DNA from: an uncultured Eubacteriales bacterium
GTDB lineage: Bacteria; Acidobacteriota; Aminicenantia; Aminicenantales; Aminicenantaceae
Assembly (NCBI GenBank): GCA_964347035.1
Contig: CAYFXE010000002.1
Location: 17,692 to 81,691 of the forward strand
DNA length: 64,000 nucleotides
Direction of reading: 5' to 3'
A program made the translations under genes and the position numbers. This document shows positions 1 to 64,000 of this stretch, one piece after another (positions within the stretch are counted from its first letter, which is position 1; each line of letters opens with the position of its first letter). The notes below the pieces were generated by a model. The model was not told the origin of the DNA, searched no databases, and saw only the letters and a list, made by a program, of their open reading frames with translations.

Positions 1-1091
1 GCGGGATCGATCCACGCCCTCTCAGCCACGGGAAGATTGTCTCTTTCGAATCTCCTGAATCTCTACGTGTTCAGGTCGAATTACCGAACAGGGGCCTTCT
101 TTCGGGTATGGGCGTTCCATACGGAGTGACACTGATTGTCGGCGGTGGTTATCATGGGAAATCCACTCTGCTCAAGGCCTTGGAGAACGGGGTCTACAAT
201 CATATCCCGGGTGATGGCAGAGAGTTTGTAGTGACTAACCCGCGTGCTATCAAAATAAGAGCCGAAGACGGAAGACGGATAGAAAAGGTGGACATCTCGC
301 CTTTCATCAACAACCTTCCTTTCGGACAGGGAACCCAAGAATTTTCGACCGATGATGCCAGCGGGAGCACATCCCAAGCAGCAAACACTGTAGAAGCTCT
401 GGAGATAGGGGCCCAGGCGCTTCTCATCGACGAGGATACATCGGCCACCAATTTTATGATCAGGGATCACAGGATGCAGGAACTGGTCTCCAAAGACAGA
501 GAACCGATTACTCCTTTTATCGATAAGATTCGGCATCTTCACCGAGACTTTGGTGTATCTACGATTTTAGTCATCGGTGGTTCCGGGGATTATTTTGATG
601 TGGCCGACTATGTAATCTGTATGATTGAATACAAGCCTTATGATTTGACAAGTGAGGCCCAATCCATCGCAGATAAGTATAAGGCCGAACGCAAGCCCGA
701 AGGGGGAGAACACTTCGGGACGATTACGCACAGGATTCCCCAGTCGCGAAGCTTCGATCCTAGAAGAGGAAAGAGGATGGTCAAGATTTCTGCCAGGGGA
801 TTAAAGTCCATTTTATTCGGCAGACATCACATAGACTTGAGTGCAGTCGAGCAGTTAGTTGACTCGAGTCAAACAAAAGCAATAGGGGAAGCCATCTACT
901 ATGCTATGAGATACATGGATGGACGAAAGAACTTAGGAGATGTTATAGAGTCTGTTCTCGATGATATAGATAAAAAGGGGCTTGATGTGTTGAGCCCTGA
1001 ACCTGTGGGAGATTTTGCCCTGTTTAGGAGACTAGAACTGGCCGCAGCGATCAATCGTCTCCGGACTCTATATATCATTCAGGAGAAATAG
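1..1091 (+). CDS. ABC-class ATPase family protein (PF09818-like); 5' end lies outside the window
   Basis: The frame is open from base 3 with no stop. It carries the P-loop 'GGGYHGKST' and the 'LLIDEDTSATNFMIRD' and 'GGSGDYFDVAD' blocks typical of the 'predicted ATPase of the ABC class' family. Confidence 0.85.
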   Translation, partial: GIDPRPLSHGKIVSFESPESLRVQVELPNRGLLSGMGVPYGVTLIVGGGYHGKSTLLKALENGVYNHIPGDGREFVVTNPRAIKIRAEDGRRIEKVDISPFINNLPFGQGTQEFSTDDASGSTSQAANTVEALEIGAQALLIDEDTSATNFMIRDHRMQELVSKDREPITPFIDKIRHLHRDFGVSTILVIGGSGDYFDVADYVICMIEYKPYDLTSEAQSIADKYKAERKPEGGEHFGTITHRIPQSRSFDPRRGKRMVKISARGLKSILFGRHHIDLSAVEQLVDSSQTKAIGEAIYYAMRYMDGRKNLGDVIESVLDDIDKKGLDVLSPEPVGDFALFRRLELAAAINRLRTLYIIQEK

Positions 1092-1262
1092 CTGCTTTAT
1101 CGTCCTTTTTCCGACGTGGTTTGTGAAAAATATTCGTTACTATAAACTTTCAATTAACGGGTTGAATAAAAAAACAAACAATAAATTTTACTAAATCTAT
1201 AGGAAATATTATAATATTATTTTAGCAAAACCTCTTAAAAAGTACCCTAAAAGGAGGTTAAA

Positions 1263-1841
1263 ATGAAACTTTTAAGGGTAACAATTCTCATTCTGTTACT
1301 TTGTATAGTGGCCTCTGCAGATACAGAATACCTGGGCAACTATGTTTACTCTAATGATGACGAACTGATCAATATCGTTGCCGATGCCGTTTTGGCCGTC
1401 CGCAATATGGACAATCCCTACTTGATGTTTGTTCTGTACATGACTGTCGATGAGAATGTGAGTGCCACAGTCGAACGTAAAGATGTCGTTCTTGTTTATA
1501 AGGACAAGGAATACAAGATGCCCTCAGTAGAAGAATTGCGCAAGAACTACAGCGGGGATACCCGTGACATGAGGATTTACCAGAGTACGATTAAGTCTAC
1601 CCTGGCCTTGTCCCAAATTCGTTTTTACCGTTTCCCGCTGTTTCAAGATTTCTTCCCGACCAGAACTCAGGCTACAACAGCTGTCGATCAGGGCTCCATG
1701 ACCCAATTCATCGGGTTCCGAACCAAAGTCTATTTCAAGAATCCGGGGATCAAAGAAGGTGATATTGTCGTCATCAAGGTCAAGGATAAGAAAGATCCAG
1801 AAATCTACGGAGCTGTTGCAGTTCAGTTTAAGAAAGACTAA
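1263..1841 (+). CDS. secreted protein of unknown function
   Basis: A Shine-Dalgarno (SD) site AAGGAGG lies just upstream of the ATG. The N-terminus is a signal peptide, MKLLRVTILILLLCIVASA. No family was recognised. Confidence 0.6.
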   Translation: MKLLRVTILILLLCIVASADTEYLGNYVYSNDDELINIVADAVLAVRNMDNPYLMFVLYMTVDENVSATVERKDVVLVYKDKEYKMPSVEELRKNYSGDTRDMRIYQSTIKSTLALSQIRFYRFPLFQDFFPTRTQATTAVDQGSMTQFIGFRTKVYFKNPGIKEGDIVVIKVKDKKDPEIYGAVAVQFKKD

Positions 1842-1880
1842 GCCTAACGATAAACTTCAGGCGAGCCTGAGGCTCTCGGG

Positions 1881-2978
1881 TTAGGGATTCAGATCAGAAA
1901 CCTGAGCCATCGGGCTCTCCTTGTTTATTTCTTGGCTGTTGCTCTCGATCCGCTGTTTCTTCATCGGGGTGATCACCAACACAAAAGCCAGAGCCAAAAA
2001 AATAAGCGCCATCAGGGGGAAGACATACCAGGCCATCCTGCTTAATGAGGAATGTCTATCAGATCTGCTGAGTTTCGTCCTCCGGTCCTCCAACGGGGCC
2101 CCTACCAGGAGCATACCCAGTAGGGAAACAAAACAAGAAGAAAGGACTAAAGCCACGCCGTTCGCAACGTCCTCGATATTCCGTCCTGCAAACCCGAGAA
2201 GAACCTGGATGAATCCCATGAATGATCCTATCAATCCTGTCAGCGCAAAACTTAAAGTCCATGTTCTTCCGGATGAGGAATGATTTACGAACAGAACGAT
2301 GATGAGTGTTCCTCCCAGGACGACCAGAAGCGCGGGCCAATTTGCAATCCATTCCCAAGGTTTGAAGAGTGGGTAAGTGTTAGACAGGGAAGGTTTGATG
2401 ATTATCCATGAAACGACAGCGACAAAAAGGACGTATCCGATGATATGTTCGATCCGAAACGGTGATAGCGAATCATATGCCTGCGTTTTGTGAATGTCTT
2501 TTGTCTCCTCTCGCCGTTTGTCATTAAGCTCGATCGTTAATTTCCAGGCAGGTACCAGACAGATGACGGCCAGGATCATCCCGTAAACAGCGGGGATAAA
2601 AGAGATGGCCATGCGGGAGGCAGCGCCGGCTATCCCGCCTTGAGAGCTGGAGAGGGCCAAGACAAAATAGATGACACTTCCCACCACCCCCAGCATCCAA
2701 CCATTCCGGCTGGCGGATTCCCAGAAGAGTGTGGATTTTTGAATGTCCTTTTCAGAACCGGACACTCCAGCCGCATGTCTAAAAGCGGCTCCGATTTCAG
2801 GACCGGTAAAGCTCATCAAGACCGTGGCTACGACTCCTAAAAGGACAAAGATAAGACCATGTCCCTCCATAAAGTCGGCAAATCTTCCGGAGATGAGGAT
2901 AACCGCAATCAATAAGGCCACGATCAGTATTTTTCCCAAGATAACAAATAATCTTTTTTGATTTATTCGAGGTGACAT
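1881..2978 (-). CDS. polytopic membrane protein, possibly two MotA/TolQ/ExbB-like channel halves in tandem
   Basis: Multiple hydrophobic helices. Two internal segments ('AISFIPAVYGMILAVICLVPAWKL' and 'SCFVSLLGMLLVGAPLEDR') resemble the conserved C-terminal helix pair of MotA/ExbB proteins. The assignment is weak. Confidence 0.4.
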   Translation of the reverse strand: MSPRINQKRLFVILGKILIVALLIAVILISGRFADFMEGHGLIFVLLGVVATVLMSFTGPEIGAAFRHAAGVSGSEKDIQKSTLFWESASRNGWMLGVVGSVIYFVLALSSSQGGIAGAASRMAISFIPAVYGMILAVICLVPAWKLTIELNDKRREETKDIHKTQAYDSLSPFRIEHIIGYVLFVAVVSWIIIKPSLSNTYPLFKPWEWIANWPALLVVLGGTLIIVLFVNHSSSGRTWTLSFALTGLIGSFMGFIQVLLGFAGRNIEDVANGVALVLSSCFVSLLGMLLVGAPLEDRRTKLSRSDRHSSLSRMAWYVFPLMALIFLALAFVLVITPMKKQRIESNSQEINKESPMAQVSDLNP

Positions 2979-3011
2979 TCCTGCCTCCTTTCTAGTTTTG
3001 TTAATGGTTCT

Positions 3012-3914
3012 TCAAACACCCTGATCCTCCCTTAAGATTTTAGGGATCATGATTCGGGAAGACATGGGTTGATTCCAGTTAAAATGAGCCTGCATGACCA
3101 ATCGTCCTTTTTCGCCGGTTTTAATAGATTCTGAAAGAAATTTTTTGATCTTCAGGGGTAGGTAGGTGCTCAGGTCAACGGTCATCTCTAAAACAGCTTT
3201 TTCTTCCTGATTGGTGAAGATAATAAGGCCTCTTCCAGGCTTATCTGTCTGTTTTAACTGACTCAACTGCCATCTTCCGTACATGCTTTCTGCCAGTTCC
3301 TCGGGGGTCACCAGCCATAACACTGGCCTGAATGCCGCATCTGTGATTTTCCAGACACTCTCAGCTTTTTCTGCTGTGTTTTTGATGTGATCGACGATGA
3401 TAATCCTCGTCTCCGAGATCCAGAGTGTTTTGTTGATTTTGTCAGTCTGTTGTGCGTCTATTCTGGTCAGGTTGGGAGAGCGCCATCGGATAGAGTAAGA
3501 GAGAGGAAGGCCGTCTTCAGTCGGAATTTCCAGCTTACATACCATGGTTTCGGTATGGCGCACCCGATCCGTTACCGAGATAGATGTGTTAAGCACAGAG
3601 ACTGTATCAGCGAGGACACTGCGGTGTCCGGTGAGCTGCAGGGCCCCGCCTGAAACCAGCATCAGAACCGAGGCACCAGCTAGAATTTCTTTTCTGAATA
3701 CCCCGCCAAGCCAGGGCCATACTCTGGACTGTGAGAGATTCGTCCAGAGTAGTCTAAGATTCAAGCGTCGTGTCAGTTTAGACTCTTCGATCTCTTTCCT
3801 GAATCTGGAAATGTGTTCCTTCATCCTCTTTTCTAACTCTGGAGGAAGGTCATCTTTTAAGACGTGTTTGATCAAGTTATCTGTTTCTTGTTGATGGGAT
3901 GTTTCTTTTTTCAT
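3012..3914 (-). CDS. putative membrane-anchored anti-sigma partner of the upstream ECF sigma factor
   Basis: Its start overlaps the sigma-factor stop (ATGA at 3911-3914). It has a single TM helix ('ILAGASVLMLVSGGALQL') between a charged N-terminal segment and a large C-terminal domain. Confidence 0.45.
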   Translation of the reverse strand: MKKETSHQQETDNLIKHVLKDDLPPELEKRMKEHISRFRKEIEESKLTRRLNLRLLWTNLSQSRVWPWLGGVFRKEILAGASVLMLVSGGALQLTGHRSVLADTVSVLNTSISVTDRVRHTETMVCKLEIPTEDGLPLSYSIRWRSPNLTRIDAQQTDKINKTLWISETRIIIVDHIKNTAEKAESVWKITDAAFRPVLWLVTPEELAESMYGRWQLSQLKQTDKPGRGLIIFTNQEEKAVLEMTVDLSTYLPLKIKKFLSESIKTGEKGRLVMQAHFNWNQPMSSRIMIPKILREDQGV

Positions 3915-4528
3915 TCGGATGCCTCCTGTGAAGGAGTTGATAATAAATGAGCGAGCCGCTGGCTCAAGCGCTTTCGCCCCCTTGCCACATGGATTCTTGC
4001 TGTTATTTCACTGCAGTTCATCGCCTGGGCGATAACGTCATAAGGCAGCTCTTGGACAATCCTCATCAGCACAGCCACAGCCTGTTGCCTCGGAAGCTTG
4101 CTTATAGCGTTGAGGATTTCATGTTTCATTTCCTTTCCTTCCAAATCTTGGTAAAAAGTTTCTTCGGATGACGGTGAGAATTTTTGAATGAATACTGGGT
4201 CCTTAAACTTTTGAGATCTCCTGGTCTTTCTCAGAGAATCGTACGCGGCATTCAAGCAAATTTTTAAGATCAAAGCCTGAGGATGCGGGTGGCGTTGGAT
4301 TCGTTCCAACTTCTTCCAGATGATGGTGAGGGCCTCTTGCAGAGTATCCTCAGCCATTTGCGGATGGCGCACAACTCGCCATATGGTGCGCATCATTTGG
4401 GATTCTACGGGGACTATCAACTGTTCATAGACTGTTGTTTTGCTCGTCACATGGAACTCCAGTTGACATTCTCGAAGAAGTGTTGTGTTAAGTGGTCTAT
4501 CATTTGAAGGGACTACAGTAAAATACAT
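3911..4528 (-). CDS. ECF-type sigma-70 family RNA polymerase sigma factor
   Basis: Region 2 reads 'AEDTLQEALTIIWKKL' and region 4 HTH reads 'LPYDVIAQAMNCSEITARIHVARGRKRL'. The true start may be the GTG at 4450, which has GGAG 7 nt upstream. Confidence 0.8.
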   Translation of the reverse strand: MYFTVVPSNDRPLNTTLLRECQLEFHVTSKTTVYEQLIVPVESQMMRTIWRVVRHPQMAEDTLQEALTIIWKKLERIQRHPHPQALILKICLNAAYDSLRKTRRSQKFKDPVFIQKFSPSSEETFYQDLEGKEMKHEILNAISKLPRQQAVAVLMRIVQELPYDVIAQAMNCSEITARIHVARGRKRLSQRLAHLLSTPSQEASE

Positions 4529-4576
4529 TTTTCGTCATATTAGTAACCGTTCCAAGAGACAGAATTGTTTACGTCT

Positions 4577-4659
4577 AATTGGGGTCAGACCTTCATAACT
4601 TTCATAATTGAATATGGAACTTTACATAACTATAAAAGTTATGAAGGCCTGACCCAATT
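4577..4659. repeat. ~82-bp hairpin (REP/MITE-like) element, copy 1
   Basis: Sequence AATTGGGGTCAGACCTTCATAACTT...AAGTTATGAAGGCCTGACCCAATT, with ~21-nt inverted arms. It is near-identical to the copy at 5267-5348. Confidence 0.85.
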
Positions 4660-4758
4660 TTGACACAAAAAACCGAAAGGAGTAAACAAGGATCATATCG
4701 TGAACGGTTACAGTTATGGATATACAGCAAAATGTCCTACTCGTATTTGGAGGTCAAA

Positions 4759-5259
4759 ATGAGAAAAAAAATGTCTATTTTCCTGTCGGTGGCTTTATTT
4801 TTATTTTTATCATGCCAGACAAAAGCAACAACAGACATAGGACAAATTGAGACGAAGATCCAAATGGCGACTAAATACCTTCTTGGCCCAGCCGGACCCG
4901 GAGAAGACGCTAAGGAAGGGTTTAAGTTGCTCGTGGCAGCGATCGAGATGGCTTCTTTAGAGGCGGAATTTCCGTCAGAGTTCAGAGAGAAAATATCAGA
5001 GGCTCGAGGGCTTTTCGAGTCAAACTCTATCTTCGATCAAAAAGGCATCGATCTACTCAACGAGTCTTATTTTTTAGTGAACGACGGGGTGGGATTTCAG
5101 ATGCCAGAGAGTATATCCAGCATCGAACAGGCTGTAGAGTATGCCCGTCAACAAATCGATTCGGCTCGGGAGAATCTCAAGAAAGGAGAGGTCGGTGAAT
5201 GCGCCCGCGGCCTTCTCGAGGTCGCTCTGATAGTCGTGACCCCGATGATTCAGAAATAA
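4759..5259 (+). CDS. small lipoprotein of unknown function
   Basis: GGAGG lies 5 nt upstream of the ATG at 4759. Signal peptide with lipobox 'LFLSC'. The longer ORF-track start at 4660 would run through the repeat element. Confidence 0.6.
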   Translation: MRKKMSIFLSVALFLFLSCQTKATTDIGQIETKIQMATKYLLGPAGPGEDAKEGFKLLVAAIEMASLEAEFPSEFREKISEARGLFESNSIFDQKGIDLLNESYFLVNDGVGFQMPESISSIEQAVEYARQQIDSARENLKKGEVGECARGLLEVALIVVTPMIQK

Positions 5260-5266
5260 TTGGAAT

Positions 5267-5348
5267 AATTGGGGTCAGACCTTCATAACTTTCATAATTG
5301 AATATGAAACTCTATATAAATATAAAAGTTATGAAGGTCTGACCCCAA
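5267..5348. repeat. ~82-bp hairpin (REP/MITE-like) element, copy 2
   Basis: It has the same termini and orientation as 4577-4659 and lies between convergent genes. Confidence 0.85.
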
Positions 5349-5363
5349 CTGTAACTGGTATAT

Positions 5364-8300
5364 TTATTTCTTCTTCTTGGAGACGCGGTCGATGGGTGCT
5401 GGACGCGGCATGTGTTTAACAGGATACTTTTCGAGAAGCTTCAAGGCTTCCGTGACGGCGCGCTCGAGCTGTGGGTCCTGCCCCTTTATAACTAAAGCCG
5501 GAGTCATCTCGACATCGATATCAGGGGGAACGCCCTCATTCTCAACGGCCCACTTGCCTTCGATGCTGTAGAAAGCGAGATTGGGGGAAGAGATGAACCC
5601 GCCGTCGATGAGAATGACGCCACCATGATGGCCGACCAGGCCACCCCAGGTCCTCTTGCCGATCAACGGACCGATCTTCCTGAACCGGAAGTAATAGGGG
5701 AGAGCATCGCCTCCAGAGCCGGCATATTCGTTTATCAGCATTACCTTGGGACCGAAGATCTGAGCCATCGGGGTGGTAAACTCCTGCCCATCACGGGTGG
5801 CAAAGTAGTTCATCAGAGGCCGGGCCATCAAATCAACGAAGTAATCGGCCGCATATCCTCCACCGTTAAACCTTTCATCGATAACCGCTCCCTGCTTGTT
5901 CTGCTGGGCGAAATAATAGCGGTTGAAATACACATAGCCGGTCCCGGCTGTATTCGGGAGGTAGACATAGGCCAGCTTTCCGCCAGACATTTTGTCGACT
6001 TTGCGGCGGTTGTTCTCCACCCAAGCTCGGGCTCTCAACTGCATTTCGCTTCGGGCAGGTACGACTGTGATGAGTCGTGATCCTTCCCTGGTCGGCTTGT
6101 CGTTAACTCGGATTGATGTCTGTTTTCCGGCTGTACCTTCGAAGAGCTCATAGAAGTTTGTCGGCGGCTTGAGTTCGAGTCCGTTCACTTCCAGGATATA
6201 ATCTCCTTCTGATACCTTCAATCCGGGAGCAGTCAGAGGTGCCCGTAGCTCAGGATTCCAATTCTCACCCGTATATATTCTCTTGATCCTGTAATACTCA
6301 TTCTCAATGACGTAATCGGCACCGAGCAGACCGACAGGAACAGACTCAACTCTCGGCAACACTCCGCCTCCGGCGCCAGAATGACCGATGGTCAGCTCAC
6401 CGATGAGGTTACGCAGGATGTAACTTAAATCTGACCGGTGAGCCACATGGTCGAGGAATGGTTCGTACTTTTTGTACACCGCTTCCCAGTCTGCCCCGTG
6501 CATCTGGGCGTCATACAGAAAATCGCGGTTAATCCGCCAAGCCTCACGGTAGATTTGCTTCCATTCAGCGACCGGGTCCACTTTTGCCTTGAGATCAGCT
6601 GTCTTTAGCTTCCCGTCTCCGACTTTGGCCTTGCCTTTAGTATCGACGATTCCGTAAGTATCCCGAGCCCTATACAGAAGCTTATTCCCATCGGCAGAAA
6701 TCGAATAACCGTTGATTCCGGACATGAAGGGCTTGGATTCTCTCTCTTTCAGGTCGTACCAGTGAAGGGAAAGTCCTCTTTGATTGGGTATGCTTTCAGC
6801 ATAGAAGAAAATCCCCTCTGTGGCTGCCTTCAACTGGCTGTAATTCCTCAGAGGGATGTCGACGGCGAGGATGCGCTGGTCGATTCCTTCCAGGTCGATA
6901 ACCACTGTGGGTTCTTCTGTTTTTTCTTTATCCTTTTCTTTCTCTTTTTCTTTCCCTTTATCTTTTGGCTCTTTTTCTTCTTTTTTCTCTTCTTTCTTGT
7001 CCTTTTCCTCATCGCTTTCAGGAAGCAGCGGAGAAGGATCTTTGGCATTGAGGGTGATTAAGTAAATACCATAGGTGTATGGACGTTCTATGGATGACAT
7101 GTCCAACCAGCCAGTGCTTAGAGCATAATTAGTACTGGCCAGGAAATAAAGATACTTTCCTCCCTTATCAAAGGCCGGAGAGATGGCATCGGAGAGTCCA
7201 TTGGTAACCTGGTAGGATTCTGCTTTTTCAAGAGAATAGAAGAAAATGGCGTGCAGATGGTTTTTCAGACGCTTGGAATAGACGATCCATTTCGAGTCGG
7301 GTGACCAGATGTGATCGAGCGAACGATAAGGATGATCATACGTGTCCTTGTCAATTTTATTCGCCTTTCCAGTAGCCACATCGATATACCAGAGATTGAG
7401 GCGCTTGTCGGCGAAGGCTATCTTTTTCGAATCAGGAGACCAAACAGGTTGATAGTAGAAGGAGGGGTTCTCTAAAGAAATGCGTTTCGGTGCTTTAACG
7501 CCTTTCTGATCGACAATCATCAATCCGTATTCATCACCTTGGTCAGAAAACCAGGCGATTTTTTGCCCATCGGGCGACCAAGATGGAAAGCGATCGTTAG
7601 TCCCAGAGGTCTTGGTCAAGTTGCGGTAATCTCCTTTTTTAGCCGGGACAGTATAAATATCACCTCTCGCCTCAAAAACAGCTCTGACCCCCGTGGGCGA
7701 TATGTCTCCGCTGAATATCAGGCGGGAGACGTCTGCAAAATGGACCCTCCGTCCTGGAAGGTCGCCCTTGATTTCCACCTGAAGCTTGGTTGTCTTACTG
7801 GTTTCAGGGTCGAAAAGATGAAGGTAACCAGCCTGTTCGTACACCACAGCATTCCCCCCTGCGCTGGCCCTCTTGATGTCGAAATCCTCGTGAAACGTGA
7901 GCTGCTTCACGTCTTTGGTCTTCGTGTCGTAAGAAAAGAGGTTCATCGTATGGTTGCGGTCAGAGATGAAATAGACCTTATCCCCCATCCACATAGGATC
8001 AGTATCGTTGCTGTTGTCGCGGGGAATTTTTTCGAGTTCAAAGTCGTCAAGATCGATTAGCCATACGGCCGATGTCGTCCCTCCTCTGTAATGCCGCCAG
8101 GCGCCGAAGACTTCCACGACTCGGACATAGGCCAGACGCTGACCATCAGGCGAATAGGCTCCTTTATAGGCCATCGGCAATGCTAGAGGCTCGGGCATGC
8201 CGCCTTCGGTGGAAATTGTCCATAATCTGGTGAAAGGCACAGGAGCTGTGTCCCTTGTAGAGGCGAACAGAATGCGCTTTCCATCAGGCGTCCAGCCTCT

Positions 8301-8639
8301 GACCATGTCGGGAGATGGATGGTAAGTCAGACGCTTGGGTTCGCCTCCGTCGGTAGAGACGACAAAAACATCGACGTTTCCGTCGTACTGACCCGAAAAG
8401 GCTATGTGCCGACCGTCGGGTGAAAACACAGGACTAGCCTCAGTTCCGATATGGGTGGTGAGCCTTCTGGCATCACCTCCGGATCGTGAGACTATCCAGA
8501 GATCGTTGGCGTACACAAAAGCCACCAGGTCTTTGCTCACAGCCGGTTCACGAAGCAAACGAGCCTCTTCGGCAAAGGCTGGATGAGCTAGTAATACCAA
8601 CACCAGGATAAAAATTAGAAAAAGATCTTTTTTAGGCAT
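5364..8639 (-). CDS. tricorn-like periplasmic protease (beta-propellers + PDZ + S41 peptidase core)
   Basis: Signal peptide, then 'DLWIVSRSGGDARRLT' and repeated 'SPDG' TolB-like blades. A PDZ-like 'GDYILEVNG' follows, then the C-terminal S41 blocks 'NGGGYAADYF' and 'YAGSGGDALP'. Confidence 0.85.
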   Translation of the reverse strand: MPKKDLFLIFILVLVLLAHPAFAEEARLLREPAVSKDLVAFVYANDLWIVSRSGGDARRLTTHIGTEASPVFSPDGRHIAFSGQYDGNVDVFVVSTDGGEPKRLTYHPSPDMVRGWTPDGKRILFASTRDTAPVPFTRLWTISTEGGMPEPLALPMAYKGAYSPDGQRLAYVRVVEVFGAWRHYRGGTTSAVWLIDLDDFELEKIPRDNSNDTDPMWMGDKVYFISDRNHTMNLFSYDTKTKDVKQLTFHEDFDIKRASAGGNAVVYEQAGYLHLFDPETSKTTKLQVEIKGDLPGRRVHFADVSRLIFSGDISPTGVRAVFEARGDIYTVPAKKGDYRNLTKTSGTNDRFPSWSPDGQKIAWFSDQGDEYGLMIVDQKGVKAPKRISLENPSFYYQPVWSPDSKKIAFADKRLNLWYIDVATGKANKIDKDTYDHPYRSLDHIWSPDSKWIVYSKRLKNHLHAIFFYSLEKAESYQVTNGLSDAISPAFDKGGKYLYFLASTNYALSTGWLDMSSIERPYTYGIYLITLNAKDPSPLLPESDEEKDKKEEKKEEKEPKDKGKEKEKEKDKEKTEEPTVVIDLEGIDQRILAVDIPLRNYSQLKAATEGIFFYAESIPNQRGLSLHWYDLKERESKPFMSGINGYSISADGNKLLYRARDTYGIVDTKGKAKVGDGKLKTADLKAKVDPVAEWKQIYREAWRINRDFLYDAQMHGADWEAVYKKYEPFLDHVAHRSDLSYILRNLIGELTIGHSGAGGGVLPRVESVPVGLLGADYVIENEYYRIKRIYTGENWNPELRAPLTAPGLKVSEGDYILEVNGLELKPPTNFYELFEGTAGKQTSIRVNDKPTREGSRLITVVPARSEMQLRARAWVENNRRKVDKMSGGKLAYVYLPNTAGTGYVYFNRYYFAQQNKQGAVIDERFNGGGYAADYFVDLMARPLMNYFATRDGQEFTTPMAQIFGPKVMLINEYAGSGGDALPYYFRFRKIGPLIGKRTWGGLVGHHGGVILIDGGFISSPNLAFYSIEGKWAVENEGVPPDIDVEMTPALVIKGQDPQLERAVTEALKLLEKYPVKHMPRPAPIDRVSKKKK

Positions 8640-8854
8640 GATGCTCTCCCTTGATTGAATTTCTCTTGAGTTGAGATAATCACTTTTTCATGATGGAGAA
8701 TAAAATATCATAGTAGAATACGTGGTTTAATACAAAAGTTTTTATATATATAAAAAAAGGGGCTATCTTGGACAGAGACAGCAACCAAGAAATTGTTGAT
8801 CTATTCAAGGAGTTCGCTTTTCTATTCGAGATTTTCGCTTTGTGTCTTTCTCCT

Positions 8855-8905
8855 GTCATTCCTGCGGAAGCAGGAATCCAGCCTGTCCCTGCACAAGCAG
8901 GGATC
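8855..8905. repeat. GTCATTCCTGCG-type short hairpin repeats (2 units)
   Basis: GTCATTCCTGCGGAAGCAGGAATCCAG followed by CCTGTCCCTGCACAAGCAGGGATC. The same family occurs at 22394, 31891 and 46424. Confidence 0.8.
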
Positions 8906-8914
8906 TAATACCTC

Positions 8915-10450
8915 TTAATTTCGTCCCTCAATATCTTTCTCCATATATCGAAGCCATTTCGCCATAAGCTCCTTGTTCAGATCCAGCGGTGGTTTGGCGT
9001 CCTCAGGAAGAAAAGGTTTGTACGGATGCTCAACAGAATAAGCTTCAAACTCATCCCGCAGTTTCTTAAGCTCTTTCGGCTTGGTCATCAAATCGATGGC
9101 TGAGGCCGCCATTGCCTTGGCTCCGGCGTTTAACCCTTTCCAAGCCGTTGAACCGTAGTTGCAGGCGACTGAAGACCAGTGGTGCCCGATAGCCCCCGGA
9201 ACCTGGCCGGGAAACCTTATCGTGGCTGTAGGGGCGATCAGAGTGACATCACCAACATCCGAAGACCCTCCTCCGACAAAAAATTGGCCCCTATCCCTGA
9301 GTTCTCTAACCTTTTTCGGCATACCTGTCTCTTCACGGCCGAGTTCCTTCTGCAAGGCCTTGGCAAAGGCCTGCTCTTCCTCTGTCCATTCGGGCATCCC
9401 GACGAGTTCGATGTTTTTCTGGAAAAGCTCTGCCGCCGCCTTGTTGGCATGCCGCTGGTGGACAGCCGCTAGAATCCTGGCTTCTGATAACTCCGTGTCA
9501 GAGGCGAGAGCGCCGGCCTTTGCGCAGTTGAGAACCCTCTCATACATTTCCTCAATTCTCTCGTCGCTGTTCCGGACAAAATACCAGACGCTGGCTTTAT
9601 CCGGGACAACATTGGGGGCTTCGCCTCCCCCGACGATGACGTAGTGCAAACGGTAAGTGTAGAACAGATGCTCACGGAGATAATTCGTGGCCACATTCAT
9701 GATGTCGACAGCATCGAGAGCGCTCCGGCCCCCCCAAGGGGATGCCCCGTGGGCGGTCCTTCCCTTGAATGTAAAGATGACAGAATACAGGGCGTTACCG
9801 CCTACGCCGTAGCTGGTGCCGAAACCGCTGCTGCTGTGGTTGTCGATAACTGCGTCCACATCATCGAACAGTCCGGCCCGGATCATGTAGGGACGGCTGA
9901 CAAGGGTCTCCTCAGCCGGCGAACCAAAAATTTTGACGGTTCCCTGGAAGCCGTGCTTGTCCATGGCTTGTTTGATGGCGATCGCTGCTGCTGAAGCGGC
10001 CGTACACATAGTGTTGTGACCGCAGCCGTGACCTGGAGCTCCGTCGACGATCGGATCCTGCACGGAAACCCGTCCCTTTTGAGAGAGCATCGGCAAAGCA
10101 TCATATTCACCAAGAATACCGATAACAGGCTTTCCTGAACCGTAACTGGCCACAAAACAAGTGGGCATTCCTGCCGCTCCCCGTTCGACAGTAAATCCAG
10201 CTTCTTCGAGTGTGTCAGCCAGAAGCTTGGATGATTTGAATTCCTGCATCCCCAATTCGGCGTACGACCAGATGGTATCGGAAATCTTCCCGAATTTCTC
10301 GACAACCTCAGGTTGGCTCAGCCAATCCAGCACGAACTTCTTCTCTTTTGAGATTTTTTCCTTTGCCAGACCAGATGAGCTGACGAGGAACAGCAAGAAA
10401 AAGACACAGCATAGGGAGCAGGCCCTCTGTTTAAATTTTCGTGGTGTCAT
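8915..10450 (-). CDS. secreted M20-family amidohydrolase/peptidase (AbgB-like)
   Basis: Signal peptide; 'GHGCGHN' metal-binding motif; overall M20D-type layout. Confidence 0.8.
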   Translation of the reverse strand: MTPRKFKQRACSLCCVFFLLFLVSSSGLAKEKISKEKKFVLDWLSQPEVVEKFGKISDTIWSYAELGMQEFKSSKLLADTLEEAGFTVERGAAGMPTCFVASYGSGKPVIGILGEYDALPMLSQKGRVSVQDPIVDGAPGHGCGHNTMCTAASAAAIAIKQAMDKHGFQGTVKIFGSPAEETLVSRPYMIRAGLFDDVDAVIDNHSSSGFGTSYGVGGNALYSVIFTFKGRTAHGASPWGGRSALDAVDIMNVATNYLREHLFYTYRLHYVIVGGGEAPNVVPDKASVWYFVRNSDERIEEMYERVLNCAKAGALASDTELSEARILAAVHQRHANKAAAELFQKNIELVGMPEWTEEEQAFAKALQKELGREETGMPKKVRELRDRGQFFVGGGSSDVGDVTLIAPTATIRFPGQVPGAIGHHWSSVACNYGSTAWKGLNAGAKAMAASAIDLMTKPKELKKLRDEFEAYSVEHPYKPFLPEDAKPPLDLNKELMAKWLRYMEKDIEGRN

Positions 10451-10671
10451 TCTTCCTCCTACCTTCTTAAAGTTTATGTTTTCGATTCTTCAGTCTATTG
10501 TCTGGTTTTAATCTGTCAAGAGGAAAGTAGGCAGGTCATCGACCTTTCTGTTTGGTTAGTGCCCTATCTGTCAAGGATTTCATCCTATTAGCTGCAACTG
10601 AAACGGAGCTGTTTTCGTATATAATAAATAGAATCTTTAGTGTGCATCAAATGTTTTAGGGAGGAATCTAA

Positions 10672-12237
10672 ATGAATCGAAAACATTCCTCGATTATTAC
10701 CTTGACTATCGGGCTGCTTATCTTTTTGACATCATGCGCCAAAGAAGAAAGCATCCCAGAGATAGAGATAGCGAACAGGGAATCCATCTTGGACAGAGTG
10801 GTTTATATTGAACCAGAACTCATCACAGAAATCCCTCATGTCGACCGCTGGTGTGACCGGTTGAAACTGAAGAAACACCGGATCAACGTGGGAGATGCGG
10901 AATTGTATGTGGAAGAAGAGGGTAAAGGGTCACCACTTATCCTTATTAACGGTGGGCCGGGCGGAACCCATCACTATTTTCATCCCTGGTTTTCATATGC
11001 CAAAAAGTACGCACGCGTTATCTATTATGACCAGCGAGGATGCGGCCTGTCGGACTTTAAGCCAGGAAAAGAGGGGTACTCGGTCCATCAAGCCGTCGAA
11101 GATTTAGATGCGATCCGAAAAGCCTTAGATATAGAGAAGTGGGTATTGCTGGGATATTCTTACGGCGGATTTCTTGCCCAGTTCTACACCGTCAATCATC
11201 CCGAGAATGTGGCGGGATTAATCTTGTTGGGAGCATCAACAGGAATGCATGTCGATACGGGCACTTCCCGTCAGAGACAATTCATGGCGGAAGAAGAAGG
11301 AGCCAGATTGAAAGAAATTCGTGGGGAACTGCAGCAGTTGTCCAAAGAAAAGGACTTGCCGCGAGAAAAATACATGCAACTGCTGCTGTACAACAATTTT
11401 CTGAACGGCGATTGGAAACGCCAAAACTTCTATAAACCTTCACCAGAACGTTTGTCACAGTTTGCTCTGTACGAGTGGGTTCACGACCTGGATTTCAACG
11501 GCATAATGAACCGCAGCAAGGGGAGGATCGATCTGACAGGAGCTTTCGGAGGCAATCCGATTCCGACTCTTATCTTGGAAGGGAAGTGGGATTTGACCTG
11601 GGGTGAAGAAAAACCGCAGATCTTTAAAGGAAATCATCCGAATGCGCAAATGGTCGTGTTCGAGAATTCAGGACATGGGATATACGATGAGGAGCCTGAA
11701 AAATTCTTCGCTGTGCTCAAGGACTTTATCAAAAATTTGCCGGCCGTCTCGGAAGACGAGATTTTGGCTTACAAATCTACTCTTAAGACCTGGGAAAAGG
11801 AAAGACAGACTTCCCCAGATAGAATCCTAGGGTCTTTTGGTTGGGGATGGAGTTCCAGCCAGAAGATAGCAAAAAGATACTCGAAGAAATGGCTCGAGAT
11901 GTTCGACCAACTTAGGAGTTTTCTAAGGACCGGTTTTGCTCTTTACGATTTGGAAAACTATGAGGAAGCCTTGTTTGTCTTCGAAAAGATGCAATCGACT
12001 GCTGTAGATCAGGAGGAAAAGACTCACGAAGCCTTAGCCTTGATCTGGCAGGGACACATGCTTGACCTTCTGGGAAGACGGGAAGCTGCCCTGAAGCGAT
12101 ACAGCCAGGCCGCAGACATGAATCTCGAGCATACCTGGATGCACGGCCAGTATGGATTAAAGTATTCGCTGAGTCCTTATGCCAGGAAACGGATGAAAAC
12201 ACCCTTTAAGCGCATCGACAACCGCGACCCGGATTGA
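10672..12237 (+). CDS. alpha/beta-hydrolase lipoprotein, prolyl-aminopeptidase-like (S33), with TPR-like C-terminal extension
   Basis: Lipobox 'LTSC'; oxyanion 'GGPGG'; 'YDQRGCGLS'; nucleophile elbow 'GYSYGG'. The C-terminal ~130 aa are helical and TPR-like. Confidence 0.75.
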   Translation: MNRKHSSIITLTIGLLIFLTSCAKEESIPEIEIANRESILDRVVYIEPELITEIPHVDRWCDRLKLKKHRINVGDAELYVEEEGKGSPLILINGGPGGTHHYFHPWFSYAKKYARVIYYDQRGCGLSDFKPGKEGYSVHQAVEDLDAIRKALDIEKWVLLGYSYGGFLAQFYTVNHPENVAGLILLGASTGMHVDTGTSRQRQFMAEEEGARLKEIRGELQQLSKEKDLPREKYMQLLLYNNFLNGDWKRQNFYKPSPERLSQFALYEWVHDLDFNGIMNRSKGRIDLTGAFGGNPIPTLILEGKWDLTWGEEKPQIFKGNHPNAQMVVFENSGHGIYDEEPEKFFAVLKDFIKNLPAVSEDEILAYKSTLKTWEKERQTSPDRILGSFGWGWSSSQKIAKRYSKKWLEMFDQLRSFLRTGFALYDLENYEEALFVFEKMQSTAVDQEEKTHEALALIWQGHMLDLLGRREAALKRYSQAADMNLEHTWMHGQYGLKYSLSPYARKRMKTPFKRIDNRDPD

Positions 12238-12267
12238 TTGGGTTTTTATAGATTTTCGCACCAAACT

Positions 12268-12288
12268 GGGGTCAGACTTTGAAAACTT
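12268..12288. repeat. solo left arm of the GGGGTCAGAC hairpin element
   Basis: GGGGTCAGACTTTGAAAACTT matches GGGGTCAGACCTTCATAACTT at 18 of 21 positions. No inverted partner follows. Confidence 0.5.
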
Positions 12289-12325
12289 GAGTTTTTTTAT
12301 TTTGATGCATCAGGCCCGCTGGAGG

Positions 12326-12871
12326 CTAGTATTTTTTGAAAAAGAACAGAGTAGACGCCGAAAAGATCAAAACGGCAGCAAAAAGATAGAAAGGCATTAG
12401 CAGAGTAACATTCAAGATTTCTTTTTCTAAAAAAGGAGAAATTACAAAACCTATTACTAATATCATTCCGGCCATTGTTACGGCAGCCCCTTTCGTCATA
12501 TCATAATTTTGCTTTTCGTCATAAATATCAGAAGTTTTCTTACCTATCATGATCATTCCACAATAAATCCAGATGAGGACGTATGGTGTAATGATCAGTT
12601 TCCATAGAAATGATTTGACAACTTCTGAAGGCCAAATGAAAACAGCAAGCATACCAAGAATACCTGTGAATAATCCTAAAACATTTGTGACCGTATAAAT
12701 ATTCTGGTTAATTTTGAGATGCTTGGAATATTTTGTCCTTGGTAGAATAAACAACAAAATCAATGCAAAAACTAAAATAATGAATAAGTTCAATCCAATT
12801 TTAGATTTACCTTCTTCTCCCTGTTCCTGGGTATAAGAATTTCTTTTTGGTGCCCGTGCCGAATCCCTCAT
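12326..12871 (-). CDS. integral membrane protein, unknown function
   Basis: About five hydrophobic helices; no family recognised; start uncertain. Confidence 0.5.
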   Translation of the reverse strand: MRDSARAPKRNSYTQEQGEEGKSKIGLNLFIILVFALILLFILPRTKYSKHLKINQNIYTVTNVLGLFTGILGMLAVFIWPSEVVKSFLWKLIITPYVLIWIYCGMIMIGKKTSDIYDEKQNYDMTKGAAVTMAGMILVIGFVISPFLEKEILNVTLLMPFYLFAAVLIFSASTLFFFKKY

Positions 12872-13536
12872 GTTTTATCTAAATCTCCACCCACTGACGT
12901 TCTGGAATGACCATATCACAAGAAGAAAGGTGAGTGGCTAATTTGGGGGACGGACCGTAGAAATTATTTTTAAATCAATAAGTTAGCCTTACTTTTCTGC
13001 AGATATAGGAGCTTAAATGAAGCTTTTTTAGGGGAAAATGAAATACTTATCTTTGGAATTCAAAAGTCTATAGTGATTCAATTTTTCCCCTGATATTGAA
13101 GGTATAAGGCCCTTATTCTGTGGAAAACTAGGACTATTTCCTTGAAAATATGTCAGTTGCCGAGGCCCGTTCCATAATTTTCTCCTTCAGCCCATTTCCT
13201 CTTGACATAAAAATTTCTCTCGTGATATATGCTTATGGAAGAAAGGTGGATCCCTAAAGTCAAGAGGAATAAGCAATCATCTATGAGAACGCCCTGTTTG
13301 ATGCATGCTGTTCTCCTCATTCCAACTCTTCATTTATCTGATAAAAAGCACTTTTTGAGACGATTCCTGGGGATGTTGTCTTAAAAGTGTTTCTCTGAAA
13401 AGTATTGAGATGAACAATTTGCCTAATAATACTTCTCACAATTTTCCTAAAAAGAATTTTCATCGAATTTATAAATCCCTATCAGAAAGAATCAATCCAA
13501 AGGTAGCACCATAAATATGGAGAAAAGGAGCATAGA

Positions 13537-15261
13537 ATGAAACAAAAGCGTCATATCATTCTTATATTTTTATTAATAAGTCTACTTACCCTCCAGACTT
13601 TTGCTGAAGAAAAAATCTATAAAGCAACACGAGCTGAGGATTCCAAGTCGGCCTTTGTGGGAGGGTCAGCATGTTGCAATTGTCTGTGTGATACCGAGGG
13701 CAAGCTGCCAGCAGATTTCCCCCCCACAAACGTCCATTCTGTGACCTTTTATCTTCTCGGCAGCCGTTCGAGCAGCGTCTTCGACAAGATTAAAGTTGGC
13801 CCGACCAAACTCAGACTCATCCTGGGGAATTCTCAATCTGTTGCCCTAACCGCGGCTTGGCCATCTGAAGTCATAGATCCAGTCAAACACAAATGGTATG
13901 TAACATTCATTTTCGATCCACCGGTTCAAGTGGGTCCAGAGACAGAATGGAAGCTCCTGGATGGTGACGGTACCTGGAAAAGCGCAGCCATCGCTCATAC
14001 CAGCGATAAACCCTCGGGTGGATTGCCTGGAAAATTCATAACGAAAAACTGCCAGTATGCCAGAACAGAGAACCACTGGTACTCCGTTAAGTTCGATTTT
14101 GCCGCTGCAGAACCAGTTCCCTCAAAGGGATTGAATATTGTCAAGAAAGGTCCTCTTGAATTTTTAATCCTATTGAACGGGAAAGAAATTTACTCTGCTC
14201 CTATGTTTGATGTCAGCATCATTAAATCTTTCAAAGCTATCGATGGTTTTAACGTGGATGTTCTCGTGGAAAATGCTGGCGGGAACATCTGTCAAACTTA
14301 CTCCTGTCGGATCATCAGCTGGCGGCCTGATGGTAAATATAAAGTTTCAGACAAGTTTGGAAATTGCCAGGGCCCAAAAATAAGTCAGGAAGGCAATAAA
14401 ATCTATCTCGCTTTCGAAAGTTATACGATGAGACACTCTGGGATAACTGCCCCGGCTGAAACCTGGGTTTACGAAAACGGCATTTTAAGTCAAGTGGCCC
14501 TTCCTGGGTTGTATCCAAGGCCTGTCCTCCAGAGTCCCCAGAAAAATGCAGTTTTGCCCCAGGGGAATAATTCCGAGTGTCCTCGAGGCTATATCTGGAA
14601 TTTCAGCTGGACTATCCCCAATCCCCAAAACGTCAAGCTTTACCAAATCCGCATCACCAGACCGTGGTTAAAAGACCCCGTTTTAGAAGATACTGTGAAA
14701 GACTCAAAGTATGTCTGGGACTCCTGCAACCCCATTGATGATGAGGATCTCGAGAGGTGGCGGTGGCAGGTCCGGGCTTTTTACAACGATGGGAAATGGA
14801 GTGAATGGAGCGATAGTAATGATTTCAACGTGGCTCTCCTGGATATCTCGGTTCCGCTAGATTTCAGTTTCGTCACGTCAAAGAAGTGTATGATGTGCCA
14901 CAAAGGCGCCAAAAAAGGCGAAGTTTTTGAAAAATGGGAAAAAGGCCCCCACGCCAAAGCCTTTGAAAACCTGATAGCCAAAGGCGAAGACAAGAACCCC
15001 ATCTGCCTGGCATGCCATACCACTGGATACGACGGCAGCGTCTTTAAGGAAGAAGGTGTTGGATGCGAAGCCTGCCACGGACCTGGATCCGATTACAAAA
15101 AAATGAGCGTCATGAAAAACAAGGAAGAAGCCATTGAATTGGGATTAATCGTGCCCTCTGAAGCAGTGTGTAAAAAATGCCACAACGAAAAAAGCCCCGC
15201 CTTCAAAGGGTTCAATTTCGCGGAATTTTTCAAAAAAATTGATCATACGTTCAGGAAATAA
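13537..15261 (+). CDS. secreted fusion protein: unknown N-terminal domains + C-terminal tetraheme cytochrome c (c554-like)
   Basis: Signal peptide. Four CXXCH motifs sit in the last ~130 aa (CMMCH, CLACH, CEACH, CKKCH), with the 'CLACHTTG...GVGCEACHGPGS' pattern of the cytochrome c554 family. Confidence 0.75.
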   Translation: MKQKRHIILIFLLISLLTLQTFAEEKIYKATRAEDSKSAFVGGSACCNCLCDTEGKLPADFPPTNVHSVTFYLLGSRSSSVFDKIKVGPTKLRLILGNSQSVALTAAWPSEVIDPVKHKWYVTFIFDPPVQVGPETEWKLLDGDGTWKSAAIAHTSDKPSGGLPGKFITKNCQYARTENHWYSVKFDFAAAEPVPSKGLNIVKKGPLEFLILLNGKEIYSAPMFDVSIIKSFKAIDGFNVDVLVENAGGNICQTYSCRIISWRPDGKYKVSDKFGNCQGPKISQEGNKIYLAFESYTMRHSGITAPAETWVYENGILSQVALPGLYPRPVLQSPQKNAVLPQGNNSECPRGYIWNFSWTIPNPQNVKLYQIRITRPWLKDPVLEDTVKDSKYVWDSCNPIDDEDLERWRWQVRAFYNDGKWSEWSDSNDFNVALLDISVPLDFSFVTSKKCMMCHKGAKKGEVFEKWEKGPHAKAFENLIAKGEDKNPICLACHTTGYDGSVFKEEGVGCEACHGPGSDYKKMSVMKNKEEAIELGLIVPSEAVCKKCHNEKSPAFKGFNFAEFFKKIDHTFRK

Positions 15262-15434
15262 CTAAATTTCTTATTTTTAGAAGGTTTTAAGGCCAGAAGC
15301 ATCGAGGGAACAAACCTGCCTTTTTCAATAGAAATAATGGTCTGGCGAATCACTCCAACGGATTTAGCTAAAGCCTCTTGTGTCATATAGTCATGCTCAA
15401 ATCTGAGTCGTTTTAAATTATTTCTCAATTTCAC
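15243..15434 (-). CDS. short XRE-family helix-turn-helix regulator (C-terminus atypical)
   Basis: 'LRNNLKRLRFEHDYMTQEALAKSVGVIRQTIISIEKGRFVPS' is a classic HTH_3 core. The last 13 aa are non-conserved and overlap the cytochrome gene by 19 nt. Confidence 0.6.
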   Translation of the reverse strand: MKLRNNLKRLRFEHDYMTQEALAKSVGVIRQTIISIEKGRFVPSMLLALKPSKNKKFSYFLNV

Positions 15435-15497
15435 ATCTGCCTCCTGTTTTCATGTGGATAATTTAGCATACAACCTGATAAAGAATCTTTTAGATAA

Positions 15498-15710
15498 TCA
15501 CCGATCTTTCTTTCCCCCCGGAAGTGGGAGAGAATATGAAAAAGCCCACCAAATTATCTTCCATAATAGGCTCTTCTTATATGATTGGGGGAGGAGGGAG
15601 CGCGGAGCCGGCTTTCCGCACCTTTCCCTATGAGTATTAGAATAAAAGCCATAATAATGGACCATGACTTGATCTTTATCGGGAATGTGGGAAGTTACTC
15701 TAGCTATCAA
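15498..15710 (-). pseudogene. C-terminal relic of an IS91-family (Y2/HUH rolling-circle) transposase
   Basis: 'LIARVTSHIPDKDQVMVHYYGFYSN' fits the conserved 'H[IV]xPKGxxxxRYYG[FL]xxN' block of IS91-type transposases. An in-frame stop lies immediately upstream, and none of the remaining ~300 aa is present. Confidence 0.6.
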
Positions 15711-16429
15711 CTCCAGACTTGTCCCTGATTTAGTCAGGGGTCATCTATCTGCTTCTCTTTGTCTTGTTAATCCTCATAATGATAACTCACCTCCTTCCTG
15801 CACTGAATAGAAGAGCAGCTTCAAAGACAGTAGAGGTCGTATCATGTATTTGCCGACTCTCTTTCTTTATTTATAGCGCTGTTTTTGTCAGGTTAAATTG
15901 CTGCGTATAAGCAGGCTGGAATGAGAGGTTCTGATTGTTTTGACAGCAGTCGTTTTGGCTGTAATGCCGGTAGAGATAATTATCGTTTCCTTTCCTTTCG
16001 CCTGTTGCTCCATGGGTTCGTAAAAATACCACCGGATTCGCTTATACTATTAGGGCATCCTAATATGGCGGTGTTTCGTATCTATGCGCTAAGAAACATT
16101 GTTGGTTCAAATACAGCGGTAGTTTTGCCTTATACAATGGCCCGCGAAAAATGATACAATGGTGCCAGACCCAGAAAGCATTGGATTATATCAATACCCG
16201 TTATGACGTCAACGTCGTTGCGAAACGGGCTCAGACAACCGGTTTAGACTATATAATTCTGCCAGGAGACATGTCGAATGTACCAGGATGGAAATCAATT
16301 GCTAAGGGGCAATAATGGACTGTGTACGCGCCAAACTAAAACTGAGCCAAAATAAAGTATGTATTGAAGTTGAAAAATAATTTCAAATTTATGTGCGTTT
16401 TCTATGCTTAACTTTGTGAGGAGTGTACG

Positions 16430-17020
16430 ATGCTTTCAAAGATACTTAACTTTGTTTTTCTTCCCCTTCGTCTTGCTTGTTCGCACGATTTTATAAATAA
16501 ACTGGGGCTTCATTCTATTCGTGACGAGCGGTGTAACCATGTTATGGAAAACTGTAAGGGACGTTTGCTCGATATTGGATGTGGCAATAACCAGCTGGTA
16601 AAAAAGTATGGCCATGAAAGTATCGGAGTAGATGTGTATGATTTCGGAGGAGATGCTGTTATTGTAGACGATGCCTCGAAGCTTCCATTTGACGATGGGG
16701 CCTTTGATACCGTCACTTTTATTGCCAGCCTAAATCATATACCAAACCGTAAAGAAGTTCTAACAGAAGCACACCGGGTATTATCAGAGCATGGAAAAGT
16801 TATACTGACAATGCTGTCGCCGATTATCGGAACCATTCGCCATAAAATGGCGTGGTGGGATGAAGACCAGGGCAAGAGGGAAATAAAGGAAGGTGAAGAA
16901 TTGGGGCTGTCACATGACTATATCGTTTCTCTCCTTGAAAGCCAGGGATTCAGCCTTGTGAAAAAGAAGAGAATTATATGTTGTCTGAATAATATATATG
17001 TTTTTGAGAAGACGAATTAG
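16430..17020 (+). CDS. class I SAM-dependent methyltransferase (Methyltransf_11-like)
   Basis: Motif I 'LLDIGCGNN'; 'FDDGAFDTVTFIASLNHI'; 'VLSEHGKVILT'. Confidence 0.8.
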   Translation: MLSKILNFVFLPLRLACSHDFINKLGLHSIRDERCNHVMENCKGRLLDIGCGNNQLVKKYGHESIGVDVYDFGGDAVIVDDASKLPFDDGAFDTVTFIASLNHIPNRKEVLTEAHRVLSEHGKVILTMLSPIIGTIRHKMAWWDEDQGKREIKEGEELGLSHDYIVSLLESQGFSLVKKKRIICCLNNIYVFEKTN

Positions 17021-17071
17021 AAATCAATTTATGTTCTGACAACACTCTGCTGGTTTTAGTAACATCCGGAT

Positions 17072-18019
17072 ATGAAATTTGTACACTTGAAAAAAAAATG
17101 GTTATGGCACTTGATAGGCCCTGTAGTTGTAATAGTTGCCTTTTCGTGGGCAGGGCCAGCAAAGGTCTGGGAGGTGTTATCCAAAGCCGAGCCGAAGTTC
17201 CTTGCCGCAGCTATCGTGTTGACGATACCAATCGCTTTAATCAAAGGAATCCGCTGGCGAATTCTGCTCGGAAACTATGATATTAAGCTTGGCTTCGCTG
17301 ACAGCACAAGCATGTATGCGACCGGGATGGTATTTTCTGCGGTTACACCCGGAAGGGTCGGTGACCTGGTCAAAATTGCTATCCTGATAAAAAGAGGATT
17401 CAGCGTCGCAAAAGCGATAGCCTGTAGCATATTGGACAGGCTGTATGATGTCGGTGCGGTTCTGCTTGCCGGGTATGGAGGAATGTGGTATTTTTCCGGT
17501 CAGTTCGCATCACAACTGCGGATTATTAACATCTGCGGCGTGGCAGTAATGGCTGCCGCTGCCGTCTTTGTCGCCAGGCAGCATCTAATAAAAAAATTGG
17601 CTATAAAGCTTATTCCCAGCCAGTATCATTTGGCTGCAAGAAAATCATGGAATGAAATAACAGAAGGATTTTGGAAAGATAAGCTTGGCCGAAACTTCCT
17701 GGTAGTGACCTGGACAATCTTATTCTGGTTGATACAATTCTCTGCGATTTATCTATGTGGTTTGGCAGTGGGACTTAACGCCCCGTTCATTTATACATGT
17801 GCCTGTGCAGCGGTAGCGACAGTGCTGTCATTGCTGCCGATAACGGTTGCAGGTGTCGGGACTCGTGACGCTGTGTTCATATTGTTATTAGGCCAAATCG
17901 GAATAAGCCGCCAGCAAAGCCTTGCGTTTTCAGCTTTGGTTTTGACTGTATTCCTGCTCAACTGTGTAATTTTTTATCTAATATCCGTAATTTTCAAACC
18001 AAAACGAAACCTTAGTTGA
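17072..18019 (+). CDS. flippase-like / lysylphosphatidylglycerol-synthase TM-domain (UPF0104) membrane protein
   Basis: The N-terminal pattern '...AEPKFLAAAIVLTIPIALIKGIRWRILL' and ~8 TM helices are typical of this family. Confidence 0.7.
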   Translation: MKFVHLKKKWLWHLIGPVVVIVAFSWAGPAKVWEVLSKAEPKFLAAAIVLTIPIALIKGIRWRILLGNYDIKLGFADSTSMYATGMVFSAVTPGRVGDLVKIAILIKRGFSVAKAIACSILDRLYDVGAVLLAGYGGMWYFSGQFASQLRIINICGVAVMAAAAVFVARQHLIKKLAIKLIPSQYHLAARKSWNEITEGFWKDKLGRNFLVVTWTILFWLIQFSAIYLCGLAVGLNAPFIYTCACAAVATVLSLLPITVAGVGTRDAVFILLLGQIGISRQQSLAFSALVLTVFLLNCVIFYLISVIFKPKRNLS

Positions 18020-18044
18020 CTAATTACGGACAATGCTGTTTGAG

Positions 18045-18410
18045 TCAGAAATCATATACGGCGTTATGCCCCCTTAATTCATTTCCCTCTCTAGTTAATC
18101 CCTGGTGGCCGGGGATGTATTGACATTTATAACGCTTGCCCAACTGGTCTATAAGAGACGCCAGTTCTTTTGCTGAAGGAATCCAATAGTATGGGTACTT
18201 GCCGCTTTCGGAACGAGCTTGAACCTCTCCAATAGCCTGGGCGGATGTCCTTAGCAGGCAATGAGATATCGATATCTGGCTCGGGTTCCTGGAGCTGGGA
18301 TCAGAGTTAAAGCGACGAATGCAGACCCGAGCAAAAACAGCGAGACACGATACGCCGACAGAGGGAAGAAGTCGTAAAATAAAAAAGATAAAAGTAAGGA
18401 CTGTCCCCAT
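18045..18410 (-). CDS. hypothetical protein (one N-terminal helix + small soluble domain)
   Basis: ORF only. It could be the tail of a degraded larger membrane protein. Confidence 0.3.
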   Translation of the reverse strand: MGTVLTFIFFILRLLPSVGVSCLAVFARVCIRRFNSDPSSRNPSQISISHCLLRTSAQAIGEVQARSESGKYPYYWIPSAKELASLIDQLGKRYKCQYIPGHQGLTREGNELRGHNAVYDF

Positions 18411-18521
18411 ATGAAATTCATTTTCGCGTAAAGATTTTCTCCTTCGAGGGAAGACTTCGCCTTGTCCGACCTGCTCCTTTATATTATTATGATCTCAAAT
18501 TCTTGAGGGAGGTAACATGAT

Positions 18522-19482
18522 ATGAATGTCTATCGCTGTCCTGTATGCGGTTATCTCCAAATAGGGGAGATAAATTTTCATTTCTGTCCGGTCTGTAAAA
18601 CGCCAGCAGAACGTTTCGGTGAAGATCCCACTTATGAGCACTTTGCTCACTGGGATGCCAAATCTCGAATGATGATCGAATACATGGCTGAGACCGGTCA
18701 TTATTATCTTGAGGGGAAAGGGACCACCCGCAAGTTCCTGAACATGGATGATCTGCTGTTTATGGCAGGTCAAGTTGCTAATCCACCTCTATTAGATGAC
18801 AAGCCGGTGAGCACACAAGTCATCTTAGGGAAAACCACTGCTCAGCCGATAATATTAAAAACTCCCATATTGAATGCGGGCATGTCCTTTGGAGCTTTAA
18901 GCCGAGAGGCAAAGATGGCTTTGGCCAAGGCATCGTCTATGGTTGGAGGTATCGCAAACACTGGTGAAGGGGGGATGTTGGATGAAGAAAGAGAGCTGGC
19001 GGAGAGGATCACCTTGCAGTATGCCTCGGGCCGATTTGGAGTTGATGATCGGCCTCCCCCTGGTGTATTCACTCCCGAGAGTGGCCGATTATATTGATAA
19101 GAGCGGACTGAAGGACCGGGTGACTCTAATCGCCACTGGTGGACTCCGTCACTCGGCTGATGTGGCCAAGGCACTGGCTTTAGGGGCCGAAGCTGTTTAT
19201 ATGGCGGGAGCTTTGAAAATAGCCTTGGGCTGCAAGTATATTCGTGAGTGTCATCTCGGTACCTGCCCCTACGGCATTGCCACGCAAACCAAGAAGCTCA
19301 GAAAGCGACTCAACGTGGATAAGGCTGCCAAAAGGGTCTCTAATTTTATCCAAGCAGCGACCCATGACATCGAGACCATTGCCCGGATTTGCGGTAAGGA
19401 TGATATCCACGAGCTGAGTCGAGACGATTTGAAAGCCATCAACCCCGAGTTATCCAGGATTACGGGCGTGGCCCTGGCTTAA
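18522..19482 (+). pseudogene. rubredoxin-fused FMN-dependent glutamate-synthase-related (GltB domain 2-like) gene with internal deletion and frameshift
   Basis: ORF 18522-19097 gives a CPxCG...CPxC zinc ribbon and the family N-terminal half up to 'QYASGRFGV'. ORF 18943-19482, in another frame, gives the family C-terminal end ('LIATGGLRHSADVAKALALGAEAV...CHLGTCPYGIATQ'). The central FMN/substrate region is absent. The junction is at ~19040-19050. Confidence 0.7.
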
Positions 19483-19560
19483 GGAGGAAGACATGAATCC
19501 ACTCATAAATTCTATTCTGGGTTTGATATTTCTGGTTGCTGGGGCGAAGGCGCAGCGATT

Positions 19561-20358
19561 ATGATTCATCTTAAAGGCAGTGCCAAAGACAGGATGCATG
19601 GTAAGTTTCTGGTCTGGGTCCATCGCCTCCTTGGTTATCTCTTCGTGCTCGTCTATGTGTTTATGGTCTATACCATGATTACCAGGCTCAGCAGCTATCA
19701 AGAGGAGTTATCCCCGAGGGGAATTCTTCATGTGGTCTTCGCATTGACGTTAATGCCTTTACTTGCTGTGAAGATCGTGATTGCTCGTAAGTACAGCCTG
19801 TTGACATCGCGTCTGTTCTTTGTTGGATTTTCGATCTTCCTTATGGCCTTCCTGTTGAATGCCATCAGCGCTGGTCATTATTTTCTGTATAGAGGTGCCA
19901 TTCGCTTCGTAGCTATTACCTCCCTGGATAGAGTCACCATGGATGAAGATATCGGCCGTCAGCTTGTGATGAAGAAATGTGCCAAGTGCCATACGCTGGA
20001 GCGGATTTTCCGGTCATTCAAGGATGAAGAAGGCTGGACGAGAACCGTCAATCGCATGGCTTTAATAGATGCTCCGAATATCCGGAGTTATGATGCCAAA
20101 CAGATTATTTTCTTTTTGCTGAAGCAGCAGGAAAAACGGACTAGCGAGGATCTAGCTATGGTAGAAGAAGAGATAGGTAAGACCTTGGTCGATAAGAAAT
20201 GTTCCTTTTGCCACAATCTAGAACGTGTCTACCAGGCAAGAAAAAGCGAGGATGAGTGGAGAGTAACTGTTGAAAGGATGATAAGAAACTCAAAAAATCC
20301 TGACTTTTTGACAGAAAAAGAAACTGAAGAAGTCGTCAAGTATCTTGCTTCCCGATAG
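19561..20358 (+). CDS. membrane-anchored di-heme c-type cytochrome-like protein
   Basis: About four TM helices, then two repeats of 'KKCxxCHxLERxxxxxxxEExWxxTVxRM' (CAKCH, CSFCH). These resemble the heme module of quinohemoprotein amine dehydrogenase-type cytochromes. Confidence 0.6.
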   Translation: MIHLKGSAKDRMHGKFLVWVHRLLGYLFVLVYVFMVYTMITRLSSYQEELSPRGILHVVFALTLMPLLAVKIVIARKYSLLTSRLFFVGFSIFLMAFLLNAISAGHYFLYRGAIRFVAITSLDRVTMDEDIGRQLVMKKCAKCHTLERIFRSFKDEEGWTRTVNRMALIDAPNIRSYDAKQIIFFLLKQQEKRTSEDLAMVEEEIGKTLVDKKCSFCHNLERVYQARKSEDEWRVTVERMIRNSKNPDFLTEKETEEVVKYLASR

Positions 20359-20471
20359 AAATACAGATTGCGACTCATTATTTTAAAATTAAGACATTAG
20401 TCGGGAATAAATCTGACACTTTAAACGTCTAAACAATAGGAAATAAAAATGCCTAATAAAAGGATACTCAG

Positions 20472-21002
20472 ATGAAAAAAAATTTGATGTTTTCGGTTAT
20501 CGTTTCGGTTGCCGTGCTTTTTACAGCCAGCAGCTTGGCTCAGTCGTTTCAAGGTATGAGAATAGGTCATCGAGGTCATAAGATGATGAGACAGGCCCCG
20601 GGCAGAATCCTGATGGTTCTAAAAGCCAAGCAGAAAGAACTCAACATCACCGATGATCAGATCGAAAAGATAAAAAATCTGGTAGATACTTCAGAAGAGA
20701 AGATGGTCGAAATGCAGAATGCCAACAATCTCATTCAATTAGAACTGAAGAAGCTGTTACAGGATAGGGATAACTTAGATTATGACAAAATAAAAGCTAC
20801 CCTATCGAAGGCATCTGGCAACAGGCATGACATGTTTATCCAAAGGCTGAAAGTCAGAGAAGAGATTAACAACATCCTCACCCCCGAGCAGCGGGATGCG
20901 CTCAAAGAAATGGGGAAAGACCGAATGAGAAGCAGAAGATTTTACCCAAGAGGAGAGAGATTCCAGTGTTTTCGTAGATTTCGTGAACCCGTGAAGAAAT
21001 AA
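20472..21002 (+). CDS. periplasmic Spy/CpxP-family (LTxxQ) chaperone-like protein
   Basis: Signal peptide plus two LTxxQ-type motifs ('ITDDQIEKIKNL', 'LTPEQRDALKEM'). Confidence 0.7.
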   Translation: MKKNLMFSVIVSVAVLFTASSLAQSFQGMRIGHRGHKMMRQAPGRILMVLKAKQKELNITDDQIEKIKNLVDTSEEKMVEMQNANNLIQLELKKLLQDRDNLDYDKIKATLSKASGNRHDMFIQRLKVREEINNILTPEQRDALKEMGKDRMRSRRFYPRGERFQCFRRFREPVKK

Positions 21003-21021
21003 GTCTCATATCCCAACAAGC

Positions 21022-21063
21022 AGGATCAATCTCGGAGCAAATATCTGAGATTGATCCTTTTTT
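21022..21063 (+). terminator. rho-independent terminator
   Basis: 12-bp stem AGGATCAATCTC/GAGATTGATCCT followed by TTTTTT. Confidence 0.75.
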
Positions 21064-21138
21064 GTAGGATTTTATTCCCGCCTAAAGCCTAAAGAAAGCC
21101 ACAGACGATTCTTGAAAATTGAAAATGGGGAGAAAAAA

Positions 21139-21987
21139 ATGAACAAGACGTTCAAAGCACGCAAAAAGATTTTCATGCTCCGATCTCTTATTAATCTATT
21201 TATCCTATTCTTTTTTATCTTTTTTTTGGCCGGATGCGGGACTGTAGAGCTCGACAGCCAATGGAAGGAACGGGAGATCATAATCGACGGGAAAAGTTCT
21301 GATTGGCTGGGATCCCTTTACTTTTTTGAGGATGAAGACATATCCGTCGGATTCCTGAATGATGAGAGCGATCTGTATGTCTGTTTGATTGCAGCCGAAC
21401 CGACCATCCTAGCCCAAATCATGATGCAGGGATTCACGGCTTGGTTCGAACCAGCAGGAGGAAAAGAAAAGACTCTTGGGATAAGGTTTCCCCTCGGAAG
21501 ACAAGCCAGGGGAGACAGAGACATGGATATCAGGATGAGAGATAGAGAACAGGATCCACAAGAGTTTCAAGAACGCTTCCTGCAGTCTCAGGCCGATCTT
21601 GAAATCATCGGACCAGGAGAGGACAAAAGGATAAAGATACAGATTGAAGAGGTTAAAGGGATTGATATCAAGGTCGATGTCTCGGGTGGAATGCTTGTCT
21701 ACGAGCTGAAGGTTCCTTTCAGATCAAGCGAACAGTATCCATATGCCATCGGTGCCCGACCAGGAGAGGGGATTAACGTAGGATTGGAAATCCCAAAAAT
21801 GGACAGGAATGCCATGAGAAACAGAATGGGCGGAAGAGGATCAGGTGGTATGGGGAGACCTGGCGGCGGCATGGGCGGAATGGGTGGAGGACGAGGAGGT
21901 ATGGGGATGGGCAGCGGCCGAAGACCACGAATGCCCAATGGTTTAAATGTCTGGGTATCTCTTAAGCTGGCTGCTGCCACAAACTGA
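21139..21987 (+). CDS. lipoprotein with Gly/Met/Arg-rich C-terminal tail
   Basis: GGGGAG SD site; lipobox 'LAGC'; C-terminal 'GGRGSGGMGRPGGGMGGMGGGRGGMGMGSGRRPRMP'. Confidence 0.6.
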   Translation: MNKTFKARKKIFMLRSLINLFILFFFIFFLAGCGTVELDSQWKEREIIIDGKSSDWLGSLYFFEDEDISVGFLNDESDLYVCLIAAEPTILAQIMMQGFTAWFEPAGGKEKTLGIRFPLGRQARGDRDMDIRMRDREQDPQEFQERFLQSQADLEIIGPGEDKRIKIQIEEVKGIDIKVDVSGGMLVYELKVPFRSSEQYPYAIGARPGEGINVGLEIPKMDRNAMRNRMGGRGSGGMGRPGGGMGGMGGGRGGMGMGSGRRPRMPNGLNVWVSLKLAAATN

Positions 21988-22000
21988 AAATAGAGGTAAA

Positions 22001-22372
22001 CTAGTCATCTTCGAGTTTTTCGATCTGTATTTTTTCTGCCTTTGCCTGACGAAGCACAGTCGCATCTTCCTCGACTCTGCCGAAAGGAATAACAGTGCTT
22101 GCTGCCCTGGGCCGTTCATCCAGGGAGGCAGGGGTTTTTCCGTAGAAAATGCAAAAAGCATTTCCTGGCGGCCAGTAGGCTAATTCACCGACCTCCATGA
22201 TTTCACGGCCCTCTTCTATATCCATATGAACAGGTATAGAAAAATAAATCTCATCTCCCCAGACGTTATAGGGCAGATCAAAAGGAAGAGCATCATAGAT
22301 TCTTCTGGCCGTCTCGTTGTCTTCAAGGATAGCGTTTAATAATATGTCTCCAACTTTTATCTTGATTTTCAT
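22001..22372 (-). CDS. cyclophilin-like fold protein (PF04126-like)
   Basis: 'NETARRIYDALPF...WGDEIYF...GELAYWPPGNAFCIFYG' matches the conserved pattern of the cyclophilin-like family. Confidence 0.7.
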   Translation of the reverse strand: MKIKIKVGDILLNAILEDNETARRIYDALPFDLPYNVWGDEIYFSIPVHMDIEEGREIMEVGELAYWPPGNAFCIFYGKTPASLDERPRAASTVIPFGRVEEDATVLRQAKAEKIQIEKLEDD

Positions 22373-22393
22373 TTGATCATCACCTTTCGATAT

Positions 22394-22565
22394 GTCATTC
22401 CTGCACCTGCCTACGCAGGGACAAACTCTGGTAGGAATCTAGATCTGGTACCTCGTCATTCCTGCGAAAGCAAGAATCCAGGCTTGTTCCCGCGAAAGCG
22501 GGAATCCAGAGATAACAAAGATTCTTATCCGGATAGCCCTGGATTCCCGTTTCCACGGGAATGAC
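22394..22565. repeat. cluster of GTCATTCC(T/C)GCG-type hairpin repeats (about 5 units, mixed orientation)
   Basis: GTCATTCCTGCGAAAGCAAGAATCCAGGCTTGTTCCCGCGAAAGCGGGAATCCAG...GGATTCCCGTTTCCACGGGAATGAC. Confidence 0.85.
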
Positions 22566-22610
22566 ATAGAAGATTTTAATACATTTTTTTTGTGCCTACC
22601 AAAGATAAAT

Positions 22611-23960
22611 TTACACAAGGCTTGCCACGGCATGGACAGCCTCATCGATTTCCTCCATCGTGTTGTAAACATGGGGGCAAAGCCGGATCTCAGCTAGATC
22701 ACCACCAAAAACAGCACAACCTATGTTGTATTTATGATAAAGGGTATTCAGGGCTTTGCTCAGGTCTATACCTGGCGCATGGAAAACGACGACTCCGCCG
22801 CTGAGTTCTGGATCGAGAGGTGTGCGAAACTTTATGTCTGGAATTCTTTTTTTGAGATTCGTCTTTAAAGCAGTAGCCAGGAAACGGATCCTGGCTTCGA
22901 TACGGTTTTTGCCGATTGCGTTATGGAACTCAACAGTCTTTCTCATGGCCGCAATTCTTGAATCATCTCTCTGGCCGAGGGTTTCGAACTTTTGAGCGCC
23001 TTTCTCGATAACTTTGGGATAGCCAACACCGACAATTGTCGGCCATAAATCTGCGATCCTTTCTTTTCGTACATAAAGAATCCCGACTTCCTTCGGCCCG
23101 AAGAACCACTTGTGAGAGCTTCCTGTGTAAAAGTCACAGCCGATACTATGAAGGTTAACAACCTGCGATCCGAATGTCTGGGCGCCATCGATGTGGGTTA
23201 AAACGTCATGATCTCGGGCCATCGTGCATATCGCTTCTGCCGGAAGAGCAATACCTGAAATGTTTGAAACATGGGAGAAACACATCAGTTTCGTTCGGTC
23301 AGTCATGGCCTCTTTGAAAGGCCTTATGAGTTCATCATCACTTTCAAAAATCTCGGGTGATTTTACCCGTTTGACTGTAAACCCATACCTCTCAGCTCGA
23401 ACATCCCAGGCGACATTCGCTGTTGGATGATTCTCATCCCAGATAATCACCTCATCCCCCTGTTTGAAGGTCAGGCCGTTTATGACGATGTTGTTGCCCT
23501 CACTCGTATTCCTGACGATCGCAATCTCTTCAGAGCTTGCTCCTAAATAATCTGCCAGGGCCAGACGCGCATTTTCACGTAAATCTGCGAACTTTCTCCG
23601 GTTAATCGAGGAGGGATCAGCATCGATGTCACGCGTGAGTTCGAACACCATCTGTTGAACCGGATAAGGGGAGGGGCAGAGGTTGGCTGCGTTCAGCATG
23701 ATCAGGCCTTTCCGGATTGGAAAATTTTCCTTGACGAGCTTCCAGAATTTTTCCTGGCCTAAATCCCCAACAGACATCCCACCTGCCGTATTTTTCAAAG
23801 AGTCAAAAGAGACCTTACGTTCACCGAAGACAGCGGATGGTATTACAGCGGCCGCTGCCGCGCCACCGAGGAGTCTTTTCATGAATTGCCTGCGGGGCAG
23901 ACCTTGAACATCTTCCGGAAAATTCTGGATTATCTGTTTTTGATTATCATTTCCTTTCAT
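22611..23960 (-). CDS. Tat-signal-bearing class V aminotransferase-fold PLP enzyme
   Basis: Twin-arginine motif 'LPRRQFMKRLLGGAAAAAVIPSAVFG'. PLP-lysine context 'SSHKWFFGPKEVG'. Overall class-V fold pattern. Confidence 0.8.
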   Translation of the reverse strand: MKGNDNQKQIIQNFPEDVQGLPRRQFMKRLLGGAAAAAVIPSAVFGERKVSFDSLKNTAGGMSVGDLGQEKFWKLVKENFPIRKGLIMLNAANLCPSPYPVQQMVFELTRDIDADPSSINRRKFADLRENARLALADYLGASSEEIAIVRNTSEGNNIVINGLTFKQGDEVIIWDENHPTANVAWDVRAERYGFTVKRVKSPEIFESDDELIRPFKEAMTDRTKLMCFSHVSNISGIALPAEAICTMARDHDVLTHIDGAQTFGSQVVNLHSIGCDFYTGSSHKWFFGPKEVGILYVRKERIADLWPTIVGVGYPKVIEKGAQKFETLGQRDDSRIAAMRKTVEFHNAIGKNRIEARIRFLATALKTNLKKRIPDIKFRTPLDPELSGGVVVFHAPGIDLSKALNTLYHKYNIGCAVFGGDLAEIRLCPHVYNTMEEIDEAVHAVASLV

Positions 23961-23973
23961 GTGATCTTTCCTT

Positions 23974-25284
23974 TTATATGTTTCGTTTGGTTTTAAAATA
24001 AAAGTAAATCGGAAGGGCTATGAGTATCAATACCAGTCCAGCCCAGGCATGGACGGGCTTTTCGATAAGAGCGTTGACCACAAACAGAATGGTGATGGTG
24101 ATAAAGATCAGAGGAACCACGGGATAACCCAGGGTTTTATAGGGCCGGGGAAGGTCTGGATATTTGCGCCGGAATATAAAAATCCCCACAGCGGTTAATC
24201 CGAAAAAAATCCAGTCGGTAAACACCACATAGGTGATTAAATCCTCGAAGGTTCCCCAGAAAAGAAGAAGCACAACAGCCCAGGCTGACTGAACCAGAAT
24301 GGCATTGACCGGTGTGCGAAAGCGGGGATGAATCCAGGCTAATTTTTTAAAAAAAAGCCCATCTCTGGCCATAGCGTAATAGATTCGGGGAGCAGAAAGG
24401 GTATATATTCCCAAGGTCCCGAAGGTGGAAATGGCAATAAGCAGAGCGACGAGTACTCCCCCGAAAGGAAGGATGGTCGAAACAGCATCAGCGGCCAGAC
24501 TTCGAGAAGTAGCGACCTCATCCACTGGCAGCAGAAAAAGATAGGCAAGATTGGTAAAAAGGTAGACAACGGCCACAACCAAGGCTCCGATAATCATAGC
24601 CCGAGGGATCATCCGGCGAGCATCCCGTGCTTCTCCGGCGACAAAGGAGGCATGCTGCCATCCGCCGTAAGACCATAAAACTCCGATGAGGGCCAGACCA
24701 AAGGCAGAGATGAGATTATCTACGGATGCTGCGCCACTGGTATCAAAAAAAGAAAATTCTGCCCGCCTGAAAATGATGCCGATGACAATGACAGCCGCTA
24801 TCCCCAGAAGCTTCAGCCCGGTAAACACGTTTGTAAAAATTTCTGCGGCTTTGACTCGCAGAATATTCACAACGGTCACAAAAACAAGAGCGACTATGGC
24901 GGTGATCTTGATACCGGTTTCGCTTAGAGGGAAAATAAACGCCAGATAATAGGCACAGGCTATGCTTAGGGCAGCATTAGCACCAGACGTGATAACCACC
25001 AAATAGACCCAGCCGTAAAGAAAACCAAAAAGATCCCCATAGGCCTCTTTGAGGTAAACATATACCCCTCCTGCCTGGGGAAACATGGCTCCCAGCTCGG
25101 CAAAGGTCAGGGCACCCGTAAGAGTGATGACTCCCCCTAATCCCCACACCAGCAAAATCAAAAGCGGGGCAGGGAGGTGTCCAGCGATCTGGGAGGGAGT
25201 TAAAAAAATACCGGAACCGATACAGGATCCTATGGCCACCATGGTCAGGCCGTAAAGACTCAGTTCCTTCTTTAATTCAACCAT
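23974..25284 (-). CDS. APC-superfamily amino acid permease
   Basis: About 12 TM helices and the N-terminal 'LTMVAIGSCIGSGIF' signature. The likely start is the Met at 25284; the ORF-track start at 25401 adds 39 non-conserved residues. Confidence 0.8.
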   Translation of the reverse strand: MVELKKELSLYGLTMVAIGSCIGSGIFLTPSQIAGHLPAPLLILLVWGLGGVITLTGALTFAELGAMFPQAGGVYVYLKEAYGDLFGFLYGWVYLVVITSGANAALSIACAYYLAFIFPLSETGIKITAIVALVFVTVVNILRVKAAEIFTNVFTGLKLLGIAAVIVIGIIFRRAEFSFFDTSGAASVDNLISAFGLALIGVLWSYGGWQHASFVAGEARDARRMIPRAMIIGALVVAVVYLFTNLAYLFLLPVDEVATSRSLAADAVSTILPFGGVLVALLIAISTFGTLGIYTLSAPRIYYAMARDGLFFKKLAWIHPRFRTPVNAILVQSAWAVVLLLFWGTFEDLITYVVFTDWIFFGLTAVGIFIFRRKYPDLPRPYKTLGYPVVPLIFITITILFVVNALIEKPVHAWAGLVLILIALPIYFYFKTKRNI

Positions 25285-25409
25285 TAACTTAAATTGTTCA
25301 TCAAAGCGGCTTTCTGTACGCACCTCAATTATAAAGAGAATTTCTCTTCTGACATCCTGCGATGAACATATCAAATACAAAACAGGGAGGTCAACGGCCA
25401 AAAGTCAAA

Positions 25410-25502
25410 AGGGGTCGCGTCTCAACATTTGACATTCGCTGAGAAAATCTAGTTTCTTGTGAACTCTAAATAAGAAATGTCAAATGTTGAGACGCGACCC
25501 CT
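25410..25502. repeat. 93-bp perfect-arm hairpin element
   Basis: AGGGGTCGCGTCTCAACATTTGACATT (25410-25436) is the exact reverse complement of 25476-25502. Its termini GGGGTC...GACCCC match those of the 4577/5267 elements. Confidence 0.85.
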
Positions 25503-25510
25503 TACTGCGC

Positions 25511-25867
25511 TTATTGGCGGAGGCGATAATGATGATAGAAACAATAGGCCTGGATCAAATTCACACCGATAACAATGGCATAGGATAGAGGTTTGTTTTT
25601 TTTGTAAAGTTTGCTCGTTCCCCAGACTAAAACGGTATTAATCGCCAGGTCAATTCCAATTGTAAGCGGAATATTGTTAATGTAACTGGCAACAATCGGA
25701 TTTCCTTCTCTTGCACCATGATTCCAAATAGCGTCGTAGGTAAGAACCGTATCCAAATTTATTGACATAACAGCACTGTATTGGAGTGATTTAAAAATGG
25801 TATCATTCGCGGGCAGGGGGCTGACCAAACAAAAAATTGAAATAGCTGCGATTAAGATCTTCTTCAT
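25511..25867 (-). CDS. small secreted/membrane protein (possibly DUF5658-like)
   Basis: Signal peptide; 'REGNPIV' motif followed by two hydrophobic helices. Confidence 0.4.
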   Translation of the reverse strand: MKKILIAAISIFCLVSPLPANDTIFKSLQYSAVMSINLDTVLTYDAIWNHGAREGNPIVASYINNIPLTIGIDLAINTVLVWGTSKLYKKNKPLSYAIVIGVNLIQAYCFYHHYRLRQ

Positions 25868-25992
25868 TCTTTATATCCAGAGAAATATAGGATTGTCCGA
25901 AAAGGCAGGAAGGCACAATCACCTTTAGGGATGATTTAAGGGGGGATTTTTTACCTGAGGTTTTGATGAGTTGTTAAAACCATCAATGTAAA

Positions 25993-26026
25993 AGAGGCCA
26001 GAGCGACGAGGGTTGCTCTAGCCTCT
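25993..26026 (-). terminator. probable terminator of the ECF operon
   Basis: 12-bp stem AGAGGCCAGAGC/GCTCTAGCCTCT with one mismatch, followed on the minus strand by TTTT. Confidence 0.5.
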
Positions 26027-26200
26027 TACTAAGGTGGGAAGGGAGGGGGAAAATATTGTCTTCACACCTATTAGACAAAGGAATGATTATTCTTATTGCA
26101 TGATTTGAAATAATAAGCGAAAAGCGTGGTTTTCAATCCACACAGTTCAACCAAGGATGCTCGGAGTTGTCTTTGGCTGGGAGGATGAGTCTAAGGGCAA

Positions 26201-26632
26201 TTATCGTCGCTTATCTTTCGGCGGCTTCTTCTTCGGAGGAGGTTTAAAGGGAGGCCCCTTCTGGAATCGTCTGAATCTTCGCAGAGGGTCAGGCAGTCTT
26301 CTCATGAGGCGATTTTTTTGTTCGGGAGTCAGTATAAGGTCCAATTCTTTCTGCAGTGATTCAAATTCCTCTTGCATGTCTTTTCGAGAATTTTCTCGAA
26401 GTTCCATCATGCGCTCAGCATGTTTATTTAAAATCTGTCTGATGAGTTTTCTCTGCTTTTGACCTGGCTCGATTATATTTTCGAAGTTAGTGATCATGAA
26501 GTCTGGTGATCGCCAGGAAAAGGCCCGGTTAATCCGGCGCTGTAAAAGGGCTCTGTTAAGCATGGCCCCGATAACGATCCCTAATGCCAATGTTATGATG
26601 ATAATCAGAGCTGTCTTGGCTTTTATGTTCAT
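26201..26632 (-). CDS. membrane-anchored Spy/CpxP-like (LTxxQ) protein
   Basis: GGAG SD site before the ATG at 26632; one TM helix; 'LILTPEQKNRLMRRL'; basic/Pro-rich tail. Confidence 0.5.
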   Translation of the reverse strand: MNIKAKTALIIIITLALGIVIGAMLNRALLQRRINRAFSWRSPDFMITNFENIIEPGQKQRKLIRQILNKHAERMMELRENSRKDMQEEFESLQKELDLILTPEQKNRLMRRLPDPLRRFRRFQKGPPFKPPPKKKPPKDKRR

Positions 26633-26645
26633 TTTTTTATCTCCA

Positions 26646-27083
26646 TTAAAATAAAGGAAGATCACGAATTTCTTCTACTGTTGTATCAGCCGCATAAAAT
26701 ATCTCTTCTGAGGAGATGTTCTCGCCTATTCTCAGGTTGTAGAGGATCAAAGCGATCAAAATGACCGCTCCAGCGATGGCGAATCGGCGAAACATAGCTT
26801 TGAGTGTTTCGTAAAACTTTTCCAGACCGTTTTTTTCACTAAGGGAGTCTATCCTCTGCATCACTCTCTCGGCAAAATATGGCTTGAATGATTGTGCGGC
26901 GCTTTCAGATAGTGCCTGACGCTGCTCCTTGATTTTAGCTCCTTCCAGACGGAGTTCCTCAGAGTCTTTAAGTGCCTTTTCCAAAAGGTTTTGCTCTTTT
27001 TCGCTCAGGTCGTCATCGAGAGAGCGATAAAGAAGCTCAAAGATTTTTTTATCCCGTTTTTTTCTTTTATTTTCCATGTTCAT
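26646..27083 (-). CDS. putative anti-sigma factor (C-terminal TM helix)
   Basis: ATGA overlap with the sigma gene. Helical cytoplasmic part plus the TM helix 'FAIAGAVILIALILYNL'. Confidence 0.5.
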   Translation of the reverse strand: MNMENKRKKRDKKIFELLYRSLDDDLSEKEQNLLEKALKDSEELRLEGAKIKEQRQALSESAAQSFKPYFAERVMQRIDSLSEKNGLEKFYETLKAMFRRFAIAGAVILIALILYNLRIGENISSEEIFYAADTTVEEIRDLPLF

Positions 27084-27622
27084 CCCCCGAAAGATGGTTT
27101 TAAGATCTCCCTGAGTTTCATCTGAGCTCTGGCCAGACGAGAGAGGATAGTTCCGACAGGTAGATTGAGTATCTGGGCTGTTTCCTCGGTGGAATAGCCG
27201 TCGATCAGTCGCAGCACCAGAACTGTCCGGAACTTATGATCGAGTTTTTGAAGGGCCTGGTGGACTATCTGTTTCGTTTCCTTTTGATTCCTAGGGTTAT
27301 TCGTATCAGGAATATTTTCTGTTGTATCATCCGTTTTTGAAAAAAAGAATTTTCGGCAGCGCTGGCGACGTCGGATTTCATTGATAGACAGATTGATGGC
27401 AATACGGGTCAGGTATGTGCCCACACTGGATTCTCCTCTGAATTTATCTAGCGATTGATAAAAACGGATGAAAGTTTCCTGTCCGATGTCTTCAGCTTCT
27501 TGACAATGTCCTAACATTCCAATCACCGTGGCTGCCACTCGAGCCTCATATTTTTTTACGAGTTCTTTGAATGCTTCCTGATTTCCACGTCGGGCCTCGT
27601 TGATTAATTCCTGATCGCTCAG
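27080..27622 (-). CDS. ECF-type sigma-70 family sigma factor, probably with a CTG start
   Basis: The conserved N-terminus 'LSDQELINEARRGNQEAFKELVKKYEARV' is encoded upstream of the ORF-track GTG at 27538. GGGGAGG lies 5 nt before the CTG at 27622. No ATG, GTG or TTG is in frame before the upstream stop. Confidence 0.75.
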   Translation of the reverse strand: MSDQELINEARRGNQEAFKELVKKYEARVAATVIGMLGHCQEAEDIGQETFIRFYQSLDKFRGESSVGTYLTRIAINLSINEIRRRQRCRKFFFSKTDDTTENIPDTNNPRNQKETKQIVHQALQKLDHKFRTVLVLRLIDGYSTEETAQILNLPVGTILSRLARAQMKLREILKPSFGG

Positions 27623-27905
27623 TTTTTCCTCCCCTAAACAGCAACTGTCCTATTTTCTTGTTGTCTCCTTCAGGCCTTTCCTACTTTCTTAGACAATGTT
27701 TTCAATCGATTTATTCCAAGAGATTATAGAACATACATTTGACACAAGACAAGAAACGAGGAGAGCAAAACATCTCTATTCCGAAGGCCTTTTATTTTTT
27801 CGAAAGGAAGAAAATCAGAACCTTGACCGTCCAATTAATATGAAAAGAAAACAGAAAAAGAGGATTGTCCCCGTTTTCGAGCAAGGAGTAGAATAGGAGA
27901 AAGAC

Positions 27906-28568
27906 ATGATAATAAAAATTGGACTCACTCTCCTGTTGATATCTTTGTGTTTTGGGATGCCTTTTTTGGCCCCTGGATTTTTTCCGCAGGCTGATACGAC
28001 AGAACGTCTCGATGAAAAGGTCAAAAATTTTCTAGAGAACCACAGATACAGATGGAGAAATATGAATGTTTCCGAAGAAGATGGGAAGGTTCTGTATGAT
28101 CTTGTCATCAAAAACAACTACACAAAAGCCCTTGAAATAGGCACCTCGACCGGCCATTCGGCGATCTGGATTGCCTGGGCGCTCAGCAAAACTGGGGGGA
28201 AGTTGATTACAATCGAAATAAACGAATGGCGGTACAGACAGGCGCTGGAAAATTTTGAAGCAGCCGGACTGTCCGACTACATCGATGCCAGGTTGGCCGA
28301 TGCCCATGAACTCGTTCCGAAATTGGAAGGACCTTTCGATTTTGTTTTTTGTGATGCTGATAAGAATTGGTACAAGAATTACCTGATAGCCGTGTATCCA
28401 AAGCTTGAGGTCGGTGGGTGTTATACAGCGCATAACGTCCGGGGAGGAAGGAGGTGGGGAATCGGAGAATTCCTAGATTATCTGGACAGCCTTCCTGACA
28501 TGGAAACCACGATAGCTGAGTCAAGCTGGTCAGGCATCTCGATCAGCTATAAAAAAGCCGAAAAGTAG
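27906..28568 (+). CDS. class I O-methyltransferase (caffeoyl-CoA OMT-like) with N-terminal signal/anchor
   Basis: 'ALEIGTSTGHSAIW', 'GGKLITIE' and 'FDFVFCDADKNWY' are typical of the Methyltransf_3/24 family. The N-terminus is hydrophobic. Confidence 0.75.
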   Translation: MIIKIGLTLLLISLCFGMPFLAPGFFPQADTTERLDEKVKNFLENHRYRWRNMNVSEEDGKVLYDLVIKNNYTKALEIGTSTGHSAIWIAWALSKTGGKLITIEINEWRYRQALENFEAAGLSDYIDARLADAHELVPKLEGPFDFVFCDADKNWYKNYLIAVYPKLEVGGCYTAHNVRGGRRWGIGEFLDYLDSLPDMETTIAESSWSGISISYKKAEK

Positions 28569-28610
28569 AAATAAAGCAAAATCAGACAAATCCATTAAAA
28601 TAAAAGCACG

Positions 28611-29165
28611 ATGAAAAAGGAAAATTCAGGAAGAAAATACTTAGTCGGCTGTTGCGGGTTATATTGCGGTTTGTGTACAAAGTTCCAGTCAAAAGCAAGG
28701 AGTCGGTGTGTGGGCTGTAAGCGTGGCGAACAGCATTCATGGTGCAGCATTTGGAATTGTTGTGTGAAAAAACGAGGATATGAAACTTGTGCTGAATGTC
28801 CGGATATTTTCCTCTGTAACATTTTTACGAGAAGAAAAGTTCACGAGTGGATTCCAGCCGCTGAGAACTTTCGTTTCATTAAAGAAAATGGCCTAGAAAT
28901 CTGGCTCAAAGAACAGGAGGAAAGGCAAGCTTTGGCTAAGAAATTACTCAAGGATTACAATGAGGGACGATCCATGCGCTTTTATTGTCATGCCTGCACA
29001 TTAATGCCAACAGATTTAATCCATAAGGCAATAAAAGAATCCGAGAAACTGATGGACCAAGAGAGAGTGGATAAATCTGATCTAAAAGAAAAGGCTAAGT
29101 TGGTAAAGACGATCATAAAAGAATTGGCCTTAAAAGAAGGAATCGACTTAAGTTATCCCTCTTAG
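28611..29165 (+). CDS. DUF3795-like Cys-rich protein
   Basis: 'CGLYCGLC...CVGCK...WCSIWNCC...CAECP' cysteine pattern. Confidence 0.65.
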   Translation: MKKENSGRKYLVGCCGLYCGLCTKFQSKARSRCVGCKRGEQHSWCSIWNCCVKKRGYETCAECPDIFLCNIFTRRKVHEWIPAAENFRFIKENGLEIWLKEQEERQALAKKLLKDYNEGRSMRFYCHACTLMPTDLIHKAIKESEKLMDQERVDKSDLKEKAKLVKTIIKELALKEGIDLSYPS

Positions 29166-29178
29166 TTGAGAGATAATC

Positions 29179-29712
29179 ATGAGGGTTAAAGGAGACGAAG
29201 TGGTTCTGCGGCCTATGAAGCCCGAGGAAGTCGATCTCATTCATGAATGGGCCAATAATCCGGACGTCATGCCCTTCTGGTACGGAAAGAAAAAAACATT
29301 TGACCAAATCAAAGAGGACTGGAAGCCTCATTATTTTTCAGACGAGGATTCCTATTCCGGAAGGTGTTTTGCTATCGAAGTCGATAAAAAACCGATCGGC
29401 ATGATCAGTCACAACAAGATCGACAGAGACAACAAAAGCACGGATATCGATATCGTCATCGGGAAAAAAGAACACTGGGGAAAGGGATACGGGACAGATG
29501 CCCTGAGCGTATTCATCAGCTTCCTTTTCGAGACGTTCAACCTCAACAGGATATGGCTGGCCGCTTATGTTTATAATCGACGCGCTATCAAAGCTTACCA
29601 GAAAGTCGGCTTCAAAAAGGAAGGTATCCTGCGTGAGGATGCCTTGATTGACGGAGAATTCGTCGATTCTGTCCTTTTCGCTATCCTACGCAAAGACATC
29701 ACAAAGTCATAA
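29179..29712 (+). CDS. GNAT-family N-acetyltransferase (RimJ/RimL-like)
   Basis: 'IHEWANNPDV', 'WGKGYGTDA' and 'YNRRAIKAYQKVGFKKEG' motifs. Confidence 0.8.
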   Translation: MRVKGDEVVLRPMKPEEVDLIHEWANNPDVMPFWYGKKKTFDQIKEDWKPHYFSDEDSYSGRCFAIEVDKKPIGMISHNKIDRDNKSTDIDIVIGKKEHWGKGYGTDALSVFISFLFETFNLNRIWLAAYVYNRRAIKAYQKVGFKKEGILREDALIDGEFVDSVLFAILRKDITKS

Positions 29713-29866
29713 GCTTCTCATCCTTATAAGTCCAATCGCAAATACATTAGTATTGATACAAATAGATACAATAAGCTCAATTTTCCACAGAAGAGTTCGA
29801 TCCACCACATGTATAATCAACTGTTATGATTAAAATTATAGACACCAAAAAAAATCAATTTTTTGC

Positions 29867-29895
29867 TTGACAGCTTTCTGGATGTTATGTATTAT
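29867..29895 (+). promoter_or_regulatory. sigma-70-type promoter of the GntR gene
   Basis: TTGACA, a 17-nt spacer, then TATTAT. The short palindrome TATTG-TAG-CAATA (29895-29907) follows immediately. Confidence 0.6.
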
Positions 29896-29923
29896 ATTGT
29901 AGCAATACAAAAGGAGCAGTCGG

Positions 29924-30286
29924 ATGCTTAAGATAAATTTCAGTTCTCCCATCCCCCTCTATGAGCAGCTCGTGAATGAAATCAAGAGGATGATCGATAA
30001 TGGAGAGATCAAAACGGGAGAAGCCCTTCCTCCTGTAAGACGTTTGGCTTCGCAGCTTGACATTGCTGTGAATACAGTGGCCAGAGCTTATCAAGAGTTG
30101 AGAAAACTGGAATTGATAGGGGGAAGCAGAAGGAAGGGAAGTATTGTTCAAAAAAACATCTTTGAAGTATCAGATGACTATACCAAAATTTTCAAAGAAA
30201 CCATTCTGAAGCTTATCCAAAAAGGGATGGACAGAACGCAAATCGAAGCCATCTTTAAAAAGAACTTAAGTCAGATTTTTGATTAA
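29924..30286 (+). CDS. short GntR-family transcriptional regulator (YhcF-like)
   Basis: 'PLYEQLVNEIKRMIDNGEIKTGEALPPVRRLASQLDIAVNTVARAYQEL' is a winged HTH. Confidence 0.85.
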   Translation: MLKINFSSPIPLYEQLVNEIKRMIDNGEIKTGEALPPVRRLASQLDIAVNTVARAYQELRKLELIGGSRRKGSIVQKNIFEVSDDYTKIFKETILKLIQKGMDRTQIEAIFKKNLSQIFD

Positions 30287-30298
30287 TCAGGAGGCATC

Positions 30299-31069
30299 AT
30301 GGTGAGTATGTATTTTGTGTATTTGTTACTGGGCCTGACAGGGTTTCTGTGGATCTGTTTGCTCATAGTAACACTCTATCAAACAAACACATCTATACTG
30401 AGAAAAAAGGGATACGATGAGGAGTATATTGCGTTCTTAAAGGAAGATAGTAAAGAACGGAATCTGGGGATCGCGGTCGCTGTCCCTCTTATCCTCGTTT
30501 TTTCGGGCTTTGTGGTCTGGCTAATATTTGGTGAATTGTCTTCCATGAAGCATCTGTTTCTCTTAGTCGTCATTTGGTTTTTGTGTATCATTCCGTTCCC
30601 GATCCTAGATGCGAAAAAGACAAAACATAAACTTAAAGAACTGGCGATGAAAACCAAGTCGGACATTGTGGTGGATTTAAACTACGCTATTCTTCACCTT
30701 GTATTCAGACCTTCGTGGGAATTAGCAGCCGCTCTTCTTTACATTTTATACTTTGCTTTATTTTTTCGCTGGTTCCATCCGGCTGTGGTCCACTTCGTGC
30801 TTCTTTGGATATTTTATGCCACTGCGAGATCAGGGAAATATTTGATCAAACCTTCACTGAGAGACAGCTATCTGTATAATTTCTTCTTTATGGTTATCAA
30901 TCACATTTTGCTCATTTTTCAGGCTATTTGGCATATGGTCTTAAGGCAGGCTCTTATGGGCTGGCAGCACTATGTATTTGGCGTTCTATTGATTGTCATT
31001 CTGCTGGGAAAATTAATATATTATTTATCTAATTTTCCTAGATTCAAAAGGAAACTGACCTATTCCTGA
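30299..31069 (+). CDS. integral membrane protein, unknown function
   Basis: Six or more TM helices. It starts 12 nt after the GntR stop. Confidence 0.55.
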   Translation: MVSMYFVYLLLGLTGFLWICLLIVTLYQTNTSILRKKGYDEEYIAFLKEDSKERNLGIAVAVPLILVFSGFVVWLIFGELSSMKHLFLLVVIWFLCIIPFPILDAKKTKHKLKELAMKTKSDIVVDLNYAILHLVFRPSWELAAALLYILYFALFFRWFHPAVVHFVLLWIFYATARSGKYLIKPSLRDSYLYNFFFMVINHILLIFQAIWHMVLRQALMGWQHYVFGVLLIVILLGKLIYYLSNFPRFKRKLTYS

Positions 31070-31198
31070 TAATAAAACGAAAACATAGGCCTTCATTACA
31101 CCTATCCTTAATTCGTTTGTTCTCGTATCACGGATTTGGAAATGCTTACGAGATGATAGTGTTGATTCCAGATAAAGATTCATGTAAGTTAGATTTCT

Positions 31199-31813
31199 AT
31201 GTCTGAGAATATCTTCAAGATCGTTTACGTCATCGGCTTTGTAGCAGGATCTGTCATCCGGAATTCATGCGTATCTCGGGTTCCCCGCTGGTGGAAGAAG
31301 AAGCAGAACCTTGTCCAAGAAAAAGAGAGTGCACTGGATAAGTTAATCATGATTCCGGTTTTTCTGGGGATGGTTGTCATTCCGATTCTGTATTTGGTTA
31401 CATCCTGGCTGGACGCTGTCGATTATCACTTGCCAAATTGGGCCGGATTCGTGGCCGGTGGATTTGGAGTGGTATTTTTTGCTCTTGCCTTGTGGTTTCT
31501 TTGGCGATCCCACTTTGACCTCGGGCATAACTTTTCACCGGAACTCAAGATTAAGGAAAACCATGATCTCGTCACCAGTGGTGTGTATGCTCATATCCGG
31601 CATCCGATGTACTTGGCTCACTTCCTCTGGGCGATTGGTCAAGCCCTGCTTCTCCAGAACTGGATCGCGGGCTGGGCTTTTCTGGTGGCTTTCTTTCCCG
31701 TTTATCTACAGCGTTATCAGAAGGAAGAAAAGATGTTGAGCGACCAATTCGGTGAGGAGTACCGTGCATACATCCGTCGTACCGGTCGTATCCTTCCACG
31801 TTTTCGAAGATAA
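31199..31813 (+). CDS. isoprenylcysteine carboxyl methyltransferase (ICMT/PEMT)-family membrane methyltransferase
   Basis: 'VTSGVYAHIRHPMY' and 'QKEEKMLSDQFGEEYRAYIRRTGR'. Confidence 0.8.
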   Translation: MSENIFKIVYVIGFVAGSVIRNSCVSRVPRWWKKKQNLVQEKESALDKLIMIPVFLGMVVIPILYLVTSWLDAVDYHLPNWAGFVAGGFGVVFFALALWFLWRSHFDLGHNFSPELKIKENHDLVTSGVYAHIRHPMYLAHFLWAIGQALLLQNWIAGWAFLVAFFPVYLQRYQKEEKMLSDQFGEEYRAYIRRTGRILPRFRR

Positions 31814-31890
31814 ACCATCTATCGATTAATGATCTGCCCTCGCCTGTTCCTATGTTTTTGAAAAAGGGGGGCTTGTTCGCTTTTTTTTAT

Positions 31891-31928
31891 CTGGATTCCC
31901 ACTTTCGTGGGAACAAGCCTGGATTCCC
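31891..31928. repeat. GGAATCC hairpin repeat unit (reverse orientation)
   Basis: CTGGATTCCCACTTTCGTGGGAACAAGCCTGGATTCCC is the reverse complement of the unit type seen at 22474-22508. Confidence 0.75.
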
Positions 31929-32063
31929 ATTGTTTTGATTTTCTCTGGTGAGGCGTCTAAAATTCATACACTATAGCCAGAGAGAACATTTTTATTTTTT
32001 TTGGATTAATTTTAAATTACTGAAATTATTAAAAATATATCGATTTTAGAATAAATTCCGATC

Positions 32064-32079
32064 TGGCATCTTTTTTGCA
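32064..32079 (+). promoter_or_regulatory. sigma-54 (-24/-12) promoter motif
   Basis: TGGCATCTTTTTTGCA. The GG (32065-66) and GC (32077-78) are exactly 12 nt apart. It lies 46 nt upstream of the 32125 ORF. Confidence 0.65.
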
Positions 32080-32124
32080 TGGTCAAAAGTGGTGAGGGAA
32101 AATGGGATCAACAGGGACTGAAGG

Positions 32125-32994
32125 TTGACATATCAAAAAAAATACAAAGGATTGAACGTCAGTGAACTTAAGGTTAGCGTTTTGTTGGCTATCCTCATCT
32201 TGGTTCTCTCCGCTGCTACAAATTCTTGTTTATCGTTTAAATTTCTCAGGTCTATATCTAGGGAAGATTATTTCAGCCAACCCCGGAATGATCCGTATGT
32301 CCTGGAATTAAGAGAAGGGACATCCGAACTTCTTTATTACGGCGCTTTTCATAAGGTCGACCTGGAACACCCTCAGTTCATGGATATCGAGGAGAGGTGG
32401 AAAAAATTTCAACCAACAGTTGCTTTCTGCGAGGGCATTATCTGGCCATTGGAAAAATCACGTAAAGAGGCCATTCGTAAACACGGCGAACAAGGACTCC
32501 TAAGATTTTTAGCCTCTCGTGATAACATCCCCATGAAATGTCTCGATCCTCCTCTGTATCGTCAGGCGGAGTATCTCAGAAGACGTTTCATTCCCAGCCA
32601 CATCAAAATTTACTTTATCTTGCGACAGGCTGCTATTAACCGGATGTTAAGAAGAGATATTGATGATTTAAGATATGTCGGTCGATTACTGAGAAGTTTT
32701 AAGGGGGTAAGTGGGTACGATTGCCCCCCGAATTCATTAGTTGATTTTGAATTTCTTGTCTCTAAGGTTTTTCCCGATCTTAGTGACTGGAGGATGATTT
32801 CTCCTTCTTTCTTTCATTCAGTGGAGCAAGGAAAATTCCTGGCCAAAATTCATCGCCAGCTGAATGAATTCCGAGATGATATCATGATTCGCAATATTAT
32901 GAACGCCTTGAAAAAAGGTGAGAGAGTTTTTGCATTGGTTGGGCGAAGTCATGTGGTGATGCAGGAACAGACCTTACGCACCGTGCTTAAATAA
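32125..32994 (+). CDS. hypothetical exported protein (weak TraB/Tiki/ChaN-like resemblance)
   Basis: TTG start on the track; the start is uncertain. Hydrophobic N-terminus. 'GAFH...CEG' and C-terminal 'LVGRSHV' recall the GxxH motifs of the Tiki/TraB superfamily. Confidence 0.4.
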   Translation: MTYQKKYKGLNVSELKVSVLLAILILVLSAATNSCLSFKFLRSISREDYFSQPRNDPYVLELREGTSELLYYGAFHKVDLEHPQFMDIEERWKKFQPTVAFCEGIIWPLEKSRKEAIRKHGEQGLLRFLASRDNIPMKCLDPPLYRQAEYLRRRFIPSHIKIYFILRQAAINRMLRRDIDDLRYVGRLLRSFKGVSGYDCPPNSLVDFEFLVSKVFPDLSDWRMISPSFFHSVEQGKFLAKIHRQLNEFRDDIMIRNIMNALKKGERVFALVGRSHVVMQEQTLRTVLK

Positions 32995-33185
32995 ATCAAA
33001 TAAGGTGTTCTTTTCCGTCTTTTTTAGCTCATTTCTCTTGATAATCACCCTCAAAAATCGTATCTTCATGTGATGACAGATTTCTCTCAATTGCGTATAT
33101 TCTGAGTGAGGAAAAAAACAAAATGATAAATAATCAAAGATTCCATGATTTCTTAAAACCATGTTGAATCTCTTGGGGGGAAGCC

Positions 33186-33995
33186 ATGAGTTCAAAAAGA
33201 CTATTAAATATGAGGGTGAGCGCAGGGAATCTGATGAAATACCTGGTTTTCCCGGCAGTGGGGATTTTAATCCTCTCGTCTTTTCTATTCCCACAGGAAT
33301 TGACCGGCGAAGAAATCATCCAGAAAGTCAACGACTTATACAACCCAGAGACGAGCTATGCCAAATCCAAGATGACGATCGTTACCACTTCTGGCCAAAA
33401 GAGGACTTTTCTATCTGAATCGTGGAGTATGAACAAGGGCGAGAAGAATCTTGTCCGCTATCTGGAGCCAAAAAGGGTCAAGGGACAGGCCGTCTTGATG
33501 CTCAACAACGCCGATGATATCTGGATGTTTTTCCCTCGGACGCAACGGGTGCGCAAGCTCGCTACCCATGCTAAAAAGCAGAAAATGCAGGGAAGCGATT
33601 TTTCGTACGAGGACATGGGAAGCGGCGATGCCTTCATCCAAGATTTTACATCTCGAAGGCTCGAGGACGAAGAAATGGAAGGATATGACTGTTACAAGCT
33701 TGAACTCACCCGAGTGGCGGACAGTGATCTTTCTTACTCGAGGCTCATCATCTGGGTCATCAAAGACAACTTTGTGCCGGTGGTCATTGATTATTACGAT
33801 GAGGATGATCCGGACCGATGGCTGAAGAGGCTGGTCGGGAGTGATATCCGGACTATCGATGGCATCCCGACGGCGATGAAGATCGTCATGTCTAACCAAG
33901 AGGATAACACCCAGACCGAAATGGAGATCGTGGAAATTAAATACAACATCGAGTTGAGCGCAGATATGTTTACCGAAAGGAGATTGAAAAAGTGA
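33186..33995 (+). CDS. LolA-like outer-membrane lipoprotein-sorting family protein
   Basis: '...LVRYLEPKRVKGQAVLMLNNADDIWMFFPRTQRVRKL...GSDFSYEDMG' is typical of the LolA_like family. The start may be the Met at 33234. Confidence 0.7.
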   Translation: MSSKRLLNMRVSAGNLMKYLVFPAVGILILSSFLFPQELTGEEIIQKVNDLYNPETSYAKSKMTIVTTSGQKRTFLSESWSMNKGEKNLVRYLEPKRVKGQAVLMLNNADDIWMFFPRTQRVRKLATHAKKQKMQGSDFSYEDMGSGDAFIQDFTSRRLEDEEMEGYDCYKLELTRVADSDLSYSRLIIWVIKDNFVPVVIDYYDEDDPDRWLKRLVGSDIRTIDGIPTAMKIVMSNQEDNTQTEMEIVEIKYNIELSADMFTERRLKK

Positions 33996-35182
33996 AGAGA
34001 TGGATTCTGGCAATAGTGATTTTTTCTTTTTGTTTTTCGCCTCTCGCTGCCCAGCTTGAGTTGGATCTTTTCGGATATTTCGAGTCTCAAATCTCAGGGG
34101 CTAAGATCAGAGGGAATTTCTACCAGCTTTACACCAATAAGCTGCGGGTGGACCTGAAATCTGCTCTCTCGGATAACATTACGTTTGCGGCCAATTTTGA
34201 TTACATCACCTATCACGGCAAGACCGAATGGAACATACTGGAATTCCTATCCCCCAGCATCACGTCGTCTATTCCGACCAGTATGCAGCCCTTTTATGTC
34301 CTCAATTTTTCTAACCGGAATTTTCTCGACAACGCTTATATCAAATTTTCTTCCGAGTATTTTGACCTCACGGTCGGGAAACAACAGATTTCTCTGGGCA
34401 CTGGGTATGTCTGGAACCCGACCGATGTCTTCAACATCAAGGATCTCCTCGACCCCACCTACGAACAACCCGGCCACAACGCCATCCGCCTGGACGTTCC
34501 GTTGGGGACGATATACACTTTCACGGCCCTGTACTCGCCCGATGATACCTGGAAGGAATCGGGCAAGCTGGTCCAGTTCAAAGGAAGAATTTCTCATTTT
34601 GATTATGCTTTTATCGTGATAGAGAAGGCCTGGCGCTTCCACGATTACACACGATTTAACTTACTCGAGATGAATTTTTTGGAATTACCCGAGAAACGGC
34701 AGCTGTTTGGAGGAAACACGGCTGGGGAACTCCTCGGCCTAGGAGTTTGGGTCGAGTATGCCTATAACAAAATGGAACTTTCAAAGGACTTCTACGAACT
34801 TGTGATCGGGACAGATTACACCTTTGATTTCCAGACCTACGTGATGGTCGAATACTACCGGAATACCTTGGGGAAAACAGATTATGAACAATATACGATC
34901 AATGATTGGATGCGGTTGTTTGCCCAAGAACAGAAGGCCGTTTCCCGCGACCAAGTCTATGCGTTTGTTCAGCATCCTGTGACGGACTTGATGAATTTGG
35001 GAATATCGAGCGTCTACAGCATTTCAGATAACAGCATTGCCTTGATACCTACCCTGAATTACTCCCTCTCGGACAATGTGGATGTTTTCGCCTACTTGAA
35101 TTTTAACTTCGGCAAGGAAGGGAAAGTTTTTGCCAGGAGTATGAGTGATGGGGGGTTGCTCCGAGTTCGCGTTTATTTCTAA
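33992..35182 (+). CDS. putative outer-membrane beta-barrel protein
   Basis: GTGA overlap with the upstream gene; signal peptide; alternating amphipathic pattern; terminal '...RVRVYF'. Confidence 0.55.
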   Translation: MKRWILAIVIFSFCFSPLAAQLELDLFGYFESQISGAKIRGNFYQLYTNKLRVDLKSALSDNITFAANFDYITYHGKTEWNILEFLSPSITSSIPTSMQPFYVLNFSNRNFLDNAYIKFSSEYFDLTVGKQQISLGTGYVWNPTDVFNIKDLLDPTYEQPGHNAIRLDVPLGTIYTFTALYSPDDTWKESGKLVQFKGRISHFDYAFIVIEKAWRFHDYTRFNLLEMNFLELPEKRQLFGGNTAGELLGLGVWVEYAYNKMELSKDFYELVIGTDYTFDFQTYVMVEYYRNTLGKTDYEQYTINDWMRLFAQEQKAVSRDQVYAFVQHPVTDLMNLGISSVYSISDNSIALIPTLNYSLSDNVDVFAYLNFNFGKEGKVFARSMSDGGLLRVRVYF

Positions 35183-35207
35183 TCGGTGGAGATGAAGGAG
35201 AAGAAAA

Positions 35208-38045
35208 ATGAGAGAAAAGATCCTGAAAAAATTAGCTAGCTGGCATGCCTCTCATCCATGGAGGATGCTGATTGTTGTGTTACTTCTTACTGTTTTCTTC
35301 AGTGCTTTTGCTGCTCAATACAGAGTGACCATGCAGTGGTCGGACCTGCTGCCAACCGGAGATAAGAGGACGGTTCAATTCAACAAAATTATCGATGAGT
35401 TTGTCTCCTCGACGAGCCTCGTCGTGCTGGTCCAAGGGGAGGAGGAACGGATCAAAGAATTCGCAGATGTTCTTGCCCCTCGTATCCTCGAGGCCAGAGA
35501 TTCCAGTAAGAACACCTCCCTCCAGAAAAAAATCGGCAAAAACCAGGAAAAAATAGAGAAGCTTAAGGTTAAAGGAAAGGAAGAATCAAAAATAGCCGAA
35601 CTCCAATCCGAGATCAGAGAACTTCAGTCTCAGATAGATAAGCAAATGTTTCAGCGCGTGGATTACAAAACCCCAGTTGAATTCCTGAGAAACCATGGGC
35701 TGATGCTTGTCAAAGAAGAGGATTTAAAAAACGTCAAGGACATATTCATGGATCCCAACCTGGATGCTCTGTTAGTCAACATCAACAACTCGATGGAGAA
35801 GGAGTATGTGGGCCAGGAGGAGTCGATCTCGACCCGGGAGAAGGAGGACGGAGCCTTTGTCTTCTTGGATGGCATCCAGAACCTGGTTCTCACCCTGCAA
35901 AAGGTGGTTCGAGGGGAAGAGGTTGCCGAAAAGGAAGTTATATCGGCCGGAGATAAGCTTCTTTTAGGCGAGCCCTATTTTATGTCCTACGACAAGAAGG
36001 CGCTCATCCTCAACGCCATTCCTAACTTTTCTATCGTCGATCAGTATCTTCTGGTTTATGCTACAGACACAGTCGGGGAAATTGTCGATGAGCTTTTGAG
36101 GGATTATCCGGATGTGGAAGCTGGCTTAACAGGCACAATCGCTGTTGAACGAGACGAGAATGTCTATGTCAATAAAAGCTTGGGCTCTACGACAGTCATT
36201 GCCCTGATATCCATCCTGGTTCTTCTCATGTTGTCTTTCAGGATGTGGGTGGCTCCTATCCTGGCTTTATCCAACCTCATGCTGGGCTTGGTCTGGGCCT
36301 TAGGGGCGGCCTTGTTGGTCGTTGGCCAGCTGAACTTGATGACGGTCATGATGGCTGTCATCCTTCTCGGGCTGGGTGTCGATTTTTCGATTCATATGAT
36401 ATCAGGATTCACCGAATGGCGGGCAGCCGGAGACAATATCGCTCAGGCTATGGAGAAGACATTCATCAAGAGTGGAAAGGGAATCCTGACTGGAGGTGTG
36501 ACCACGGCCTTTGCCTTCATGGCTTTGATCATCTGTCGCTCCCGCGGCCTTAAGGAAATGGGCATTGTCACTGGAACAGGCCTGCTGGCCATCCTGCTGG
36601 CCACGTTCCTGTTTCTCCCAGTTTTATTGGTGTTCAGGGAACGTCGCATCGACAAAAAGATTGGCACTGGAGCCAAAAAATTTGTCCGTCGGGATATCAG
36701 TTTTCGGTTTCTCGGCCGGACCTGCCAATGGTTGGGTAAGCACTATGTTTTTGCTATTATCGCTTCCATCTTGATCAGCGCTTTCATGGTTTGGTCAGCC
36801 CTCAAGATCACCTTCGACCATAATTACTTGAACATGGAACCCAAAGGATTGACCTCGATTGCGCTGCAAGATGTCATCATGGAGAAGTTCGATTTGAGCA
36901 TGGACTACGCCATGGTTTTGACGGATGATGTTGAAGAGAGCCGGAATCTGTCAGAGAAATTCCGCGATCTTGGTTCTGTCGCCGTCACCGAGGATATATC
37001 GGCTTTTCTGCCCTCTACGGAACAGCAGGAGCGAAGAATTCCGCATCTCCTCGAGATTCGCCAGAGTATCCAATCTGGCTCTAACAGATCAGATGTGCTT
37101 CCTGAGGTACTGCCTGGTCTGCGCCAAGAAATCGAACGGTTAGAGATGAACATCATAGAAATGCAGGACATGGCTTATCTAGGGGGGCATGACAAGGTAG
37201 ACAATAAATGCAAAGAGATTGTGGGCGATCCGGATAATCCCGATTCCAGGAATATCATCCAGGAATTGCTGGAGTTGATGAACACAGATGTTGCTTTGTT
37301 GACAGCCGGCCTCTCTCGGTTCCAACAGCATTTTGCTCCTCATTTCCAGGAATCAGTGGTTAAGATGTGCTCGGTCGAGCCGGTAAACCTAGAGGATCTC
37401 CCGGACAACATCCTGGACCGGTACAGCAACAGAACCAGAGATCAATTCTTGATTACGGTTTTACCTGCAGGCCATATATGGCAAGATGCGAAATTTCTCG
37501 ACCGGTTTGTGGATGACCTGGAGCGGGTGAGTGACAAGGCCACCGGGATGCCTCCTGTTTTCCTCGCTCTGATCCGCATCATCGCTCAGGACGGCCAAAA
37601 CGCGGCTCTGTTGACCCTGGCCGTTGTCTTCCTTCTCCTGTGCGTGGATTTTATGAGCCCTCGGAAGGCCTTGTTAGCCATGATTCCGCTTGCCCTCGGA
37701 ATGTTCTGGATGGTCGGGTTGATGTACCTGACTGGTATGCAACTGACGATGATGAATGTCATGGCCCTTCCTATTATCATAGGTATCGGTATTGACGACG
37801 GCGTGCACATCATCCATCGCTGGAAACATGAAGGGAAGGGAAAAATCCGGACGGTTTTTTCCAGCACAGGGAAAGCGATCTTTCTCACCTCGTTAACAAC
37901 CATGTTAGCCTTTGGATCGCTGGTCTTCTCTGTTTTTAGAGGGTTTGGTCACCTCGGAGGAGCCATGTTCCTGGGTGTGGGTGCCTGCTTCCTGACCACG
38001 GTCATCATCCTCCCAGGATTTATCGGCATGATCGAAAAGAAATAG
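35208..38045 (+). CDS. MMPL/RND-superfamily transporter (HpnN-like architecture)
   Basis: Two 6-TM bundles ('LLGLGVDFSIHM', 'IIGIGIDDGVHIIHRW') separated by large periplasmic domains, plus a Lys/Glu coiled-coil insert near the N-terminus. Confidence 0.8.
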   Translation: MREKILKKLASWHASHPWRMLIVVLLLTVFFSAFAAQYRVTMQWSDLLPTGDKRTVQFNKIIDEFVSSTSLVVLVQGEEERIKEFADVLAPRILEARDSSKNTSLQKKIGKNQEKIEKLKVKGKEESKIAELQSEIRELQSQIDKQMFQRVDYKTPVEFLRNHGLMLVKEEDLKNVKDIFMDPNLDALLVNINNSMEKEYVGQEESISTREKEDGAFVFLDGIQNLVLTLQKVVRGEEVAEKEVISAGDKLLLGEPYFMSYDKKALILNAIPNFSIVDQYLLVYATDTVGEIVDELLRDYPDVEAGLTGTIAVERDENVYVNKSLGSTTVIALISILVLLMLSFRMWVAPILALSNLMLGLVWALGAALLVVGQLNLMTVMMAVILLGLGVDFSIHMISGFTEWRAAGDNIAQAMEKTFIKSGKGILTGGVTTAFAFMALIICRSRGLKEMGIVTGTGLLAILLATFLFLPVLLVFRERRIDKKIGTGAKKFVRRDISFRFLGRTCQWLGKHYVFAIIASILISAFMVWSALKITFDHNYLNMEPKGLTSIALQDVIMEKFDLSMDYAMVLTDDVEESRNLSEKFRDLGSVAVTEDISAFLPSTEQQERRIPHLLEIRQSIQSGSNRSDVLPEVLPGLRQEIERLEMNIIEMQDMAYLGGHDKVDNKCKEIVGDPDNPDSRNIIQELLELMNTDVALLTAGLSRFQQHFAPHFQESVVKMCSVEPVNLEDLPDNILDRYSNRTRDQFLITVLPAGHIWQDAKFLDRFVDDLERVSDKATGMPPVFLALIRIIAQDGQNAALLTLAVVFLLLCVDFMSPRKALLAMIPLALGMFWMVGLMYLTGMQLTMMNVMALPIIIGIGIDDGVHIIHRWKHEGKGKIRTVFSSTGKAIFLTSLTTMLAFGSLVFSVFRGFGHLGGAMFLGVGACFLTTVIILPGFIGMIEKK

Positions 38046-38187
38046 TAAAACAGTCAACAATTTCCAGTTTTCAGTTAAAAATAAGATTTTTTTCTGATTA
38101 CTGGCAACTGTTGACTGACAACTGTCAACTGAATCCTGATTGACCGAATTCGATGTCTGTGGTATATGAAAAAATAGGAAAACATCG

Positions 38188-40059
38188 ATGGCGCACATTG
38201 TATTGAAGCAACTTGACTCCCAAGTCAGAAGCTTTGCTCTCGCTAAAGAAGTGACGACCATAGGGAGAAGCTTGGCCAATGACATCACCATCATAGATCC
38301 CTTCGTCTCTCGCGTCCACGCTAAAATCATTGAAAAGGAAGGGGGCTATGAGATTCTCGATCTGGGCGCCAAGCATGCCGTCGAAGTCAACGGTAAGATC
38401 ATCTCCCGCCAACGTCTTAAAGAAGGCGATAAGATAACACTAGGGAGCTCTCTGCTGATCTTCCAGTCTGAAGATGTCTGTGCGGCTAAAGACGTGACCT
38501 TTCTTACCAACGAAGAAATGTCAGAGGAGTCTGTAGAAGTAGCTTCCTTCGATTCGAAGAAGACCGTTCCTTTCTCCATCGAGGATGTGGATGTCAAGGA
38601 TTTCGTCACCCTCCACAAGGATCATCAAAGACTGATGCTACTTTATCAATTCGGCGGGATAATCAACATATACCTCGAAGATATCCATCATCTTCTTGAA
38701 GAAATTTTAAGCGCTGTCTTCAAGACCCTGGATGCAGAAAGAGGCTTCATTGCCCTCGTGGATGAAGGAACCGGAGAGTTGACCTGCGAGCTCGTTCGAG
38801 ATAGTTCATCTGGTATGACACCGGAAAGACTCGAGGTTAGCAAGACGATCATCCATAAAGTGCAGAGGGAGGGGCTCGCCATCCTGACGATGAATGCCCT
38901 GAAGGACAGCCAGTTCGAGAAAGCAAAGAGCATCCAAGAATACAGCATCAGGTCAGCCATATGTGCTCCCCTCCTGTTCCGGGGAGAAGTTCTCGGTATT
39001 GTCTACTTAGACAATCGGGCTTCAGCCGGAGTTTTTTCAGAGGAGGATCTCAAGTTTTTGACGGCCATTTGCCATCAGGCGGGGATTGCCATGGGGAATG
39101 CTCATCTTCACAGACAGGTGGTTCAAGAGAACATCCGGCTGGAAAATGCGCTGAGACCAAAATTCGAGATTTTGGGTGAATCGGCGAAGATGAAAAAGGT
39201 CTTCAGCACCATGAAAAAAGTCTCTCCCTCGGATATCACTGTGCTTATCCAGGGGCAGACCGGGACCGGAAAAGAAATCGTGGCCAAAGCGATCCACACT
39301 CTTTCTCCGCGAGCTAAAAATCCTTTCGTGGCGGTTAACTGTGCAGCCATTCCGAGAGAGTTGATCGAAAGCGAACTTTTCGGCCATGAGAAGGGGGCCT
39401 TCACCGGAGCCATCAGCACTCGTCTGGGGAAGTTCCAGATAGCCCATGGTGGAACCATTTTTCTCGACGAAATCGGTGACATGAGTCTGGAGACGCAGGC
39501 TAAAGTTCTGCGGACATTGGAAGAAAAGGAATTCCAGCGGATCGGCGGGACAAAGACCTTTCAGGTGGATGTGAGGGTTATTGCCGCTACGAACAAGGAT
39601 CTGGCGAAGGAAGTCGAAAAGAGAAAATTTCGAGAGGATCTGTATTATCGATTAAATGTGGTCTCCATCGACCTCCCCGCCTTGCGGGACAGGAAAAAGG
39701 ACATCATTCCCTTAGCAGAGCATTTTGCTGGTGAGGGAGTAAAGATTTCCCCTCAAGCGAAGAAACTGCTGCTGTCCTACGAATGGCCCGGCAACGTGAG
39801 GGAATTGAAAAACAATATAGAGAGGGCCGTCGTTATGGGAGATGGGAAAGTCATCCAGCCTGAGGATCTTCCCCATAACCTTAGAACTGGCGGAAAGATT
39901 ATCCCTTCTCCTCTAGAGTCGCTCGAGCAGTTGGAAGAAGACCATATCATCCGGGTTCTGCGACAAACAGGTTGGAATAAGAGTGATGCGTCCAGGGTAC
40001 TCGGGATCACCCGTCAGACCCTGGATAACAAAATCGAGAAATACAAAATAAAAAAGTAG
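38188..40059 (+). CDS. sigma-54-dependent transcriptional activator with FHA + GAF + AAA+ + Fis-type HTH domains
   Basis: FHA: 'TTIGRSLANDITIIDPFVSRVHAKI'. GAF region. Walker A 'GQTGTGKE'. Sigma-54 contact loop 'GAFTGA'. C-terminal 'RVLGITRQTLDNKIEKY'. Confidence 0.9.
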   Translation: MAHIVLKQLDSQVRSFALAKEVTTIGRSLANDITIIDPFVSRVHAKIIEKEGGYEILDLGAKHAVEVNGKIISRQRLKEGDKITLGSSLLIFQSEDVCAAKDVTFLTNEEMSEESVEVASFDSKKTVPFSIEDVDVKDFVTLHKDHQRLMLLYQFGGIINIYLEDIHHLLEEILSAVFKTLDAERGFIALVDEGTGELTCELVRDSSSGMTPERLEVSKTIIHKVQREGLAILTMNALKDSQFEKAKSIQEYSIRSAICAPLLFRGEVLGIVYLDNRASAGVFSEEDLKFLTAICHQAGIAMGNAHLHRQVVQENIRLENALRPKFEILGESAKMKKVFSTMKKVSPSDITVLIQGQTGTGKEIVAKAIHTLSPRAKNPFVAVNCAAIPRELIESELFGHEKGAFTGAISTRLGKFQIAHGGTIFLDEIGDMSLETQAKVLRTLEEKEFQRIGGTKTFQVDVRVIAATNKDLAKEVEKRKFREDLYYRLNVVSIDLPALRDRKKDIIPLAEHFAGEGVKISPQAKKLLLSYEWPGNVRELKNNIERAVVMGDGKVIQPEDLPHNLRTGGKIIPSPLESLEQLEEDHIIRVLRQTGWNKSDASRVLGITRQTLDNKIEKYKIKK

Positions 40060-40085
40060 AATCAAGAATTTTCCCCTGTTATTCT

Positions 40086-40110
40086 GAATGAAAATTAGAC
40101 AAAATCATTC
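40086..40110 (+). promoter_or_regulatory. distal conserved upstream motif (candidate activator site)
   Basis: GAATGAAAATTAGACAAAATCATTC is near-identical to GAATGAAATTTAGACAAATTC at 46700-46720. TTAGACA lies 152 nt upstream of the promoter GG. Confidence 0.55.
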
Positions 40111-40178
40111 ATCGTAGCCTTATTTCCTTTAATTATAATAATATACACTCAATTTGTCTCCTATTTTACCCCAATTAT

Positions 40179-40195
40179 GTCTAAATATTAGACAG
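40179..40195. promoter_or_regulatory. proximal palindromic upstream motif (candidate activator site)
   Basis: TGTCTAA-ATA-TTAGACA. TTAGACA lies 58 nt upstream of the promoter GG. Confidence 0.6.
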
Positions 40196-40245
40196 ATTTT
40201 TTTTATTTTAGCCTGATTTCCTGGGGAAACTGGGGATATAGGTCT

Positions 40246-40261
40246 TGGCACAAAAAATGCA
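40246..40261 (+). promoter_or_regulatory. sigma-54 (-24/-12) promoter motif
   Basis: TGGCACAAAAAATGCA, with GG and GC spaced 12 nt apart. It lies 81 nt upstream of the 40342 ATG. Confidence 0.75.
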
Positions 40262-40341
40262 CATTGGATATTGTTTGAACGTTATTACTATGTTTACTGA
40301 TAAATTAGGCATTTTATTTCAATTAAAAGAAGAGGTGTGCT

Positions 40342-40821
40342 ATGCATAAAAAGACATTTATTCTTTTTTGTGCAGCTTTGCTCATACCCTCGTTGATTTA
40401 CGCCCAGCCTGAAGAGACAGGACATATCAAAGGTGTCGTAATTAATCCTGAAGGAAAGCCTCTGCCAGGTGTGACGGTTATCCTGGAGTCTTCTGCTATC
40501 GTTGTCCCCTCATTGGAAACAATAACCGACGAGAACGGTTTGTATAGTTTTGCTTCGCTTCCGCCCGGCGAGTATGAGTTGATTTATTCTCAACCGCATA
40601 GGGAAAAAGTCATACAAAGCGGCATACAGCTTTCGGCAGGAATGACGGTGACCATCGATGTCAACATGACCTGGAGAGCGACAGAAGAATCCATCTTCGT
40701 CAAGGCAAAAGCGCCGACCATCCACATAAAAACCACGAAGGGTGTGATGTCGTTGAGCATTGAATTCCTCCAGTCGCTTTCTTTTTTCCTGAATCTTGTT
40801 TCGAATATGCCCCATGACTAG
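40342..40821 (+). CDS. stand-alone signal peptide + CarboxypepD_reg-like domain; truncated paralog of the N-terminus of the next gene (possible gene fragment)
   Basis: It aligns residue-for-residue with aa 1-~150 of the 40971 product ('EGKPLPGVTVILESSAIVVPSLETITDENG' vs 'EGEPLPGVTVILKSPAIVVPSLETITNESG'). It then terminates where the plug domain would start. Confidence 0.6.
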   Translation: MHKKTFILFCAALLIPSLIYAQPEETGHIKGVVINPEGKPLPGVTVILESSAIVVPSLETITDENGLYSFASLPPGEYELIYSQPHREKVIQSGIQLSAGMTVTIDVNMTWRATEESIFVKAKAPTIHIKTTKGVMSLSIEFLQSLSFFLNLVSNMPHD

Positions 40822-40875
40822 GCGGGATTTCTGTATTTAAGATGGATTTTTCGGAAAATCGGAGGATGTAAGGCT

Positions 40876-40891
40876 TGCCACGAAAAATGCG
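40876..40891 (+). promoter_or_regulatory. degenerate copy of the sigma-54 promoter (-24 GG changed to GC)
   Basis: TGCCACGAAAAATGCG sits at the position homologous to 40246-40261 within the duplicated unit. Confidence 0.35.
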
Positions 40892-40970
40892 AGTTTTATG
40901 TTATCCAAATACCGTGGATACATTTACACATAAAAGAGGCATTTTTTGAAACCAAAAAAGGAGGTGTTTT

Positions 40971-43805
40971 ATGCTTAGAAAAATTTCTATTCTATTCTGT
41001 GCGGTTTTACTGATTCCCGCGCTTATTCATGCCCAAGCTGGACAGACAGGAGCCATCAGCGGAACGGTTCTCACTCCTGAAGGAGAGCCTCTGCCCGGTG
41101 TGACGGTTATCCTGAAATCCCCCGCTATTGTAGTGCCTTCGCTCGAAACAATCACCAACGAGAGCGGCATGTATCGTTTTGTCTCGCTTTCTCCTGGTGA
41201 ATACGAGTTGACCTATTCTCTACCTGGAGTGGAAAGAGTGGTCCGACGTGGTATTCAGGTCTCAGTAGGAATGACGGTGACCCTCGATGTCAACATGACC
41301 TTGAGGACGACCGATGAATACATCGTCGTCGAAGGTCAAGCGCCGACCATTGACAAGATGAACACGAAAGGTGTGACCTCGTTGAATGTTGAATTCCTCC
41401 AGTCGATCCCGTCTGCCCGTCAATTGAATGATTATTTCAACATGGCTCCTGGGGTCACAGGCAGTGTTGCCCATGGAAGCTCGACCAAAGAGAATTCCTA
41501 CAACCTGGACGGAGTGAACATCGCTGATCCAGATACAGGGACCCAACTTGTCTTCTTTGGGATGGATGTTATGGAGGAGATCTCCATCCAGAGTGGTGGT
41601 CTTTCGGCTGAATACGGAAGTGTCAAGGGCGCTGTGATCAACGTCATTTCCAAATCAGGAGGAAATACTTACCACGGATCGGCCAGCTTCTATTACAACC
41701 ACGAGAAGCTCCAATCCGATAACACAGAAGGAACAGGAGTCGAGGGAACGAGTGGTAACCAGTGGGAGTACGAACCCGTGCTCACTTTCGGAGGCCCACT
41801 ACTCAGGGATAAGCTCTGGTTTTTCACCAACATGAGCTTCTGGAGATCCTCTTACTTTATCAACGGCTATCCAGCCGATGAACCTGACAACCCTATTGCC
41901 ATCAAAGAGATGAGACCTTATCCTTACCTCAAATTCACCTTCCAACCCAACCAGGCCAATAAATTCGTCGTTTCCTACAACTACTCCGACAGGAGATTAG
42001 ACCACAGATTTGCTGCTTGGAACCAGACAGAAGGTGTTACAGCCATCCAGAAAGGACCTGCCCATGTTTTCAATTTCCACTGGAACAGACAATTCAATGC
42101 GAACCTGTTTACGGAATTTAAAGTGGCTGTTATAAGAAGCAACCTGATATTCAAAGGAAAAGACCCTAACCAGGGATACAGGCTAGATGTCGAGACTGGG
42201 ATCTGGAGCGGGTCCTATTTCAGGGCCCTGGATGAGAATCCGCGTAACCGCTATCAGTTCAACGCCAACGCCACGGCCTTTGTCGATGACCTGGCCGGTT
42301 CACACGAGTTGAAGATCGGCGGCGAACTTCAGTTGGGAAGGACAGGTTGGAAAATCGACTTCAGCCGAGATCCTCAGACCGGATTAAGCTATATGATCGA
42401 TTTCCCGGAGTATTTTGAACAATTCGGCCTCTATAATTATGGCTATTACATCGTTGACTTCGAGAGGAAAGAAGGATTCAACAATGTCGGTCTGTATGTC
42501 AACGATGCCTGGTCCCCCACAAAATGGCTGACCGTGAACTTAGGAGCCAGGTTCGAGTACAACGCCACCATCTGGCCGCCGCAGATGGAGGAGGAAGGTC
42601 CTCAGGAGTTCATGGGTTTATCCTACAACCGGTCGATCACCGAGACGATGACGCCGATGAAATGGGTCAACCTCGTGCCAAGGCTGGGTATCATCATCGA
42701 TCCCTTCAAGAAAGGATCCACCCTTATTAAGGCTTCCTACGGCCGGTACATCCAGCCGAACATCACCGAATGGGTTAACCTCGGACATCCGAACGGATGG
42801 TTTTATTATGCGCAACGGTATGACTGGGAAGGCAACCTTGTTGGTGATCCTTATGCTATCAATCTCCCTGGTGGCCAGACGGTAGGATATCCAGGCTACA
42901 ACAACGGTAAACTCAAAGCCCCTTATGTGGACGAAGTCACCGTCGGGATTGAGAGGGAACTTTTCGAGAACTGGTCTTTAGGCCTCCGCTACATCAAAAA
43001 GTGGGATCGGAATCTCATCGAGAATGTGGATGCGGCTCAACTGGATATGGATGCCCTTCTGAATGATGGCGAACTCGTCTGGACCAACTGGGAACTCGTG
43101 ACAGCCATCGATCCTTACGATGACAAGGAAGTGACCTTCTGGGATTGGATCAATCCATATCTCCCTAACGAGGTTTACATCATCAATCCTCCAGGAGCAG
43201 AGAGGGATTATGATGGCCTGGAGTTCAAGCTGAGTAAACGGTACAGCGCCGGCTGGCAGGTCCATCTGACCTATGTCTACCAGAAATCCACGGGATTGAT
43301 CCCGACTGCCGATTCCCAATCCGGACAAGAAGCCAACGGTATGAGAGGTACATCCGGTCTTTATGAAAATCCCAATGCCCACTATAACGCCGAAGGGCGC
43401 TTTCCGAGAGAAAGACGTCACATGCTGAAGCTCCACGGTTTGGTGAAAGGGCCTCTGGGCATCAATCTTTCCGGATATTTTTCGGTGATGAGCGGCCGCC
43501 GGTACACGAGAAGAGTCTCCAGTGCTGGACTCGGCCTTAACTTGTACACAGATGTTGTGACCTTTGCCGAGCCATTAGGGGGTCAAGGATATCCGACTTT
43601 AACCAACCTGGATTTGAGATTGGAAAAAGAATTTCGCATCAAAGGCGTAAGACTGAGTGTCTTCGGTGATGCGTTCAACGTTTTTAACGACAACGCTGTG
43701 ACAGTAGTTCGGACGATCTCCAACAGAACGAGTTACGAATTCAAAGAGCCGAGAACAATCGTACCTCCGCGCATATTCCAACTCGGAGCCAAGATCGAGT
43801 TTTAA
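40971..43805 (+). CDS. CarboxypepD_reg-domain TonB-dependent-receptor-like outer-membrane protein (paralog 1)
   Basis: Signal peptide; N-terminal carboxypeptidase-regulatory-like beta-sandwich; plug-like 'ENSYNLDGVNIADP'; long beta-barrel region; C-terminal 'QLGAKIEF'. Confidence 0.8.
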   Translation: MLRKISILFCAVLLIPALIHAQAGQTGAISGTVLTPEGEPLPGVTVILKSPAIVVPSLETITNESGMYRFVSLSPGEYELTYSLPGVERVVRRGIQVSVGMTVTLDVNMTLRTTDEYIVVEGQAPTIDKMNTKGVTSLNVEFLQSIPSARQLNDYFNMAPGVTGSVAHGSSTKENSYNLDGVNIADPDTGTQLVFFGMDVMEEISIQSGGLSAEYGSVKGAVINVISKSGGNTYHGSASFYYNHEKLQSDNTEGTGVEGTSGNQWEYEPVLTFGGPLLRDKLWFFTNMSFWRSSYFINGYPADEPDNPIAIKEMRPYPYLKFTFQPNQANKFVVSYNYSDRRLDHRFAAWNQTEGVTAIQKGPAHVFNFHWNRQFNANLFTEFKVAVIRSNLIFKGKDPNQGYRLDVETGIWSGSYFRALDENPRNRYQFNANATAFVDDLAGSHELKIGGELQLGRTGWKIDFSRDPQTGLSYMIDFPEYFEQFGLYNYGYYIVDFERKEGFNNVGLYVNDAWSPTKWLTVNLGARFEYNATIWPPQMEEEGPQEFMGLSYNRSITETMTPMKWVNLVPRLGIIIDPFKKGSTLIKASYGRYIQPNITEWVNLGHPNGWFYYAQRYDWEGNLVGDPYAINLPGGQTVGYPGYNNGKLKAPYVDEVTVGIERELFENWSLGLRYIKKWDRNLIENVDAAQLDMDALLNDGELVWTNWELVTAIDPYDDKEVTFWDWINPYLPNEVYIINPPGAERDYDGLEFKLSKRYSAGWQVHLTYVYQKSTGLIPTADSQSGQEANGMRGTSGLYENPNAHYNAEGRFPRERRHMLKLHGLVKGPLGINLSGYFSVMSGRRYTRRVSSAGLGLNLYTDVVTFAEPLGGQGYPTLTNLDLRLEKEFRIKGVRLSVFGDAFNVFNDNAVTVVRTISNRTSYEFKEPRTIVPPRIFQLGAKIEF

Positions 43806-43830
43806 GGGCTAGTAAAACTCGGTCGGAAAA

Positions 43831-43861
43831 GGGAGGCTCTTTTGAGTCTCCCTTTTTTTTT
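43831..43861 (+). terminator. rho-independent terminator
   Basis: GGGAGGCTC-TTTT-GAGTCTCCC followed by a T9 run. Confidence 0.75.
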
Positions 43862-43885
43862 GATAGAATACCGGTTGATAAGTTA

Positions 43886-46360
43886 ATGAAAAAAAGACTT
43901 TGTTATCAGACTTTTATTTCTCTTACTGTTATCATTGCGCTTATTATGTTTGATGGCTGTCAGAAGGAAACAGAGACCTTCAGGATCACTGGAGAAACAG
44001 ATTACAATCTCCTCATCATAACTTTGGACACGACCCGGGCGGATCGAATCGGCGCTTATGGGTATGTGAAAGCAGAGACCCCTTATATTGACAGCCTTGC
44101 TCAATCCGGAATACTGTTTAAGAATTGTTATGCTTCTGTGCCTCTAACTCTTCCCTCACACGTGACTCTTTTTACCGGCAGAGAGCCGATCGCCCATGGA
44201 GTCCGGAACAACGGCACATATGTCTTAAGACAGGAAGAAAATACCCTGGCTGAAGCCATGCAGGGCCTGGGCTACAAGACTTTTGCCGTCATTGCCTCCT
44301 TCACTCTTCACTCGAAATTCGGGTTGAGCCAGGGGTTCGAGGTGTATGACGACTCTCTCGACTTCAACATAGCTGCTAACAACATAAGAACGGAAATCAG
44401 AGCAGATAAAGTGTATGCCAAGTTTAGAAGCTGGTTCGAGAAAAACCATGGTCAGAAATTTTTTTCCTGGGTTCACTTCTACGACCCGCACAGCCCCTAC
44501 GACCCTCCTCCTGAATATAAGTCAAGGTTCAGTGACGATCATTATGATGGGGAAATCGCCTATATGGATGGGTTCGTCGGCCGAATCATCCAAGACCTGA
44601 AGTCCAAAGGAATTCTGGATAAAACGTTGATCATCGTTGCCGGGGATCATGGTGAGGCCTTCGGAGAGCATAAAGAATACGGGCACGGTATTTTCTGCTA
44701 CGAAGAAAGTCTCAAAGTCCCGCTAATTGTCAGTAATCAAGTGATATTTAAGGAAGAGAACAGAGTGATTTCCCAAAGGGTTAAATTAGCAGACATCATG
44801 CCGACAGTGCTCGAGCTGTTTGGATCGGACACGCCTCAAAATATCCAGGGAGAAAGCCTAGCGCCGCTCCTGTTTAGAGGAGAGGGAAGTCATGAGACTC
44901 AGATTTATGTAGAAAGCCTGTTCGGGAAAGAAGACATGGGGTGGGCTCCCCTGACAGGAATGATTCTAGGCGATCATAAATACATCTCGCTGCCGACTCC
45001 TGAATTGTATGATTTAGCGAGCGACTCTGAGGAGAGGACTAATCTTTTTGAAGTGAAGACGGCTCTCGCCAAAGAAATCGATGAAAGACTGAGTCAGTAT
45101 ATTCAAGTCCAGGCAGAATCCGGAACCGGGACTCGAAGGTCGCTGACAGCAGCGGATAGAGAAAGATTGGAGTCCCTGGGCTACGTCTCTCCTTTTTCCG
45201 AAAAGTCAAAAAGAGAAATAGACCCTAAAAACGGAATCGATCTGTTGAATGATGTCCTTGCCGTCAAGGAGCTCATTGATGAGGGAAATCTAGAGGAGGC
45301 CAAAAAGAAGCTGCCCGATCTCCTGGAATCGGAAAAAGGAGTCGGGATCCCTCCGTTTTACGATAACCTAATCAACATGTACCGAGATCAGGGGGACATG
45401 GACAAGGCGATTCAGATCTTGGAAAAAGCCGTCCAACAGTTTCCGGCGAAAAAAAGATTCCGGGTCAACCTGGCCCTGTTCTATCTTGAGGCAGGCAAAG
45501 TTCAGGAGGCCGAAAGGCTGAGCTTAGCTATAGTCGACGAATATCCCGATGTTGCCCAAGCCCACAGCCTCCTCGCCTTGATATATAAAGGAAAGGGGGA
45601 GCTCGAAAAGGCTGTTTCTTATTATCTGAAGGCAAGGGAGATTGAGCCCGCCAATGTCTTGCTCAACCTGAATCTGGCCGAGGTAGAGTTAGAAAGAGGA
45701 ACTCGGCTCAAAGCTGTCGAGCTGCTTGATTCACTCGTCCAAAACGATGTGCTGATGGAAGAACCCGACAGCTCGAAAGTGAGGATTCGGCTGGGGGTTT
45801 TATTGGCGAGAGGAGGCGAGTATGAGCGGGCCATCGATCTCTTCTTAAAAATCATTGGAAATAACAATGCTGATGCCGAGGTCTGGACTCATCTAGGTCT
45901 ATCCTACTTCAACAAGGGAGATCTCGAAAAAGCCCAGGTTGCCTACGACGAGGCTCTGAAGTTGGACAGCAAAAATGCCTTGGCTCTGAGCAGTTTGGGA
46001 ACACTCAATCTTTCTTTATTCAGGGCCGAGAAAAACAGAGAATACTATAATCAGGCCCTTAACTTCTACCAGAGAGCCATCGAGACCGACCCGAATCTGG
46101 CCTCTGCTCACAACGGGATTGCTGTTGCCTACAGGTTTGCTAACAAGAATGAGTTGGCCGTTTCTCACTGGAAGAAAGCCATCGAAGCGAAGCCGGACTT
46201 TACCAACGCCTACATCAACCTTGGTATAACGTTGATTAACTTGAGACAAAAAGAAAAAGCTCTCGAGTACCTCCACCGCTGCCAGGAGAAATACTTCTCC
46301 CGTATGAACCGTGAAGATCAAAAACAACTCCTTGAATTAATCGCCGAAGCCAAGAACTAG
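43886..46360 (+). CDS. sulfatase-like (alkaline-phosphatase superfamily) enzyme fused to a long C-terminal TPR array (paralog 1)
   Basis: 'LLIITLDTTRADRIG', 'PLTLPSHVTLFTGR' and 'VAGDHGEAFGEH'. About 8 or more TPR-like repeats in the C-terminal half. Confidence 0.8.
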   Translation: MKKRLCYQTFISLTVIIALIMFDGCQKETETFRITGETDYNLLIITLDTTRADRIGAYGYVKAETPYIDSLAQSGILFKNCYASVPLTLPSHVTLFTGREPIAHGVRNNGTYVLRQEENTLAEAMQGLGYKTFAVIASFTLHSKFGLSQGFEVYDDSLDFNIAANNIRTEIRADKVYAKFRSWFEKNHGQKFFSWVHFYDPHSPYDPPPEYKSRFSDDHYDGEIAYMDGFVGRIIQDLKSKGILDKTLIIVAGDHGEAFGEHKEYGHGIFCYEESLKVPLIVSNQVIFKEENRVISQRVKLADIMPTVLELFGSDTPQNIQGESLAPLLFRGEGSHETQIYVESLFGKEDMGWAPLTGMILGDHKYISLPTPELYDLASDSEERTNLFEVKTALAKEIDERLSQYIQVQAESGTGTRRSLTAADRERLESLGYVSPFSEKSKREIDPKNGIDLLNDVLAVKELIDEGNLEEAKKKLPDLLESEKGVGIPPFYDNLINMYRDQGDMDKAIQILEKAVQQFPAKKRFRVNLALFYLEAGKVQEAERLSLAIVDEYPDVAQAHSLLALIYKGKGELEKAVSYYLKAREIEPANVLLNLNLAEVELERGTRLKAVELLDSLVQNDVLMEEPDSSKVRIRLGVLLARGGEYERAIDLFLKIIGNNNADAEVWTHLGLSYFNKGDLEKAQVAYDEALKLDSKNALALSSLGTLNLSLFRAEKNREYYNQALNFYQRAIETDPNLASAHNGIAVAYRFANKNELAVSHWKKAIEAKPDFTNAYINLGITLINLRQKEKALEYLHRCQEKYFSRMNREDQKQLLELIAEAKN

Positions 46361-46423
46361 TTTCCTCTTAATTCAAATTAATCCCGCATTTGGTTTTAGA
46401 GAATATCATTCCCTCTCCATTCT

Positions 46424-46655
46424 GTCATTCCTGCGAAGCTTGTGCCTGCGTAGGCAGGAAACCTTACCTTCGTCATTCCTGCGTAAGCAGGAAACCAGGC
46501 TTGTCCGCGTGAAGACAGGAATTCAATTTTTTTTCACGTTGAGAGGAGACTGGATTCCCGCTTTCGCGGGAATGACAGAGAGGCGCGGGAATGACCTGAG
46601 ATAAGACTAGATTCCCCCTACCTGCCTGCACGATTCCAGGCTTCGAAGGGATGAT
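46424..46655. repeat. cluster of GTCATTCCTGCG / GGAATGAC hairpin repeats (about 6 units, mixed orientation)
   Basis: GTCATTCCTGCGAAGC..., CGTCATTCCTGCGTAAGCAGGAAACCAGGCTTGTCC..., GGATTCCCGCTTTCGCGGGAATGAC, GCGGGAATGAC. Confidence 0.85.
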
Positions 46656-46699
46656 ATACGCTCGTGTCTGTATTTTGAGCAAATTTCATGCGATTTAAT

Positions 46700-46720
46700 G
46701 AATGAAATTTAGACAAATTC
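46700..46720 (+). promoter_or_regulatory. distal conserved upstream motif
   Basis: GAATGAAATTTAGACAAATTC. TTAGACA lies 154 nt upstream of the promoter GG, compared with 152 nt at the 40246 promoter. Confidence 0.55.
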
Positions 46721-46796
46721 CTTCGTATATTGATTATTCCAAATAATTTCAGTAACTTAGAGTCTTTTCATCCCTTCTTTTTGCTGGGTTATGTAT

Positions 46797-46813
46797 AAAA
46801 AATAGACAAATCC
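46797..46813 (+). promoter_or_regulatory. proximal upstream half-site
   Basis: AAAAAATAGACAAATCC. ATAGACA lies 61 nt upstream of the promoter GG. Confidence 0.45.
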
Positions 46814-46861
46814 CTCCTTCAGTATCTGTATTCCCCTGAGGAAACCCTCTATGATCACGGT

Positions 46862-46877
46862 TGGCATAATTTTTGCT
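46862..46877 (+). promoter_or_regulatory. sigma-54 (-24/-12) promoter motif
   Basis: TGGCATAATTTTTGCT, with GG and GC spaced 12 nt apart. Confidence 0.75.
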
Positions 46878-47094
46878 CAATAGAGGTCGATGTTCATGTT
46901 CCAGCGGAGAAGTATCAAACCAGATTTATTGCAGGTGTTCGAACCCAAAGAAACAGGACACAAGAGAAAAAAAAAGAAAAAGAAGAGAAAGGAGGTGAAT
47001 ATGAAAAAGGACAAAAAAAATAGGTGAGCCAAAAAGAGGAGTATATATCAATGACTTATTCAAAAAATTCTCATTACCAAGAAAGGAGGAAAAA

Positions 47095-50040
47095 TTGAAG
47101 AAAGCTATACTTTTGATCATTGTTCTAATCCTGTTTCTCTTCCTGTCATGGGATTTCGTTGCTGCTCAGGAGTTTGGTTCTATTAAAGGCGTTGTGAAGG
47201 ATGCTGACGAAGCCCCTCTTCTTGGTGTGACGGTGACTCTAACCGGGTCTAAGATTGCGACGATGACCGACATCACTTCAGAAGGAGGACATTTTCGGTT
47301 TTTGAAACTCCCTGTGGCCAGTGACTATACACTCAAGATCCAGCTACCTGGGTTTAAAACCATCACGAGAGAGAAACTAAGAGTATCTTTCGCGAAAGAC
47401 GTCATCCTGAACATCACGATGGAGATGGCCGAGATCATGGAGGAGATCACAGTTATCGGAGAAGCTCCTGTCATCGATACCAAGAGGGCCGAGGTTGGAG
47501 TGAACGTCACTCAAGAAATGCTCATGCAGCTTCCCACAGCCAGGAATCCCTGGGTGATGATGGATGTCATTCCGGGTATGCTGGTGGATAAATCCGATGT
47601 CGGAGGAAATGAAGCCGGGCAACAGTCGACGTATTACGGCCATGGCACTGATATGGATGACAGCACCTGGAGTGTCGATGGCGCGAACATCACGGATAAT
47701 TCTGCCCTTGGGTCTGCACCCGCCTATCTCAACCTGGCCAGCTACGAGCAAGTTCAGGTCAACTACGGAAACAACGACATCAAGTCTCAGACGGGCGGTG
47801 TCCAGATCAACCTCGTCAGCAAACGGGGTGGTAACAGGTACTCGGGGACGTTTTATCTGGATGTCGAGAGGAACGCCTGGCAGTCAGATAACGTTTCAGA
47901 AGAACTGAAGGATATCGGTTACACTGCAGCTGGAATCAACCGCCTTTATCTCTACGGCGCCAATTTCGGTGGACCAATCATCAGAGATAAAGCCTGGTTC
48001 TATGCTTCATGGGGAATCCAGGATATAGACGGTTTGACTCTGGCAGGAACATCGGACAAGACCTGGCTGGCCTCTGGCTATGCCCGGTTGGATTTTCAGT
48101 TCACTCCCACCACGCGGGCCAATTTCTTTGTCGAGTATGACAACAAGCAAAAATGGAACAGGCCATGGATCGGTGCCACTTTGCAGAGTTCTGAAACTAT
48201 GTGGAACCAGACGGGACCTAACTATCTTTGGAAAGGAGAGGTGGACCAGATCTTCGGAAACCTGCTGCTCAACACAAAATTCATCTATACAAATGGAGGG
48301 TTCGCCTTGGCCCCCGTTAACCCGCATACCTCTGATGGTTCTGGCGATTACATGGTTTGGGAATATTACCCGACCTTTTACATGACCGGAAACACTATCA
48401 GCGTTGATACGGACAGAAACCAGAAAAATCTCAACCTCAATGGTATCTATTTCGCCGAGAATCTCCTGGGCGCTGAGCATGAATTCAAGTTTGGGGTGGA
48501 TTATGTGAGCGCCACGACCTACTCCCTGACTGCGTTTGAAAGCGATGTCTGGCTTGCTGACTATGGACCTGATGATAGTCTCCCCTCTGGAAAATGGATG
48601 GAGGCATGGCTGGTCAGAGATTACATCGTAAATTATTACTTCCAGCGGTTTTCTGCCTTTCTCCAGGATACGATCACCTTAGGTCGCCTCACCCTGAACC
48701 TTGGAGCCAGGTATGACCGGGAACTATCGAAAGTGAAAGATCTCGAAATCCCGGCCAACATGCTGTTTCCCGAATTCATGCCCGCCGTGAGCCTGGATGA
48801 GTTTGATCCTGGAATCGCCTGGAATGTCATTTCCCCAAGAATCAGTTTGACTTACGACCTGTTCGGCAACGGGAAGGATGTCATTAAACTGGCTGTAGCT
48901 CGTTACGGGACTCAATCTGGAAACAACATCGCTGATTTTATCAACCCCGTGGGCTGGACCGAGGTCGATCTGCTCTGGCAGGACTTAAACGCCGATAGCC
49001 GTATTACCTCAGATGAACTCTTCGGGTATGATTGGGATACAGGGGAGTTGAGAGATCGCAACAATCCTGATTTCTGGCTGTTTTACGACGGCCTCGATCC
49101 TAATGACCCGACATCCATCAAAGCCTTGAACCAGTTTGATCCGGATTACAATACCCCGCTGCTGGATGAGCTCACTCTCTCTTACGAAAAAGAACTTCTT
49201 CCTGACCTCGCTACCCGAGTCGAGTTTTTCTACAAGAAAAGGCACCACCAGGACTGGATCAGGAAAATGGAAATCGACGGAACACTCGAGACCGAAGATA
49301 ACTATTATGTCGCCGGTCATGACGAAACCACAGGTTACGACTACTACGGCCGTGATGAATTCTTTCCTTACAGGTACATGACAAATCATGACAAAGCCTT
49401 TGACCGCTACCTGGCTGGACAGCTGGTTGTCAGCAAGAGGCTGTCTAACAAATGGATGTTGAACGGCTCGTTCACCTGGTCTGACTGGAGAAGATACTAC
49501 AAGGGTGAATACCTCGGAGTTATGGACTATGAAATGATAGCCGAAGAGATGGAAGTCGGATTAAACAACGAGGAATATTTCGACGGCGGAGTGGTGGCTG
49601 TGGAAAGCTCCGGTTCCGGAGTAGAAAATGTCTGGCCCAATTCCAGATGGCAGTTCAAACTCTCTGGCCTCTATCAGTTACCCTATGGATTCAACGTCAG
49701 CGGTGTTTTTGCAGCTCGTGAGGGATACGTCAGGGCCACCCATGTTATGATTCAGGTTCCAGGAATAGGGCAGGAAGAGATCTACGGAAATCCCGATGGC
49801 AGTCAAGGAAAATTCGGAGACCAGCGGCTGCCCAATCATTATGTGCTCAACCTGAGGTTGGAGAAATCCTTCAGGATTTCCGACACTTCAACTGTCGCTG
49901 TCGCTGCTGATGCCTTCAACGTGTTAAACTCGGCTCATCCCTTACAGCAAGAGAATCGCATCACCGCCGATACGTTCGGACAGAGTTTGTTACTCCTCAG
50001 CCCGAGAGTCTTCAGATTCGGAATACGGTTCAGCTTCTAA
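47095..50040 (+). CDS. CarboxypepD_reg-domain TonB-dependent-receptor-like outer-membrane protein (paralog 2)
   Basis: TTG start with AAAGGAGG 5 nt upstream; signal peptide; 'GSIKGVVKDADEAPLLGVTVTL'; plug-like 'STWSVDGANITDN'; C-terminal 'RFGIRFSF'. Confidence 0.8.
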   Translation: MKKAILLIIVLILFLFLSWDFVAAQEFGSIKGVVKDADEAPLLGVTVTLTGSKIATMTDITSEGGHFRFLKLPVASDYTLKIQLPGFKTITREKLRVSFAKDVILNITMEMAEIMEEITVIGEAPVIDTKRAEVGVNVTQEMLMQLPTARNPWVMMDVIPGMLVDKSDVGGNEAGQQSTYYGHGTDMDDSTWSVDGANITDNSALGSAPAYLNLASYEQVQVNYGNNDIKSQTGGVQINLVSKRGGNRYSGTFYLDVERNAWQSDNVSEELKDIGYTAAGINRLYLYGANFGGPIIRDKAWFYASWGIQDIDGLTLAGTSDKTWLASGYARLDFQFTPTTRANFFVEYDNKQKWNRPWIGATLQSSETMWNQTGPNYLWKGEVDQIFGNLLLNTKFIYTNGGFALAPVNPHTSDGSGDYMVWEYYPTFYMTGNTISVDTDRNQKNLNLNGIYFAENLLGAEHEFKFGVDYVSATTYSLTAFESDVWLADYGPDDSLPSGKWMEAWLVRDYIVNYYFQRFSAFLQDTITLGRLTLNLGARYDRELSKVKDLEIPANMLFPEFMPAVSLDEFDPGIAWNVISPRISLTYDLFGNGKDVIKLAVARYGTQSGNNIADFINPVGWTEVDLLWQDLNADSRITSDELFGYDWDTGELRDRNNPDFWLFYDGLDPNDPTSIKALNQFDPDYNTPLLDELTLSYEKELLPDLATRVEFFYKKRHHQDWIRKMEIDGTLETEDNYYVAGHDETTGYDYYGRDEFFPYRYMTNHDKAFDRYLAGQLVVSKRLSNKWMLNGSFTWSDWRRYYKGEYLGVMDYEMIAEEMEVGLNNEEYFDGGVVAVESSGSGVENVWPNSRWQFKLSGLYQLPYGFNVSGVFAAREGYVRATHVMIQVPGIGQEEIYGNPDGSQGKFGDQRLPNHYVLNLRLEKSFRISDTSTVAVAADAFNVLNSAHPLQQENRITADTFGQSLLLLSPRVFRFGIRFSF

Positions 50041-50066
50041 GCTGATTTTACTCCATTCATCCCGGG

Positions 50067-50099
50067 CCCCTTCCGCTTCGGCGGAAGGGGCTTTTTTTT
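50067..50099 (+). terminator. rho-independent terminator
   Basis: CCCCTTCCGC-TTCG-GCGGAAGGGG followed by a T8 run. Confidence 0.85.
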
Positions 50100-50153
50100 G
50101 GCCTGTATCGATGCTAAAATTTGGATGTTCTGAGTGAGAAAGTAAATTTTAAA

Positions 50154-52280
50154 ATGAGAAGAAATTTTCGATTTCCTGTTCTGTTTATCATCTTGATTGT
50201 TTTCTTGGTTTCTGTTCTTGGATTCTCGAAGACAGATGTCAAAAAATCAAAGTACAATTTATTGATAATCACCATCGATACCTTAAGGCCGGATAGACTG
50301 AGCTGTTACAACACAAAAAATGTTGAGACACCGAACATCGATAAGATTGCCCAGAGAGGAGTTCTGTTTACCAAGGCCTTTGCCCATACGCCGACAACCC
50401 TGCCTTCGCATACCAACATTCTCCTCGGGACAACGCCTCTTTATCATGGGATCCACGACAACTCGAATTTTATCGTCGACGAGGAATTCCTGACCTTAGC
50501 CGAACATTTAAAAAGTCATGGTTACGCCACTGCAGCCTTCGTTGGAGCCTTCCCGCTGGATTCGAGGTTCGGTTTGACCCAGGGCTTTGACGTTTACGAT
50601 GACAATTACGGAAGCAAGAGCCATCAGGAATTTTCTTATGTAGAGAGGAGAGCCGAAGTCGTTATCGACAAAGCCTTAGATTGGATACAGGAGAGGCAGA
50701 ATCCCTGGTTTCTGTGGGTTCACTGCTTCGATCCTCACCAGCGGTACGATCCTCCAGAGCCTTTCAAAAGTCAATTTCGAGGCCGCGCCTATGACGGAGA
50801 AGTGGCCTATGTGGACCATGCCTTAGGGCGATTGTTCGGCCTCCTTCAAGAAAAAGAGCATATGGATGAAACACTGATCATTTTCACTGCCGACCATGGC
50901 GAAGCTTTAGGGGAGCACGGGGAAAAGACACACGGGTATTTTGCCTACAACGCAACGATATGGGTTCCTCTGATTGTGTATTATCCGGGCCTCACACCAG
51001 GTCATGTCCATCAACCCGTCTGTCATGCGGATATTTTCCCCACGGTCTGTGATATCCTGGGATTAGAAAAACCTTCCTTTCTCCATGGACTCTCTCTTTT
51101 ACCCTTGATGGAAGGGAAAAAACTGGACAGCAGGATGATTTATTTCGAATCTCTGTATCCTTATTACACCCGAAGCTGGGCACCGCTCCGGGGTTTTATC
51201 CAGAGTAACGAAAAATACATCGACTCTCCGATCCCTGAATTATATAACCTGGAAGAAGACTTTGATGAGCATGAAAACCTTGCTCAAACAAAAACCCTAA
51301 GTCAGTACAGCAAGAGACTTTCAAGATTAATCGAGGAACAGGTATATGCTGATAAAAAAAAGACCACGAAACGAGTCGATCGAGAGGCCCTCGAGAAGCT
51401 TAAGAGTCTGGGCTACGTTTCTGGTACCCAAAGCCCCCCAAAAAAAAGCTTCACTGAGAAGGATGACCTGAAAACCCTTCTTCCTTATCAAAACAAATTG
51501 ATGGAGGCCATGCGGGCCTATGACGGCGCTCGTTTTGAAGAAAGTATATCCATCTTAAAAAACATCATTAAGGAAAGAAAAGATCTCTCTCAAGCCTACT
51601 CTCATCTGGCCACAGTCTATAAAGAACAAAGAAGATTACAAGAGGCGATGGACATTCTCGAGCAAGGATTGGAAAACAATCCAGAGAGCTACAGGATCAT
51701 CGAAACCTACGGGATCATACTCACTGAAGCCGGAGAGTATGATCGGGCACTCGAGATCCTCCAGGATGGTTTGAAGTACATTGATTATGATCCTGAGATA
51801 TGGAATTATCTGGGAGTGGCCTACTGGAAAAAGGGAGACTTCCAGAATGCCCATGAGGCCTTCCAGAAGGTTCTGGCATTGGACGACAACTACTCCATCG
51901 TTTTTAATAATCTTGGGTCTCTGTATCTATCTCAGTCTTTAAAAACTAGAAATGTCGATGATCTAAGACAGGCCATCCGGAATTTTAAGAAAGCCATAGA
52001 ACTCGATCCCGGGTATGCAGAGGCGTACAATGGCTTAGGAAGTGCTTACGGAAATGCTGGGAATTTGGAGGCAGCGATTCAAAGTTGGGAAAGAGCCCTA
52101 GAACTCAAGCCGGATTATGATTTTCCACTTTATAATCTCGGGCTTTCCTATTTAAGCAAAGGGAACAAAAGCAGAGCTTTGGGCTATTTCGACAGATATA
52201 AAGCAAAGCATTACCAAAGGCTTTCCTCTGAAGAGAAGAAAAAACTCGACGACCTCATCCAGAGATGTCAGGATAGATAA
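50154..52280 (+). CDS. sulfatase-like enzyme fused to C-terminal TPR array (paralog 2)
   Basis: The likely ATG is at 50154, giving signal peptide MRRNFRFPVLFIILIVFLVSVLG. Motifs 'LLIITIDTLRPDRL', 'PTTLPSHTNILLGT' and 'TADHGEALGEHGE', plus TPR repeats. Confidence 0.8.
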   Translation: MRRNFRFPVLFIILIVFLVSVLGFSKTDVKKSKYNLLIITIDTLRPDRLSCYNTKNVETPNIDKIAQRGVLFTKAFAHTPTTLPSHTNILLGTTPLYHGIHDNSNFIVDEEFLTLAEHLKSHGYATAAFVGAFPLDSRFGLTQGFDVYDDNYGSKSHQEFSYVERRAEVVIDKALDWIQERQNPWFLWVHCFDPHQRYDPPEPFKSQFRGRAYDGEVAYVDHALGRLFGLLQEKEHMDETLIIFTADHGEALGEHGEKTHGYFAYNATIWVPLIVYYPGLTPGHVHQPVCHADIFPTVCDILGLEKPSFLHGLSLLPLMEGKKLDSRMIYFESLYPYYTRSWAPLRGFIQSNEKYIDSPIPELYNLEEDFDEHENLAQTKTLSQYSKRLSRLIEEQVYADKKKTTKRVDREALEKLKSLGYVSGTQSPPKKSFTEKDDLKTLLPYQNKLMEAMRAYDGARFEESISILKNIIKERKDLSQAYSHLATVYKEQRRLQEAMDILEQGLENNPESYRIIETYGIILTEAGEYDRALEILQDGLKYIDYDPEIWNYLGVAYWKKGDFQNAHEAFQKVLALDDNYSIVFNNLGSLYLSQSLKTRNVDDLRQAIRNFKKAIELDPGYAEAYNGLGSAYGNAGNLEAAIQSWERALELKPDYDFPLYNLGLSYLSKGNKSRALGYFDRYKAKHYQRLSSEEKKKLDDLIQRCQDR

Positions 52281-52301
52281 ATATTCAACAGGGATAGGAT
52301 C

Positions 52302-54386
52302 ATGAAGATTTATAAATGGATATGTTGTTTTTTTATTATTCTTCTTTTTATCCGGCCGATTTACCCTGCAGAAAAGATGAAAGAAGAAGGTCTTTCCGAA
52401 AAGTACAGAGAATGGCTTAAAGTAACGAGTTACATCATCCTTCCCCAGGAAAAAGATGTTTTTTTGCAGCTTGCTTCAGATAGAGACAGGGATCTCTTCA
52501 TCCAGGCCTTCTGGCGCCACCGGGATCCTACTCCAGGAACGCCTCAGAATGAATACAAACAGGAGCATTTGAAACGTTTCGCCTACGCGAATGCCTATTA
52601 TAAGCGAGGAACTCCCCGCGAGGGATGGATGACCGATATGGGAAAAATACATATCATCCTCGGGCCTCCTTCGAGCATCGAGAGGTTTGACAGCGAGGCA
52701 GGTATCCATCCTTGTCAAGTGTGGTATTATTATGGAGACAAGACAAAGGGACTTCCTACTTATTTTGCCATCATTTTCTTTCAACGAGGAGGAGCTGGAG
52801 AATATAAACTGTACAACCCCACTACTGACGGCCCTGGCAGTCTTTTGATCGGAGGGTATGGGCGGGGTGTGGCGGATTACCGAGCGGTATACCAGAAGAT
52901 CAAGGAACTCGCTCCGAGTTTGGCCGGAGTGGCCATCTCGATGATCCCTGGTCAGATCCCCCCTGATTATCAACCCACTCCCAGGAATAACATCATCTTG
53001 GCCAATATTTTTGAGTCCCCGAAAAAGGAGTTAACTCCAACCTATGCCACTCACTTCTTGAACTATAGAGGGATCGTCAGTACCGAGTATTTGACCAATT
53101 ACATCGAGAGCTTCGGTCTTGTGGCTTTGACTCGAGATCCTGTTCTGGATATGAATTTTGTTCATTTCTCCATCAATCCCAAAAGCTTTTCTGCTGATTA
53201 CTTTGAGCCCAAAGATCAGTATTTCTGTAATTTTCAGCTCAACGTCAGTGTTAGGCACGATCAGGAAGTGATCTTTCAGTATTCGAAGGATTTTCCTTTC
53301 TATTTCGAACCTTCCGCTATGGAGAGGATAAAAGGAAAAGGAATTTCCATCCAGGATTCTTTCCCTCTGATCGAAGGAAAGTACAGGTTGATTGTTCTCA
53401 TTCAAAATTCCGTGGGCAAAGAATTCAGTGTTTTCGAAAAAGATGTTAATGTTCCAGAGTCAACGGGATTACCCGGGATAATCAGTCCTGTTCTCGGCTT
53501 CAAAGCTGAGCAACAAAGAGATCCTCTGCACATGCCTTTCAAAGTTGCAGAAACAAAAATACTCGTTGACCCGGAAAATACGATTTCTCCATCTGAAGAA
53601 GTGGTTCTGTTATTTAATCTCGTCAACATATCAGATGAGATGAGGGAATCAGGAAAGATCAGGATTCTCGTCAACGGCCTTGGTCACAGGGACCCGATAA
53701 AAAAATCTTTTACCCTCGAACTGAAAACATACCCCTCTAAAAAAACTCTGGTCATCACCCACTCCATCCCGGCTAGAGAGTTTTCCCCGGATTACTATGA
53801 GATGAGTTTAATCCTTGAAGACGGTGAAGGAAATACAATCGACGAGAAAAAAACACAATTTATCCTTTCTTCCCAAGCAGAGGTTCCTCACCCCGTTACC
53901 CTGGCCAAGTCATTCCCTGTATCAAACAACTTTTTGTATTCTTATTCTTTTGCCTACCAATATGACAAAGTGAAAAACTTCCAGAGCGCAGAGGAATATT
54001 ATGAAGATGCTTACAGGCTGAAACCCGATTACAACAGGGGAATTGTTGAATATTCGAACTTCCTGCTTAAGATAAGAAAATTCGAGAAAAGCCTGGATTT
54101 TATCGAAAAAGTCAGCGACGATGAGGAAATGAAATTTCAGTATCACCTGGTAAAAGGGAAAGCTTTACTTGGAATGGAAAAGTATCAAGAGGCTATAGAA
54201 TCATTGCTCGAGGGGAATAAAATCTACAACAGCGATGTTGGACTCCTAAACTCTCTTGGTCTATGTTACTACAAAATCGGCAGAAAAGAAGAAGCCTTGG
54301 ATGTCCTCAAAGCTTCCCTTCGGTTAAATGCCAATCAGAAGGATATCAAAAAGCTCATCGATGACATCGAGAAAAACCACGATTAA
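52302..54386 (+). CDS. GWxTD-domain protein with C-terminal TPR repeats
   Basis: Signal peptide; 'REGWMTDMGKIHIILGPP' is the GWxTD signature; TPR-like C-terminus. It starts 22 nt after the sulfatase-like gene. Confidence 0.75.
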   Translation: MKIYKWICCFFIILLFIRPIYPAEKMKEEGLSEKYREWLKVTSYIILPQEKDVFLQLASDRDRDLFIQAFWRHRDPTPGTPQNEYKQEHLKRFAYANAYYKRGTPREGWMTDMGKIHIILGPPSSIERFDSEAGIHPCQVWYYYGDKTKGLPTYFAIIFFQRGGAGEYKLYNPTTDGPGSLLIGGYGRGVADYRAVYQKIKELAPSLAGVAISMIPGQIPPDYQPTPRNNIILANIFESPKKELTPTYATHFLNYRGIVSTEYLTNYIESFGLVALTRDPVLDMNFVHFSINPKSFSADYFEPKDQYFCNFQLNVSVRHDQEVIFQYSKDFPFYFEPSAMERIKGKGISIQDSFPLIEGKYRLIVLIQNSVGKEFSVFEKDVNVPESTGLPGIISPVLGFKAEQQRDPLHMPFKVAETKILVDPENTISPSEEVVLLFNLVNISDEMRESGKIRILVNGLGHRDPIKKSFTLELKTYPSKKTLVITHSIPAREFSPDYYEMSLILEDGEGNTIDEKKTQFILSSQAEVPHPVTLAKSFPVSNNFLYSYSFAYQYDKVKNFQSAEEYYEDAYRLKPDYNRGIVEYSNFLLKIRKFEKSLDFIEKVSDDEEMKFQYHLVKGKALLGMEKYQEAIESLLEGNKIYNSDVGLLNSLGLCYYKIGRKEEALDVLKASLRLNANQKDIKKLIDDIEKNHD

Positions 54387-54387
54387 T

Positions 54388-54414
54388 CGTCTAATTTGTT
54401 AAAAAATTAGACAC
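54388..54414. promoter_or_regulatory. inverted-repeat upstream motif (candidate activator site)
   Basis: CGTCTAAT-N11-ATTAGACAC. TTAGACA lies 59 nt upstream of the promoter GG. Confidence 0.55.
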
Positions 54415-54464
54415 TTTTCCGGCAAATAATTCCCGATTTTCTTCATTACCCCGAGAATATCGCT

Positions 54465-54480
54465 TGGCATGTATTTTGCT
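54465..54480 (+). promoter_or_regulatory. sigma-54 (-24/-12) promoter motif
   Basis: TGGCATGTATTTTGCT, with GG and GC spaced 12 nt apart. Confidence 0.75.
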
Positions 54481-54615
54481 AAATAAAGAGTGAGGAACTC
54501 TATAAAGAAAATGCTGAGCATCTATTCGAAGCCAGTGATGGATATATTGTCAAAGATATACAGCAGAAACAAATTGTAATAGGAGATCACATGATGTCCG
54601 TATGGAGGAAGAAAA

Positions 54616-55299
54616 ATGCAGGATGACGTCAAAGAGGTTTTAAACATCATTAGGGAAAGGATTAAAAATGATCCGACGAATTCGAAGATGGTCTGTACCT
54701 ACGGCATCCTGCTCATTGAAGTTGGGCATTATGATGCGGCTGTGGAGATTCTGCGAGAGGGCTTGACGTACAAACAGGATGATGCAGAATTGTGGAGTTA
54801 TTTGGGATTGGCTTACTGGCGGAAGGATGATCAAAAAAATGCGATCACCTCTTACCAGAAAGCCATTCTTTTAAACAAGCATTACCCAGTTGTTTTTTTT
54901 AATCTAGCGTCTCTTTATCTTTCCCGATACGTCGAGTCGAAAAACGAAGTCTATTTCAAAAACTCCGTTAAAAATTTTAAGAAGGCGATCGAACTCGATC
55001 CCTGCTATGCTTCAGCCTACAATGGTTTGGGAACTGCGTATGTCAAAGCAAACAATATCGAAGCGGCCATCAATTGTTGGGAAAAGACTATCAAGATCAA
55101 ACCTGAGTTCTCATCTGCCGTTTATAATCTAGCTCTCGCTTATCTGGCCAAAGGGAATAGCACCAAGGCTTTGAAGTTCTTTAACAAGTACAAGAAGAAT
55201 CACTATGAACATCTGACTCAGGGAGAAAAAGACCAGTTCGATGCTTTGATCAAGAAATGCCAGAACAACAGGAAAAGAGGTGACACCGCCTACGGATAA
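54616..55299 (+). CDS. stand-alone TPR protein, paralogous to the C-terminal TPR module of the sulfatase-like proteins
   Basis: 'FKKAIELDPCYASAYNGLGTAY...AAINCWEKTIKIKPEF...YNLALAYLAKGN' vs 'FKKAIELDPGYAEAYNGLGSAY...AAIQSWERALELKPDY...YNLGLSYLSKGN' in the 50154 product. GGAGG SD site; no signal peptide. Confidence 0.75.
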   Translation: MQDDVKEVLNIIRERIKNDPTNSKMVCTYGILLIEVGHYDAAVEILREGLTYKQDDAELWSYLGLAYWRKDDQKNAITSYQKAILLNKHYPVVFFNLASLYLSRYVESKNEVYFKNSVKNFKKAIELDPCYASAYNGLGTAYVKANNIEAAINCWEKTIKIKPEFSSAVYNLALAYLAKGNSTKALKFFNKYKKNHYEHLTQGEKDQFDALIKKCQNNRKRGDTAYG

Positions 55300-55406
55300 G
55301 ACATTCATGACCGTGATTGGAACAGTGCAATCGAGAAAGATGAACAAGAAGTAACGGAGGAAAGGCTATAAAGGGAGGCCTCAAAAAATTTAAAAAGGAG
55401 GGATGA

Positions 55407-55469
55407 ATGAAGAAGATGATCCTCCTCATCTTGCTTCTCATCCTGCTGTTCTTATCTTTAGGAATTTAA
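55407..55469 (+). CDS. candidate 20-aa hydrophobic micro-protein
   Basis: AAAGGAGGG lies 4 nt upstream of the ATG. The product is MKKMILLILLLILLFLSLGI. It was not in the ORF track because it is under 60 aa. Confidence 0.3.
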   Translation: MKKMILLILLLILLFLSLGI

Positions 55470-55544
55470 TCGAACAGCAGGTGTCATTAGGGGATTAGAT
55501 AATGCTCCCCTGAGTATTATCTGAGCTATTTGGAGTGGCCGTCT

Positions 55545-56084
55545 CTAATTCTTTAGTTCCTGGCCGCAGTGGGGGCAGCACCGCCAGGTGCTCTCCACCG
55601 GCTTGTCGCACTCAGGGCAAACAGCCTGAAGCTTAGTCCCGCAATGAGGACAAAACGTAAAGCCCATCTCGACAGGGTTTTGGCAGTTCGGACAGGGTTG
55701 TGTCACTTGGACTGTTTTGGGTGCGGATATCGTGTCAGCCCGGACAATCAGATAAATCAATAATCCTATCAGATTGCCGATAAAGACAAGCAGTGCCCAC
55801 AACACACCGTTCATGCCTCGGCGCTCGGCATCCCGGTAAACCCAGACAATCACAAAAATCCAGAGGACGAGCAGCGCCAGCGTCACCACCCGGAGCGGAT
55901 TAAAATGGATAAGCCCCATTGGACCTATATGGATGGACCGAATGTCCGGCGTCCGGACGGCATGCCAGACACTGGGGAATATACCTAAAGGCGAGAGGAT
56001 AAAAGGTGTCATTTGCAGGACAATTAACAAGATAAGGACGACCAGCAGAATAAGCCCGACTGTTTTTGCGGTTGAAGTCGCCAT
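55545..56084 (-). CDS. membrane protein with C-terminal double zinc-ribbon
   Basis: Three TM helices, including a 'WVYRDAERRGMNGVLWALLVF' PLD-nuclease-N-like segment. C-terminal 'CPNC...CPHC...CPEC...CPHC'. Confidence 0.65.
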   Translation of the reverse strand: MATSTAKTVGLILLVVLILLIVLQMTPFILSPLGIFPSVWHAVRTPDIRSIHIGPMGLIHFNPLRVVTLALLVLWIFVIVWVYRDAERRGMNGVLWALLVFIGNLIGLLIYLIVRADTISAPKTVQVTQPCPNCQNPVEMGFTFCPHCGTKLQAVCPECDKPVESTWRCCPHCGQELKN

Positions 56085-56155
56085 GTCATACCTCCTATTC
56101 CATGCCAGGATCCGATCCCGAGCACGGCATTGAAAATCTCGGCACTGTTGCCTGA

Positions 56156-56647
56156 TTAAGTCATGTTTAAATAGTGGCTTCTCCCTCGGAATTTCCTGAG
56201 AATAAGCGGTGAAAAAAAGAGCATCACCGCATTCTGGATCATAAGCGATAGAGTTACTATTGCTTGTAATGAGAGGATCTCTTCTGCGGCCAGCTCCTTC
56301 AGTAAAGGCAGTATCAGTATCACAGTTAGGACAACGAGAGATACTAAGGCCAGCCAGATATACGCAGGAATGGATGTGGCCTTGATTCGACTGATAAACC
56401 CTTTCTCATTCGGATAAGGAGTCTTTATGGCGGTGTGACACATGAGTTGAGTTCGATGTATCAACTCTTCAGAGGGAACAGGAGCTTTTGTCTCCTGAAG
56501 AAAAAGCCGGATTTTTTTCAGATCCTCTTCGAAACAGGCACAATCTTCACATTGGGCAACATGCTTCTCAACCAGGGACAACCTGTCTTCCTCCAGGGTT
56601 TCATCTGATAAGTCGATAAGCCATCGTTGGATGTCTTTACACTTCAT
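56156..56647 (-). CDS. zf-HC2-type anti-sigma factor
   Basis: N-terminal 'C...H...C..C' motif ('EKHVAQCEDCACFEED') plus two TM helices. ATGA overlap with the sigma gene. Confidence 0.75.
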   Translation of the reverse strand: MKCKDIQRWLIDLSDETLEEDRLSLVEKHVAQCEDCACFEEDLKKIRLFLQETKAPVPSEELIHRTQLMCHTAIKTPYPNEKGFISRIKATSIPAYIWLALVSLVVLTVILILPLLKELAAEEILSLQAIVTLSLMIQNAVMLFFSPLILRKFRGRSHYLNMT

Positions 56648-57270
56648 GTTGTCCTCTCTTCCAGGGAATAGGGTTTGGGTTTATAGGCGGAAAGATCTCG
56701 TTGGAGCCCTTTCACTGCCCGGTACATCAAGGATTTGACCGTCCCTATCGGTATCTTGAGCATCTCGCTGATTTCTGTTTGTTTGAACCCCTCGATTTCC
56801 TTGAGAACAAAAATGAGACGTTGGCGTTCGGGAAGTTGGGTTAGGGCTTTTGATAGAGCCATACTCAAATCTTTCTGATCCTCCGCTTTAGAATTTTTGC
56901 ATACCTTTTTTCCCGTCGATACAGATACTATGTTTTCTCCTTGCTTGAAAGCTTTGTATTTTTGGAGGAGGAATAGCCGCCTGATCCTTTTCTTCCGAAG
57001 AGCATCGCGATGCAGGTTGGCGGCTATGGTCAAGATCCAGGATATGAATGTACTTTCTTTCGAGATTTTCGGAAAATTTTTTACCACTCGCAACCATGTC
57101 TCCTGAAAAAGATCTTCTGCCTCCCCTCTGTTTTGTGTCAGATAATATGCAAAACGGAAGACTGCGGTTTTGTGTTCATCGTACAGGGCATCGAATTCGG
57201 CGGAGCTAAGAGAATCTGTTTTCTGGACAGAATTTCCAATCTCAGCCTTCAACACATTCTCCATTCGCAT
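56644..57270 (-). CDS. ECF-type sigma-70 family sigma factor
   Basis: Region 2 reads 'AEDLFQETWLRVVKNF' and region 4 reads 'GFKQTEISEMLKIPIGTVKSLMYRAVKGL'. Confidence 0.85.
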   Translation of the reverse strand: MRMENVLKAEIGNSVQKTDSLSSAEFDALYDEHKTAVFRFAYYLTQNRGEAEDLFQETWLRVVKNFPKISKESTFISWILTIAANLHRDALRKKRIRRLFLLQKYKAFKQGENIVSVSTGKKVCKNSKAEDQKDLSMALSKALTQLPERQRLIFVLKEIEGFKQTEISEMLKIPIGTVKSLMYRAVKGLQRDLSAYKPKPYSLEERTT

Positions 57271-57480
57271 CCAGTTTCATTAGATAGGACGTTTGAGACA
57301 GGAAATAGTTTTGGTCAAAAAAAATTCTGTTAATTCCTTCAATTTCATGATTTTGAAAAAAGCAATGATTTTTAGTTTCGATCACTCCAATTATAAAAAA
57401 ATGATGACGAAGATCAAACCAGAAGAAATGAGATTTAATTCACCAGATTGGACATTGATGGGAAGAAGGTTAGATGGGAA

Positions 57481-57501
57481 ATTGTCTAATTTTTAGACAA
57501 T
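57481..57501. promoter_or_regulatory. perfect palindromic upstream motif (candidate activator/regulator site)
   Basis: ATTGTCTAA-TTT-TTAGACAAT. It lies in the divergent region between the ECF sigma gene and the third receptor-like gene, 101 nt upstream of the promoter GG. Confidence 0.6.
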
Positions 57502-57592
57502 TTTCCGTAAATAATGAGCCAAGTTTTAAATAAATCCTCCTGTCCTTTCTCTATCCCCCTGAAAAGAAAAGAGTTAATTTATCTCATCATCT

Positions 57593-57608
57593 TGGTACAT
57601 AAATTGCA
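57593..57608 (+). promoter_or_regulatory. sigma-54 (-24/-12) promoter motif
   Basis: TGGTACATAAATTGCA, with GG and GC spaced 12 nt apart. It lies 295 nt upstream of the 57903 ATG. Confidence 0.65.
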
Positions 57609-57902
57609 TATAAATGCATTTGTATAAATCATGCTTTAGAGGAGAGGCGGGCTGAAACATACACAACAGCCCTGATCTTTATCATTTGAGGTACCAAATT
57701 TTATGATCTGGATAATCAAGACGAAAAAAGGAGGTGTCGAAAGGAATATTGATTCAAACAAATGGTCTCAAGGTTTGGAATACAAGGCTTGATTTTGTCC
57801 TTGATTCCAGGGTACAGGTCTAAAGGTTCTACTCTGCACAGTCGTGTAGAGTGGGAAGGCCACGACTCCCGAAGATTCGGGAGAAGGGGGAAATGAAAGC
57901 AC

Positions 57903-60900
57903 ATGAGAAAAAACTTCATTGGAATTTTTGTTATGTTGTCCATCTTTTTTATCTCCGCAAACATGCTGTCTGCGCAGTCGCGAACCGGAACCCTGAAGGT
58001 TATCGTCGTCGATGATACGGGCAACGTTGTCCCAGGCGTTTCGCTCGTACTCACAAGTCCTGTCATGATGGGTGAAAAGACGCTGATCACCGATCCCTCC
58101 GGCGGAGCCCTGTTCATCAATCTGACTCCGGGAACGTATGAACTCAAATCCAGCATCCCGGGATTTCAGGAGAAGGTATCCCAGAATATCAGCATATCAT
58201 TGGATAAACAGACTCTTCTCCAGGTAGAGATAAAGCCGGCAGTAATACAGGAATCGGTGACCGTAACGGCTGAAGTTCCCGCTGTAGACCCTACAAAATC
58301 GGTTATTGCCGAACATGTGAGGCATGAGACGGTCGAGTCCCTTCCGATCGCTCGCGACTTCGTCAGCTATTTGCAATTGGCTCTTGGGGTAAACATGGTC
58401 CCCAACTCTCAGGGACGAGATATGCCGCAGGATCCAGCTGGAAAGGGTGGACAGAACTATAATGACCGAGGCCTCCAGGGAGCGGACTCCGTCACAGGAG
58501 GAGGCAAGAGAGGGTCTCGTGATAATCTCTATTTCCTTGATGGTATGAACATCACAGGATTATCTTCTCAGACGGCCCTGATGAAATTCAACAACGAAGT
58601 CATCCAGGAACAGGAGTTAATGACCTCTGGTGTTCCGGCAGAATACGGAGGTGGAAAGGGTATTGTGGGAAACATCGTCACCAAATCCGGAGGGAATAGG
58701 CTTTCGGGTTCGGCGAACTTTTATGTGCAACCCAAAGGATTTTTCTTGCCGTTCGGAGGAAACGAATACGATAAGGCGGATAAACCCGATACTCTCATTA
58801 ATGAATCAACCATGCTAGAAGGGTACAAAGACAACGCCTATGACACAGCTGCGACTCTGGGTGGACCAGTCATTAGGGACAAATTTTGGTTCTTCTTGTC
58901 AGGCCAGTACAGAAAAAATTCGGACACGTTCGCTCTTTCGGAATCTGCTTCTTCAACCAGGGAAGAGGCGGATTATTCTCAGAAACGGGTAGGATTTTTT
59001 GGAAAAGTCACTTTTAGACCGACAGGCAACGATTCACTAACTCTTATGTACTTCCTCGACACCTTTGATATTCTTGGAGAGAGAGACACAAACACTATCA
59101 AAATCCGACAGAGATCCCGAGAATACGACTACAATGTCTTCAGCGGCTATTACCAGAGAGTCTTAGCAAACAACATGATCTTCGATATTCGTTTTGGACG
59201 TTACATCAGGAAATATTTACTAGCCCCTCGTTTTACAGATGAAGGCACCCCCGATACTGTTTATTACCTGCCGGGCTCATACCCATCCATCGAGAATTAC
59301 ACCTTTGGCGGCTACAAAAACGGTTATGATGAAAAAAACACCAGAGATCAATTCAGCGGTTCACTCGAGTGGTATCTCAGTAATCACCGGGTCAAGTTGG
59401 GGTTAATGTACTCGAATGAAAATGACAAAGACGACAGACACTTTTATTATGGCGAGCAACGTAATTCTGTAGATTTTGACCTAGCTGGGGTGACGCTCGG
59501 AGAGCTGCTTGATGCGGGAATTTGGCCTGAGAGCGAAATGAATGAGCGGTTGATTCCCCGTTTGAACAACAATTGGGATTCGACTTCTGAGGCCTTTGAT
59601 TTGAATAATGATGGAGTCGTGACTCGGGAAGAGCTGGAGAAAGCCACCTTTTCGGACTTCAACGAGAGAGGCCTGAATTTCATGAGAAGCTTGGACGCAA
59701 AAACAGGGCCGAACAAAGTTCGTGCAGCGCGTTACATGGGATACCTGATGGATGACTGGAGAATTAGCGACTATTTCACTCTCAATGCCGGAGCTCGAAT
59801 TGAAAAACACAATTATTATACCTCTGAAGGTGATGTCATCCTCAAGATGCCCTTTAGGATTTTGCCTCGAGTCGGTTTGGTCTGGAATATCGGTGCGAGA
59901 GGAACACACAAATTGACGGCTTTCTATGGGCAGTTTTCCGATCCCATAGACTTTTCCATGGTTCATTTCGCAGGAAACATTTCAGGACGCGTTCAGCATG
60001 AACAGATCTGGCTCAACGGAGACTGGTATACTTTTCGAGTTCGAGGATCGGCCGAGCACAGAGATGCTGTTTGGACTCCGAATACCAGGGATGCTCTATC
60101 CCATGAATTCTCCTTGACACATGAGATCGATTTGGGTGAGCAGCTTGTCGTCTCCAGTCAGGTTTATTACCGGATGGACCGAAGAGTCATCGAAGATTAC
60201 GACCTCTTCACGTATGTAGAAAATTACGAAGGCGATCCCGTTTGGGGACATCTGGATCTTTCTTTCGAGGATTTTGGATATCCATCCTCCGGCCCGCCTG
60301 GAGAGGCCAACTACTTCCTTTCCAACCTTATCGGCGCCAAAAGAAATACGGTAGGCTTCGATTTTGAAGTATCTAAGCGCTTTGAAAATGGTTCTTTCGT
60401 AGCGGGTCAGTATTCGTTCAAACGAGCAAGAGGAAACAGTCAATCTGATTCAGACGCCGATCTCCAGGGGGATTTCATTGGGCTCGACCCCAGAAATGAC
60501 TGGATGTATGGACCCACTCCCGGAACCATTCCCCATAAGATCAAAGTCTTCGGAACCTACAGAACTCCATTTGGCTTGGATATTGGAGCCCTGTTCTACT
60601 GGAACTCTGGATTGATTTTCACAGAATCCTATGATTTCTATCCCGGTCTCTACAGCATCTATTACAATTGGCCGTTGAACGAAGAAGAAACTCTGTTTGC
60701 CAAGACAGGACAGGAAAAGGCACCTGGTTATTACCAGATCGACCTGAAGTTCAATTACACGTTAAGGCTTGTAGAGAGGGCATCTCTCCAGCTCTTCTGT
60801 GATATTTACAACCTCACCAACCATCAGCAGCCCATTGATCTCCAGTATGCACGAAATGATCAACAGTGGGATTACAAGGATACCGTCGAGATCCTGATGC

Positions 60901-60938
60901 CCATGAGGTTTTATGTAGGAGCCAGAATAAGATTCTGA
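57903..60938 (+). CDS. CarboxypepD_reg-domain TonB-dependent-receptor-like outer-membrane protein (paralog 3)
   Basis: Signal peptide; 'GTLKVIVVDDTGNVVPGVSLVL'; plug-like 'NLYFLDGMNITG'; C-terminal 'YVGARIRF'. Confidence 0.8.
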   Translation: MRKNFIGIFVMLSIFFISANMLSAQSRTGTLKVIVVDDTGNVVPGVSLVLTSPVMMGEKTLITDPSGGALFINLTPGTYELKSSIPGFQEKVSQNISISLDKQTLLQVEIKPAVIQESVTVTAEVPAVDPTKSVIAEHVRHETVESLPIARDFVSYLQLALGVNMVPNSQGRDMPQDPAGKGGQNYNDRGLQGADSVTGGGKRGSRDNLYFLDGMNITGLSSQTALMKFNNEVIQEQELMTSGVPAEYGGGKGIVGNIVTKSGGNRLSGSANFYVQPKGFFLPFGGNEYDKADKPDTLINESTMLEGYKDNAYDTAATLGGPVIRDKFWFFLSGQYRKNSDTFALSESASSTREEADYSQKRVGFFGKVTFRPTGNDSLTLMYFLDTFDILGERDTNTIKIRQRSREYDYNVFSGYYQRVLANNMIFDIRFGRYIRKYLLAPRFTDEGTPDTVYYLPGSYPSIENYTFGGYKNGYDEKNTRDQFSGSLEWYLSNHRVKLGLMYSNENDKDDRHFYYGEQRNSVDFDLAGVTLGELLDAGIWPESEMNERLIPRLNNNWDSTSEAFDLNNDGVVTREELEKATFSDFNERGLNFMRSLDAKTGPNKVRAARYMGYLMDDWRISDYFTLNAGARIEKHNYYTSEGDVILKMPFRILPRVGLVWNIGARGTHKLTAFYGQFSDPIDFSMVHFAGNISGRVQHEQIWLNGDWYTFRVRGSAEHRDAVWTPNTRDALSHEFSLTHEIDLGEQLVVSSQVYYRMDRRVIEDYDLFTYVENYEGDPVWGHLDLSFEDFGYPSSGPPGEANYFLSNLIGAKRNTVGFDFEVSKRFENGSFVAGQYSFKRARGNSQSDSDADLQGDFIGLDPRNDWMYGPTPGTIPHKIKVFGTYRTPFGLDIGALFYWNSGLIFTESYDFYPGLYSIYYNWPLNEEETLFAKTGQEKAPGYYQIDLKFNYTLRLVERASLQLFCDIYNLTNHQQPIDLQYARNDQQWDYKDTVEILMPMRFYVGARIRF

Positions 60939-60956
60939 TTCGTTGATCATCGATGA

Positions 60957-60992
60957 GGGGGCTGGCACAGCGTGAAGTGTCAGCCCCTTTTT
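60957..60992 (+). terminator. rho-independent terminator
   Basis: Stem GGGGCTGGCAC/GTGTCAGCCCC with one mismatch, followed by TTTTT. Confidence 0.65.
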
Positions 60993-61299
60993 AAATTCTC
61001 AGAAATATTCTCCTCTCTCCTCGGTAGCTATCAGGAATTCGTGCTGCCCATAGCTCTCATCTGGCCTCCTCACCGGGGGCACGGCAACGGATTTACTTCC
61101 TTTAACCTTGAGAATAATCCCAACCCAAGCTTATCCCCGCCCAGCCAATGGAAGGGACAGAGATATCTTCATCGATGATTACAAGTGGCGAGGAGTCTGT
61201 TTATCTCTTGCACTTCATGACCTTATGGGCTTTGTGGCAACTCTTTTGTTTTCTGAGGATTCTTTCATAATAGCGGAATAACACCCGATAGATGTGGAG

Positions 61300-62685
61300 C
61301 TAGAATCTCAAAGTAAAAACAGTTTCGATGTTAGGCTCGGAATGAACACCGATCGTTCCATGGTGCAAACGCATAATTTGTCTGGACAGACTGAGTCCGA
61401 TACCCGAACCGCCTTCTTTGGTGGAAAAAAAGGGAACAAATATCTTCTCTATGTTATCAGAGGATATTCCGGGGCCGTTGTCTTTAACTTGGATGATAAT
61501 CCTGCCTCTTCCATCTAAATTGGCCTCCAAATCGATCCTGCTGTTTTTCTGTTTGGTGAGGGCATGCAGGGAATTAAGAAGGAGGTTTATCAGGACTTGT
61601 TCGATAAGTTCAGGGTCGGCTGTCAATTCTAGGCTCTGCGGCTCAACGTTCATTACAAAGTGAATGCTTTTTTCCTTGATGTCGGTTTGCATGAGCTTCT
61701 CGACTCGAGCAAAGAGTTCTTTGATCGGAAAAATTTGGAAATTGGGCTTTTGAACCAGAGTCAGATTTCTGTAGGCGTCTACAAAATGCAGTAATCCCTG
61801 GCTCCGCTTCTGGATTGTTTGGGCTGCGTGGTGGATATCGGTTAGGGCTTCGCTGTCCACTTTTTTTTCAGGAAGAGGGGGATTATAACTTTCCTTGATC
61901 AATTCATTAATCGTCGTTGCGAGGGAGGATATAGGGGTGATCGAGTTCATGATCTCATGGGTGAGGACCCGGATGAGCTTCTGCCAGGCCTCAATCTCTT
62001 GTTCTTCCAATTCACTTTGAATATCCTGTATGGATACCAAGGAAAATGTTTGCCCCCGGAGCTTAAACTCAGTCGCGTAAAGGGACAGGTGGAGGGGTTC
62101 GTTTTCAAGCTCGACCTTGATCAGAGCTCTATCTCTTGGTTTCAGGTTGAGTAGGGTTTCGACCAGAGGTATGCTCGTCGATTCGAGAGATCGAATATTC
62201 TTGAGCTGGGGAACTTTCAACAGGCGTTTCGCTGCTGTGTTAATGAGTTCCACATCACCGCTGGGTTTAAAGGCAATCAGACCGATACCCACATGCTGGA
62301 CGACAGTTTGCAGGTATCGATAATGTTCTTCTTTCTCAGCTCTTGTCTTTCGAAAGGCATTCATAACATCCGTGAAAGCCATTTTCAGAGCAGAAAACGA
62401 TGCGCCTCGCTTATCATCCTTAAAGGATTGAGAAAAATCGCTGTACTTGATGGATTGAAAAAGACGGGTCAGATCCCGGTTAGTTTTTTCAACATAATTG
62501 ATGAGCGAGTAGATTTGATAGATGATCAAGATGCCAATGATAAAGAGCGCGGCATACAGAGCTGTCCGAAAGAGGAAATAGAAAAAGGCGCAGATGGTTG
62601 CTCCTAAAAGGAGTATGCGTATAATACAGTTGACTCGAAATCGCTTAAAGACCATATTTTTCCAGTCTCCGGTATAATGACGCAC
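61300..62685 (-). CDS. sensor histidine kinase (two adjacent TM helices, PAS-like region, HisKA + HATPase_c)
   Basis: H-box 'LTHEIMNSITPI'; G-boxes 'VKDNGPGI' and 'GGSGIGLSLSRQI'. The start may be the Met at 62655. It overlaps the regulator gene. Confidence 0.85.
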   Translation of the reverse strand: MRHYTGDWKNMVFKRFRVNCIIRILLLGATICAFFYFLFRTALYAALFIIGILIIYQIYSLINYVEKTNRDLTRLFQSIKYSDFSQSFKDDKRGASFSALKMAFTDVMNAFRKTRAEKEEHYRYLQTVVQHVGIGLIAFKPSGDVELINTAAKRLLKVPQLKNIRSLESTSIPLVETLLNLKPRDRALIKVELENEPLHLSLYATEFKLRGQTFSLVSIQDIQSELEEQEIEAWQKLIRVLTHEIMNSITPISSLATTINELIKESYNPPLPEKKVDSEALTDIHHAAQTIQKRSQGLLHFVDAYRNLTLVQKPNFQIFPIKELFARVEKLMQTDIKEKSIHFVMNVEPQSLELTADPELIEQVLINLLLNSLHALTKQKNSRIDLEANLDGRGRIIIQVKDNGPGISSDNIEKIFVPFFSTKEGGSGIGLSLSRQIMRLHHGTIGVHSEPNIETVFTLRF

Positions 62686-64000
62686 GGCTAAGGCCTAACT
62701 CCCTGGCGGCGAGAGTGATGTTTCCCCCATGTTTGTCAATAGCTCTGTGGATGATTAATTTTTCCATTTCTTCCAAGTTGTAATCATCAAAAACGAGAGC
62801 ATCCCCTTTCGACTTCTGAGCAGGGAAGAAGAAATCAGAAGGCTGGAGCACTCGTGTTTCACTCATGATGATGGCTCGTTCAATAGCATGCTGCAGCTCT
62901 CTAACGTTGCCGGGCCAATTATATTTTTCCAGTCTTTTCATAGTGGAAGGGCTCATCCTCTTCAAGGGTTTATGATATTTTTTGCTGTAAATTCTGAGGA
63001 AGTGATCCACGAGGATGGGGATATCTTGCGTTCGTTTCCGAAGCGGTGGCAGTTGAATTTCTACGGTGTTAACTCGGTAGAGAAGATCTTGGCGAAACTC
63101 GTTTTTGGCCACCATGTCATGGATAGACATATTGGTCGCGCAGATAAGGCGGACGTCAATCGGAATAGGTTTATTGGATCCGAGTCGAATGACCTTCCGA
63201 TTTTCTATGACAGTCAGCAGTTTTGCCTGAAGAGTTAGGGGAAGGTTGCCGATTTCATCGAGAAAGAGTGTTCCTCCAGAGGCAATCTCGAAACGCCCAG
63301 CCCGGTCCTCTCTAGCATCAGTGAAAGCACCCTTCACATGGCCGAAGAGTTCACTCTCAAAAAGAGTCTCACTCAGTGCTCCCATATCCACGCTGATAAA
63401 GACTTCCTCAGCCCGAGATGATTGACGATGGAGCTCTCTGGCCACCAATTCCTTTCCTGTGCCATTTTCTCCTAATATGAGCACATTGGCATCGGTTTTA
63501 GCGACTTTTTGGATGGCCAAAAAGACGTTCTGCATGGCTGGACTCTGTCCTATAAAATCGTGATAAGGTTGATCAAGGTCCGCGCTCAACTGTTTCTGTC
63601 TTGAGAGGTGGCTGGCTTCAACCCGGGATTTCCTCAGGTTCATGGCGGCAGAAAGAGTTGCGATAAGCCTTTGGTTCTGCCAGGGCTTGAGGATGAAATC
63701 TGTGGCACCTTCTTTTATGGCCCGAACAGCCATTTCCACGTCTCCGTAGGCAGTGATCAAGACGACAACAGCCGAGGGGTCTATTTCGAGAATTGTATTC
63801 AGCCAGTCAAAACCTTCTTGGCCACTGGTGGCGCCCTTAGCGAAATTCATATCTAGGAAGATGACATCGTAGGTTTCGTTCTTGAGCAGGGAAGGGATGG
63901 CATCCGGCTTATTTTCTGTGTGAACCTGGGCCACATGTTTTTTTAGTAGGAGGCGTAAAGCCTGAAGGATATCTTCATCATCATCGACGACGAGGATTTT
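62645..64000 (-). CDS. NtrC-family sigma-54-dependent response regulator; first few codons lie outside the window
   Basis: The frame is open to base 64000 ('[15 protein letters not shown]...'). Receiver Asp in 'VIFLDMNF'. Walker A 'GENGTGKE'. The loop is 'GAFTDA', a variant of GAFTGA. Fis-type HTH '[17 protein letters not shown]'. Confidence 0.9.

Follow-up and report, generated by a model that had tools for sequence, protein, structure and literature searches.

Five -24/-12 elements sharing an upstream dyad probably mark a single sigma-54-dependent regulon in an Aminicenantes-like bacterium

Are five -24/-12 elements lying close together on one stretch of bacterial DNA genuine sigma-54 (RpoN) promoters, and do they obey a single activator? 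The question is raised by the 64 kb stretch analyzed here (the window), for which an earlier note had proposed that five 16-mers head a sigma-54-dependent programme. All five were found on the + strand, at 32064, 40246, 46862, 54465 and 57593 (P1 to P5, respectively), with the GG and GC at canonical -24/-12 spacing and with a C or T preceding TGG in every case. Their density is indeed striking, as the pattern used in the earlier note matches five times versus 0.62 expected, and none of 100 shuffles reaches five; the stricter TGGCAY-N5-TTGCW has three matches in the 64 kb window versus 0.10 expected. When both strands of the whole window were scored with a sigma-54 position weight matrix (PWM), written after the published consensus and not fitted to the five sites, P1 to P5 came out as the top five matches (14.5-17.8 bits). 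The next matches (13.9 and 13.1 bits) fall within genes and have no T before GG, and no equally good match occurs at a coding position of the window. At 14.4 bits or above, five matches were observed versus a mean of 0.66 and a maximum of 3 in 100 first-order Markov simulations, while sigma-70-like hexamer pairs showed no enrichment. All five elements are intergenic, though 85% of the window is coding, and each has the orientation of the gene that follows it. Counted from the C of the GC dinucleotide, the start codon is 47, 82, 219, 137 and 296 nt away for P1 to P5, respectively, in agreement with the 45-295 nt first given.

The elements read TGGCATCTTTTTTGCA at P1 (32064-32079; 15.8 bits), TGGCACAAAAAATGCA at P2 (40246-40261), TGGCATAATTTTTGCT at P3 (46862-46877), TGGCATGTATTTTGCT at P4 (54465-54480; 17.8 bits, the best PWM match in the window) and TGGTACATAAATTGCA at P5 (57593-57608). 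P2 deviates in having AA, not TT, at -15/-14, and P5 in having TGGTAC; the P3 element is followed by CAATAG, likewise in the related loci L001 and L084. P2 is a paralogue of P3, and P4 and P5, which share flanking sequence, were treated as a paralogous pair; the set thus represents about three independent origins, not five. A decayed look-alike, TGCCACGAAAAATGCG, occurs at 40876-40891. No rpoN gene was found in the 64 kb window or in any of the other loci analyzed.

The genes behind the elements, all on the + strand, were assigned from domain scans (Pfam and NCBIfam for P1) and, for P1, P2 and P4, from N-termini. P1 precedes a four-gene operon (32125-38045) for a lipoprotein-like protein (289 aa, with a weak TraB/GumN match), a LolA-like protein, a porin-like beta-barrel and an HpnN/MMPL-type RND transporter. 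Behind P2 lie three genes (40342-46360), whose products are a small, secreted CarboxypepD_reg protein of 159 aa, a 944-aa barrel of the TonB-dependent-receptor type and an 824-aa sulfatase-family-TPR lipoprotein. The P3 unit, also of three genes (47095-54386), encodes another such barrel, of 981 aa, followed by sulfatase-family-TPR (719 aa) and GWxTD-TPR (694 aa) proteins, and its gene order is the same in L001; a strong intrinsic terminator after the receptor gene (50064-50093) may uncouple the genes downstream of it. A third receptor-type barrel (1011 aa; 57903-60938) follows P5. The claim that each motif heads an envelope or uptake module does not obviously extend to P4, because the product there (54616-55299), a TPR protein of 227 aa, lacks a signal peptide.

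What ties the five together is a TTAGACA-type dyad, absent from the earlier note, that lies upstream of every one of them, either as the 17-bp dyad TGTCTAA-N3-TTAGACA (box B) or as its variant TGnATGAAAwTTAGACA (box A). With up to three mismatches, the dyad pattern has 11 matches in the window versus 2.58 expected; with up to two there are five, four of which sit 68-110 nt upstream of P2 to P5. Box B is perfect at P2 (40178-40194, TGTCTAAATATTAGACA) and P5 (57483-57499, TGTCTAATTTTTAGACA), and carries two mismatches at P3 (46792-46808, TGTATAAAAAATAGACA) and P4 (54397-54413, TGTTAAAAAATTAGACA), all on the + strand; near the P4 copy is an additional CGTCTAA half-site at 54388. Box A, on the same strand, precedes box B by 93 bp at both P2 (40085-40101, TGAATGAAAATTAGACA) and P3 (46699-46715, TGAATGAAATTTAGACA). 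P1 has one degenerate box only, a candidate enhancer in inverted orientation (31954-31970, - strand) with three mismatches to the box B pattern; its reverse complement, TGTATGAATTTTAGACG, matches the box A of relatives, e.g., TGTATGAAAATTAGACA in L082 and TGTATGAAATTTAGACA in L093. From dyad center to GG the distances are 103, 61, 63, 61 and 103 bp for P1 to P5, respectively.

The window encodes two sigma-54 activators, as had been noted. One (38188-40059, + strand; PF00158 E=7e-75) has the architecture FHA-GAF-Sigma54_activat-HTH_8, with an intact GAFTGA at residue 403, an FHA phosphothreonine-binding signature (GR...SRxH...NG) invariant between the window protein and its L001 orthologue, and an HTH recognition helix, ITRQTLDNKI, invariant in all orthologues. 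Its family is small: a set of 5.8 billion proteins contains only about 21 close relatives, most of them fragments. The other, of receiver-Sigma54_activat-HTH_8 type (PF00158 E=9e-68), lies on the - strand with its histidine kinase (61300-64000) and extends from 62645 to beyond the window end, where its reading frame continues upstream; it carries GAFTDA, a variant of GAFTGA, and its HTH helix and the one in the FHA-GAF activator are different. Synteny and co-conservation suggest that the FHA-GAF protein binds the dyad, and it is the proposed activator of P1 to P5; the second activator is not implicated in them.

The arrangement recurs in about 10 Aminicenantes-like loci as activator orthologue, box A, 91-93 bp, box B and -24/-12 site, with the full layout in L001/L088, L081/L082, L083, L084, L085, L090, L092 and L093, and with activator orthologues at 60-67% amino acid identity over the N-terminal region, where scored. 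The distance from box B to the -24/-12 site varies widely in these relatives (57-346 nt), the promoter of L083 is on the opposite strand, and L091 keeps box B and promoters with no recognizable box A. Alignment A2 shows no conserved islands other than the two boxes, the surrounding sequence having diverged. The -24/-12 motif is itself kept at orthologous positions, with flanks diverged to about 54% column identity, and 22 such sites from the window and its relatives have information in common only at TGGCA...TTGC, although this alignment is partly circular because the sites were picked by the PWM. Box B with up to two mismatches is present in 17 copies in 203.5 kb of window-related loci and is absent from 1.19 Mb of control loci from other phyla; of the 17 copies, 15 lie no more than 400 nt upstream of a sigma-54 site. 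TonB-receptor or CarboxypepD_reg-type genes lie behind the promoter in L001, L084, L085, L090 and L091, where the orthologue of P2 (L091:1660, TGGCACAAAACCTGCT) precedes a small CarboxypepD_reg gene of the P2 type. The targets in L081/L082 and L083 are an unknown protein and an ankyrin-repeat protein, and those in L092 and L093 have no family assignment.

At the level of sequence, motif, PWM rank, position, an activator gene next door and conservation all support P1 to P5 as genuine sigma-54 promoters, and we estimate a probability of about 0.7 that they form a single enhancer-dependent regulon in this Aminicenantes-like (Acidobacteriota) bacterium. A single regulon is most likely because the same palindromic candidate enhancer precedes each of the five promoters, which supports the "one co-regulated programme" proposed earlier. 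In the mechanism that we infer, RNA polymerase-sigma-54 holoenzyme would bind each TGGCAY-N6-TGCW element as a closed complex and await the AAA+ activator encoded at 38188-40059, dimers of which would recognize box B and box A through the Fis-type HTH; at P2 and P3, both boxes, exactly 93 bp apart, would be activator sites. Since the dyad centers lie either 61-63 bp (P2-P4) or 103 bp (P1 and P5) from GG, the two classes are four helical turns apart and would present the same face of the DNA. The activator would then oligomerize, reach sigma-54 by DNA looping and open the promoter by ATP hydrolysis via the GAFTGA loop, probably gated by the N-terminal FHA (a phosphothreonine reader) and GAF domains. 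The physiological signal may enter through a kinase. In L082, L085, L090, L091 and L092, the activator gene is adjoined by a Ser/Thr kinase-TPR gene, whose product in most cases carries a Zn-ribbon at its N-terminus, and a Zn-ribbon open reading frame that may correspond to it occupies the same position in L001 and L087; no Ser/Thr kinase is encoded in the 64 kb window. This adjacency in related genomes suggests a chain from a Zn-ribbon Hanks-type kinase with a TPR sensor region, through a phospho-dependent FHA switch, to the activator and sigma-54. The output would comprise three TonB-dependent-receptor-type outer-membrane barrels, two of them with sulfatase-family-TPR proteins and one with a GWxTD-TPR protein, together with a LolA-like/porin-like/RND operon of lipid-transport type and a small TPR protein.

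It is conceivable, albeit unlikely, that the promoters are real but the regulon is split, with the FHA-GAF activator serving P1 to P3 and the receiver-type activator or another factor serving P4 and P5. The latter two lack box A and have in common an extended flank, TTAGACAnTTTTCCGnnAAATAAT, missing from P2 and P3, and the coding region of the two-component activator lies some 0.4-3 kb away from the P5 receptor gene. However, the perfect box B of P5 and the two-mismatch box B of P4 are the same dyad that follows the FHA-GAF gene in all relatives, and in L085 the TTTTCCG-flanked variant sits directly after that gene. Moreover, the recognition helices of the two activators differ, and therefore one dyad is unlikely to serve both. 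Nonetheless, different or extra regulators could act on P5 and perhaps on P4, since P5 is adjoined both by an activator with a different HTH and by an ECF sigma gene (56644-57270) that, with its zf-HC2 anti-sigma gene, is divergent from the P5 receptor gene.

The dyads might instead be operators of a non-AAA+ factor, such as a repressor or nucleoid protein, with the true enhancers of real -24/-12 sites elsewhere. This appears quite improbable. The window does encode further DNA-binding proteins (two ECF sigmas and a GntR-family regulator at 29924-30286 among them), 61-63 bp is at the short end for enhancer-binding-protein sites, and the pairing of dyad with activator is drawn from sequence. 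Yet the dyads travel with the FHA-GAF gene over about 10 loci while other neighbors change, box B lies almost exclusively upstream of sigma-54 sites, and its 7-3-7 geometry suits dimeric Fis-type HTH activators. That the motifs are non-functional look-alikes, arisen by chance or as duplicated relics, and that the genes use sigma-70 or ECF promoters, with the neighboring ECF sigma driving P5 in the manner of FecI/FecR/FecA, seems highly improbable. Paralogy within P2/P3 and P4/P5, the decayed copy and the ECF/anti-sigma pair beside the P5 receptor gene would fit such an origin, but not the roughly 8-fold enrichment, with five sites reached in 0 of 100 shuffles or simulations, the lack of equivalent PWM matches inside genes, the motif kept at orthologous positions between diverged flanks, or the unenriched sigma-70-like hexamers.

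Several known systems resemble the proposed regulon in part. The second activator has its best match in TIGR02915 (PrsR) of the PrsK/PrsR/PrsT system of PEP-CTERM/exosortase, and several TPR proteins of the window match PrsT weakly. All scores are below curated cut-offs (385.6 vs 502.6 for PrsR, 68.8 vs 300 for PrsK and 121 vs 312 for PrsT), and the window ORFs that were scanned include neither exosortase nor PEP-CTERM proteins. The divergent ECF sigma/zf-HC2 pair recalls FecI/FecR/FecA, but the P5 receptor promoter region has a -24/-12 element and a perfect dyad, and the window receptors have CarboxypepD_reg N-termini, with no N-terminal signaling extension detected.

Dyads of the 7-3-7 type fit dimeric Fis-type HTH activators such as NtrC, whose own dyad is TGCACC-N5-GGTGCA. 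As with NtrC at glnAp2, a GG-N10-GC core matching TGGCAC-N5-TTGCW is combined with 17-bp upstream dyads, presumed sites for a Fis-type HTH AAA+ activator, with more than one putative site per promoter and with the activator gene beside its targets. In contrast, the dyad here, TGTCTAA-N3-TTAGACA, is new, paired sites are separated by 91-93 bp and not by about three helical turns, the sensory module is FHA plus GAF with no receiver domain, and outer-membrane receptors take the place of nitrogen assimilation genes as targets. FHA-domain enhancer-binding proteins were reportedly described in Myxococcus xanthus by Jelsbak and coworkers in 2005; reviews of T6SS regulation also mention FHA-domain activators. 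The M. xanthus proteins likewise have an N-terminal FHA fused to the sigma-54 AAA+ and HTH domains and presumed control by Hanks-type Ser/Thr kinases, for which a gene is syntenic in relatives of the window. The window protein differs in its extra GAF between FHA and AAA+, in its phylum and in the small size of its family, and its predicted targets are uptake and envelope genes, not developmental genes. Such transport and envelope functions conform to the generalization of sigma-54 as the "controller of the bacterial exterior" (Francke et al. 2011, PMC3162934; see also PMC4551910), the text of which (PMC3162934) mentions neither Acidobacteria nor TonB. P1 to P5 appear to represent a solid but ordinary type of bacterial gene control, adding a lineage and a target class to that picture rather than a new principle.

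The five -24/-12 (sigma-54-type) sites reported in the earlier note, here called P1 to P5, lie where it had placed them, with their 16-mers at 32064, 40246, 46862, 54465 and 57593 on the plus strand. The constant spacing claimed for them is borne out, GG and GC being exactly 10 nt apart (-24/-12) within TGGCAC-N5-TTGCW at all five sites, and the base before the motif is always C or T. Their density also held up: the pattern used in that note matches five times against 0.62 expected, a count reached by none of 100 dinucleotide shuffles, and a stricter pattern, TGGCAY-N5-TTGCW, matches three times in the window against 0.10 expected. Since the former pattern had been fitted to the sites, an independent position weight matrix (PWM) for sigma-54 was written from the published consensus and applied to both strands of the window. 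P1 to P5 are its five best matches (14.5-17.8 bits); with a threshold of at least 14.4 bits, the five matches observed compare with a mean of 0.66 and a maximum of 3 in 100 first-order Markov simulations. The next-best matches (13.9 and 13.1 bits) are intragenic and lack the T before GG, so random coding positions do not supply equally good matches, the best of them reaching 13.9 bits. As had been proposed, every site falls between genes, in a window that is 85% coding, and faces a gene of the same direction. Measured from the C of GC, the start codons lie 47, 82, 219, 137 and 296 nt downstream at P1 to P5, in agreement with the distances claimed. The five do not count as independent cases, since P2 is paralogous to P3 and P4 to P5. 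Sigma-70 promoter-like sites showed no enrichment in the window (28 versus 20.5 expected, and 17 versus 20.7).

P1 heads genes for a 289-aa lipoprotein-like protein, a LolA-like protein, a porin-like barrel and an HpnN/MMPL-type RND transporter. P2 is followed by genes for a small secreted CarboxypepD_reg protein, a 944-aa barrel of the TonB-dependent-receptor type and a sulfatase-family-TPR lipoprotein, and P3 by those for a 981-aa receptor, a second sulfatase-family-TPR protein and a GWxTD-TPR protein. P4 precedes a gene for a 227-aa TPR protein with no signal peptide, and P5 one for a 1011-aa receptor. The only clear terminator in the window is a strong intrinsic one (50064-50093; 13-bp stem with nine G-C pairs, then T8). 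Standing between the TonB-receptor gene of the P3 unit, which it directly follows, and the sulfatase-family and GWxTD genes, it may uncouple the latter, and suggests that they are expressed separately or in attenuated form. The small CarboxypepD_reg protein of the P2 unit (159 aa; 40342-40821) and the ~146 N-terminal residues of the adjacent receptor (40971) are paralogous, with 65% identity, and a decayed -24/-12 look-alike, TGCCACGAAAAATGCG, with GC in place of GG, lies ahead of the receptor gene at 40876-40891. The left half of the window carries cytochrome genes (13537-15261 and 19561-20358; multihaem and c-type, Cytochrome_C554/MtrC-like and Dehyd-heme_bind) and a tricorn-type protease gene (5364-8639), which have no relation to the sigma-54 cluster.

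Both sulfatase-family genes of the P2 and P3 units (43886-46360 and 50121-52280) match PF00884 (E=1e-49 and 8e-46), and the closest PDB relatives of their products are sulfatases. Each PF00884 domain is fused to a long TPR region, and the 43886 product has a lipobox. No C/S-x-P/A-x-R formylglycine motif was found when the N-terminal 200 residues of both proteins were searched, and the lack of C/S-x-P-x-R speaks against placing them among the S1 formylglycine sulfatases. By eye, the expected formylglycine position is occupied in both by T-L-P-S-H (PLTLPSHVTLFTG, PTTLPSHTNILLG), a sequence resembling the threonine-nucleophile motif of NPP-type phosphodiesterases. With this motif instead of the formylglycine one, the two products may not be sulfatases.

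Reading of the regions upstream of P1 to P5 led to the recognition of a 17-bp dyad, TGTCTAA-N3-TTAGACA (box B), as a candidate enhancer. Perfect copies occur at 40178 (P2) and 57483 (P5), and copies with two mismatches at 46792 (P3) and 54397 (P4); with up to three mismatches allowed, the pattern matches 11 times in the window, versus 2.58 expected. A variant, box A (TGAATGAAAwTTAGACA), lies exactly 93 bp 5' of box B at both P2 and P3, and is present in inverted orientation upstream of P1 (31954-31970). A TTAGACA-type dyad thus precedes all five sites. The distance from its center to GG is 61, 63 and 61 bp at P2, P3 and P4, and 103 bp at both P1 and P5; as these distances differ by about four helical turns, the dyads would be on the same side of the helix. 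Elsewhere, two reverse-complementary 17-mers, CGTCTCAACATTTGACA and TGTCAAATGTTGAGACG (25418-25434 and 25478-25494, 60 nt apart), occupy the gap between an amino-acid permease gene and a DUF5658 gene, with three mismatches to box B and no sigma-54 site nearby. The regions upstream of P3 (46400-46600) and P1 (31890-31935) also contain intergenic REP/MITE-like palindromic repeats of the form ATTCCC-N8-GGGAAT (e.g. GGATTCCCGCTTTCGCGGGAATGAC). In addition, CCTGCGTArGCAGGAAACC occurs twice, and an inverted repeat of 32 nt is present (46406-46437/46563-46594).

The window encodes two sigma-54 activators, as the earlier note had stated: an FHA-GAF-AAA+-HTH_8 protein (38188-40059, plus strand), and a receiver-type protein at the right end (62645-64000, minus strand). 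The former has matches to PF00498 (E=2e-15), PF00158 (E=7e-75) and PF02954, and carries GAFTGA at residue 403. Its gene begins 142 nt after the P1 operon. This gap (38046-38187) contains no terminator; it has repeated GTCAAC/GTTGAC units (CAGTCAACA ... TGTTGACTGACAACTGTCAACTG) and a sigma-70-like TTGACC-N17-TATATG, and may provide the activator gene with a promoter and operator of its own. GAFTDA replaces GAFTGA in the second activator and in the FHA-GAF orthologues of two related loci, L001 and L084, and a third orthologue (L083) has GSFTGA. Since L001 and L084 keep sigma-54 promoters and enhancers, the Aminicenantes-like lineage appears to tolerate GAFTDA as a natural variant. Pfam and NCBIfam scans of the 48 non-nested ORFs of at least 100 aa in the window found no rpoN, and a regular expression for the RpoN box found nothing in six-frame translations of 90 sequences, including the fetched loci; from the two activators, we infer that rpoN is present in the source genome.

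The same promoter and enhancer layout recurs in relatives. In GTDB, with one genome per species, a Candidatus Aminicenantes MAG (L001) supplies the sole full-length orthologue of the FHA-GAF activator (67% identity). Nine loci (L081-L089) were obtained from metagenomes with the FHA-GAF part as query (alignment A1), and a protein search, in which the family proved small (~21 close relatives, mostly fragments), added four contexts (L090-L093). A -24/-12 site is found 3' of the orthologous activator gene in L001, L082, L083, L084, L085, L090, L091, L092 and L093. Box A, 91-93 bp, box B and then, 57-346 nt further on, a -24/-12 site make up the arrangement behind the activator gene in L001/L088, L081/L082, L083 (with the promoter on the opposite strand), L084, L085, L090, L092 and L093; L091 retains box B and promoters and has no recognizable box A. 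When ten activator-downstream regions were aligned, boxes A and B, at constant spacing, were the sole conserved islands (mean column identity, 54%). Box B with up to two mismatches is present in 17 copies in 203.5 kb of these loci, 15 of them upstream of a sigma-54 site by no more than 400 nt, and is absent from loci of other phyla totalling 1.19 Mb. An alignment of 22 -24/-12 sites shares information at TGGCA...TTGC alone, a support that is partly circular as the sites were chosen with the PWM. The promoter targets are of the TonB-receptor or CarboxypepD_reg type in L001, L084, L085, L090 and L091, an unknown protein and an ankyrin-repeat protein in L081/L082 and L083, and genes of no assigned family in L092 and L093. 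L091 mirrors the layout at P2, with promoter TGGCACAAAA..TGC ahead of a small CarboxypepD_reg gene (1717-2118); the pairing of this gene with a receptor gene is kept there, each having its own -24/-12 site.

A further feature of these loci is a gene for a Ser/Thr-kinase-TPR protein, mostly with an N-terminal Zn-ribbon, which adjoins the activator in L082 (6276-9042, minus), L085 (6319-9555, minus), L090 (6798-9393, minus), L091 (5723-8845, plus) and L092 (3134-5539, minus). A Zn-ribbon ORF has the same place after L001:20206 and L087:750. The kinase or Zn-ribbon gene often stands behind its own -24/-12 site without box B (L082 9162, minus; L085 9561, minus; L087 750, minus; L091 5624, plus; L001 20206, plus). 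L093 has another -24/-12 site at 318 on the minus strand. A kinase gene of this kind is absent from the window. The phosphothreonine-binding residues of the FHA domain (G26 R27, S41 R42 H44, N68 G69; GR...SRxH...NG) are invariant between the window activator and its L001 orthologue. FHA-domain activators are known in Myxococcus, and by that analogy and the synteny, signals may pass from the kinase through the FHA domain to the activator.

The long leaders share other elements. A perfect anti-Shine-Dalgarno complement, AAAAAGGAGGTGA, lies well upstream of the receptor start codon at P3 (~46988-47027) and P5 (~57724-57737), as well as in L001 (~12310-12345), L084 (~3905-3945) and L085 (~12786 and ~12884). 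It is followed by an 8-codon mini-ORF at P3 (MKKDKKNR*), in L001 (MKNNGINE*) and in L084 (MKNCGKNK*), which may act as a regulatory uORF, or may be what remains of the start of a small CarboxypepD_reg gene, since lost, of the kind found at P2 and in L091. An Rfam scan of the whole window gave no match at the gathering threshold to known RNAs in the 219- and 296-nt leaders, and nothing at the mini-ORF region. L001 (12183-12350) and L084 (3776-3943) also have a 55-codon ORF (MNLENKLKYILIRLTEIEEAVLKLL...) whose start lies only ~16 nt beyond the promoter's GC, such that its mRNA would be nearly leaderless. The two copies differ at 12 of 168 nt (~93% identity), with seven synonymous and four non-synonymous codon changes; the 150 nt upstream of the promoter are ~60% identical. 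At the equivalent place, P3 has a non-homologous 45-codon ORF.

Taken together, these data favor, with a probability of roughly 0.7, the reading that P1 to P5 form one sigma-54 regulon, on which the FHA-GAF activator acts through boxes A and B. That the sites are sigma-54 promoters is in itself very likely, a caveat being that the P2 and P5 motifs deviate from the consensus. The opposite reading, that they are non-functional look-alikes or that P5 is under ECF control, has on its side the paralogy within the five sites, the decayed look-alike at 40876-40891 and an ECF sigma/anti-sigma pair divergent from P5; set beside the PWM enrichment and the perfect box B at P5, it seems highly improbable.

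That the FHA-GAF activator is the protein binding the dyads is probable. Its HTH recognition helix, ITRQTLDNKI, is identical in all FHA-GAF orthologues, whereas that of the second activator differs. A split regulon would have P4 and P5 served by the second activator, which is paired with a histidine kinase gene on the minus strand at the right end of the window; with a box B at P4 and P5 as at P2 and P3, such a division is rather unlikely. Quite improbable, too, in view of their recurrence with sigma-54 sites behind orthologous activator genes, is the suggestion that the dyads serve some other factor as its operators. The best match of the second activator is to the PEP-CTERM regulator PrsR (TIGR02915); assignment to the PEP-CTERM PrsK/PrsR system was rejected because all scores fell below the curated cut-offs (385.6 bits versus 502.6 for TIGR02915, with the response regulator cut by the window end; 68.8 versus 300 for TIGR02916).

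The single regulon under the FHA-GAF activator can be extended to a fuller scheme, in which a Hanks kinase bearing a Zn-ribbon and a TPR sensor would control the FHA-GAF enhancer-binding protein. The latter would assemble on a bipartite enhancer whose two parts, boxes A and B, keep a constant distance of 91-93 bp (about nine helical turns) in DNA that is not conserved elsewhere, and would then, through sigma-54, switch on TonB-dependent receptors along with their partners, atypical sulfatase-family lipoproteins of the threonine type. As a lineage-specific chain in uncultivated Aminicenantes, from kinase to receptor, this scheme is tentative, its chances falling slightly short of even.

If correct, it would give an uncultivated lineage a testable regulon, consisting of a promoter, an enhancer sequence, an activator and a probable upstream kinase, and a nutrient- or envelope-acquisition program with no characterized counterpart. 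One response would tie TonB-dependent receptors to unusual sulfatase-family/TPR and GWxTD proteins, hinting at their role; a full-text literature search for "GWxTD" found nothing. A search of Aminicenantes MAGs for the dyad TGTCTAA-N3-TTAGACA together with a -24/-12 site could list the whole regulon, and the components are small enough for reconstitution in E. coli. Since a full-text search found no paper linking Aminicenantes to sigma-54 or rpoN, this would be the first regulon model for the lineage.

Knowledge of sigma-54 itself is unchanged, this being a further case of its control of envelope and transport genes. Sigma-54 has been generalized as a controller of the cell exterior, which the present regulon fits; the text of that study mentions neither Acidobacteria nor TonB (PMC3162934). 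The mechanism would be the standard one of NtrC-type enhancers and sigma-54. In contrast to NtrC-type systems, the dyad sequence is new, the fixed spacing of the two sites is unusually wide, the activator carries an FHA+GAF sensory module, and the targets are outer-membrane receptors.

Follow-up and report, generated by a model that had tools for sequence, protein, structure and literature searches.

Five genes on one strand, probably in three units

Does an 8-kb run of five genes behind a perfect -24/-12 promoter form a single operon whose last gene controls an envelope transporter, or have separate units come to lie side by side? The run lies in a 64,000-nt stretch of DNA (the window) from the genome of an uncultured Aminicenantaceae bacterium, which is 85% complete. 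An earlier note, made from the letters alone, had read it as one sigma-54 operon that ends in a regulator of the transporter. We compared the window with ~90 related loci and took the counts of cassette synteny from 80 species-level loci. All five open reading frames are on the plus strand behind the promoter at 32064, as the earlier note had stated:

32125-32994, + strand: g1, 289 aa, TraB/GumN/Tiki-superfamily protein; signal peptide, conserved Cys35
33186-33995, + strand: g2, 269 aa, periplasmic LolA_like (PF17131) protein with a signal peptide, without lipobox
33992-35182, + strand: g3, 396 aa, outer-membrane beta-barrel with a possible remote DUF1302 link
35208-38045, + strand: g4, 945 aa, HAE3/HpnN-like RND permease (MMPL)
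38188-40059, + strand: g5, FHA-GAF-AAA+(sigma-54)-HTH_8 enhancer-binding protein

The gene identities proposed in the earlier note (Tiki/TraB-like, LolA-like, barrel, MMPL and FHA-GAF activator) were correct, and the junctions it described are present: g2 and g3 overlap by the GTGA at 33992-33995, and 25 nt separate the barrel gene from the MMPL gene. Both junctions carry ribosome-binding sites, and relatives at ~70% identity show the same spacing, with 4 nt of overlap and a gap of 25 nt. What is observed directly is which genes are present, how they are conserved and ordered in relatives, and the footprints of promoters and operator; the promoters themselves and the hairpin described below are predicted from sequence and its conservation. 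These observations point to a block that is probably, though by no means certainly, three juxtaposed units (g1, the g2-g4 cassette, and g5) rather than one dedicated operon.

A conserved sigma-54 promoter probably serves g1

Two elements lie upstream of g1:

31954-31970, + strand: enhancer-like box CGTCTAAAATTCATACA, an imperfect TGTCTAA-N3-TTAGACA palindrome, ~110 nt 5' of the -24 element
32064-32079, + strand: sigma-54 (-24/-12) promoter P1, TGGCATCTTTTTTGCA, serving g1

P1 matches TGGCAY-N5-TTGCW exactly, as claimed for the 32064 promoter, and ends 45 nt before the g1 start. It was found upstream of the g1 orthologue in six of the six related loci examined, identical in L032 and L033, as cGGCATATTTTTTGCA in L029, and as TGGCATCAATCCTGCA in L044/L047. 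The number of sigma-54 motifs in the window is not significant alone (6 with at most one mismatch versus 3.4 expected, a count reached by 15/100 shuffles). Genome-wide, the five best pairs of an upstream box and a sigma-54 promoter all fall inside the window. The box itself has three mismatches to the palindrome; its equivalent at equal distance in L032 reads TGTCTAAAATTCATACA, its right half TCATACA is retained in L029 and L033, and the palindrome upstream of g1 is perfect in L044 and L047 (TGTCTAAAAATTAGACA).

The g1 product scores below the Pfam cut-off for TraB_PrgY_gumN (PF01963; E = 8e-4, 19.8 bits, cut-off 26.8), and the same model matches 54 of the 57 members of the g1 family, with a best E of 1.1e-7. 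Family members share the invariant residues G73, H76, E103, E122, R250, G273 and H276 (GxxH...E...R...GxxH), which we take to be the catalytic motifs of the TraB/GumN/Tiki superfamily. The AlphaFold2 model has a pLDDT of 92.5, and L032 has an ATG at the position of the g1 start codon TTG. From its signal peptide and conserved cysteine, g1 is a probable lipoprotein. P1 and the upstream box would thus drive a secreted, hydrolase-like protein, probably lipid-anchored, and g1 would belong to one TGTCTAA-N3-TTAGACA regulon with the receptor-like and sulfatase-like operons downstream. At least two lineages, that of the window and that of L044/L047, have g1 adjoining the cassette, so that the two may be functionally linked.

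The cassette has a putative promoter and operator of its own

A further element lies between g1 and g2:

33057-33101, + strand: operator-like palindrome ATCGTATCTTCATGTGAT, a degenerate ATCACA-N6-TGTGAT, overlapping the sigma-70-like promoter P2 (ATGACA-17-TATATT)

The combined element is conserved in four syntenic loci (the window, L029, L032 and L033), and P2 scored 10/12 matches in a promoter scan, with both the -35 and the -10 intact. The cassette would be transcribed from this sigma-70-type promoter under the overlapping palindrome. An operator of this kind stands upstream of the LolA_like gene in 13/60 species loci; with few exceptions, these loci also have a MalT/LuxR-type regulator, the putative operator-binding protein. 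This regulator is apparently missing from the window genome, in which, at 85% completeness, no MalT-type orthologue was found. Regulators upstream of the cassette vary across relatives, with a TetR in 22/59 loci and a MalT/LuxR-type regulator in 11/48.

The operator's left half is degraded in the window (ATCGTA) and in L032, and P2 may be weak here because of this degradation and because no MalT-type orthologue was found. Folding against shuffled sequences revealed no hairpin or terminator after g1, so read-through from P1 may add to cassette expression; the operon of the earlier note would then hold in part, for g1-g4. One could go further and suppose that a cassette of independent origin has lost its MalT/LuxR-type activator and owes most of its present expression to read-through from the g1 promoter, by which it has joined the FHA-GAF regulon. 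The absent orthologue, the degraded half-site, the lack of a hairpin after g1 and the retention of the arrangement in three close relatives all speak for such a capture. We nevertheless consider it unlikely: the regulator may merely be missing from an 85%-complete assembly, the core elements of P2 are intact, the operator palindromes of L029 and L033 are perfect, and a clade member that lost the cassette by deletion still has the regulon. We favor the cassette as a separate unit with its own promoter, to which P1 may contribute.

g2-g4 most likely form a compact relative of the AmeABCD class

The carrier, g2, matches LolA_like at 181.5 bits (E = 1.7e-53) and also DUF1329, at 24.4 bits (cut-off 23.1); relatives with solved structures are PDB entries 9tp6, 3bk5, 4z48 and 3buu. 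We rejected the Lol pathway (LolA/LolB with LolCDE) as its assignment: these two are its only matches, with no LolA family at E <= 0.01, and it is paired with an RND permease rather than a LolCDE-type ABC transporter.

The barrel, g3, matches no Pfam family, with no DUF1302 match at E <= 0.01, and ten distant members of its family (641 clusters at 50% identity, E <= 1e-10) are likewise without a Pfam match. It has a signal peptide and a C terminus ending in RVRVYF, AlphaFold2 predicts a porin-like beta-barrel for it (pLDDT 83, pTM 0.75), and Foldseek returned porin matches, AlgE among them with a TM score of 0.57. Aligned by hhalign with the genome's DUF1302-positive paralogue, g3 gave a probability of 87.6% (E = 3.5e-6, 329 columns) with the common motif FD-x-x-G-x-Q...NPTD, and 7 of 47 family members show weak DUF1302 matches (best E = 0.0021). 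These results suggest a remote link to DUF1302, whose fold is reported to be porin-like, as in the g3 model (PMC13499233).

The permease, g4, matches MMPL twice, above the cut-off (126.7 bits, E = 1.3e-36). Its NCBIfam scores are all below cut-off: 353.9 versus 751.85 and 216.5 versus 1100 bits for HpnN (TIGR03480/NF052374), 269 versus 1400 for BstA, and 251.9 versus 351.9 for HAE3 (TIGR00921). The nearest solved structures are those of HpnN (5khn and 6wu0).

Taken together, g2-g4 are most likely related to the AmeABCD (DUF1302/DUF1329/HAE3-RND) class, which is common, and are compact by comparison. Castellaniella defragrans AmeABCD, like clusters in Shewanella, Kangiella and Pseudomonas, combines an HAE3-type RND permease (g4 is HAE3-like) with a LolA-superfamily protein and a barrel (PMC6394551; 10.1101/072470; 10.1101/2020.07.04.188060); both groups often lie beside a LuxR-type regulator, and the cargo is assumed to be hydrophobic in both. 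Cofitness ties together the DUF1302, DUF1329, BNR and RND genes of that class (10.1101/072470), and AlphaFold-Multimer predicts a DUF1302-DUF1329 complex (ipTM 0.84; PMC13499233). The present cassette differs in several respects. The carrier is of the short PF17131 type (269 aa versus ~450 aa for DUF1329), the barrel is smaller (396 versus ~600 aa) and unrecognized by the Pfam DUF1302 model, the permease is larger (945 versus 787 aa), and the order is carrier, barrel, pump. The BNR/Ycf48-like propeller gene of the AmeABCD type is lacking, with no such open reading frame in 30299-46360 or in the related loci with gene tables. As for whether the trio matches a described export system, the class has been described and its substrate has not.

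Two further systems are similar. In Thalassolituus oleivorans, a gammaproteobacterial alkane degrader, TOL_3187 and an adjacent porin-like protein place the same three functions side by side in an n-C28-induced system, with pump and carrier fused there and separate here (PMC6304351); this fusion suggests that pump and carrier act together. Look-alike operons of Bacteroidetes, likened by annotation only, have the three-part make-up with a PF17131-type carrier, and also a local TetR, a regulator shared with 22/59 of the cassette's relatives and with a second cassette in the window genome (DUF1302, TetR, MMPL, LolA_like). They differ in including ABC ATPase genes, and are known from expression data only: they rise 13- to 220-fold on iron depletion (PMC10434189) and 84-fold under NO stress.

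Cargo and direction of transport

The earlier note had proposed a trans-envelope export route. A carrier/barrel/RND route for a hydrophobic cargo is the standard, if provisional, reading of this class, and in that sense the proposal stood; we infer both cargo and direction. The proton-driven permease g4 would pick up a hydrophobic or amphiphilic compound, either in the inner membrane or in the periplasm, the soluble LolA-fold carrier g2 would shield it, and the porin-like barrel g3 would pass it into or across the outer membrane.

To our knowledge, every characterized RND/MMPL permease exports from the inner membrane or periplasm, and this weighs against a cassette that works inward, in which the barrel would be the point of entry and the LolA-like protein a periplasmic shuttle for long-chain alkanes, fatty esters or terpenes. 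Such uptake would fit the induction of the Thalassolituus MMPL-LolA_like fusion and the adjacent porin, 42-fold or exclusively, on the n-C28 alkane (PMC6304351), the poor fitness of Pseudomonas putida DUF1302, DUF1329, BNR and RND mutants on Tween 20 and butyl stearate (10.1101/2020.07.04.188060), and the impaired growth on monoterpenes caused by an ameB insertion (PMC6394551). However, deletion of AmeABCD lowered monoterpene tolerance and Nile Red efflux and raised net Nile Red influx, as fits efflux (PMC6394551), and efflux pumps typically have local TetR-type regulators such as those in 22/59 loci. In the window, the cassette has no catabolic genes at its flanks. We regard inward transport as rather unlikely and outward transport as the better reading.

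The activator is probably a separate unit

Two elements separate g4 from g5:

38051-38117, + strand: long stable hairpin directly 3' of the MMPL stop codon, which may act as a terminator or insulator
38140-38168, + strand: sigma-70-like promoter P3 of g5, with TTGACC at 38140-38145, a 17-nt spacer ending in TGG (extended -10) and TATATG at 38163-38168

The hairpin folds at -32.5 kcal/mol (z = -5.9), a stability reached by 0/200 shuffles; relatives have different inverted or heptamer repeats at this position. The earlier note had suggested that g5 might have its own sigma-70-like promoter at 38140, and P3 is indeed present, with an extended -10, and conserved in all four orthologous loci: the block TTGACCG...CTGTGGTATATG..AAAATAGGA is kept in the window, L029, L032 and L033, and the surrounding spacers have diverged. 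By this reading g5 would be transcribed from P3, behind the strong hairpin.

Pfam recognizes FHA, GAF, Sigma54_activat and HTH_8 in g5, with intact FHA residues (R27, S41, H44 and N68), GAFTGA loop and Walker motifs. It resembles NtrC/NifA-type enhancer-binding proteins with an FHA or GAF N-terminal sensor in its AAA+ domain with GAFTGA, its Fis-type HTH, and the palindromic upstream sites 70-110 nt from -24/-12 promoters; it differs in combining FHA with GAF, and in its predicted targets, which are receptor-like and sulfatase-like envelope genes and g1. The gene ends at 40059, just before the box region of the next promoter (first TTAGACA box from ~40086), as had been noted. We propose that g5 would activate g1 and these downstream operons, not the adjacent transporter. 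Its FHA domain most likely responds to one of the many Hanks-type kinases that the genome encodes: the search for a partner Ser/Thr kinase that the earlier note had suggested gave 29 Pkinase matches but none on the window's contig, and the partner is therefore not identifiable by proximity.

Synteny separates the cassette from its neighbors

The trio behaved as a unit across relatives, with LolA_like directly upstream of the barrel in 71/73 loci and MMPL adjacent downstream in 47/57. This much of the co-occurrence that the earlier note had expected was found, but the FHA-GAF activator did not share in it: an activator lies downstream of the cassette in just 2/40 evaluable species loci. Of these, one is closely related to the window, and in the second the match is confined to the sigma-54 domain (47%). 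This speaks against a role of g5 as the transporter's partner. Orthologues of g5 adjoin receptor genes with or without the cassette. In the complete Aminicenantes chromosome G301, the orthologue (65% identity over its full length) adjoins a CarboxypepD_reg receptor-type gene, 1.1 Mb from the locus of g1 and the cassette; in the complete genome G302, the cassette is present and no activator orthologue was found. L033/L034 lack the cassette and retain g1, the activator and the receptors, with collinear, in-frame MMPL remnants (22/23 nt at codons 543-550, an LIRII segment, and 18/18 nt at the 3' end). We conclude that g2-g4 are most likely an autonomous, self-contained cassette.

These observations bear on the single sigma-54 operon from g1 to g5, in which g5 would control the transporter, and possibly itself, through Ser/Thr phosphorylation and a small ligand. 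Five genes on one strand behind a perfect promoter, a g1-g2 interval without a terminator, and an order of g1, cassette and activator kept in the close relatives L029, L032 and L036 are what such an operon would give. Yet P2 and P3 are conserved inside it, a strong hairpin precedes g5, and synteny is variable, with the activator distant in G301, missing from G302, and retained in a relative that deleted the cassette. We infer transcript boundaries that follow the three units, and hold one operon to be decidedly unlikely.

It is very improbable that the cassette is a lipoprotein-localization device, an RND-driven, Lol-like route that carries, for example, the g1 product to the outer membrane. 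The LolA fold of g2, the signal peptide and conserved cysteine of g1, and the adjacency of g1 and cassette in two lineages would suit it, but g1 lies upstream of the cassette in just 2/48 species loci, g1 homologues are found without it, and the L033 lineage suggests that g1 reaches its normal location without g2-g4; we also know of no RND pump for lipoprotein extraction. That g4 transports hopanoids (HpnN) or sterols (BstA), and that the cassette moves polycyclic triterpenoids to the outer membrane, is scarcely credible: these families are its best NCBIfam matches and HpnN its nearest solved structure, but the scores are far below cut-off (354 versus 752, less than half, and 269 versus 1400), HpnN has neither a carrier nor a barrel dedicated to it, the 85%-complete genome contains no full squalene-hopene cyclase (only a weak match to part of the domain, in a frame of 364 aa), and no locus examined has flanking triterpenoid biosynthesis genes.

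A possible regulon-coupled circuit

After loss of the LuxR-type activator, read-through from the g1 promoter could wire the cassette into the FHA-GAF/sigma-54 regulon and form, with the TonB-receptor-like genes, an export-and-recapture circuit gated by Ser/Thr phosphorylation. The MMPL pump would export, for example, a lipophilic metallophore or surface lipid, much as MmpL4/5 export mycobactins, and the receptors would take up the loaded form. We rate this circuit as improbable; it would fit the induction of the Bacteroidetes look-alike operons under iron starvation (PMC10434189).

Gene order separates the transporter genes from the sigma-54 regulon

We addressed whether five same-strand genes at 32064-40059, which an earlier note had read as one sigma-54 operon, form a single transcriptional unit. 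All five plus-strand ORFs were found where the note had placed them, within a metagenome-assembled genome of 2.98 Mb (85% complete), which protein matches assign to the Aminicenantes (Acidobacteriota):

32125-32994, + strand, g1, TraB/GumN/Tiki-like protein
33186-33995, + strand, g2, LolA_like carrier
33992-35182, + strand, g3, outer-membrane barrel
35208-38045, + strand, g4, MMPL/RND permease
38188-40059, + strand, g5, FHA-GAF sigma-54 activator

The sequence features described in that note were also present: an exact match to the -24/-12 consensus at 32064 (TGGCATCTTTTTTGCA; promoter P1), the GTGA overlap of g2 and g3 and the 25-nt gap between g3 and g4, each with a Shine-Dalgarno sequence, and TTGACC-17-TATATG before g5 at 38140-38168 (promoter P3). 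Synteny and conserved internal promoters do not support its single five-gene operon. Most likely the five genes merely came to lie side by side in this lineage, and we consider it highly probable that the block is modular, consisting of three units: g1, a g2-g3-g4 cassette and the activator. The locus also cautions against calling runs of same-strand genes behind one strong promoter operons. Just 5′ of the g1 promoter (31199-31813) lies an isoprenylcysteine carboxyl methyltransferase-like gene (NCBIfam NF040696, 225 bits), which is also found in the related locus L032 and is not there in L029 or L033.

We compared synteny using the gene tables of relatives and the 6-kb flanks of related loci. 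g1, the cassette, the activator and the receptor-like genes followed the same order as in the window in L029, L032 and L036, whose barrels are 84%, 93% and 86% identical to g3. At ~70% barrel identity, g2-g3-g4 alone was kept, its 4-nt overlap and 25-nt gap unchanged, downstream of a MalT/LuxR-type regulator (L025 and L026) or a TetR regulator (L027 and L028); g1 and the activator were both absent from the gene tables of L025-L028. We then tallied 80 species-level loci from GTDB genomes (barrels 49-86% identical), mostly from Aminicenantes with some labelled KSB1, Calditrichia, Neomarinimicrobiota or Fermentibacteria. The LolA_like gene stood immediately 5′ of the barrel in 71 of 73 evaluable loci, and an MMPL gene adjoined downstream in 47 of 57, with at least one more locus carrying it upstream of the carrier instead. 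g1 lay upstream in 2/48 evaluable loci. Regulators were found by tblastn with few queries, which makes their counts lower bounds: TetR upstream in at least 22 of 59 evaluable loci, a MalT/LuxR-type regulator upstream in at least 11 of 48, and a same-strand sigma-54 activator downstream in 2 of 40 (one of them L036), which speaks against a functional pairing of the cassette with the FHA-GAF activator.

Nine loci had no adjoining MMPL gene, two of which (L037 and L067) were annotated. In L037 (4763-10390, Aminicenantes) a GNAT gene and then an HlyD-AcrB (HAE1) pair take the place of the MMPL gene after the carrier-barrel pair, and in L067 a restriction-modification island follows the barrel. Taken with the tally, this makes carrier and barrel the tightest unit, and L037 hints that the two might also serve a different type of pump.

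L033 and L034, where g1 is 69% identical, provided a natural deletion. Their order is g1, a 53-aa ORF, the activator, a CarboxypepD_reg protein, a receptor and a sulfatase-TPR protein, and their gene tables show no cassette between g1 and activator. In the g1-activator spacer (L033 8931-9399, and likewise in L034), pieces of the MMPL gene survive collinearly and in frame as MEPKGLTSI...LIRII...GLIEKKK*: the first is ATGGAGCCCAAAGGATTGACCTC (22/23 nt, codons 543-550, blastn E = 2.8e-5), followed by the LIRII segment and the last codons (18/18 nt versus L032). Since these remnants persist, we conclude that the site is a deletion scar; they rule out L033 as an ancestral empty site into which the cassette was inserted later in others. 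The L033 scar also contains a (GA)n microsatellite and has retained the P3 promoter and the operator of the promoter upstream of g2 (P2). The complete chromosome G301 has its activator orthologue (65% identical over 1-622) at 2.09 Mb, beside a receptor-type gene with CarboxypepD_reg, far from g1 and the cassette (L047) at 0.96 Mb; in G302 the cassette (L039) is present and the sigma-54 domains are only paralogous to the activator. From gene order, then, the activator appears to stay with receptor genes. The cassette, deleted in one lineage and far from the activator elsewhere, is independent of the neighbouring sigma-54 regulon.

g1 is a predicted target of the sigma-54 regulon

By itself g1 gave a weak Pfam match to TraB_PrgY_gumN (E = 8e-4, under cut-off), and PF01963 matched 54 of the 57 members of its family. 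In the family alignment G73, H76, E103, E122, R250, G273 and H276 are invariant, which we take to be the GxxH...E...R...GxxH pattern of active Tiki/TraB superfamily members, and Cys35, just past the signal-peptide core, is near-invariant. A PDB fold search with the AlphaFold2 model (pLDDT 92.5) returned no convincing neighbour, the best being a ciliate complex IV subunit (E = 5e-3, TM 0.39) and the second the erythromycin-esterase-like protein 2rad (TM 0.27); it is thus sequence profiles that support the TraB/GumN assignment.

Six sigma-54-like motifs were found across the window against 3.4 expected, and 15 of 100 shuffles reached six; as this count alone is not significant, the case for P1 rests on conservation. 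In another lineage where g1 adjoins the cassette (L044, and a fragmentary copy in L047), a perfect TGTCTAAAAATTAGACA palindrome precedes g1, with TGGCATCAATCCTGCA ~95 nt downstream. The window's clade has a conserved variant of this enhancer-like box (CGTCTAAAATTCATACA at 31954 in the window, TGTCTAAAATTCATACA in L032, a TCATACA half in L029 and L033), always ~110 nt from an almost invariant TGGCATCTTTTTTGCA. When boxes and sigma-54 promoters were paired genome-wide, the best five pairs turned out to be the window's own five. These patterns suggest that g1 goes with the sigma-54 regulon, and that the activator's targets are g1 together with the receptor-like and sulfatase-like operons. The addition of g1 as a conserved target is the main gain for this regulon. 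Distant g1 homologues (~50% identity) occur in unrelated gene contexts. Boxes resembling TGTCTAA-N3-TTAGACA, each with 2 mismatches, accompany two more sigma-54-like promoters outside the window: at -149 for the site at ~45694 of contig C5, and at -94 for the one at ~2319 of contig C32. The C5 site adjoins a different sigma-54 activator gene. Either site could be an additional member of the regulon or a match by chance.

Internal promoters and a candidate operator

Between g1 and g2, a promoter scan identified the sigma-70-like P2 (ATGACA-17-TATATT, 33073-33101, 10/12 matches), overlapped by a palindrome: L029 and L033 have ATCACA-N6-TGTGAT, the window and L032 ATCGTA-N6-TGTGAT. Among 60 species loci, 13 have this operator-promoter block ahead of the cassette, and nearly all of the 13 also have a MalT/LuxR-type regulator upstream. 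We infer from this tracking that the regulator binds ATCACA-N6-TGTGAT, which we offer as a candidate operator. A search of the window's genome (85% complete) for an orthologue of this regulator found just GerE-domain matches at 37-39% identity. Loci with the MalT-type regulator also carry a small conserved ORF of ~82 aa (MKYQIRVEGQLNSHWSDWFEGMT...) between operator-promoter and LolA_like gene (L025 8998-9246; L044 and L047 ~5014-5230), which is not in the window.

P3 has its -35 and -10 elements set 17 nt apart, the spacer carrying the TGn of an extended -10; its block, TTGACCG-N14-TGTGGTATATG-...-AAAATAGGA, is kept in all four syntenic loci, with the surrounding spacers otherwise diverged. 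Directly 3′ of the MMPL stop codon is a 67-nt hairpin (-32.5 kcal/mol, z = -5.9), and folding of the window revealed no comparable hairpin 3′ of g1 or g5; relatives have other inverted or heptamer repeats at its position. The most economical reading of these sequences is three promoters, with P1 predicted to serve g1, P2 the cassette and P3 the activator; read-through from P1 beyond g1 is possible. The g4-g5 spacer (window 38051-38135; L029 9645-9925; L032 15923-16300) varies from 142 to 460 nt and contains lineage-specific short repeats as well as long inverted ones (CAACTGTTGACTGACAACTGTCAAC in the window, (GTAACTCA)n in L029, GTCATTCCCGCGGAAGCGGGAATCC-type in L032), which may be small mobile or REP-like elements.

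A compact member of a known transporter class

g2 is clearly a LolA_like protein (PF17131), just over the DUF1329 cut-off as well, and its solved relatives are mostly structural-genomics entries without assigned function. PF17131 has been renamed TP0789 in Pfam, and we found nothing informative on TP0789 in the literature. g3 matched no Pfam family; its model (pLDDT 83, pTM 0.75) is a beta-barrel with a signal peptide and a C-terminal ...RVRVYF, and its fold matches were generic 16- to 18-strand porins and AlgE (TM 0.45-0.58), so no specific function follows from fold. Clustered at 50% identity, the g3 family comprises 1,828 clusters at E <= 1e-3, 641 at <= 1e-10 and 174 at <= 1e-30, with a homologue in 20 of 301 sampled Acidobacteriota genomes; ten distant members likewise had no barrel Pfam family. 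Weak matches to DUF1302 (7/47 members) and Wzi (23/47) were seen, and the family aligned with the genome's own DUF1302 protein (87.6% probability, E = 3.5e-6, 329 columns), sharing an FD-x-x-G-x-Q...NP(T)D motif. g4 is closest to HpnN, BstA and HAE3, far under their curated cut-offs. The same genome has a second cassette (contig C11, L035 5136-10415) in a different gene order, namely a DUF1302 barrel (446 aa; 34 bits, above cut-off), TetR, MMPL (782 aa) and LolA_like (268 aa).

Cassettes of LolA-like carrier, barrel and RND pump are very widespread. In AmeABCD of Castellaniella the barrel is of the DUF1302 type, the carrier DUF1329 and the pump HAE3, with a BNR protein in addition, and deletion of the system lowers both monoterpene tolerance and Nile Red efflux (PMC6394551); unlike AmeABCD, the window's cassette has three genes and lacks the propeller subunit. 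In Shewanella, Kangiella and Pseudomonas these four kinds of gene show cofitness, and export of a cell-wall component was proposed (10.1101/072470); Pseudomonas putida mutants lose fitness on Tween 20 and on butyl stearate, the genes being controlled by a LuxR-type regulator (10.1101/2020.07.04.188060). DUF1302 has been modelled as an 18-strand barrel (AlgE TM ~0.55), and its complex with DUF1329 has been predicted (ipTM 0.84) (PMC13499233). In Thalassolituus, an MMPL-LolA_like fusion and the porin beside it are both induced on n-C28 (PMC6304351). By annotation, TetR-ABC-MMPL-'lipoprotein-sorting protein'-hypothetical operons of Porphyromonas (PG1178-81) and Prevotella share this make-up; their genes are among those with the strongest induction under iron depletion and NO stress (PMC10434189, PMC11018363). 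We conclude that the transporter belongs, as a new and compact member, to a class that is known but still unsolved, to which the locus adds a three-gene form without propeller subunit and a barrel subfamily outside Pfam (the 641 clusters).

Direction and cargo of transport

With moderate confidence, we propose that g4, powered by the proton gradient, would draw a hydrophobic or amphiphilic molecule out of the periplasm or the inner membrane's outer leaflet; that g2 would shield it inside its LolA-fold cavity; and that g3 would let it into or through the outer membrane. We favour export on three grounds: the known polarity of RND pumps, the phenotypes of the Ame system, and how often TetR is a partner. 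Import by the cassette remains a serious competitor, given the data on alkanes and fatty esters. Hopanoid or sterol export by g4 is unlikely, given low family scores (HpnN, BstA) and no full cyclase found in the 85%-complete genome, and lipoprotein sorting is also unlikely since g1 and the cassette are found apart.

The activator and its inputs

g5 is an FHA-GAF-AAA+-HTH_8 enhancer-binding protein in which the GAFTGA loop and the FHA pocket residues are intact. The earlier note had suggested looking in the genome for a partner Ser/Thr kinase. We found five FHA proteins and 29 Pkinase-domain (Hanks-type) matches. None of the 29 is on the window's contig, so no match could be assigned as the partner; kinase input to the g5 FHA domain is plausible. 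Along with ~13 sigma-54 activator paralogues, these 29 kinase domain matches represent unusually dense signalling for a 3-Mb genome.

What the first reader, a model, noticed from the sequence alone, without database searches (positions are those of the whole stretch)
40086..57501. Shared TGTCTAA/TTAGACA upstream motif at fixed distance from the -24 element (candidate UAS of an undescribed regulon)
A TTAGACA-type word lies 58, 61 and 59 nt upstream of the promoter GG at the 40246, 46862 and 54465 promoters. These are 40189-40195 inside the palindrome TGTCTAAATATTAGACA, 46802-46808, and 54407-54413 inside GTCTAAT-N11-ATTAGAC. A second, longer conserved box, GAATGAAA(A/T)TTAGACAAA, lies 152 and 154 nt upstream at the first two promoters. 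The 57593 promoter has the perfect palindrome ATTGTCTAATTTTTAGACAAT 101 nt upstream. The 32064 promoter has related words (GTCTAAAATTC at 31955, TTTTAGAAT at 32044). Conserved distance and dyad symmetry are what bacterial enhancer-binding-protein sites look like. I do not recognise the motif as a described one.
Basis: partly seen in the sequence, partly recalled or inferred. Interest (0 to 1): 0.8.

Follow-up and report, generated by a model that had tools for sequence, protein, structure and literature searches.

The report
Enhancer sites of an Aminicenantes sigma-54 regulon
A conserved 17-base palindrome (TGTCTAA-N3-TTAGACA) lies upstream of all five sigma-54-type promoters in this window and of dozens of related promoters in uncultured Aminicenantes bacteria. 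It is most likely the docking site of the activator protein encoded next to it, which switches on outer-membrane receptor and sulfatase genes.

Summary
All five TGGYAY-N5-WTGCW promoters in the window carry a 17-bp dyad, TGTCTAA-N3-TTAGACA, with 0 to 3 mismatches. The dyad starts 69, 71 or 69 nt (three promoters) or 111 nt (two promoters) upstream of the promoter GG.

In about 1 Mb of related Aminicenantes DNA, 51 of 125 distinct sigma-54-like sites have a dyad with at most 2 mismatches upstream. None of 125 have one in the downstream control stretch. Of 45 near-perfect dyads, 42 have such a promoter within 700 bp; the other three are a promoter variant or a contig end.

The dyads usually come in pairs directly after the stop codon of an FHA-GAF-AAA+-HTH activator gene (window 38188-40059). 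Its recognition helix, (T/S)RQTLDNKI, is the same in all 49 orthologues examined.

The true invariant is the 93 ±1 bp spacing between the two dyads. The distance to the promoter varies from 69 to about 349 bp between lineages.

The second activator (62645) has a different helix and is not syntenic. Four receptor orthologues outside activator neighbourhoods have sigma-54-like promoters (one with CGG for TGG) with a different dyad, so the motif is regulon-specific.

Verdict: this is a previously undescribed upstream activating sequence of a known kind. Binding has not been tested.

The parts
31954..31970 (.). Asymmetric box CGTCTAAAATTCATACA. It is the reverse orientation of the TGTATGA-N3-TTAGACA type and starts 111 nt upstream of the GG of the 32064 promoter.
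   Evidence: L081 has TGTCTAAAATTCATACA at the same 111-nt distance. The TCATACA half is unchanged in L081 and L082.
32064..32079 (+). Sigma-54-type -24/-12 promoter TGGCATCTTTTTTGCA. It precedes the operon of a 289-aa protein, a LolA-like protein, a porin-like protein and an HpnN-like MMPL transporter (32125-38045).
38188..40059 (+). Candidate cognate activator with FHA, GAF, AAA+ (GAFTGA, Walker A) and Fis-type HTH domains. Its recognition helix reads TRQTLDNKI.
40085..40101 (.). Distal asymmetric box TGAATGAAAATTAGACA. It starts 26 nt after the activator's stop codon.
40118..40148 (.). T-rich element at the midpoint of the dyad pair. Its role is unknown; DNA bending is one possibility.
40178..40194 (.). 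Proximal perfect dyad TGTCTAAATATTAGACA. It lies 93 bp from the distal box and starts 69 nt before GG.
40246..40261 (+). Sigma-54-type promoter TGGCACAAAAAATGCA. It precedes a CarboxypepD_reg ORF, a 944-aa TonB-like receptor and a sulfatase-TPR gene (40342-46360).
46699..46715 (.). Distal asymmetric box TGAATGAAATTTAGACA.
46732..46762 (.). T-rich element at the midpoint of the second dyad pair.
46792..46808 (.). Proximal dyad TGTATAAAAAATAGACA (2 mismatches). It lies 93 bp from the distal box and starts 71 nt before GG. The L081 orthologue has the perfect form at the same distance.
46862..46877 (+). Sigma-54-type promoter TGGCATAATTTTTGCT. It precedes a 981-aa receptor, a sulfatase-TPR gene and a GWxTD-TPR gene (47095-54386).
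54397..54413 (.). Single dyad TGTTAAAAAATTAGACA (2 mismatches), starting 69 nt before GG. It is identical in L082 and L091 although the flanks differ.
54465..54480 (+). Sigma-54-type promoter TGGCATGTATTTTGCT. It precedes the TPR protein gene 54616-55299.
57483..57499 (.). Single perfect dyad TGTCTAATTTTTAGACA, starting 111 nt before GG.
57593..57608 (+). Sigma-54-type promoter TGGTACATAAATTGCA. It precedes the 1011-aa TonB-like receptor gene 57903-60938.

Best explanation
The 17-bp dyad TGTCTAA-N3-TTAGACA, and its asymmetric variant TGTATGA-N3-TTAGACA, is the upstream activating sequence of a sigma-54 regulon in Aminicenantes.

Inferred mechanism:
- Dimers of the FHA-GAF-AAA+-HTH activator encoded at 38188-40059 bind the dyads through their C-terminal Fis-type helix-turn-helix.
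- Next to the activator gene the sites form a rigid pair 93 bp apart, about nine helical turns, so both lie on the same face of the DNA. A conserved T-rich element sits at the midpoint. This layout would bring two bound dimers together to seed the active AAA+ ring.
- The ring then reaches the closed sigma-54 holoenzyme at the -24/-12 promoter by DNA looping. This tolerates the observed 69 to about 349 bp of variable distance.
- ATP hydrolysis and the GAFTGA loop then open the promoter.
- Activity is probably gated through the N-terminal FHA domain, which reads phospho-threonine; Ser/Thr kinase genes neighbour the activator gene in most relatives. The GAF domain may add a second input.

In this genome the targets are five operons. 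Three encode TonB-like outer-membrane receptors, two of them together with sulfatase-TPR and GWxTD-TPR proteins. One encodes a TPR protein. One encodes a LolA-like/HpnN-like lipid-export system.

Shown here: the sites, their statistics, their conservation, and their linkage to sigma-54-type promoters and to the activator gene. Inferred: which protein binds, the oligomer assembly, and the signal.
For: 1. All five sigma-54-type promoters in the window carry the dyad upstream. Per-promoter shuffle frequencies are 0 to 27 in 2000.
2. In window + L001 + L081-L165, 51 of 125 distinct sigma-54-like sites have a dyad with at most 2 mismatches at -300 to -20. None of 125 have one at +20 to +300.
3. Of 45 distinct dyads with at most 1 mismatch, 42 have a sigma-54-like site within 700 bp. 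The other three are a GTGC promoter variant or a contig end.
4. In 1.19 Mb around unrelated activators from other phyla there is no dyad with at most 2 mismatches.
5. Footprinting: dyads stay identical while flanks diverge.
6. Linkage to the activator: of 50 non-redundant orthologue loci (one, L166, a distant 34% relative), about 30 have a dyad with at most 2 mismatches in the 600 bp after the stop codon. A subclade with a 625-aa activator keeps a single degenerate YGNYAAAAAAATAGACA site.
7. The recognition helix (T/S)RQTLDNKI is the same in all 49 orthologues. The single outlier L166 (SRDTLYQKI) has no dyad.
8. The activator has GAFTGA and a Walker A motif.
9. The 7-3-7 geometry and the position 70 to 300 bp upstream match how NtrC-family activators bind. 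This rests on established knowledge, not on a test here.
10. The motif is not a general accessory of sigma-54 promoters. Four receptor orthologues with no FHA-GAF activator within 10 kb have a sigma-54-like promoter (three match the pattern; L173 reads CGGTAT-N5-TTGCT) with a different motif built on ATCCAA-N4-TTGGAT, tandem in two of them. One of them (L171) comes from the same assembly as the dyad-bearing locus L086.
Against: No binding or expression data exist.

The related loci were collected through the activator gene, so the co-occurrence of activator and dyad is partly built into the sample.

The one sample that did not depend on the activator (4 receptor orthologues) contained no TGTCTAA dyad. 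Control of distant promoters in trans therefore rests on the window and its three close relatives (L081, L082, L091).

Eleven orthologue loci have a different downstream gene and no dyad in the 600 bp after the stop codon; in some of them a dyad lies elsewhere in the locus.

A 93-bp separation of paired sites is not the textbook arrangement for this activator family. The central element matches the IHF consensus in only 3 of 35 pairs.

A second conserved box, TTTYCC..GGGGAAAT, shows that at least one more factor may act at these promoters.
Confidence: 0.72

Rival explanations
1. The dyad is a genuine regulatory site at sigma-54 promoters, but a different DNA-binding protein reads it. Candidates are the response-regulator-type activator at 62645-63934, or an unlinked HTH protein such as the small Fis-type protein seen in related loci.
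For: The perfect dyad at 57483 lies only about 5 kb from the kinase/regulator pair at 61300-63934. In 13 related loci a 119-130 aa Fis-type HTH protein is encoded next to the dyads, and where its promoter was examined (L110, L151, L157) it is a dyad-bearing sigma-54 promoter. The sampling could not separate 'activator present' from 'dyad present'.
Against: The 62645 product has a different recognition helix, SRASLYRRL, against TRQTLDNKI. Its receiver domain has a homologue in only 1 of the 50 dyad-bearing loci, and its kinase in 3 of 50. The small Fis-type protein has no homologue in the window and has a different helix, KYTTLxEKV. The dyads sit directly after the FHA-GAF activator gene in about 30 distinct loci.
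Confidence: 0.17
2. The dyad is the operator of a GntR-type repressor, the 120-aa protein at 29924-30286. GTCTA...TAGAC resembles GntR/HutC-type half-sites. On this view the repressor would modulate these promoters rather than activate them.
For: The half-sites resemble GT-N-TA/TA-N-AC operator cores (from memory, not tested). A GntR gene lies about 1.7 kb upstream of the 31954 site, and the same arrangement is seen in L081 and L082.
Against: A GntR homologue is present in only 4 of the 50 dyad-bearing loci. No dyad with up to 3 mismatches lies upstream of the GntR gene itself, where such regulators usually autoregulate. Positions 70 to 300 bp upstream of a -24/-12 promoter suit an enhancer, not an operator that blocks the polymerase.
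Confidence: 0.04
3. The shared words are leftover similarity between duplicated receptor-sulfatase cassettes and have no function of their own.
For: The 40246 and 46862 upstream regions precede paralogous cassettes. They share box order and the 93-bp spacing.
Against: Between the boxes the two regions are not alignable, while the boxes are kept. The same dyads are kept at orthologous promoters in genomes whose activator is only 56-70% identical. They also occur at promoters of unrelated genes, namely the 32064 operon and the 54465 TPR gene.
Confidence: 0.02

Closest known systems
NtrC enhancer sites at glnAp2 (TGCACCA-N3-TGGTGCA) and NtrC-family Fis-type HTH domains. The nearest solved structures are Aquifex NtrC1 (4l4u, 4l5e) and NtrC4 (2m8g).
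   Same: A 17-bp 7-3-7 dyad read by a dimeric C-terminal Fis-type HTH. More than one site per enhancer. Located roughly 70-300 bp upstream of a -24/-12 promoter. The AAA+ domain carries GAFTGA. The closest matches among solved structures are NtrC1, NifA and ZraR.
   Different: The half-site sequence is unrelated. The paired sites are 93 bp apart rather than about three helical turns. The input domains are FHA + GAF, not a receiver domain. No NCBIfam equivalog model reaches its cut-off; the best is nifA at 410 bits against a cut-off of 529.
NifA upstream activating sequence, TGT-N10-ACA
   Same: Outer TGT...ACA triplets. The activator contains a GAF domain. The site acts from a distance at a sigma-54 promoter.
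   Different: Here the spacing is TGT-N11-ACA and the inner bases CTAA/TTAG are also conserved. The genes controlled have no link to nitrogen fixation.
FHA-domain enhancer-binding proteins of Myxococcus xanthus
   Same: An FHA domain at the N-terminus of a sigma-54 activator, implying control by Ser/Thr kinases. A homologue of the kinase gene found beside one orthologue occurs in 43 of 87 related loci.
   Different: A different phylum, an added GAF domain, different targets, and no shared binding motif known to me.
The idea that sigma-54 controls the bacterial exterior (Francke et al. 2011, PMC3162934; located by title only, content from my own knowledge)
   Same: The targets here are outer-membrane receptors, a LolA-like/HpnN-like lipid exporter, and secreted or periplasmic TPR and sulfatase proteins.
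   Different: That work did not, to my knowledge, cover Aminicenantes or this motif. A 2025 regulon survey (PMC12316311) mentions neither Acidobacteria nor Aminicenantes.

Membership tests
Sigma-54 (-24/-12) promoter | GG and GC elements with the exact spacing, TGGCAC-N5-TTGCW | tested here: met
   Five exact matches to TGGYAYNNNNNWTGCW against 0.37 expected.
Sigma-54 (-24/-12) promoter | Intergenic and oriented towards a downstream gene | tested here: met
   All five are intergenic, on the + strand, and upstream of + strand genes.
Sigma-54 (-24/-12) promoter | Transcription depends on sigma-54 and an activator; rpoN is present in the genome | not testable with these tools
   No expression data. 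rpoN was not looked for outside the window. Two sigma-54 activators are encoded in the window.
Upstream activating sequence of a bacterial enhancer-binding protein | Dyad-symmetric site of a size suited to a dimeric Fis-type HTH | tested here: met
   17-bp 7-3-7 dyad, perfect at 40178 and 57483. The position tables give A-TGTCTAA-aaa-TTAGACA-A.
Upstream activating sequence of a bacterial enhancer-binding protein | Specifically located upstream of -24/-12 promoters, at about 70-300 bp | tested here: met
   51 of 125 upstream regions against 0 of 125 downstream controls. 42 of 45 near-perfect dyads have a sigma-54-like site within 700 bp.
Upstream activating sequence of a bacterial enhancer-binding protein | Conserved at orthologous promoters while the flanks diverge | tested here: met
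Upstream activating sequence of a bacterial enhancer-binding protein | A cognate activator with a sigma-54 contact loop and a DNA-binding domain that varies together with the site | tested here: inconclusive
   GAFTGA and HTH_8 are present. The helix is the same in all 49 orthologues, and the one divergent homologue lacks the dyad. However, the sample was chosen through the activator gene, so this is not an independent test.
Upstream activating sequence of a bacterial enhancer-binding protein | Binding is demonstrated and the site is needed for activation | not testable with these tools
   Needs gel shift, footprinting, DAP-seq or a reporter assay.
NtrC box / NifA UAS (specific named motifs) | The sequence TGCACCA-N3-TGGTGCA (NtrC) or TGT-N10-ACA (NifA) | tested here: not met
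   The half-sites are TGTCTAA/TTAGACA and the outer triplets are spaced N11. Only the geometry is shared.
GntR-type operator | Linked GntR gene, and a site in that gene's own promoter region | tested here: not met
   GntR homologue in 4 of 50 dyad-bearing loci. No dyad upstream of 29924.
IHF site (for the central element between paired dyads) | Match to WATCAANNNNTTR at a fixed position | tested here: not met
   At most 1 mismatch at the midpoint in only 3 of 35 pairs. The element is conserved and T-rich but is not a clear IHF site.

The most novel reading that the evidence does not exclude
The paired dyads may form a new type of enhancer module. It would be a rigid unit of about 110 bp: dyad, T-rich centre, dyad, with 93 ±1 bp between dyad starts. 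The unit would fold so that two activator dimers are pre-assembled. It works at any distance from the promoter, and in some genomes it would serve two divergent sigma-54 promoters at once. Its activator would be switched by Ser/Thr-kinase signalling through an FHA domain. On this reading the module would be the master switch for receptor-plus-sulfatase cassettes, which resemble polysaccharide-utilisation loci, in an uncultured sediment phylum.
Probability: 0.3. Interest if true: 0.55.

Novelty: new member of a known kind. Interest (0 to 1): 0.42.

Why it matters
Aminicenantes are abundant in anoxic sediments and have no cultured, genetically tractable member, so their regulation is known only from sequence. 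This result gives a concrete regulatory unit that can be tested: one activator family, one 17-bp site and a defined set of target operons.

The unit links Ser/Thr-kinase/FHA signalling and sigma-54 to outer-membrane uptake receptors and sulfatase-like enzymes. Those genes are the ones most relevant to how these organisms feed on sulfated organic matter.

It also shows two more things. Sigma-54 promoters in front of TonB-like receptors are common in this lineage. Different activators use clearly different dyads, so regulons can be mapped in metagenomes by motif alone. The strict 93-bp pairing is an unusual architectural rule that is worth a biochemical look.

Tried and rejected
- Literature search for TGTCTAA/TTAGACA together with sigma-54, and for Aminicenantes with sigma-54, TonB and sulfatase: nothing relevant.
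- Exact look-up of the activator protein in the contig index failed. The window's copy differs by one residue from the database entry P0001 (compare).
- The genome-contig scan with the full activator was swamped by the generic AAA+ peptide FLDEIGDM and gave only one true orthologue, L001. This was fixed by scanning metagenomes with an alignment of the N-terminal region only.
- IHF reading of the central element: not supported.
- Helical phasing of the dyad-to-promoter distance: by eye, the values show no consistent phase; this was not computed.
- Sigma-70 promoter or terminator reading of the 40000-40400 region: no terminator, and only weak promoter-like hits.
- Rfam scan of the whole window: no RNA family.
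- The 25418/25478 matches to the dyad at 3 mismatches are the arms of an unrelated long inverted repeat.
- Sample independent of the activator, through orthologues of the 57903 receptor: sigma-54-like promoters were found but with a different dyad. That dyad is not enriched in the window, and the response-regulator activator near one of those loci is only 39% identical to the window's.
- The GntR and 62645 rivals were tested by co-occurrence and rejected as the main explanation.


Full report
**What is in the window**

The pattern TGGYAYNNNNNWTGCW occurs exactly five times, against 0.37 expected by chance. All five matches are on the + strand, at 32064, 40246, 46862, 54465 and 57593. All are intergenic and face downstream genes.

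The genes behind them are as follows:
- An operon encoding a 289-aa protein, a LolA-like protein, a porin-like protein and an HpnN-like MMPL transporter (32125-38045).
- Two cassettes, each with a CarboxypepD_reg/OMP_b-brl_4 TonB-like receptor and a sulfatase-TPR protein; one also has a GWxTD-TPR protein (40342-46360 and 47095-54386).
- A TPR protein (54616-55299).
- A third receptor (57903-60938).

Two sigma-54 activators are encoded. One is an FHA-GAF-AAA+-HTH_8 protein at 38188-40059 (+). The other is a receiver-AAA+-HTH_8 protein at 62645-63934 (-), next to a histidine kinase gene.

**Checking the observation**

- 46802-46808 reads ATAGACA.
- The outer arms at 54389/54406 are 10 nt apart, not 11.

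The words are parts of a 17-bp dyad, TGTCTAA-N3-TTAGACA:

| Position | Sequence | Mismatches |
|---|---|---|
| 40178-40194 | TGTCTAAATATTAGACA | 0 |
| 57483-57499 | TGTCTAATTTTTAGACA | 0 |
| 46792-46808 | TGTATAAAAAATAGACA | 2 |
| 54397-54413 | TGTTAAAAAATTAGACA | 2 |
| 31954-31970 | CGTCTAAAATTCATACA | 3 |

In both cases it lies exactly 93 bp upstream of the proximal dyad.

With up to 3 mismatches the dyad occurs 11 times in the window, against 2.58 expected. Seven of the 11 lie upstream of the five promoters. In dinucleotide shuffles of each upstream region, the observed match or better appeared in 0 to 27 of 2000 shuffles. From the dyad start to the first G of GG the distances are 69, 71 and 69 nt for three promoters and 111 nt for the other two.

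**Related sequences**

The activator has more than 120 full-length relatives at 64-100% identity. Those that carry a name are from Aminicenantes. I collected loci in two ways: by exact look-up of seven of these proteins, and by a metagenome scan with an alignment of the N-terminal FHA-GAF region only.

The gene order is conserved: activator, often a small ORF, receptor, then usually a sulfatase-TPR gene. In many loci a Ser/Thr kinase-TPR gene lies divergently just upstream of the activator. A homologue of that kinase is present in 43 of 87 loci.

Fifty loci remained after removing duplicates; one of them, L166, is a distant 34% relative. About 30 have a dyad with at most 2 mismatches within 600 bp after the activator's stop codon. 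Typically this is a distal asymmetric box TGTATGAAAWTTAGACA and a proximal near-perfect dyad. A subclade with a 625-aa activator keeps one degenerate site, YGNYAAAAAAATAGACA. Eleven loci have a different, often convergent, downstream gene and no dyad in that 600-bp stretch. Several of them carry a dyad elsewhere in the locus.

**Statistics across the lineage**

The set is the window plus L001 and L081-L165, about 1.01 Mb before duplicates are removed. It contains 125 distinct sigma-54-like sites.
- In the -300 to -20 interval, 51 have a dyad with at most 2 mismatches (20 perfect, 13 with one mismatch, 18 with two). In the +20 to +300 control interval, none of the 125 do.
- In the other direction, 42 of 45 distinct dyads with at most one mismatch have a sigma-54-like site within 700 bp. 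The three exceptions are a GTGC promoter variant and two contig ends.
- In 1.19 Mb around unrelated activators from other phyla there is no dyad with at most 2 mismatches.
- Alignments of orthologous promoters show the dyad unchanged while the flanks have diverged.

**Architecture**

The distance from dyad to promoter is conserved only among close relatives. It is 69-71 nt in the window, L081, L082 and L091. Elsewhere it is 83, 93, 111-139, 153-186, 203-223 or 337-349 nt.

The spacing inside a pair is what stays constant. Of 51 neighbouring pairs of dyad-like sites, 40 are 91-94 bp apart and 25 are exactly 93 bp apart. A T-rich element (YTATC..TTTATTTTCWRTARRTTCCAAT) sits at the midpoint. It matches the IHF consensus in only 3 of 35 pairs, so I leave its role open.

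The asymmetric half-site TGTATGA is itself conserved. The site upstream of the 32064 promoter is this same box in the opposite orientation. In L098, L110, L151 and L157, dyads are found upstream of sigma-54-like promoters on both strands. This suggests that the pair lies between two divergent promoters.

**Which protein binds**

The recognition helix of the FHA-GAF activator, (T/S)RQTLDNKI, is the same in all 49 orthologues. The only divergent homologue (L166, SRDTLYQKI) has no dyad. The protein has GAFTGA and a Walker A motif.

The 62645 activator has a different helix, SRASLYRRL. Its receiver domain has a homologue in only 1 of the 50 dyad-bearing loci, and its kinase in 3 of 50. A 120-aa GntR (29924-30286) was considered because GTCTA/TAGAC resembles GntR-type half-sites. 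It is present in only 4 of 50 loci and has no dyad upstream of its own gene. A small Fis-type HTH protein encoded beside the dyads in 13 related loci is absent from the window.

The loci were found through the activator gene, so these co-occurrence numbers are not an independent test.

**A sample that does not depend on the activator**

Four orthologues of the 57903 receptor (62-78% identical) lie in loci with no FHA-GAF activator within 10 kb. Three have a match to the sigma-54 promoter pattern upstream. The fourth (L173) has a close variant, CGGTAT-N5-TTGCT, read by eye. None carries the TGTCTAA dyad. Instead they share a different motif built on ATCCAA-N4-TTGGAT, present as two tandem copies in L170 and L171 and in more degenerate form in L172 and L173.

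One of these loci (L171) comes from the same assembly as L086, which carries the TGTCTAA pair next to its activator. So the motif is not a general accessory of sigma-54 promoters in this lineage; it marks one regulon. Regulon membership also changes over time: the 57593 promoter belongs to it in this genome but not in more distant ones. The ATCCAA dyad is not enriched in the window.

**Interpretation**

The best-supported reading is that the dyad is the upstream activating sequence of the FHA-GAF activator. A rigid two-site module sits next to the activator gene, and single sites sit at more distant members of the regulon. The mechanism follows the established NtrC-family scheme: dimers bind the dyads, an AAA+ ring assembles, the DNA loops, and the GAFTGA loop remodels the sigma-54 closed complex. 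That scheme is inferred here, not shown.

The FHA domain and the neighbouring kinase genes suggest Ser/Thr phosphorylation as the input. This too is an inference.

**Comparison with known systems**

- It shares its geometry (a 7-3-7 dyad) with NtrC sites, and its outer TGT...ACA with NifA sites. The sequence and the N11 spacing fit neither.
- No NCBIfam equivalog model reaches its cut-off.
- The nearest solved structures are Aquifex NtrC1 and NtrC4, NifA and ZraR.
- I found no description of the motif in the searchable literature.

**Verdict**

This is a new member of a known kind, an activator enhancer, with an unusual strict 93-bp pairing rule. I put about 0.95 on it being a functional site tied to sigma-54 promoters, and about 0.72 on the 38188 product being the binder. 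Interest is moderate, 0.42.

Noticed in passing
window 40217-40229, 46830-46845; related 54415-54430, 57501-57515: A second conserved box lies between the dyad and the -24/-12 element: TTTCCTGGGGAAA and ATTCCCCTGAGGAAAC. Related forms TTTTCCG(G)CAAATAAT follow directly after the 54397 and 57483 dyads. In relatives it reads (ATTA)TTTYC-N-GGGGAAAT(AAT). GGGAAA occurs in 17 of 53 dyad-bearing upstream regions against 4 of 52 dyad-less ones. Its position varies and its binder is unknown.
   Followed up: partly
window 40118-40148 and 46732-46762; L-loci: A conserved T-rich element (YTATC..TTTATTTTCWRTARRTTCCAAT) sits exactly midway between the paired dyads. It is not a convincing IHF site: only 3 of 35 pairs match the consensus with at most 1 mismatch.
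   Followed up: partly
L170:9600-9650, L171:9570-9620, L172:9590-9640, L173:9660-9700: Orthologues of the 57903 receptor elsewhere have a sigma-54-like promoter preceded by a different motif built on ATCCAA-N4-TTGGAT, tandem in L170 and L171. This is probably the enhancer of another, unidentified activator. The motif is not enriched in the window.
   Followed up: partly
L110, L151, L157 (minus strand downstream of the activator); also L093, L094, L098, L113, L120, L137, L140, L147, L160, L165: A 119-130 aa protein with a C-terminal Fis-type HTH (…FNGNQ..AKFLG.KYTTL.EK.K…) is encoded beside the activator. In L110, L151 and L157 it sits behind a sigma-54 promoter that carries the dyads. There is no homologue in the window. 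It could be a co-regulator or a competitor.
   Followed up: partly
L086/L089/L113/L118/L120/L123/L125/L127/L130/L136/L141/L148 around 8500-9800: A Ser/Thr kinase-TPR gene is the divergent neighbour of the FHA-GAF activator in most relatives; a homologue is present in 43 of 87 loci. The 64-kb window has none, and the HpnN-like MMPL operon lies upstream instead.
   Followed up: partly
window about 25409-25436 and 25476-25503: An inverted repeat of about 27-28 bp, perfect by eye (AAGGGGTCGCGTCTCAACATTTGACATT / its complement), with a loop of about 40 nt. It lies between two minus-strand genes, the amino-acid permease 23974-25401 and the ORF 25511-25867. There is no Rfam match. It is unrelated to the dyad family.
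   Followed up: no
window 26071-26077 and 27689-27695: Two isolated TTAGACA words in intergenic DNA (ATTAGACAAAGGAATGATTATTC and CTTAGACAATG). Neither has a sigma-54-like promoter or a dyad partner nearby.
   Followed up: no
window 40342-40821: A 159-aa ORF consisting only of a signal-peptide-like N-terminus and a CarboxypepD_reg domain precedes the 944-aa receptor. The same arrangement is seen in L082 (176 aa) and L087 (142 aa). Other relatives have unrelated small ORFs of 51-139 aa between promoter and receptor.
   Followed up: no
window 55545-57270 (-): A trio of ECF sigma factor, zf-HC2 anti-sigma factor and double zinc-ribbon membrane protein lies between the 54465 and 57593 units. It is conserved in L082.
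   Followed up: no
window 57903 (start of the receptor gene): The database protein P0121 is 100% identical but has 991 aa, against 1011 aa for the ORF here. The true start codon may therefore lie about 20 codons downstream of 57903.
   Followed up: no
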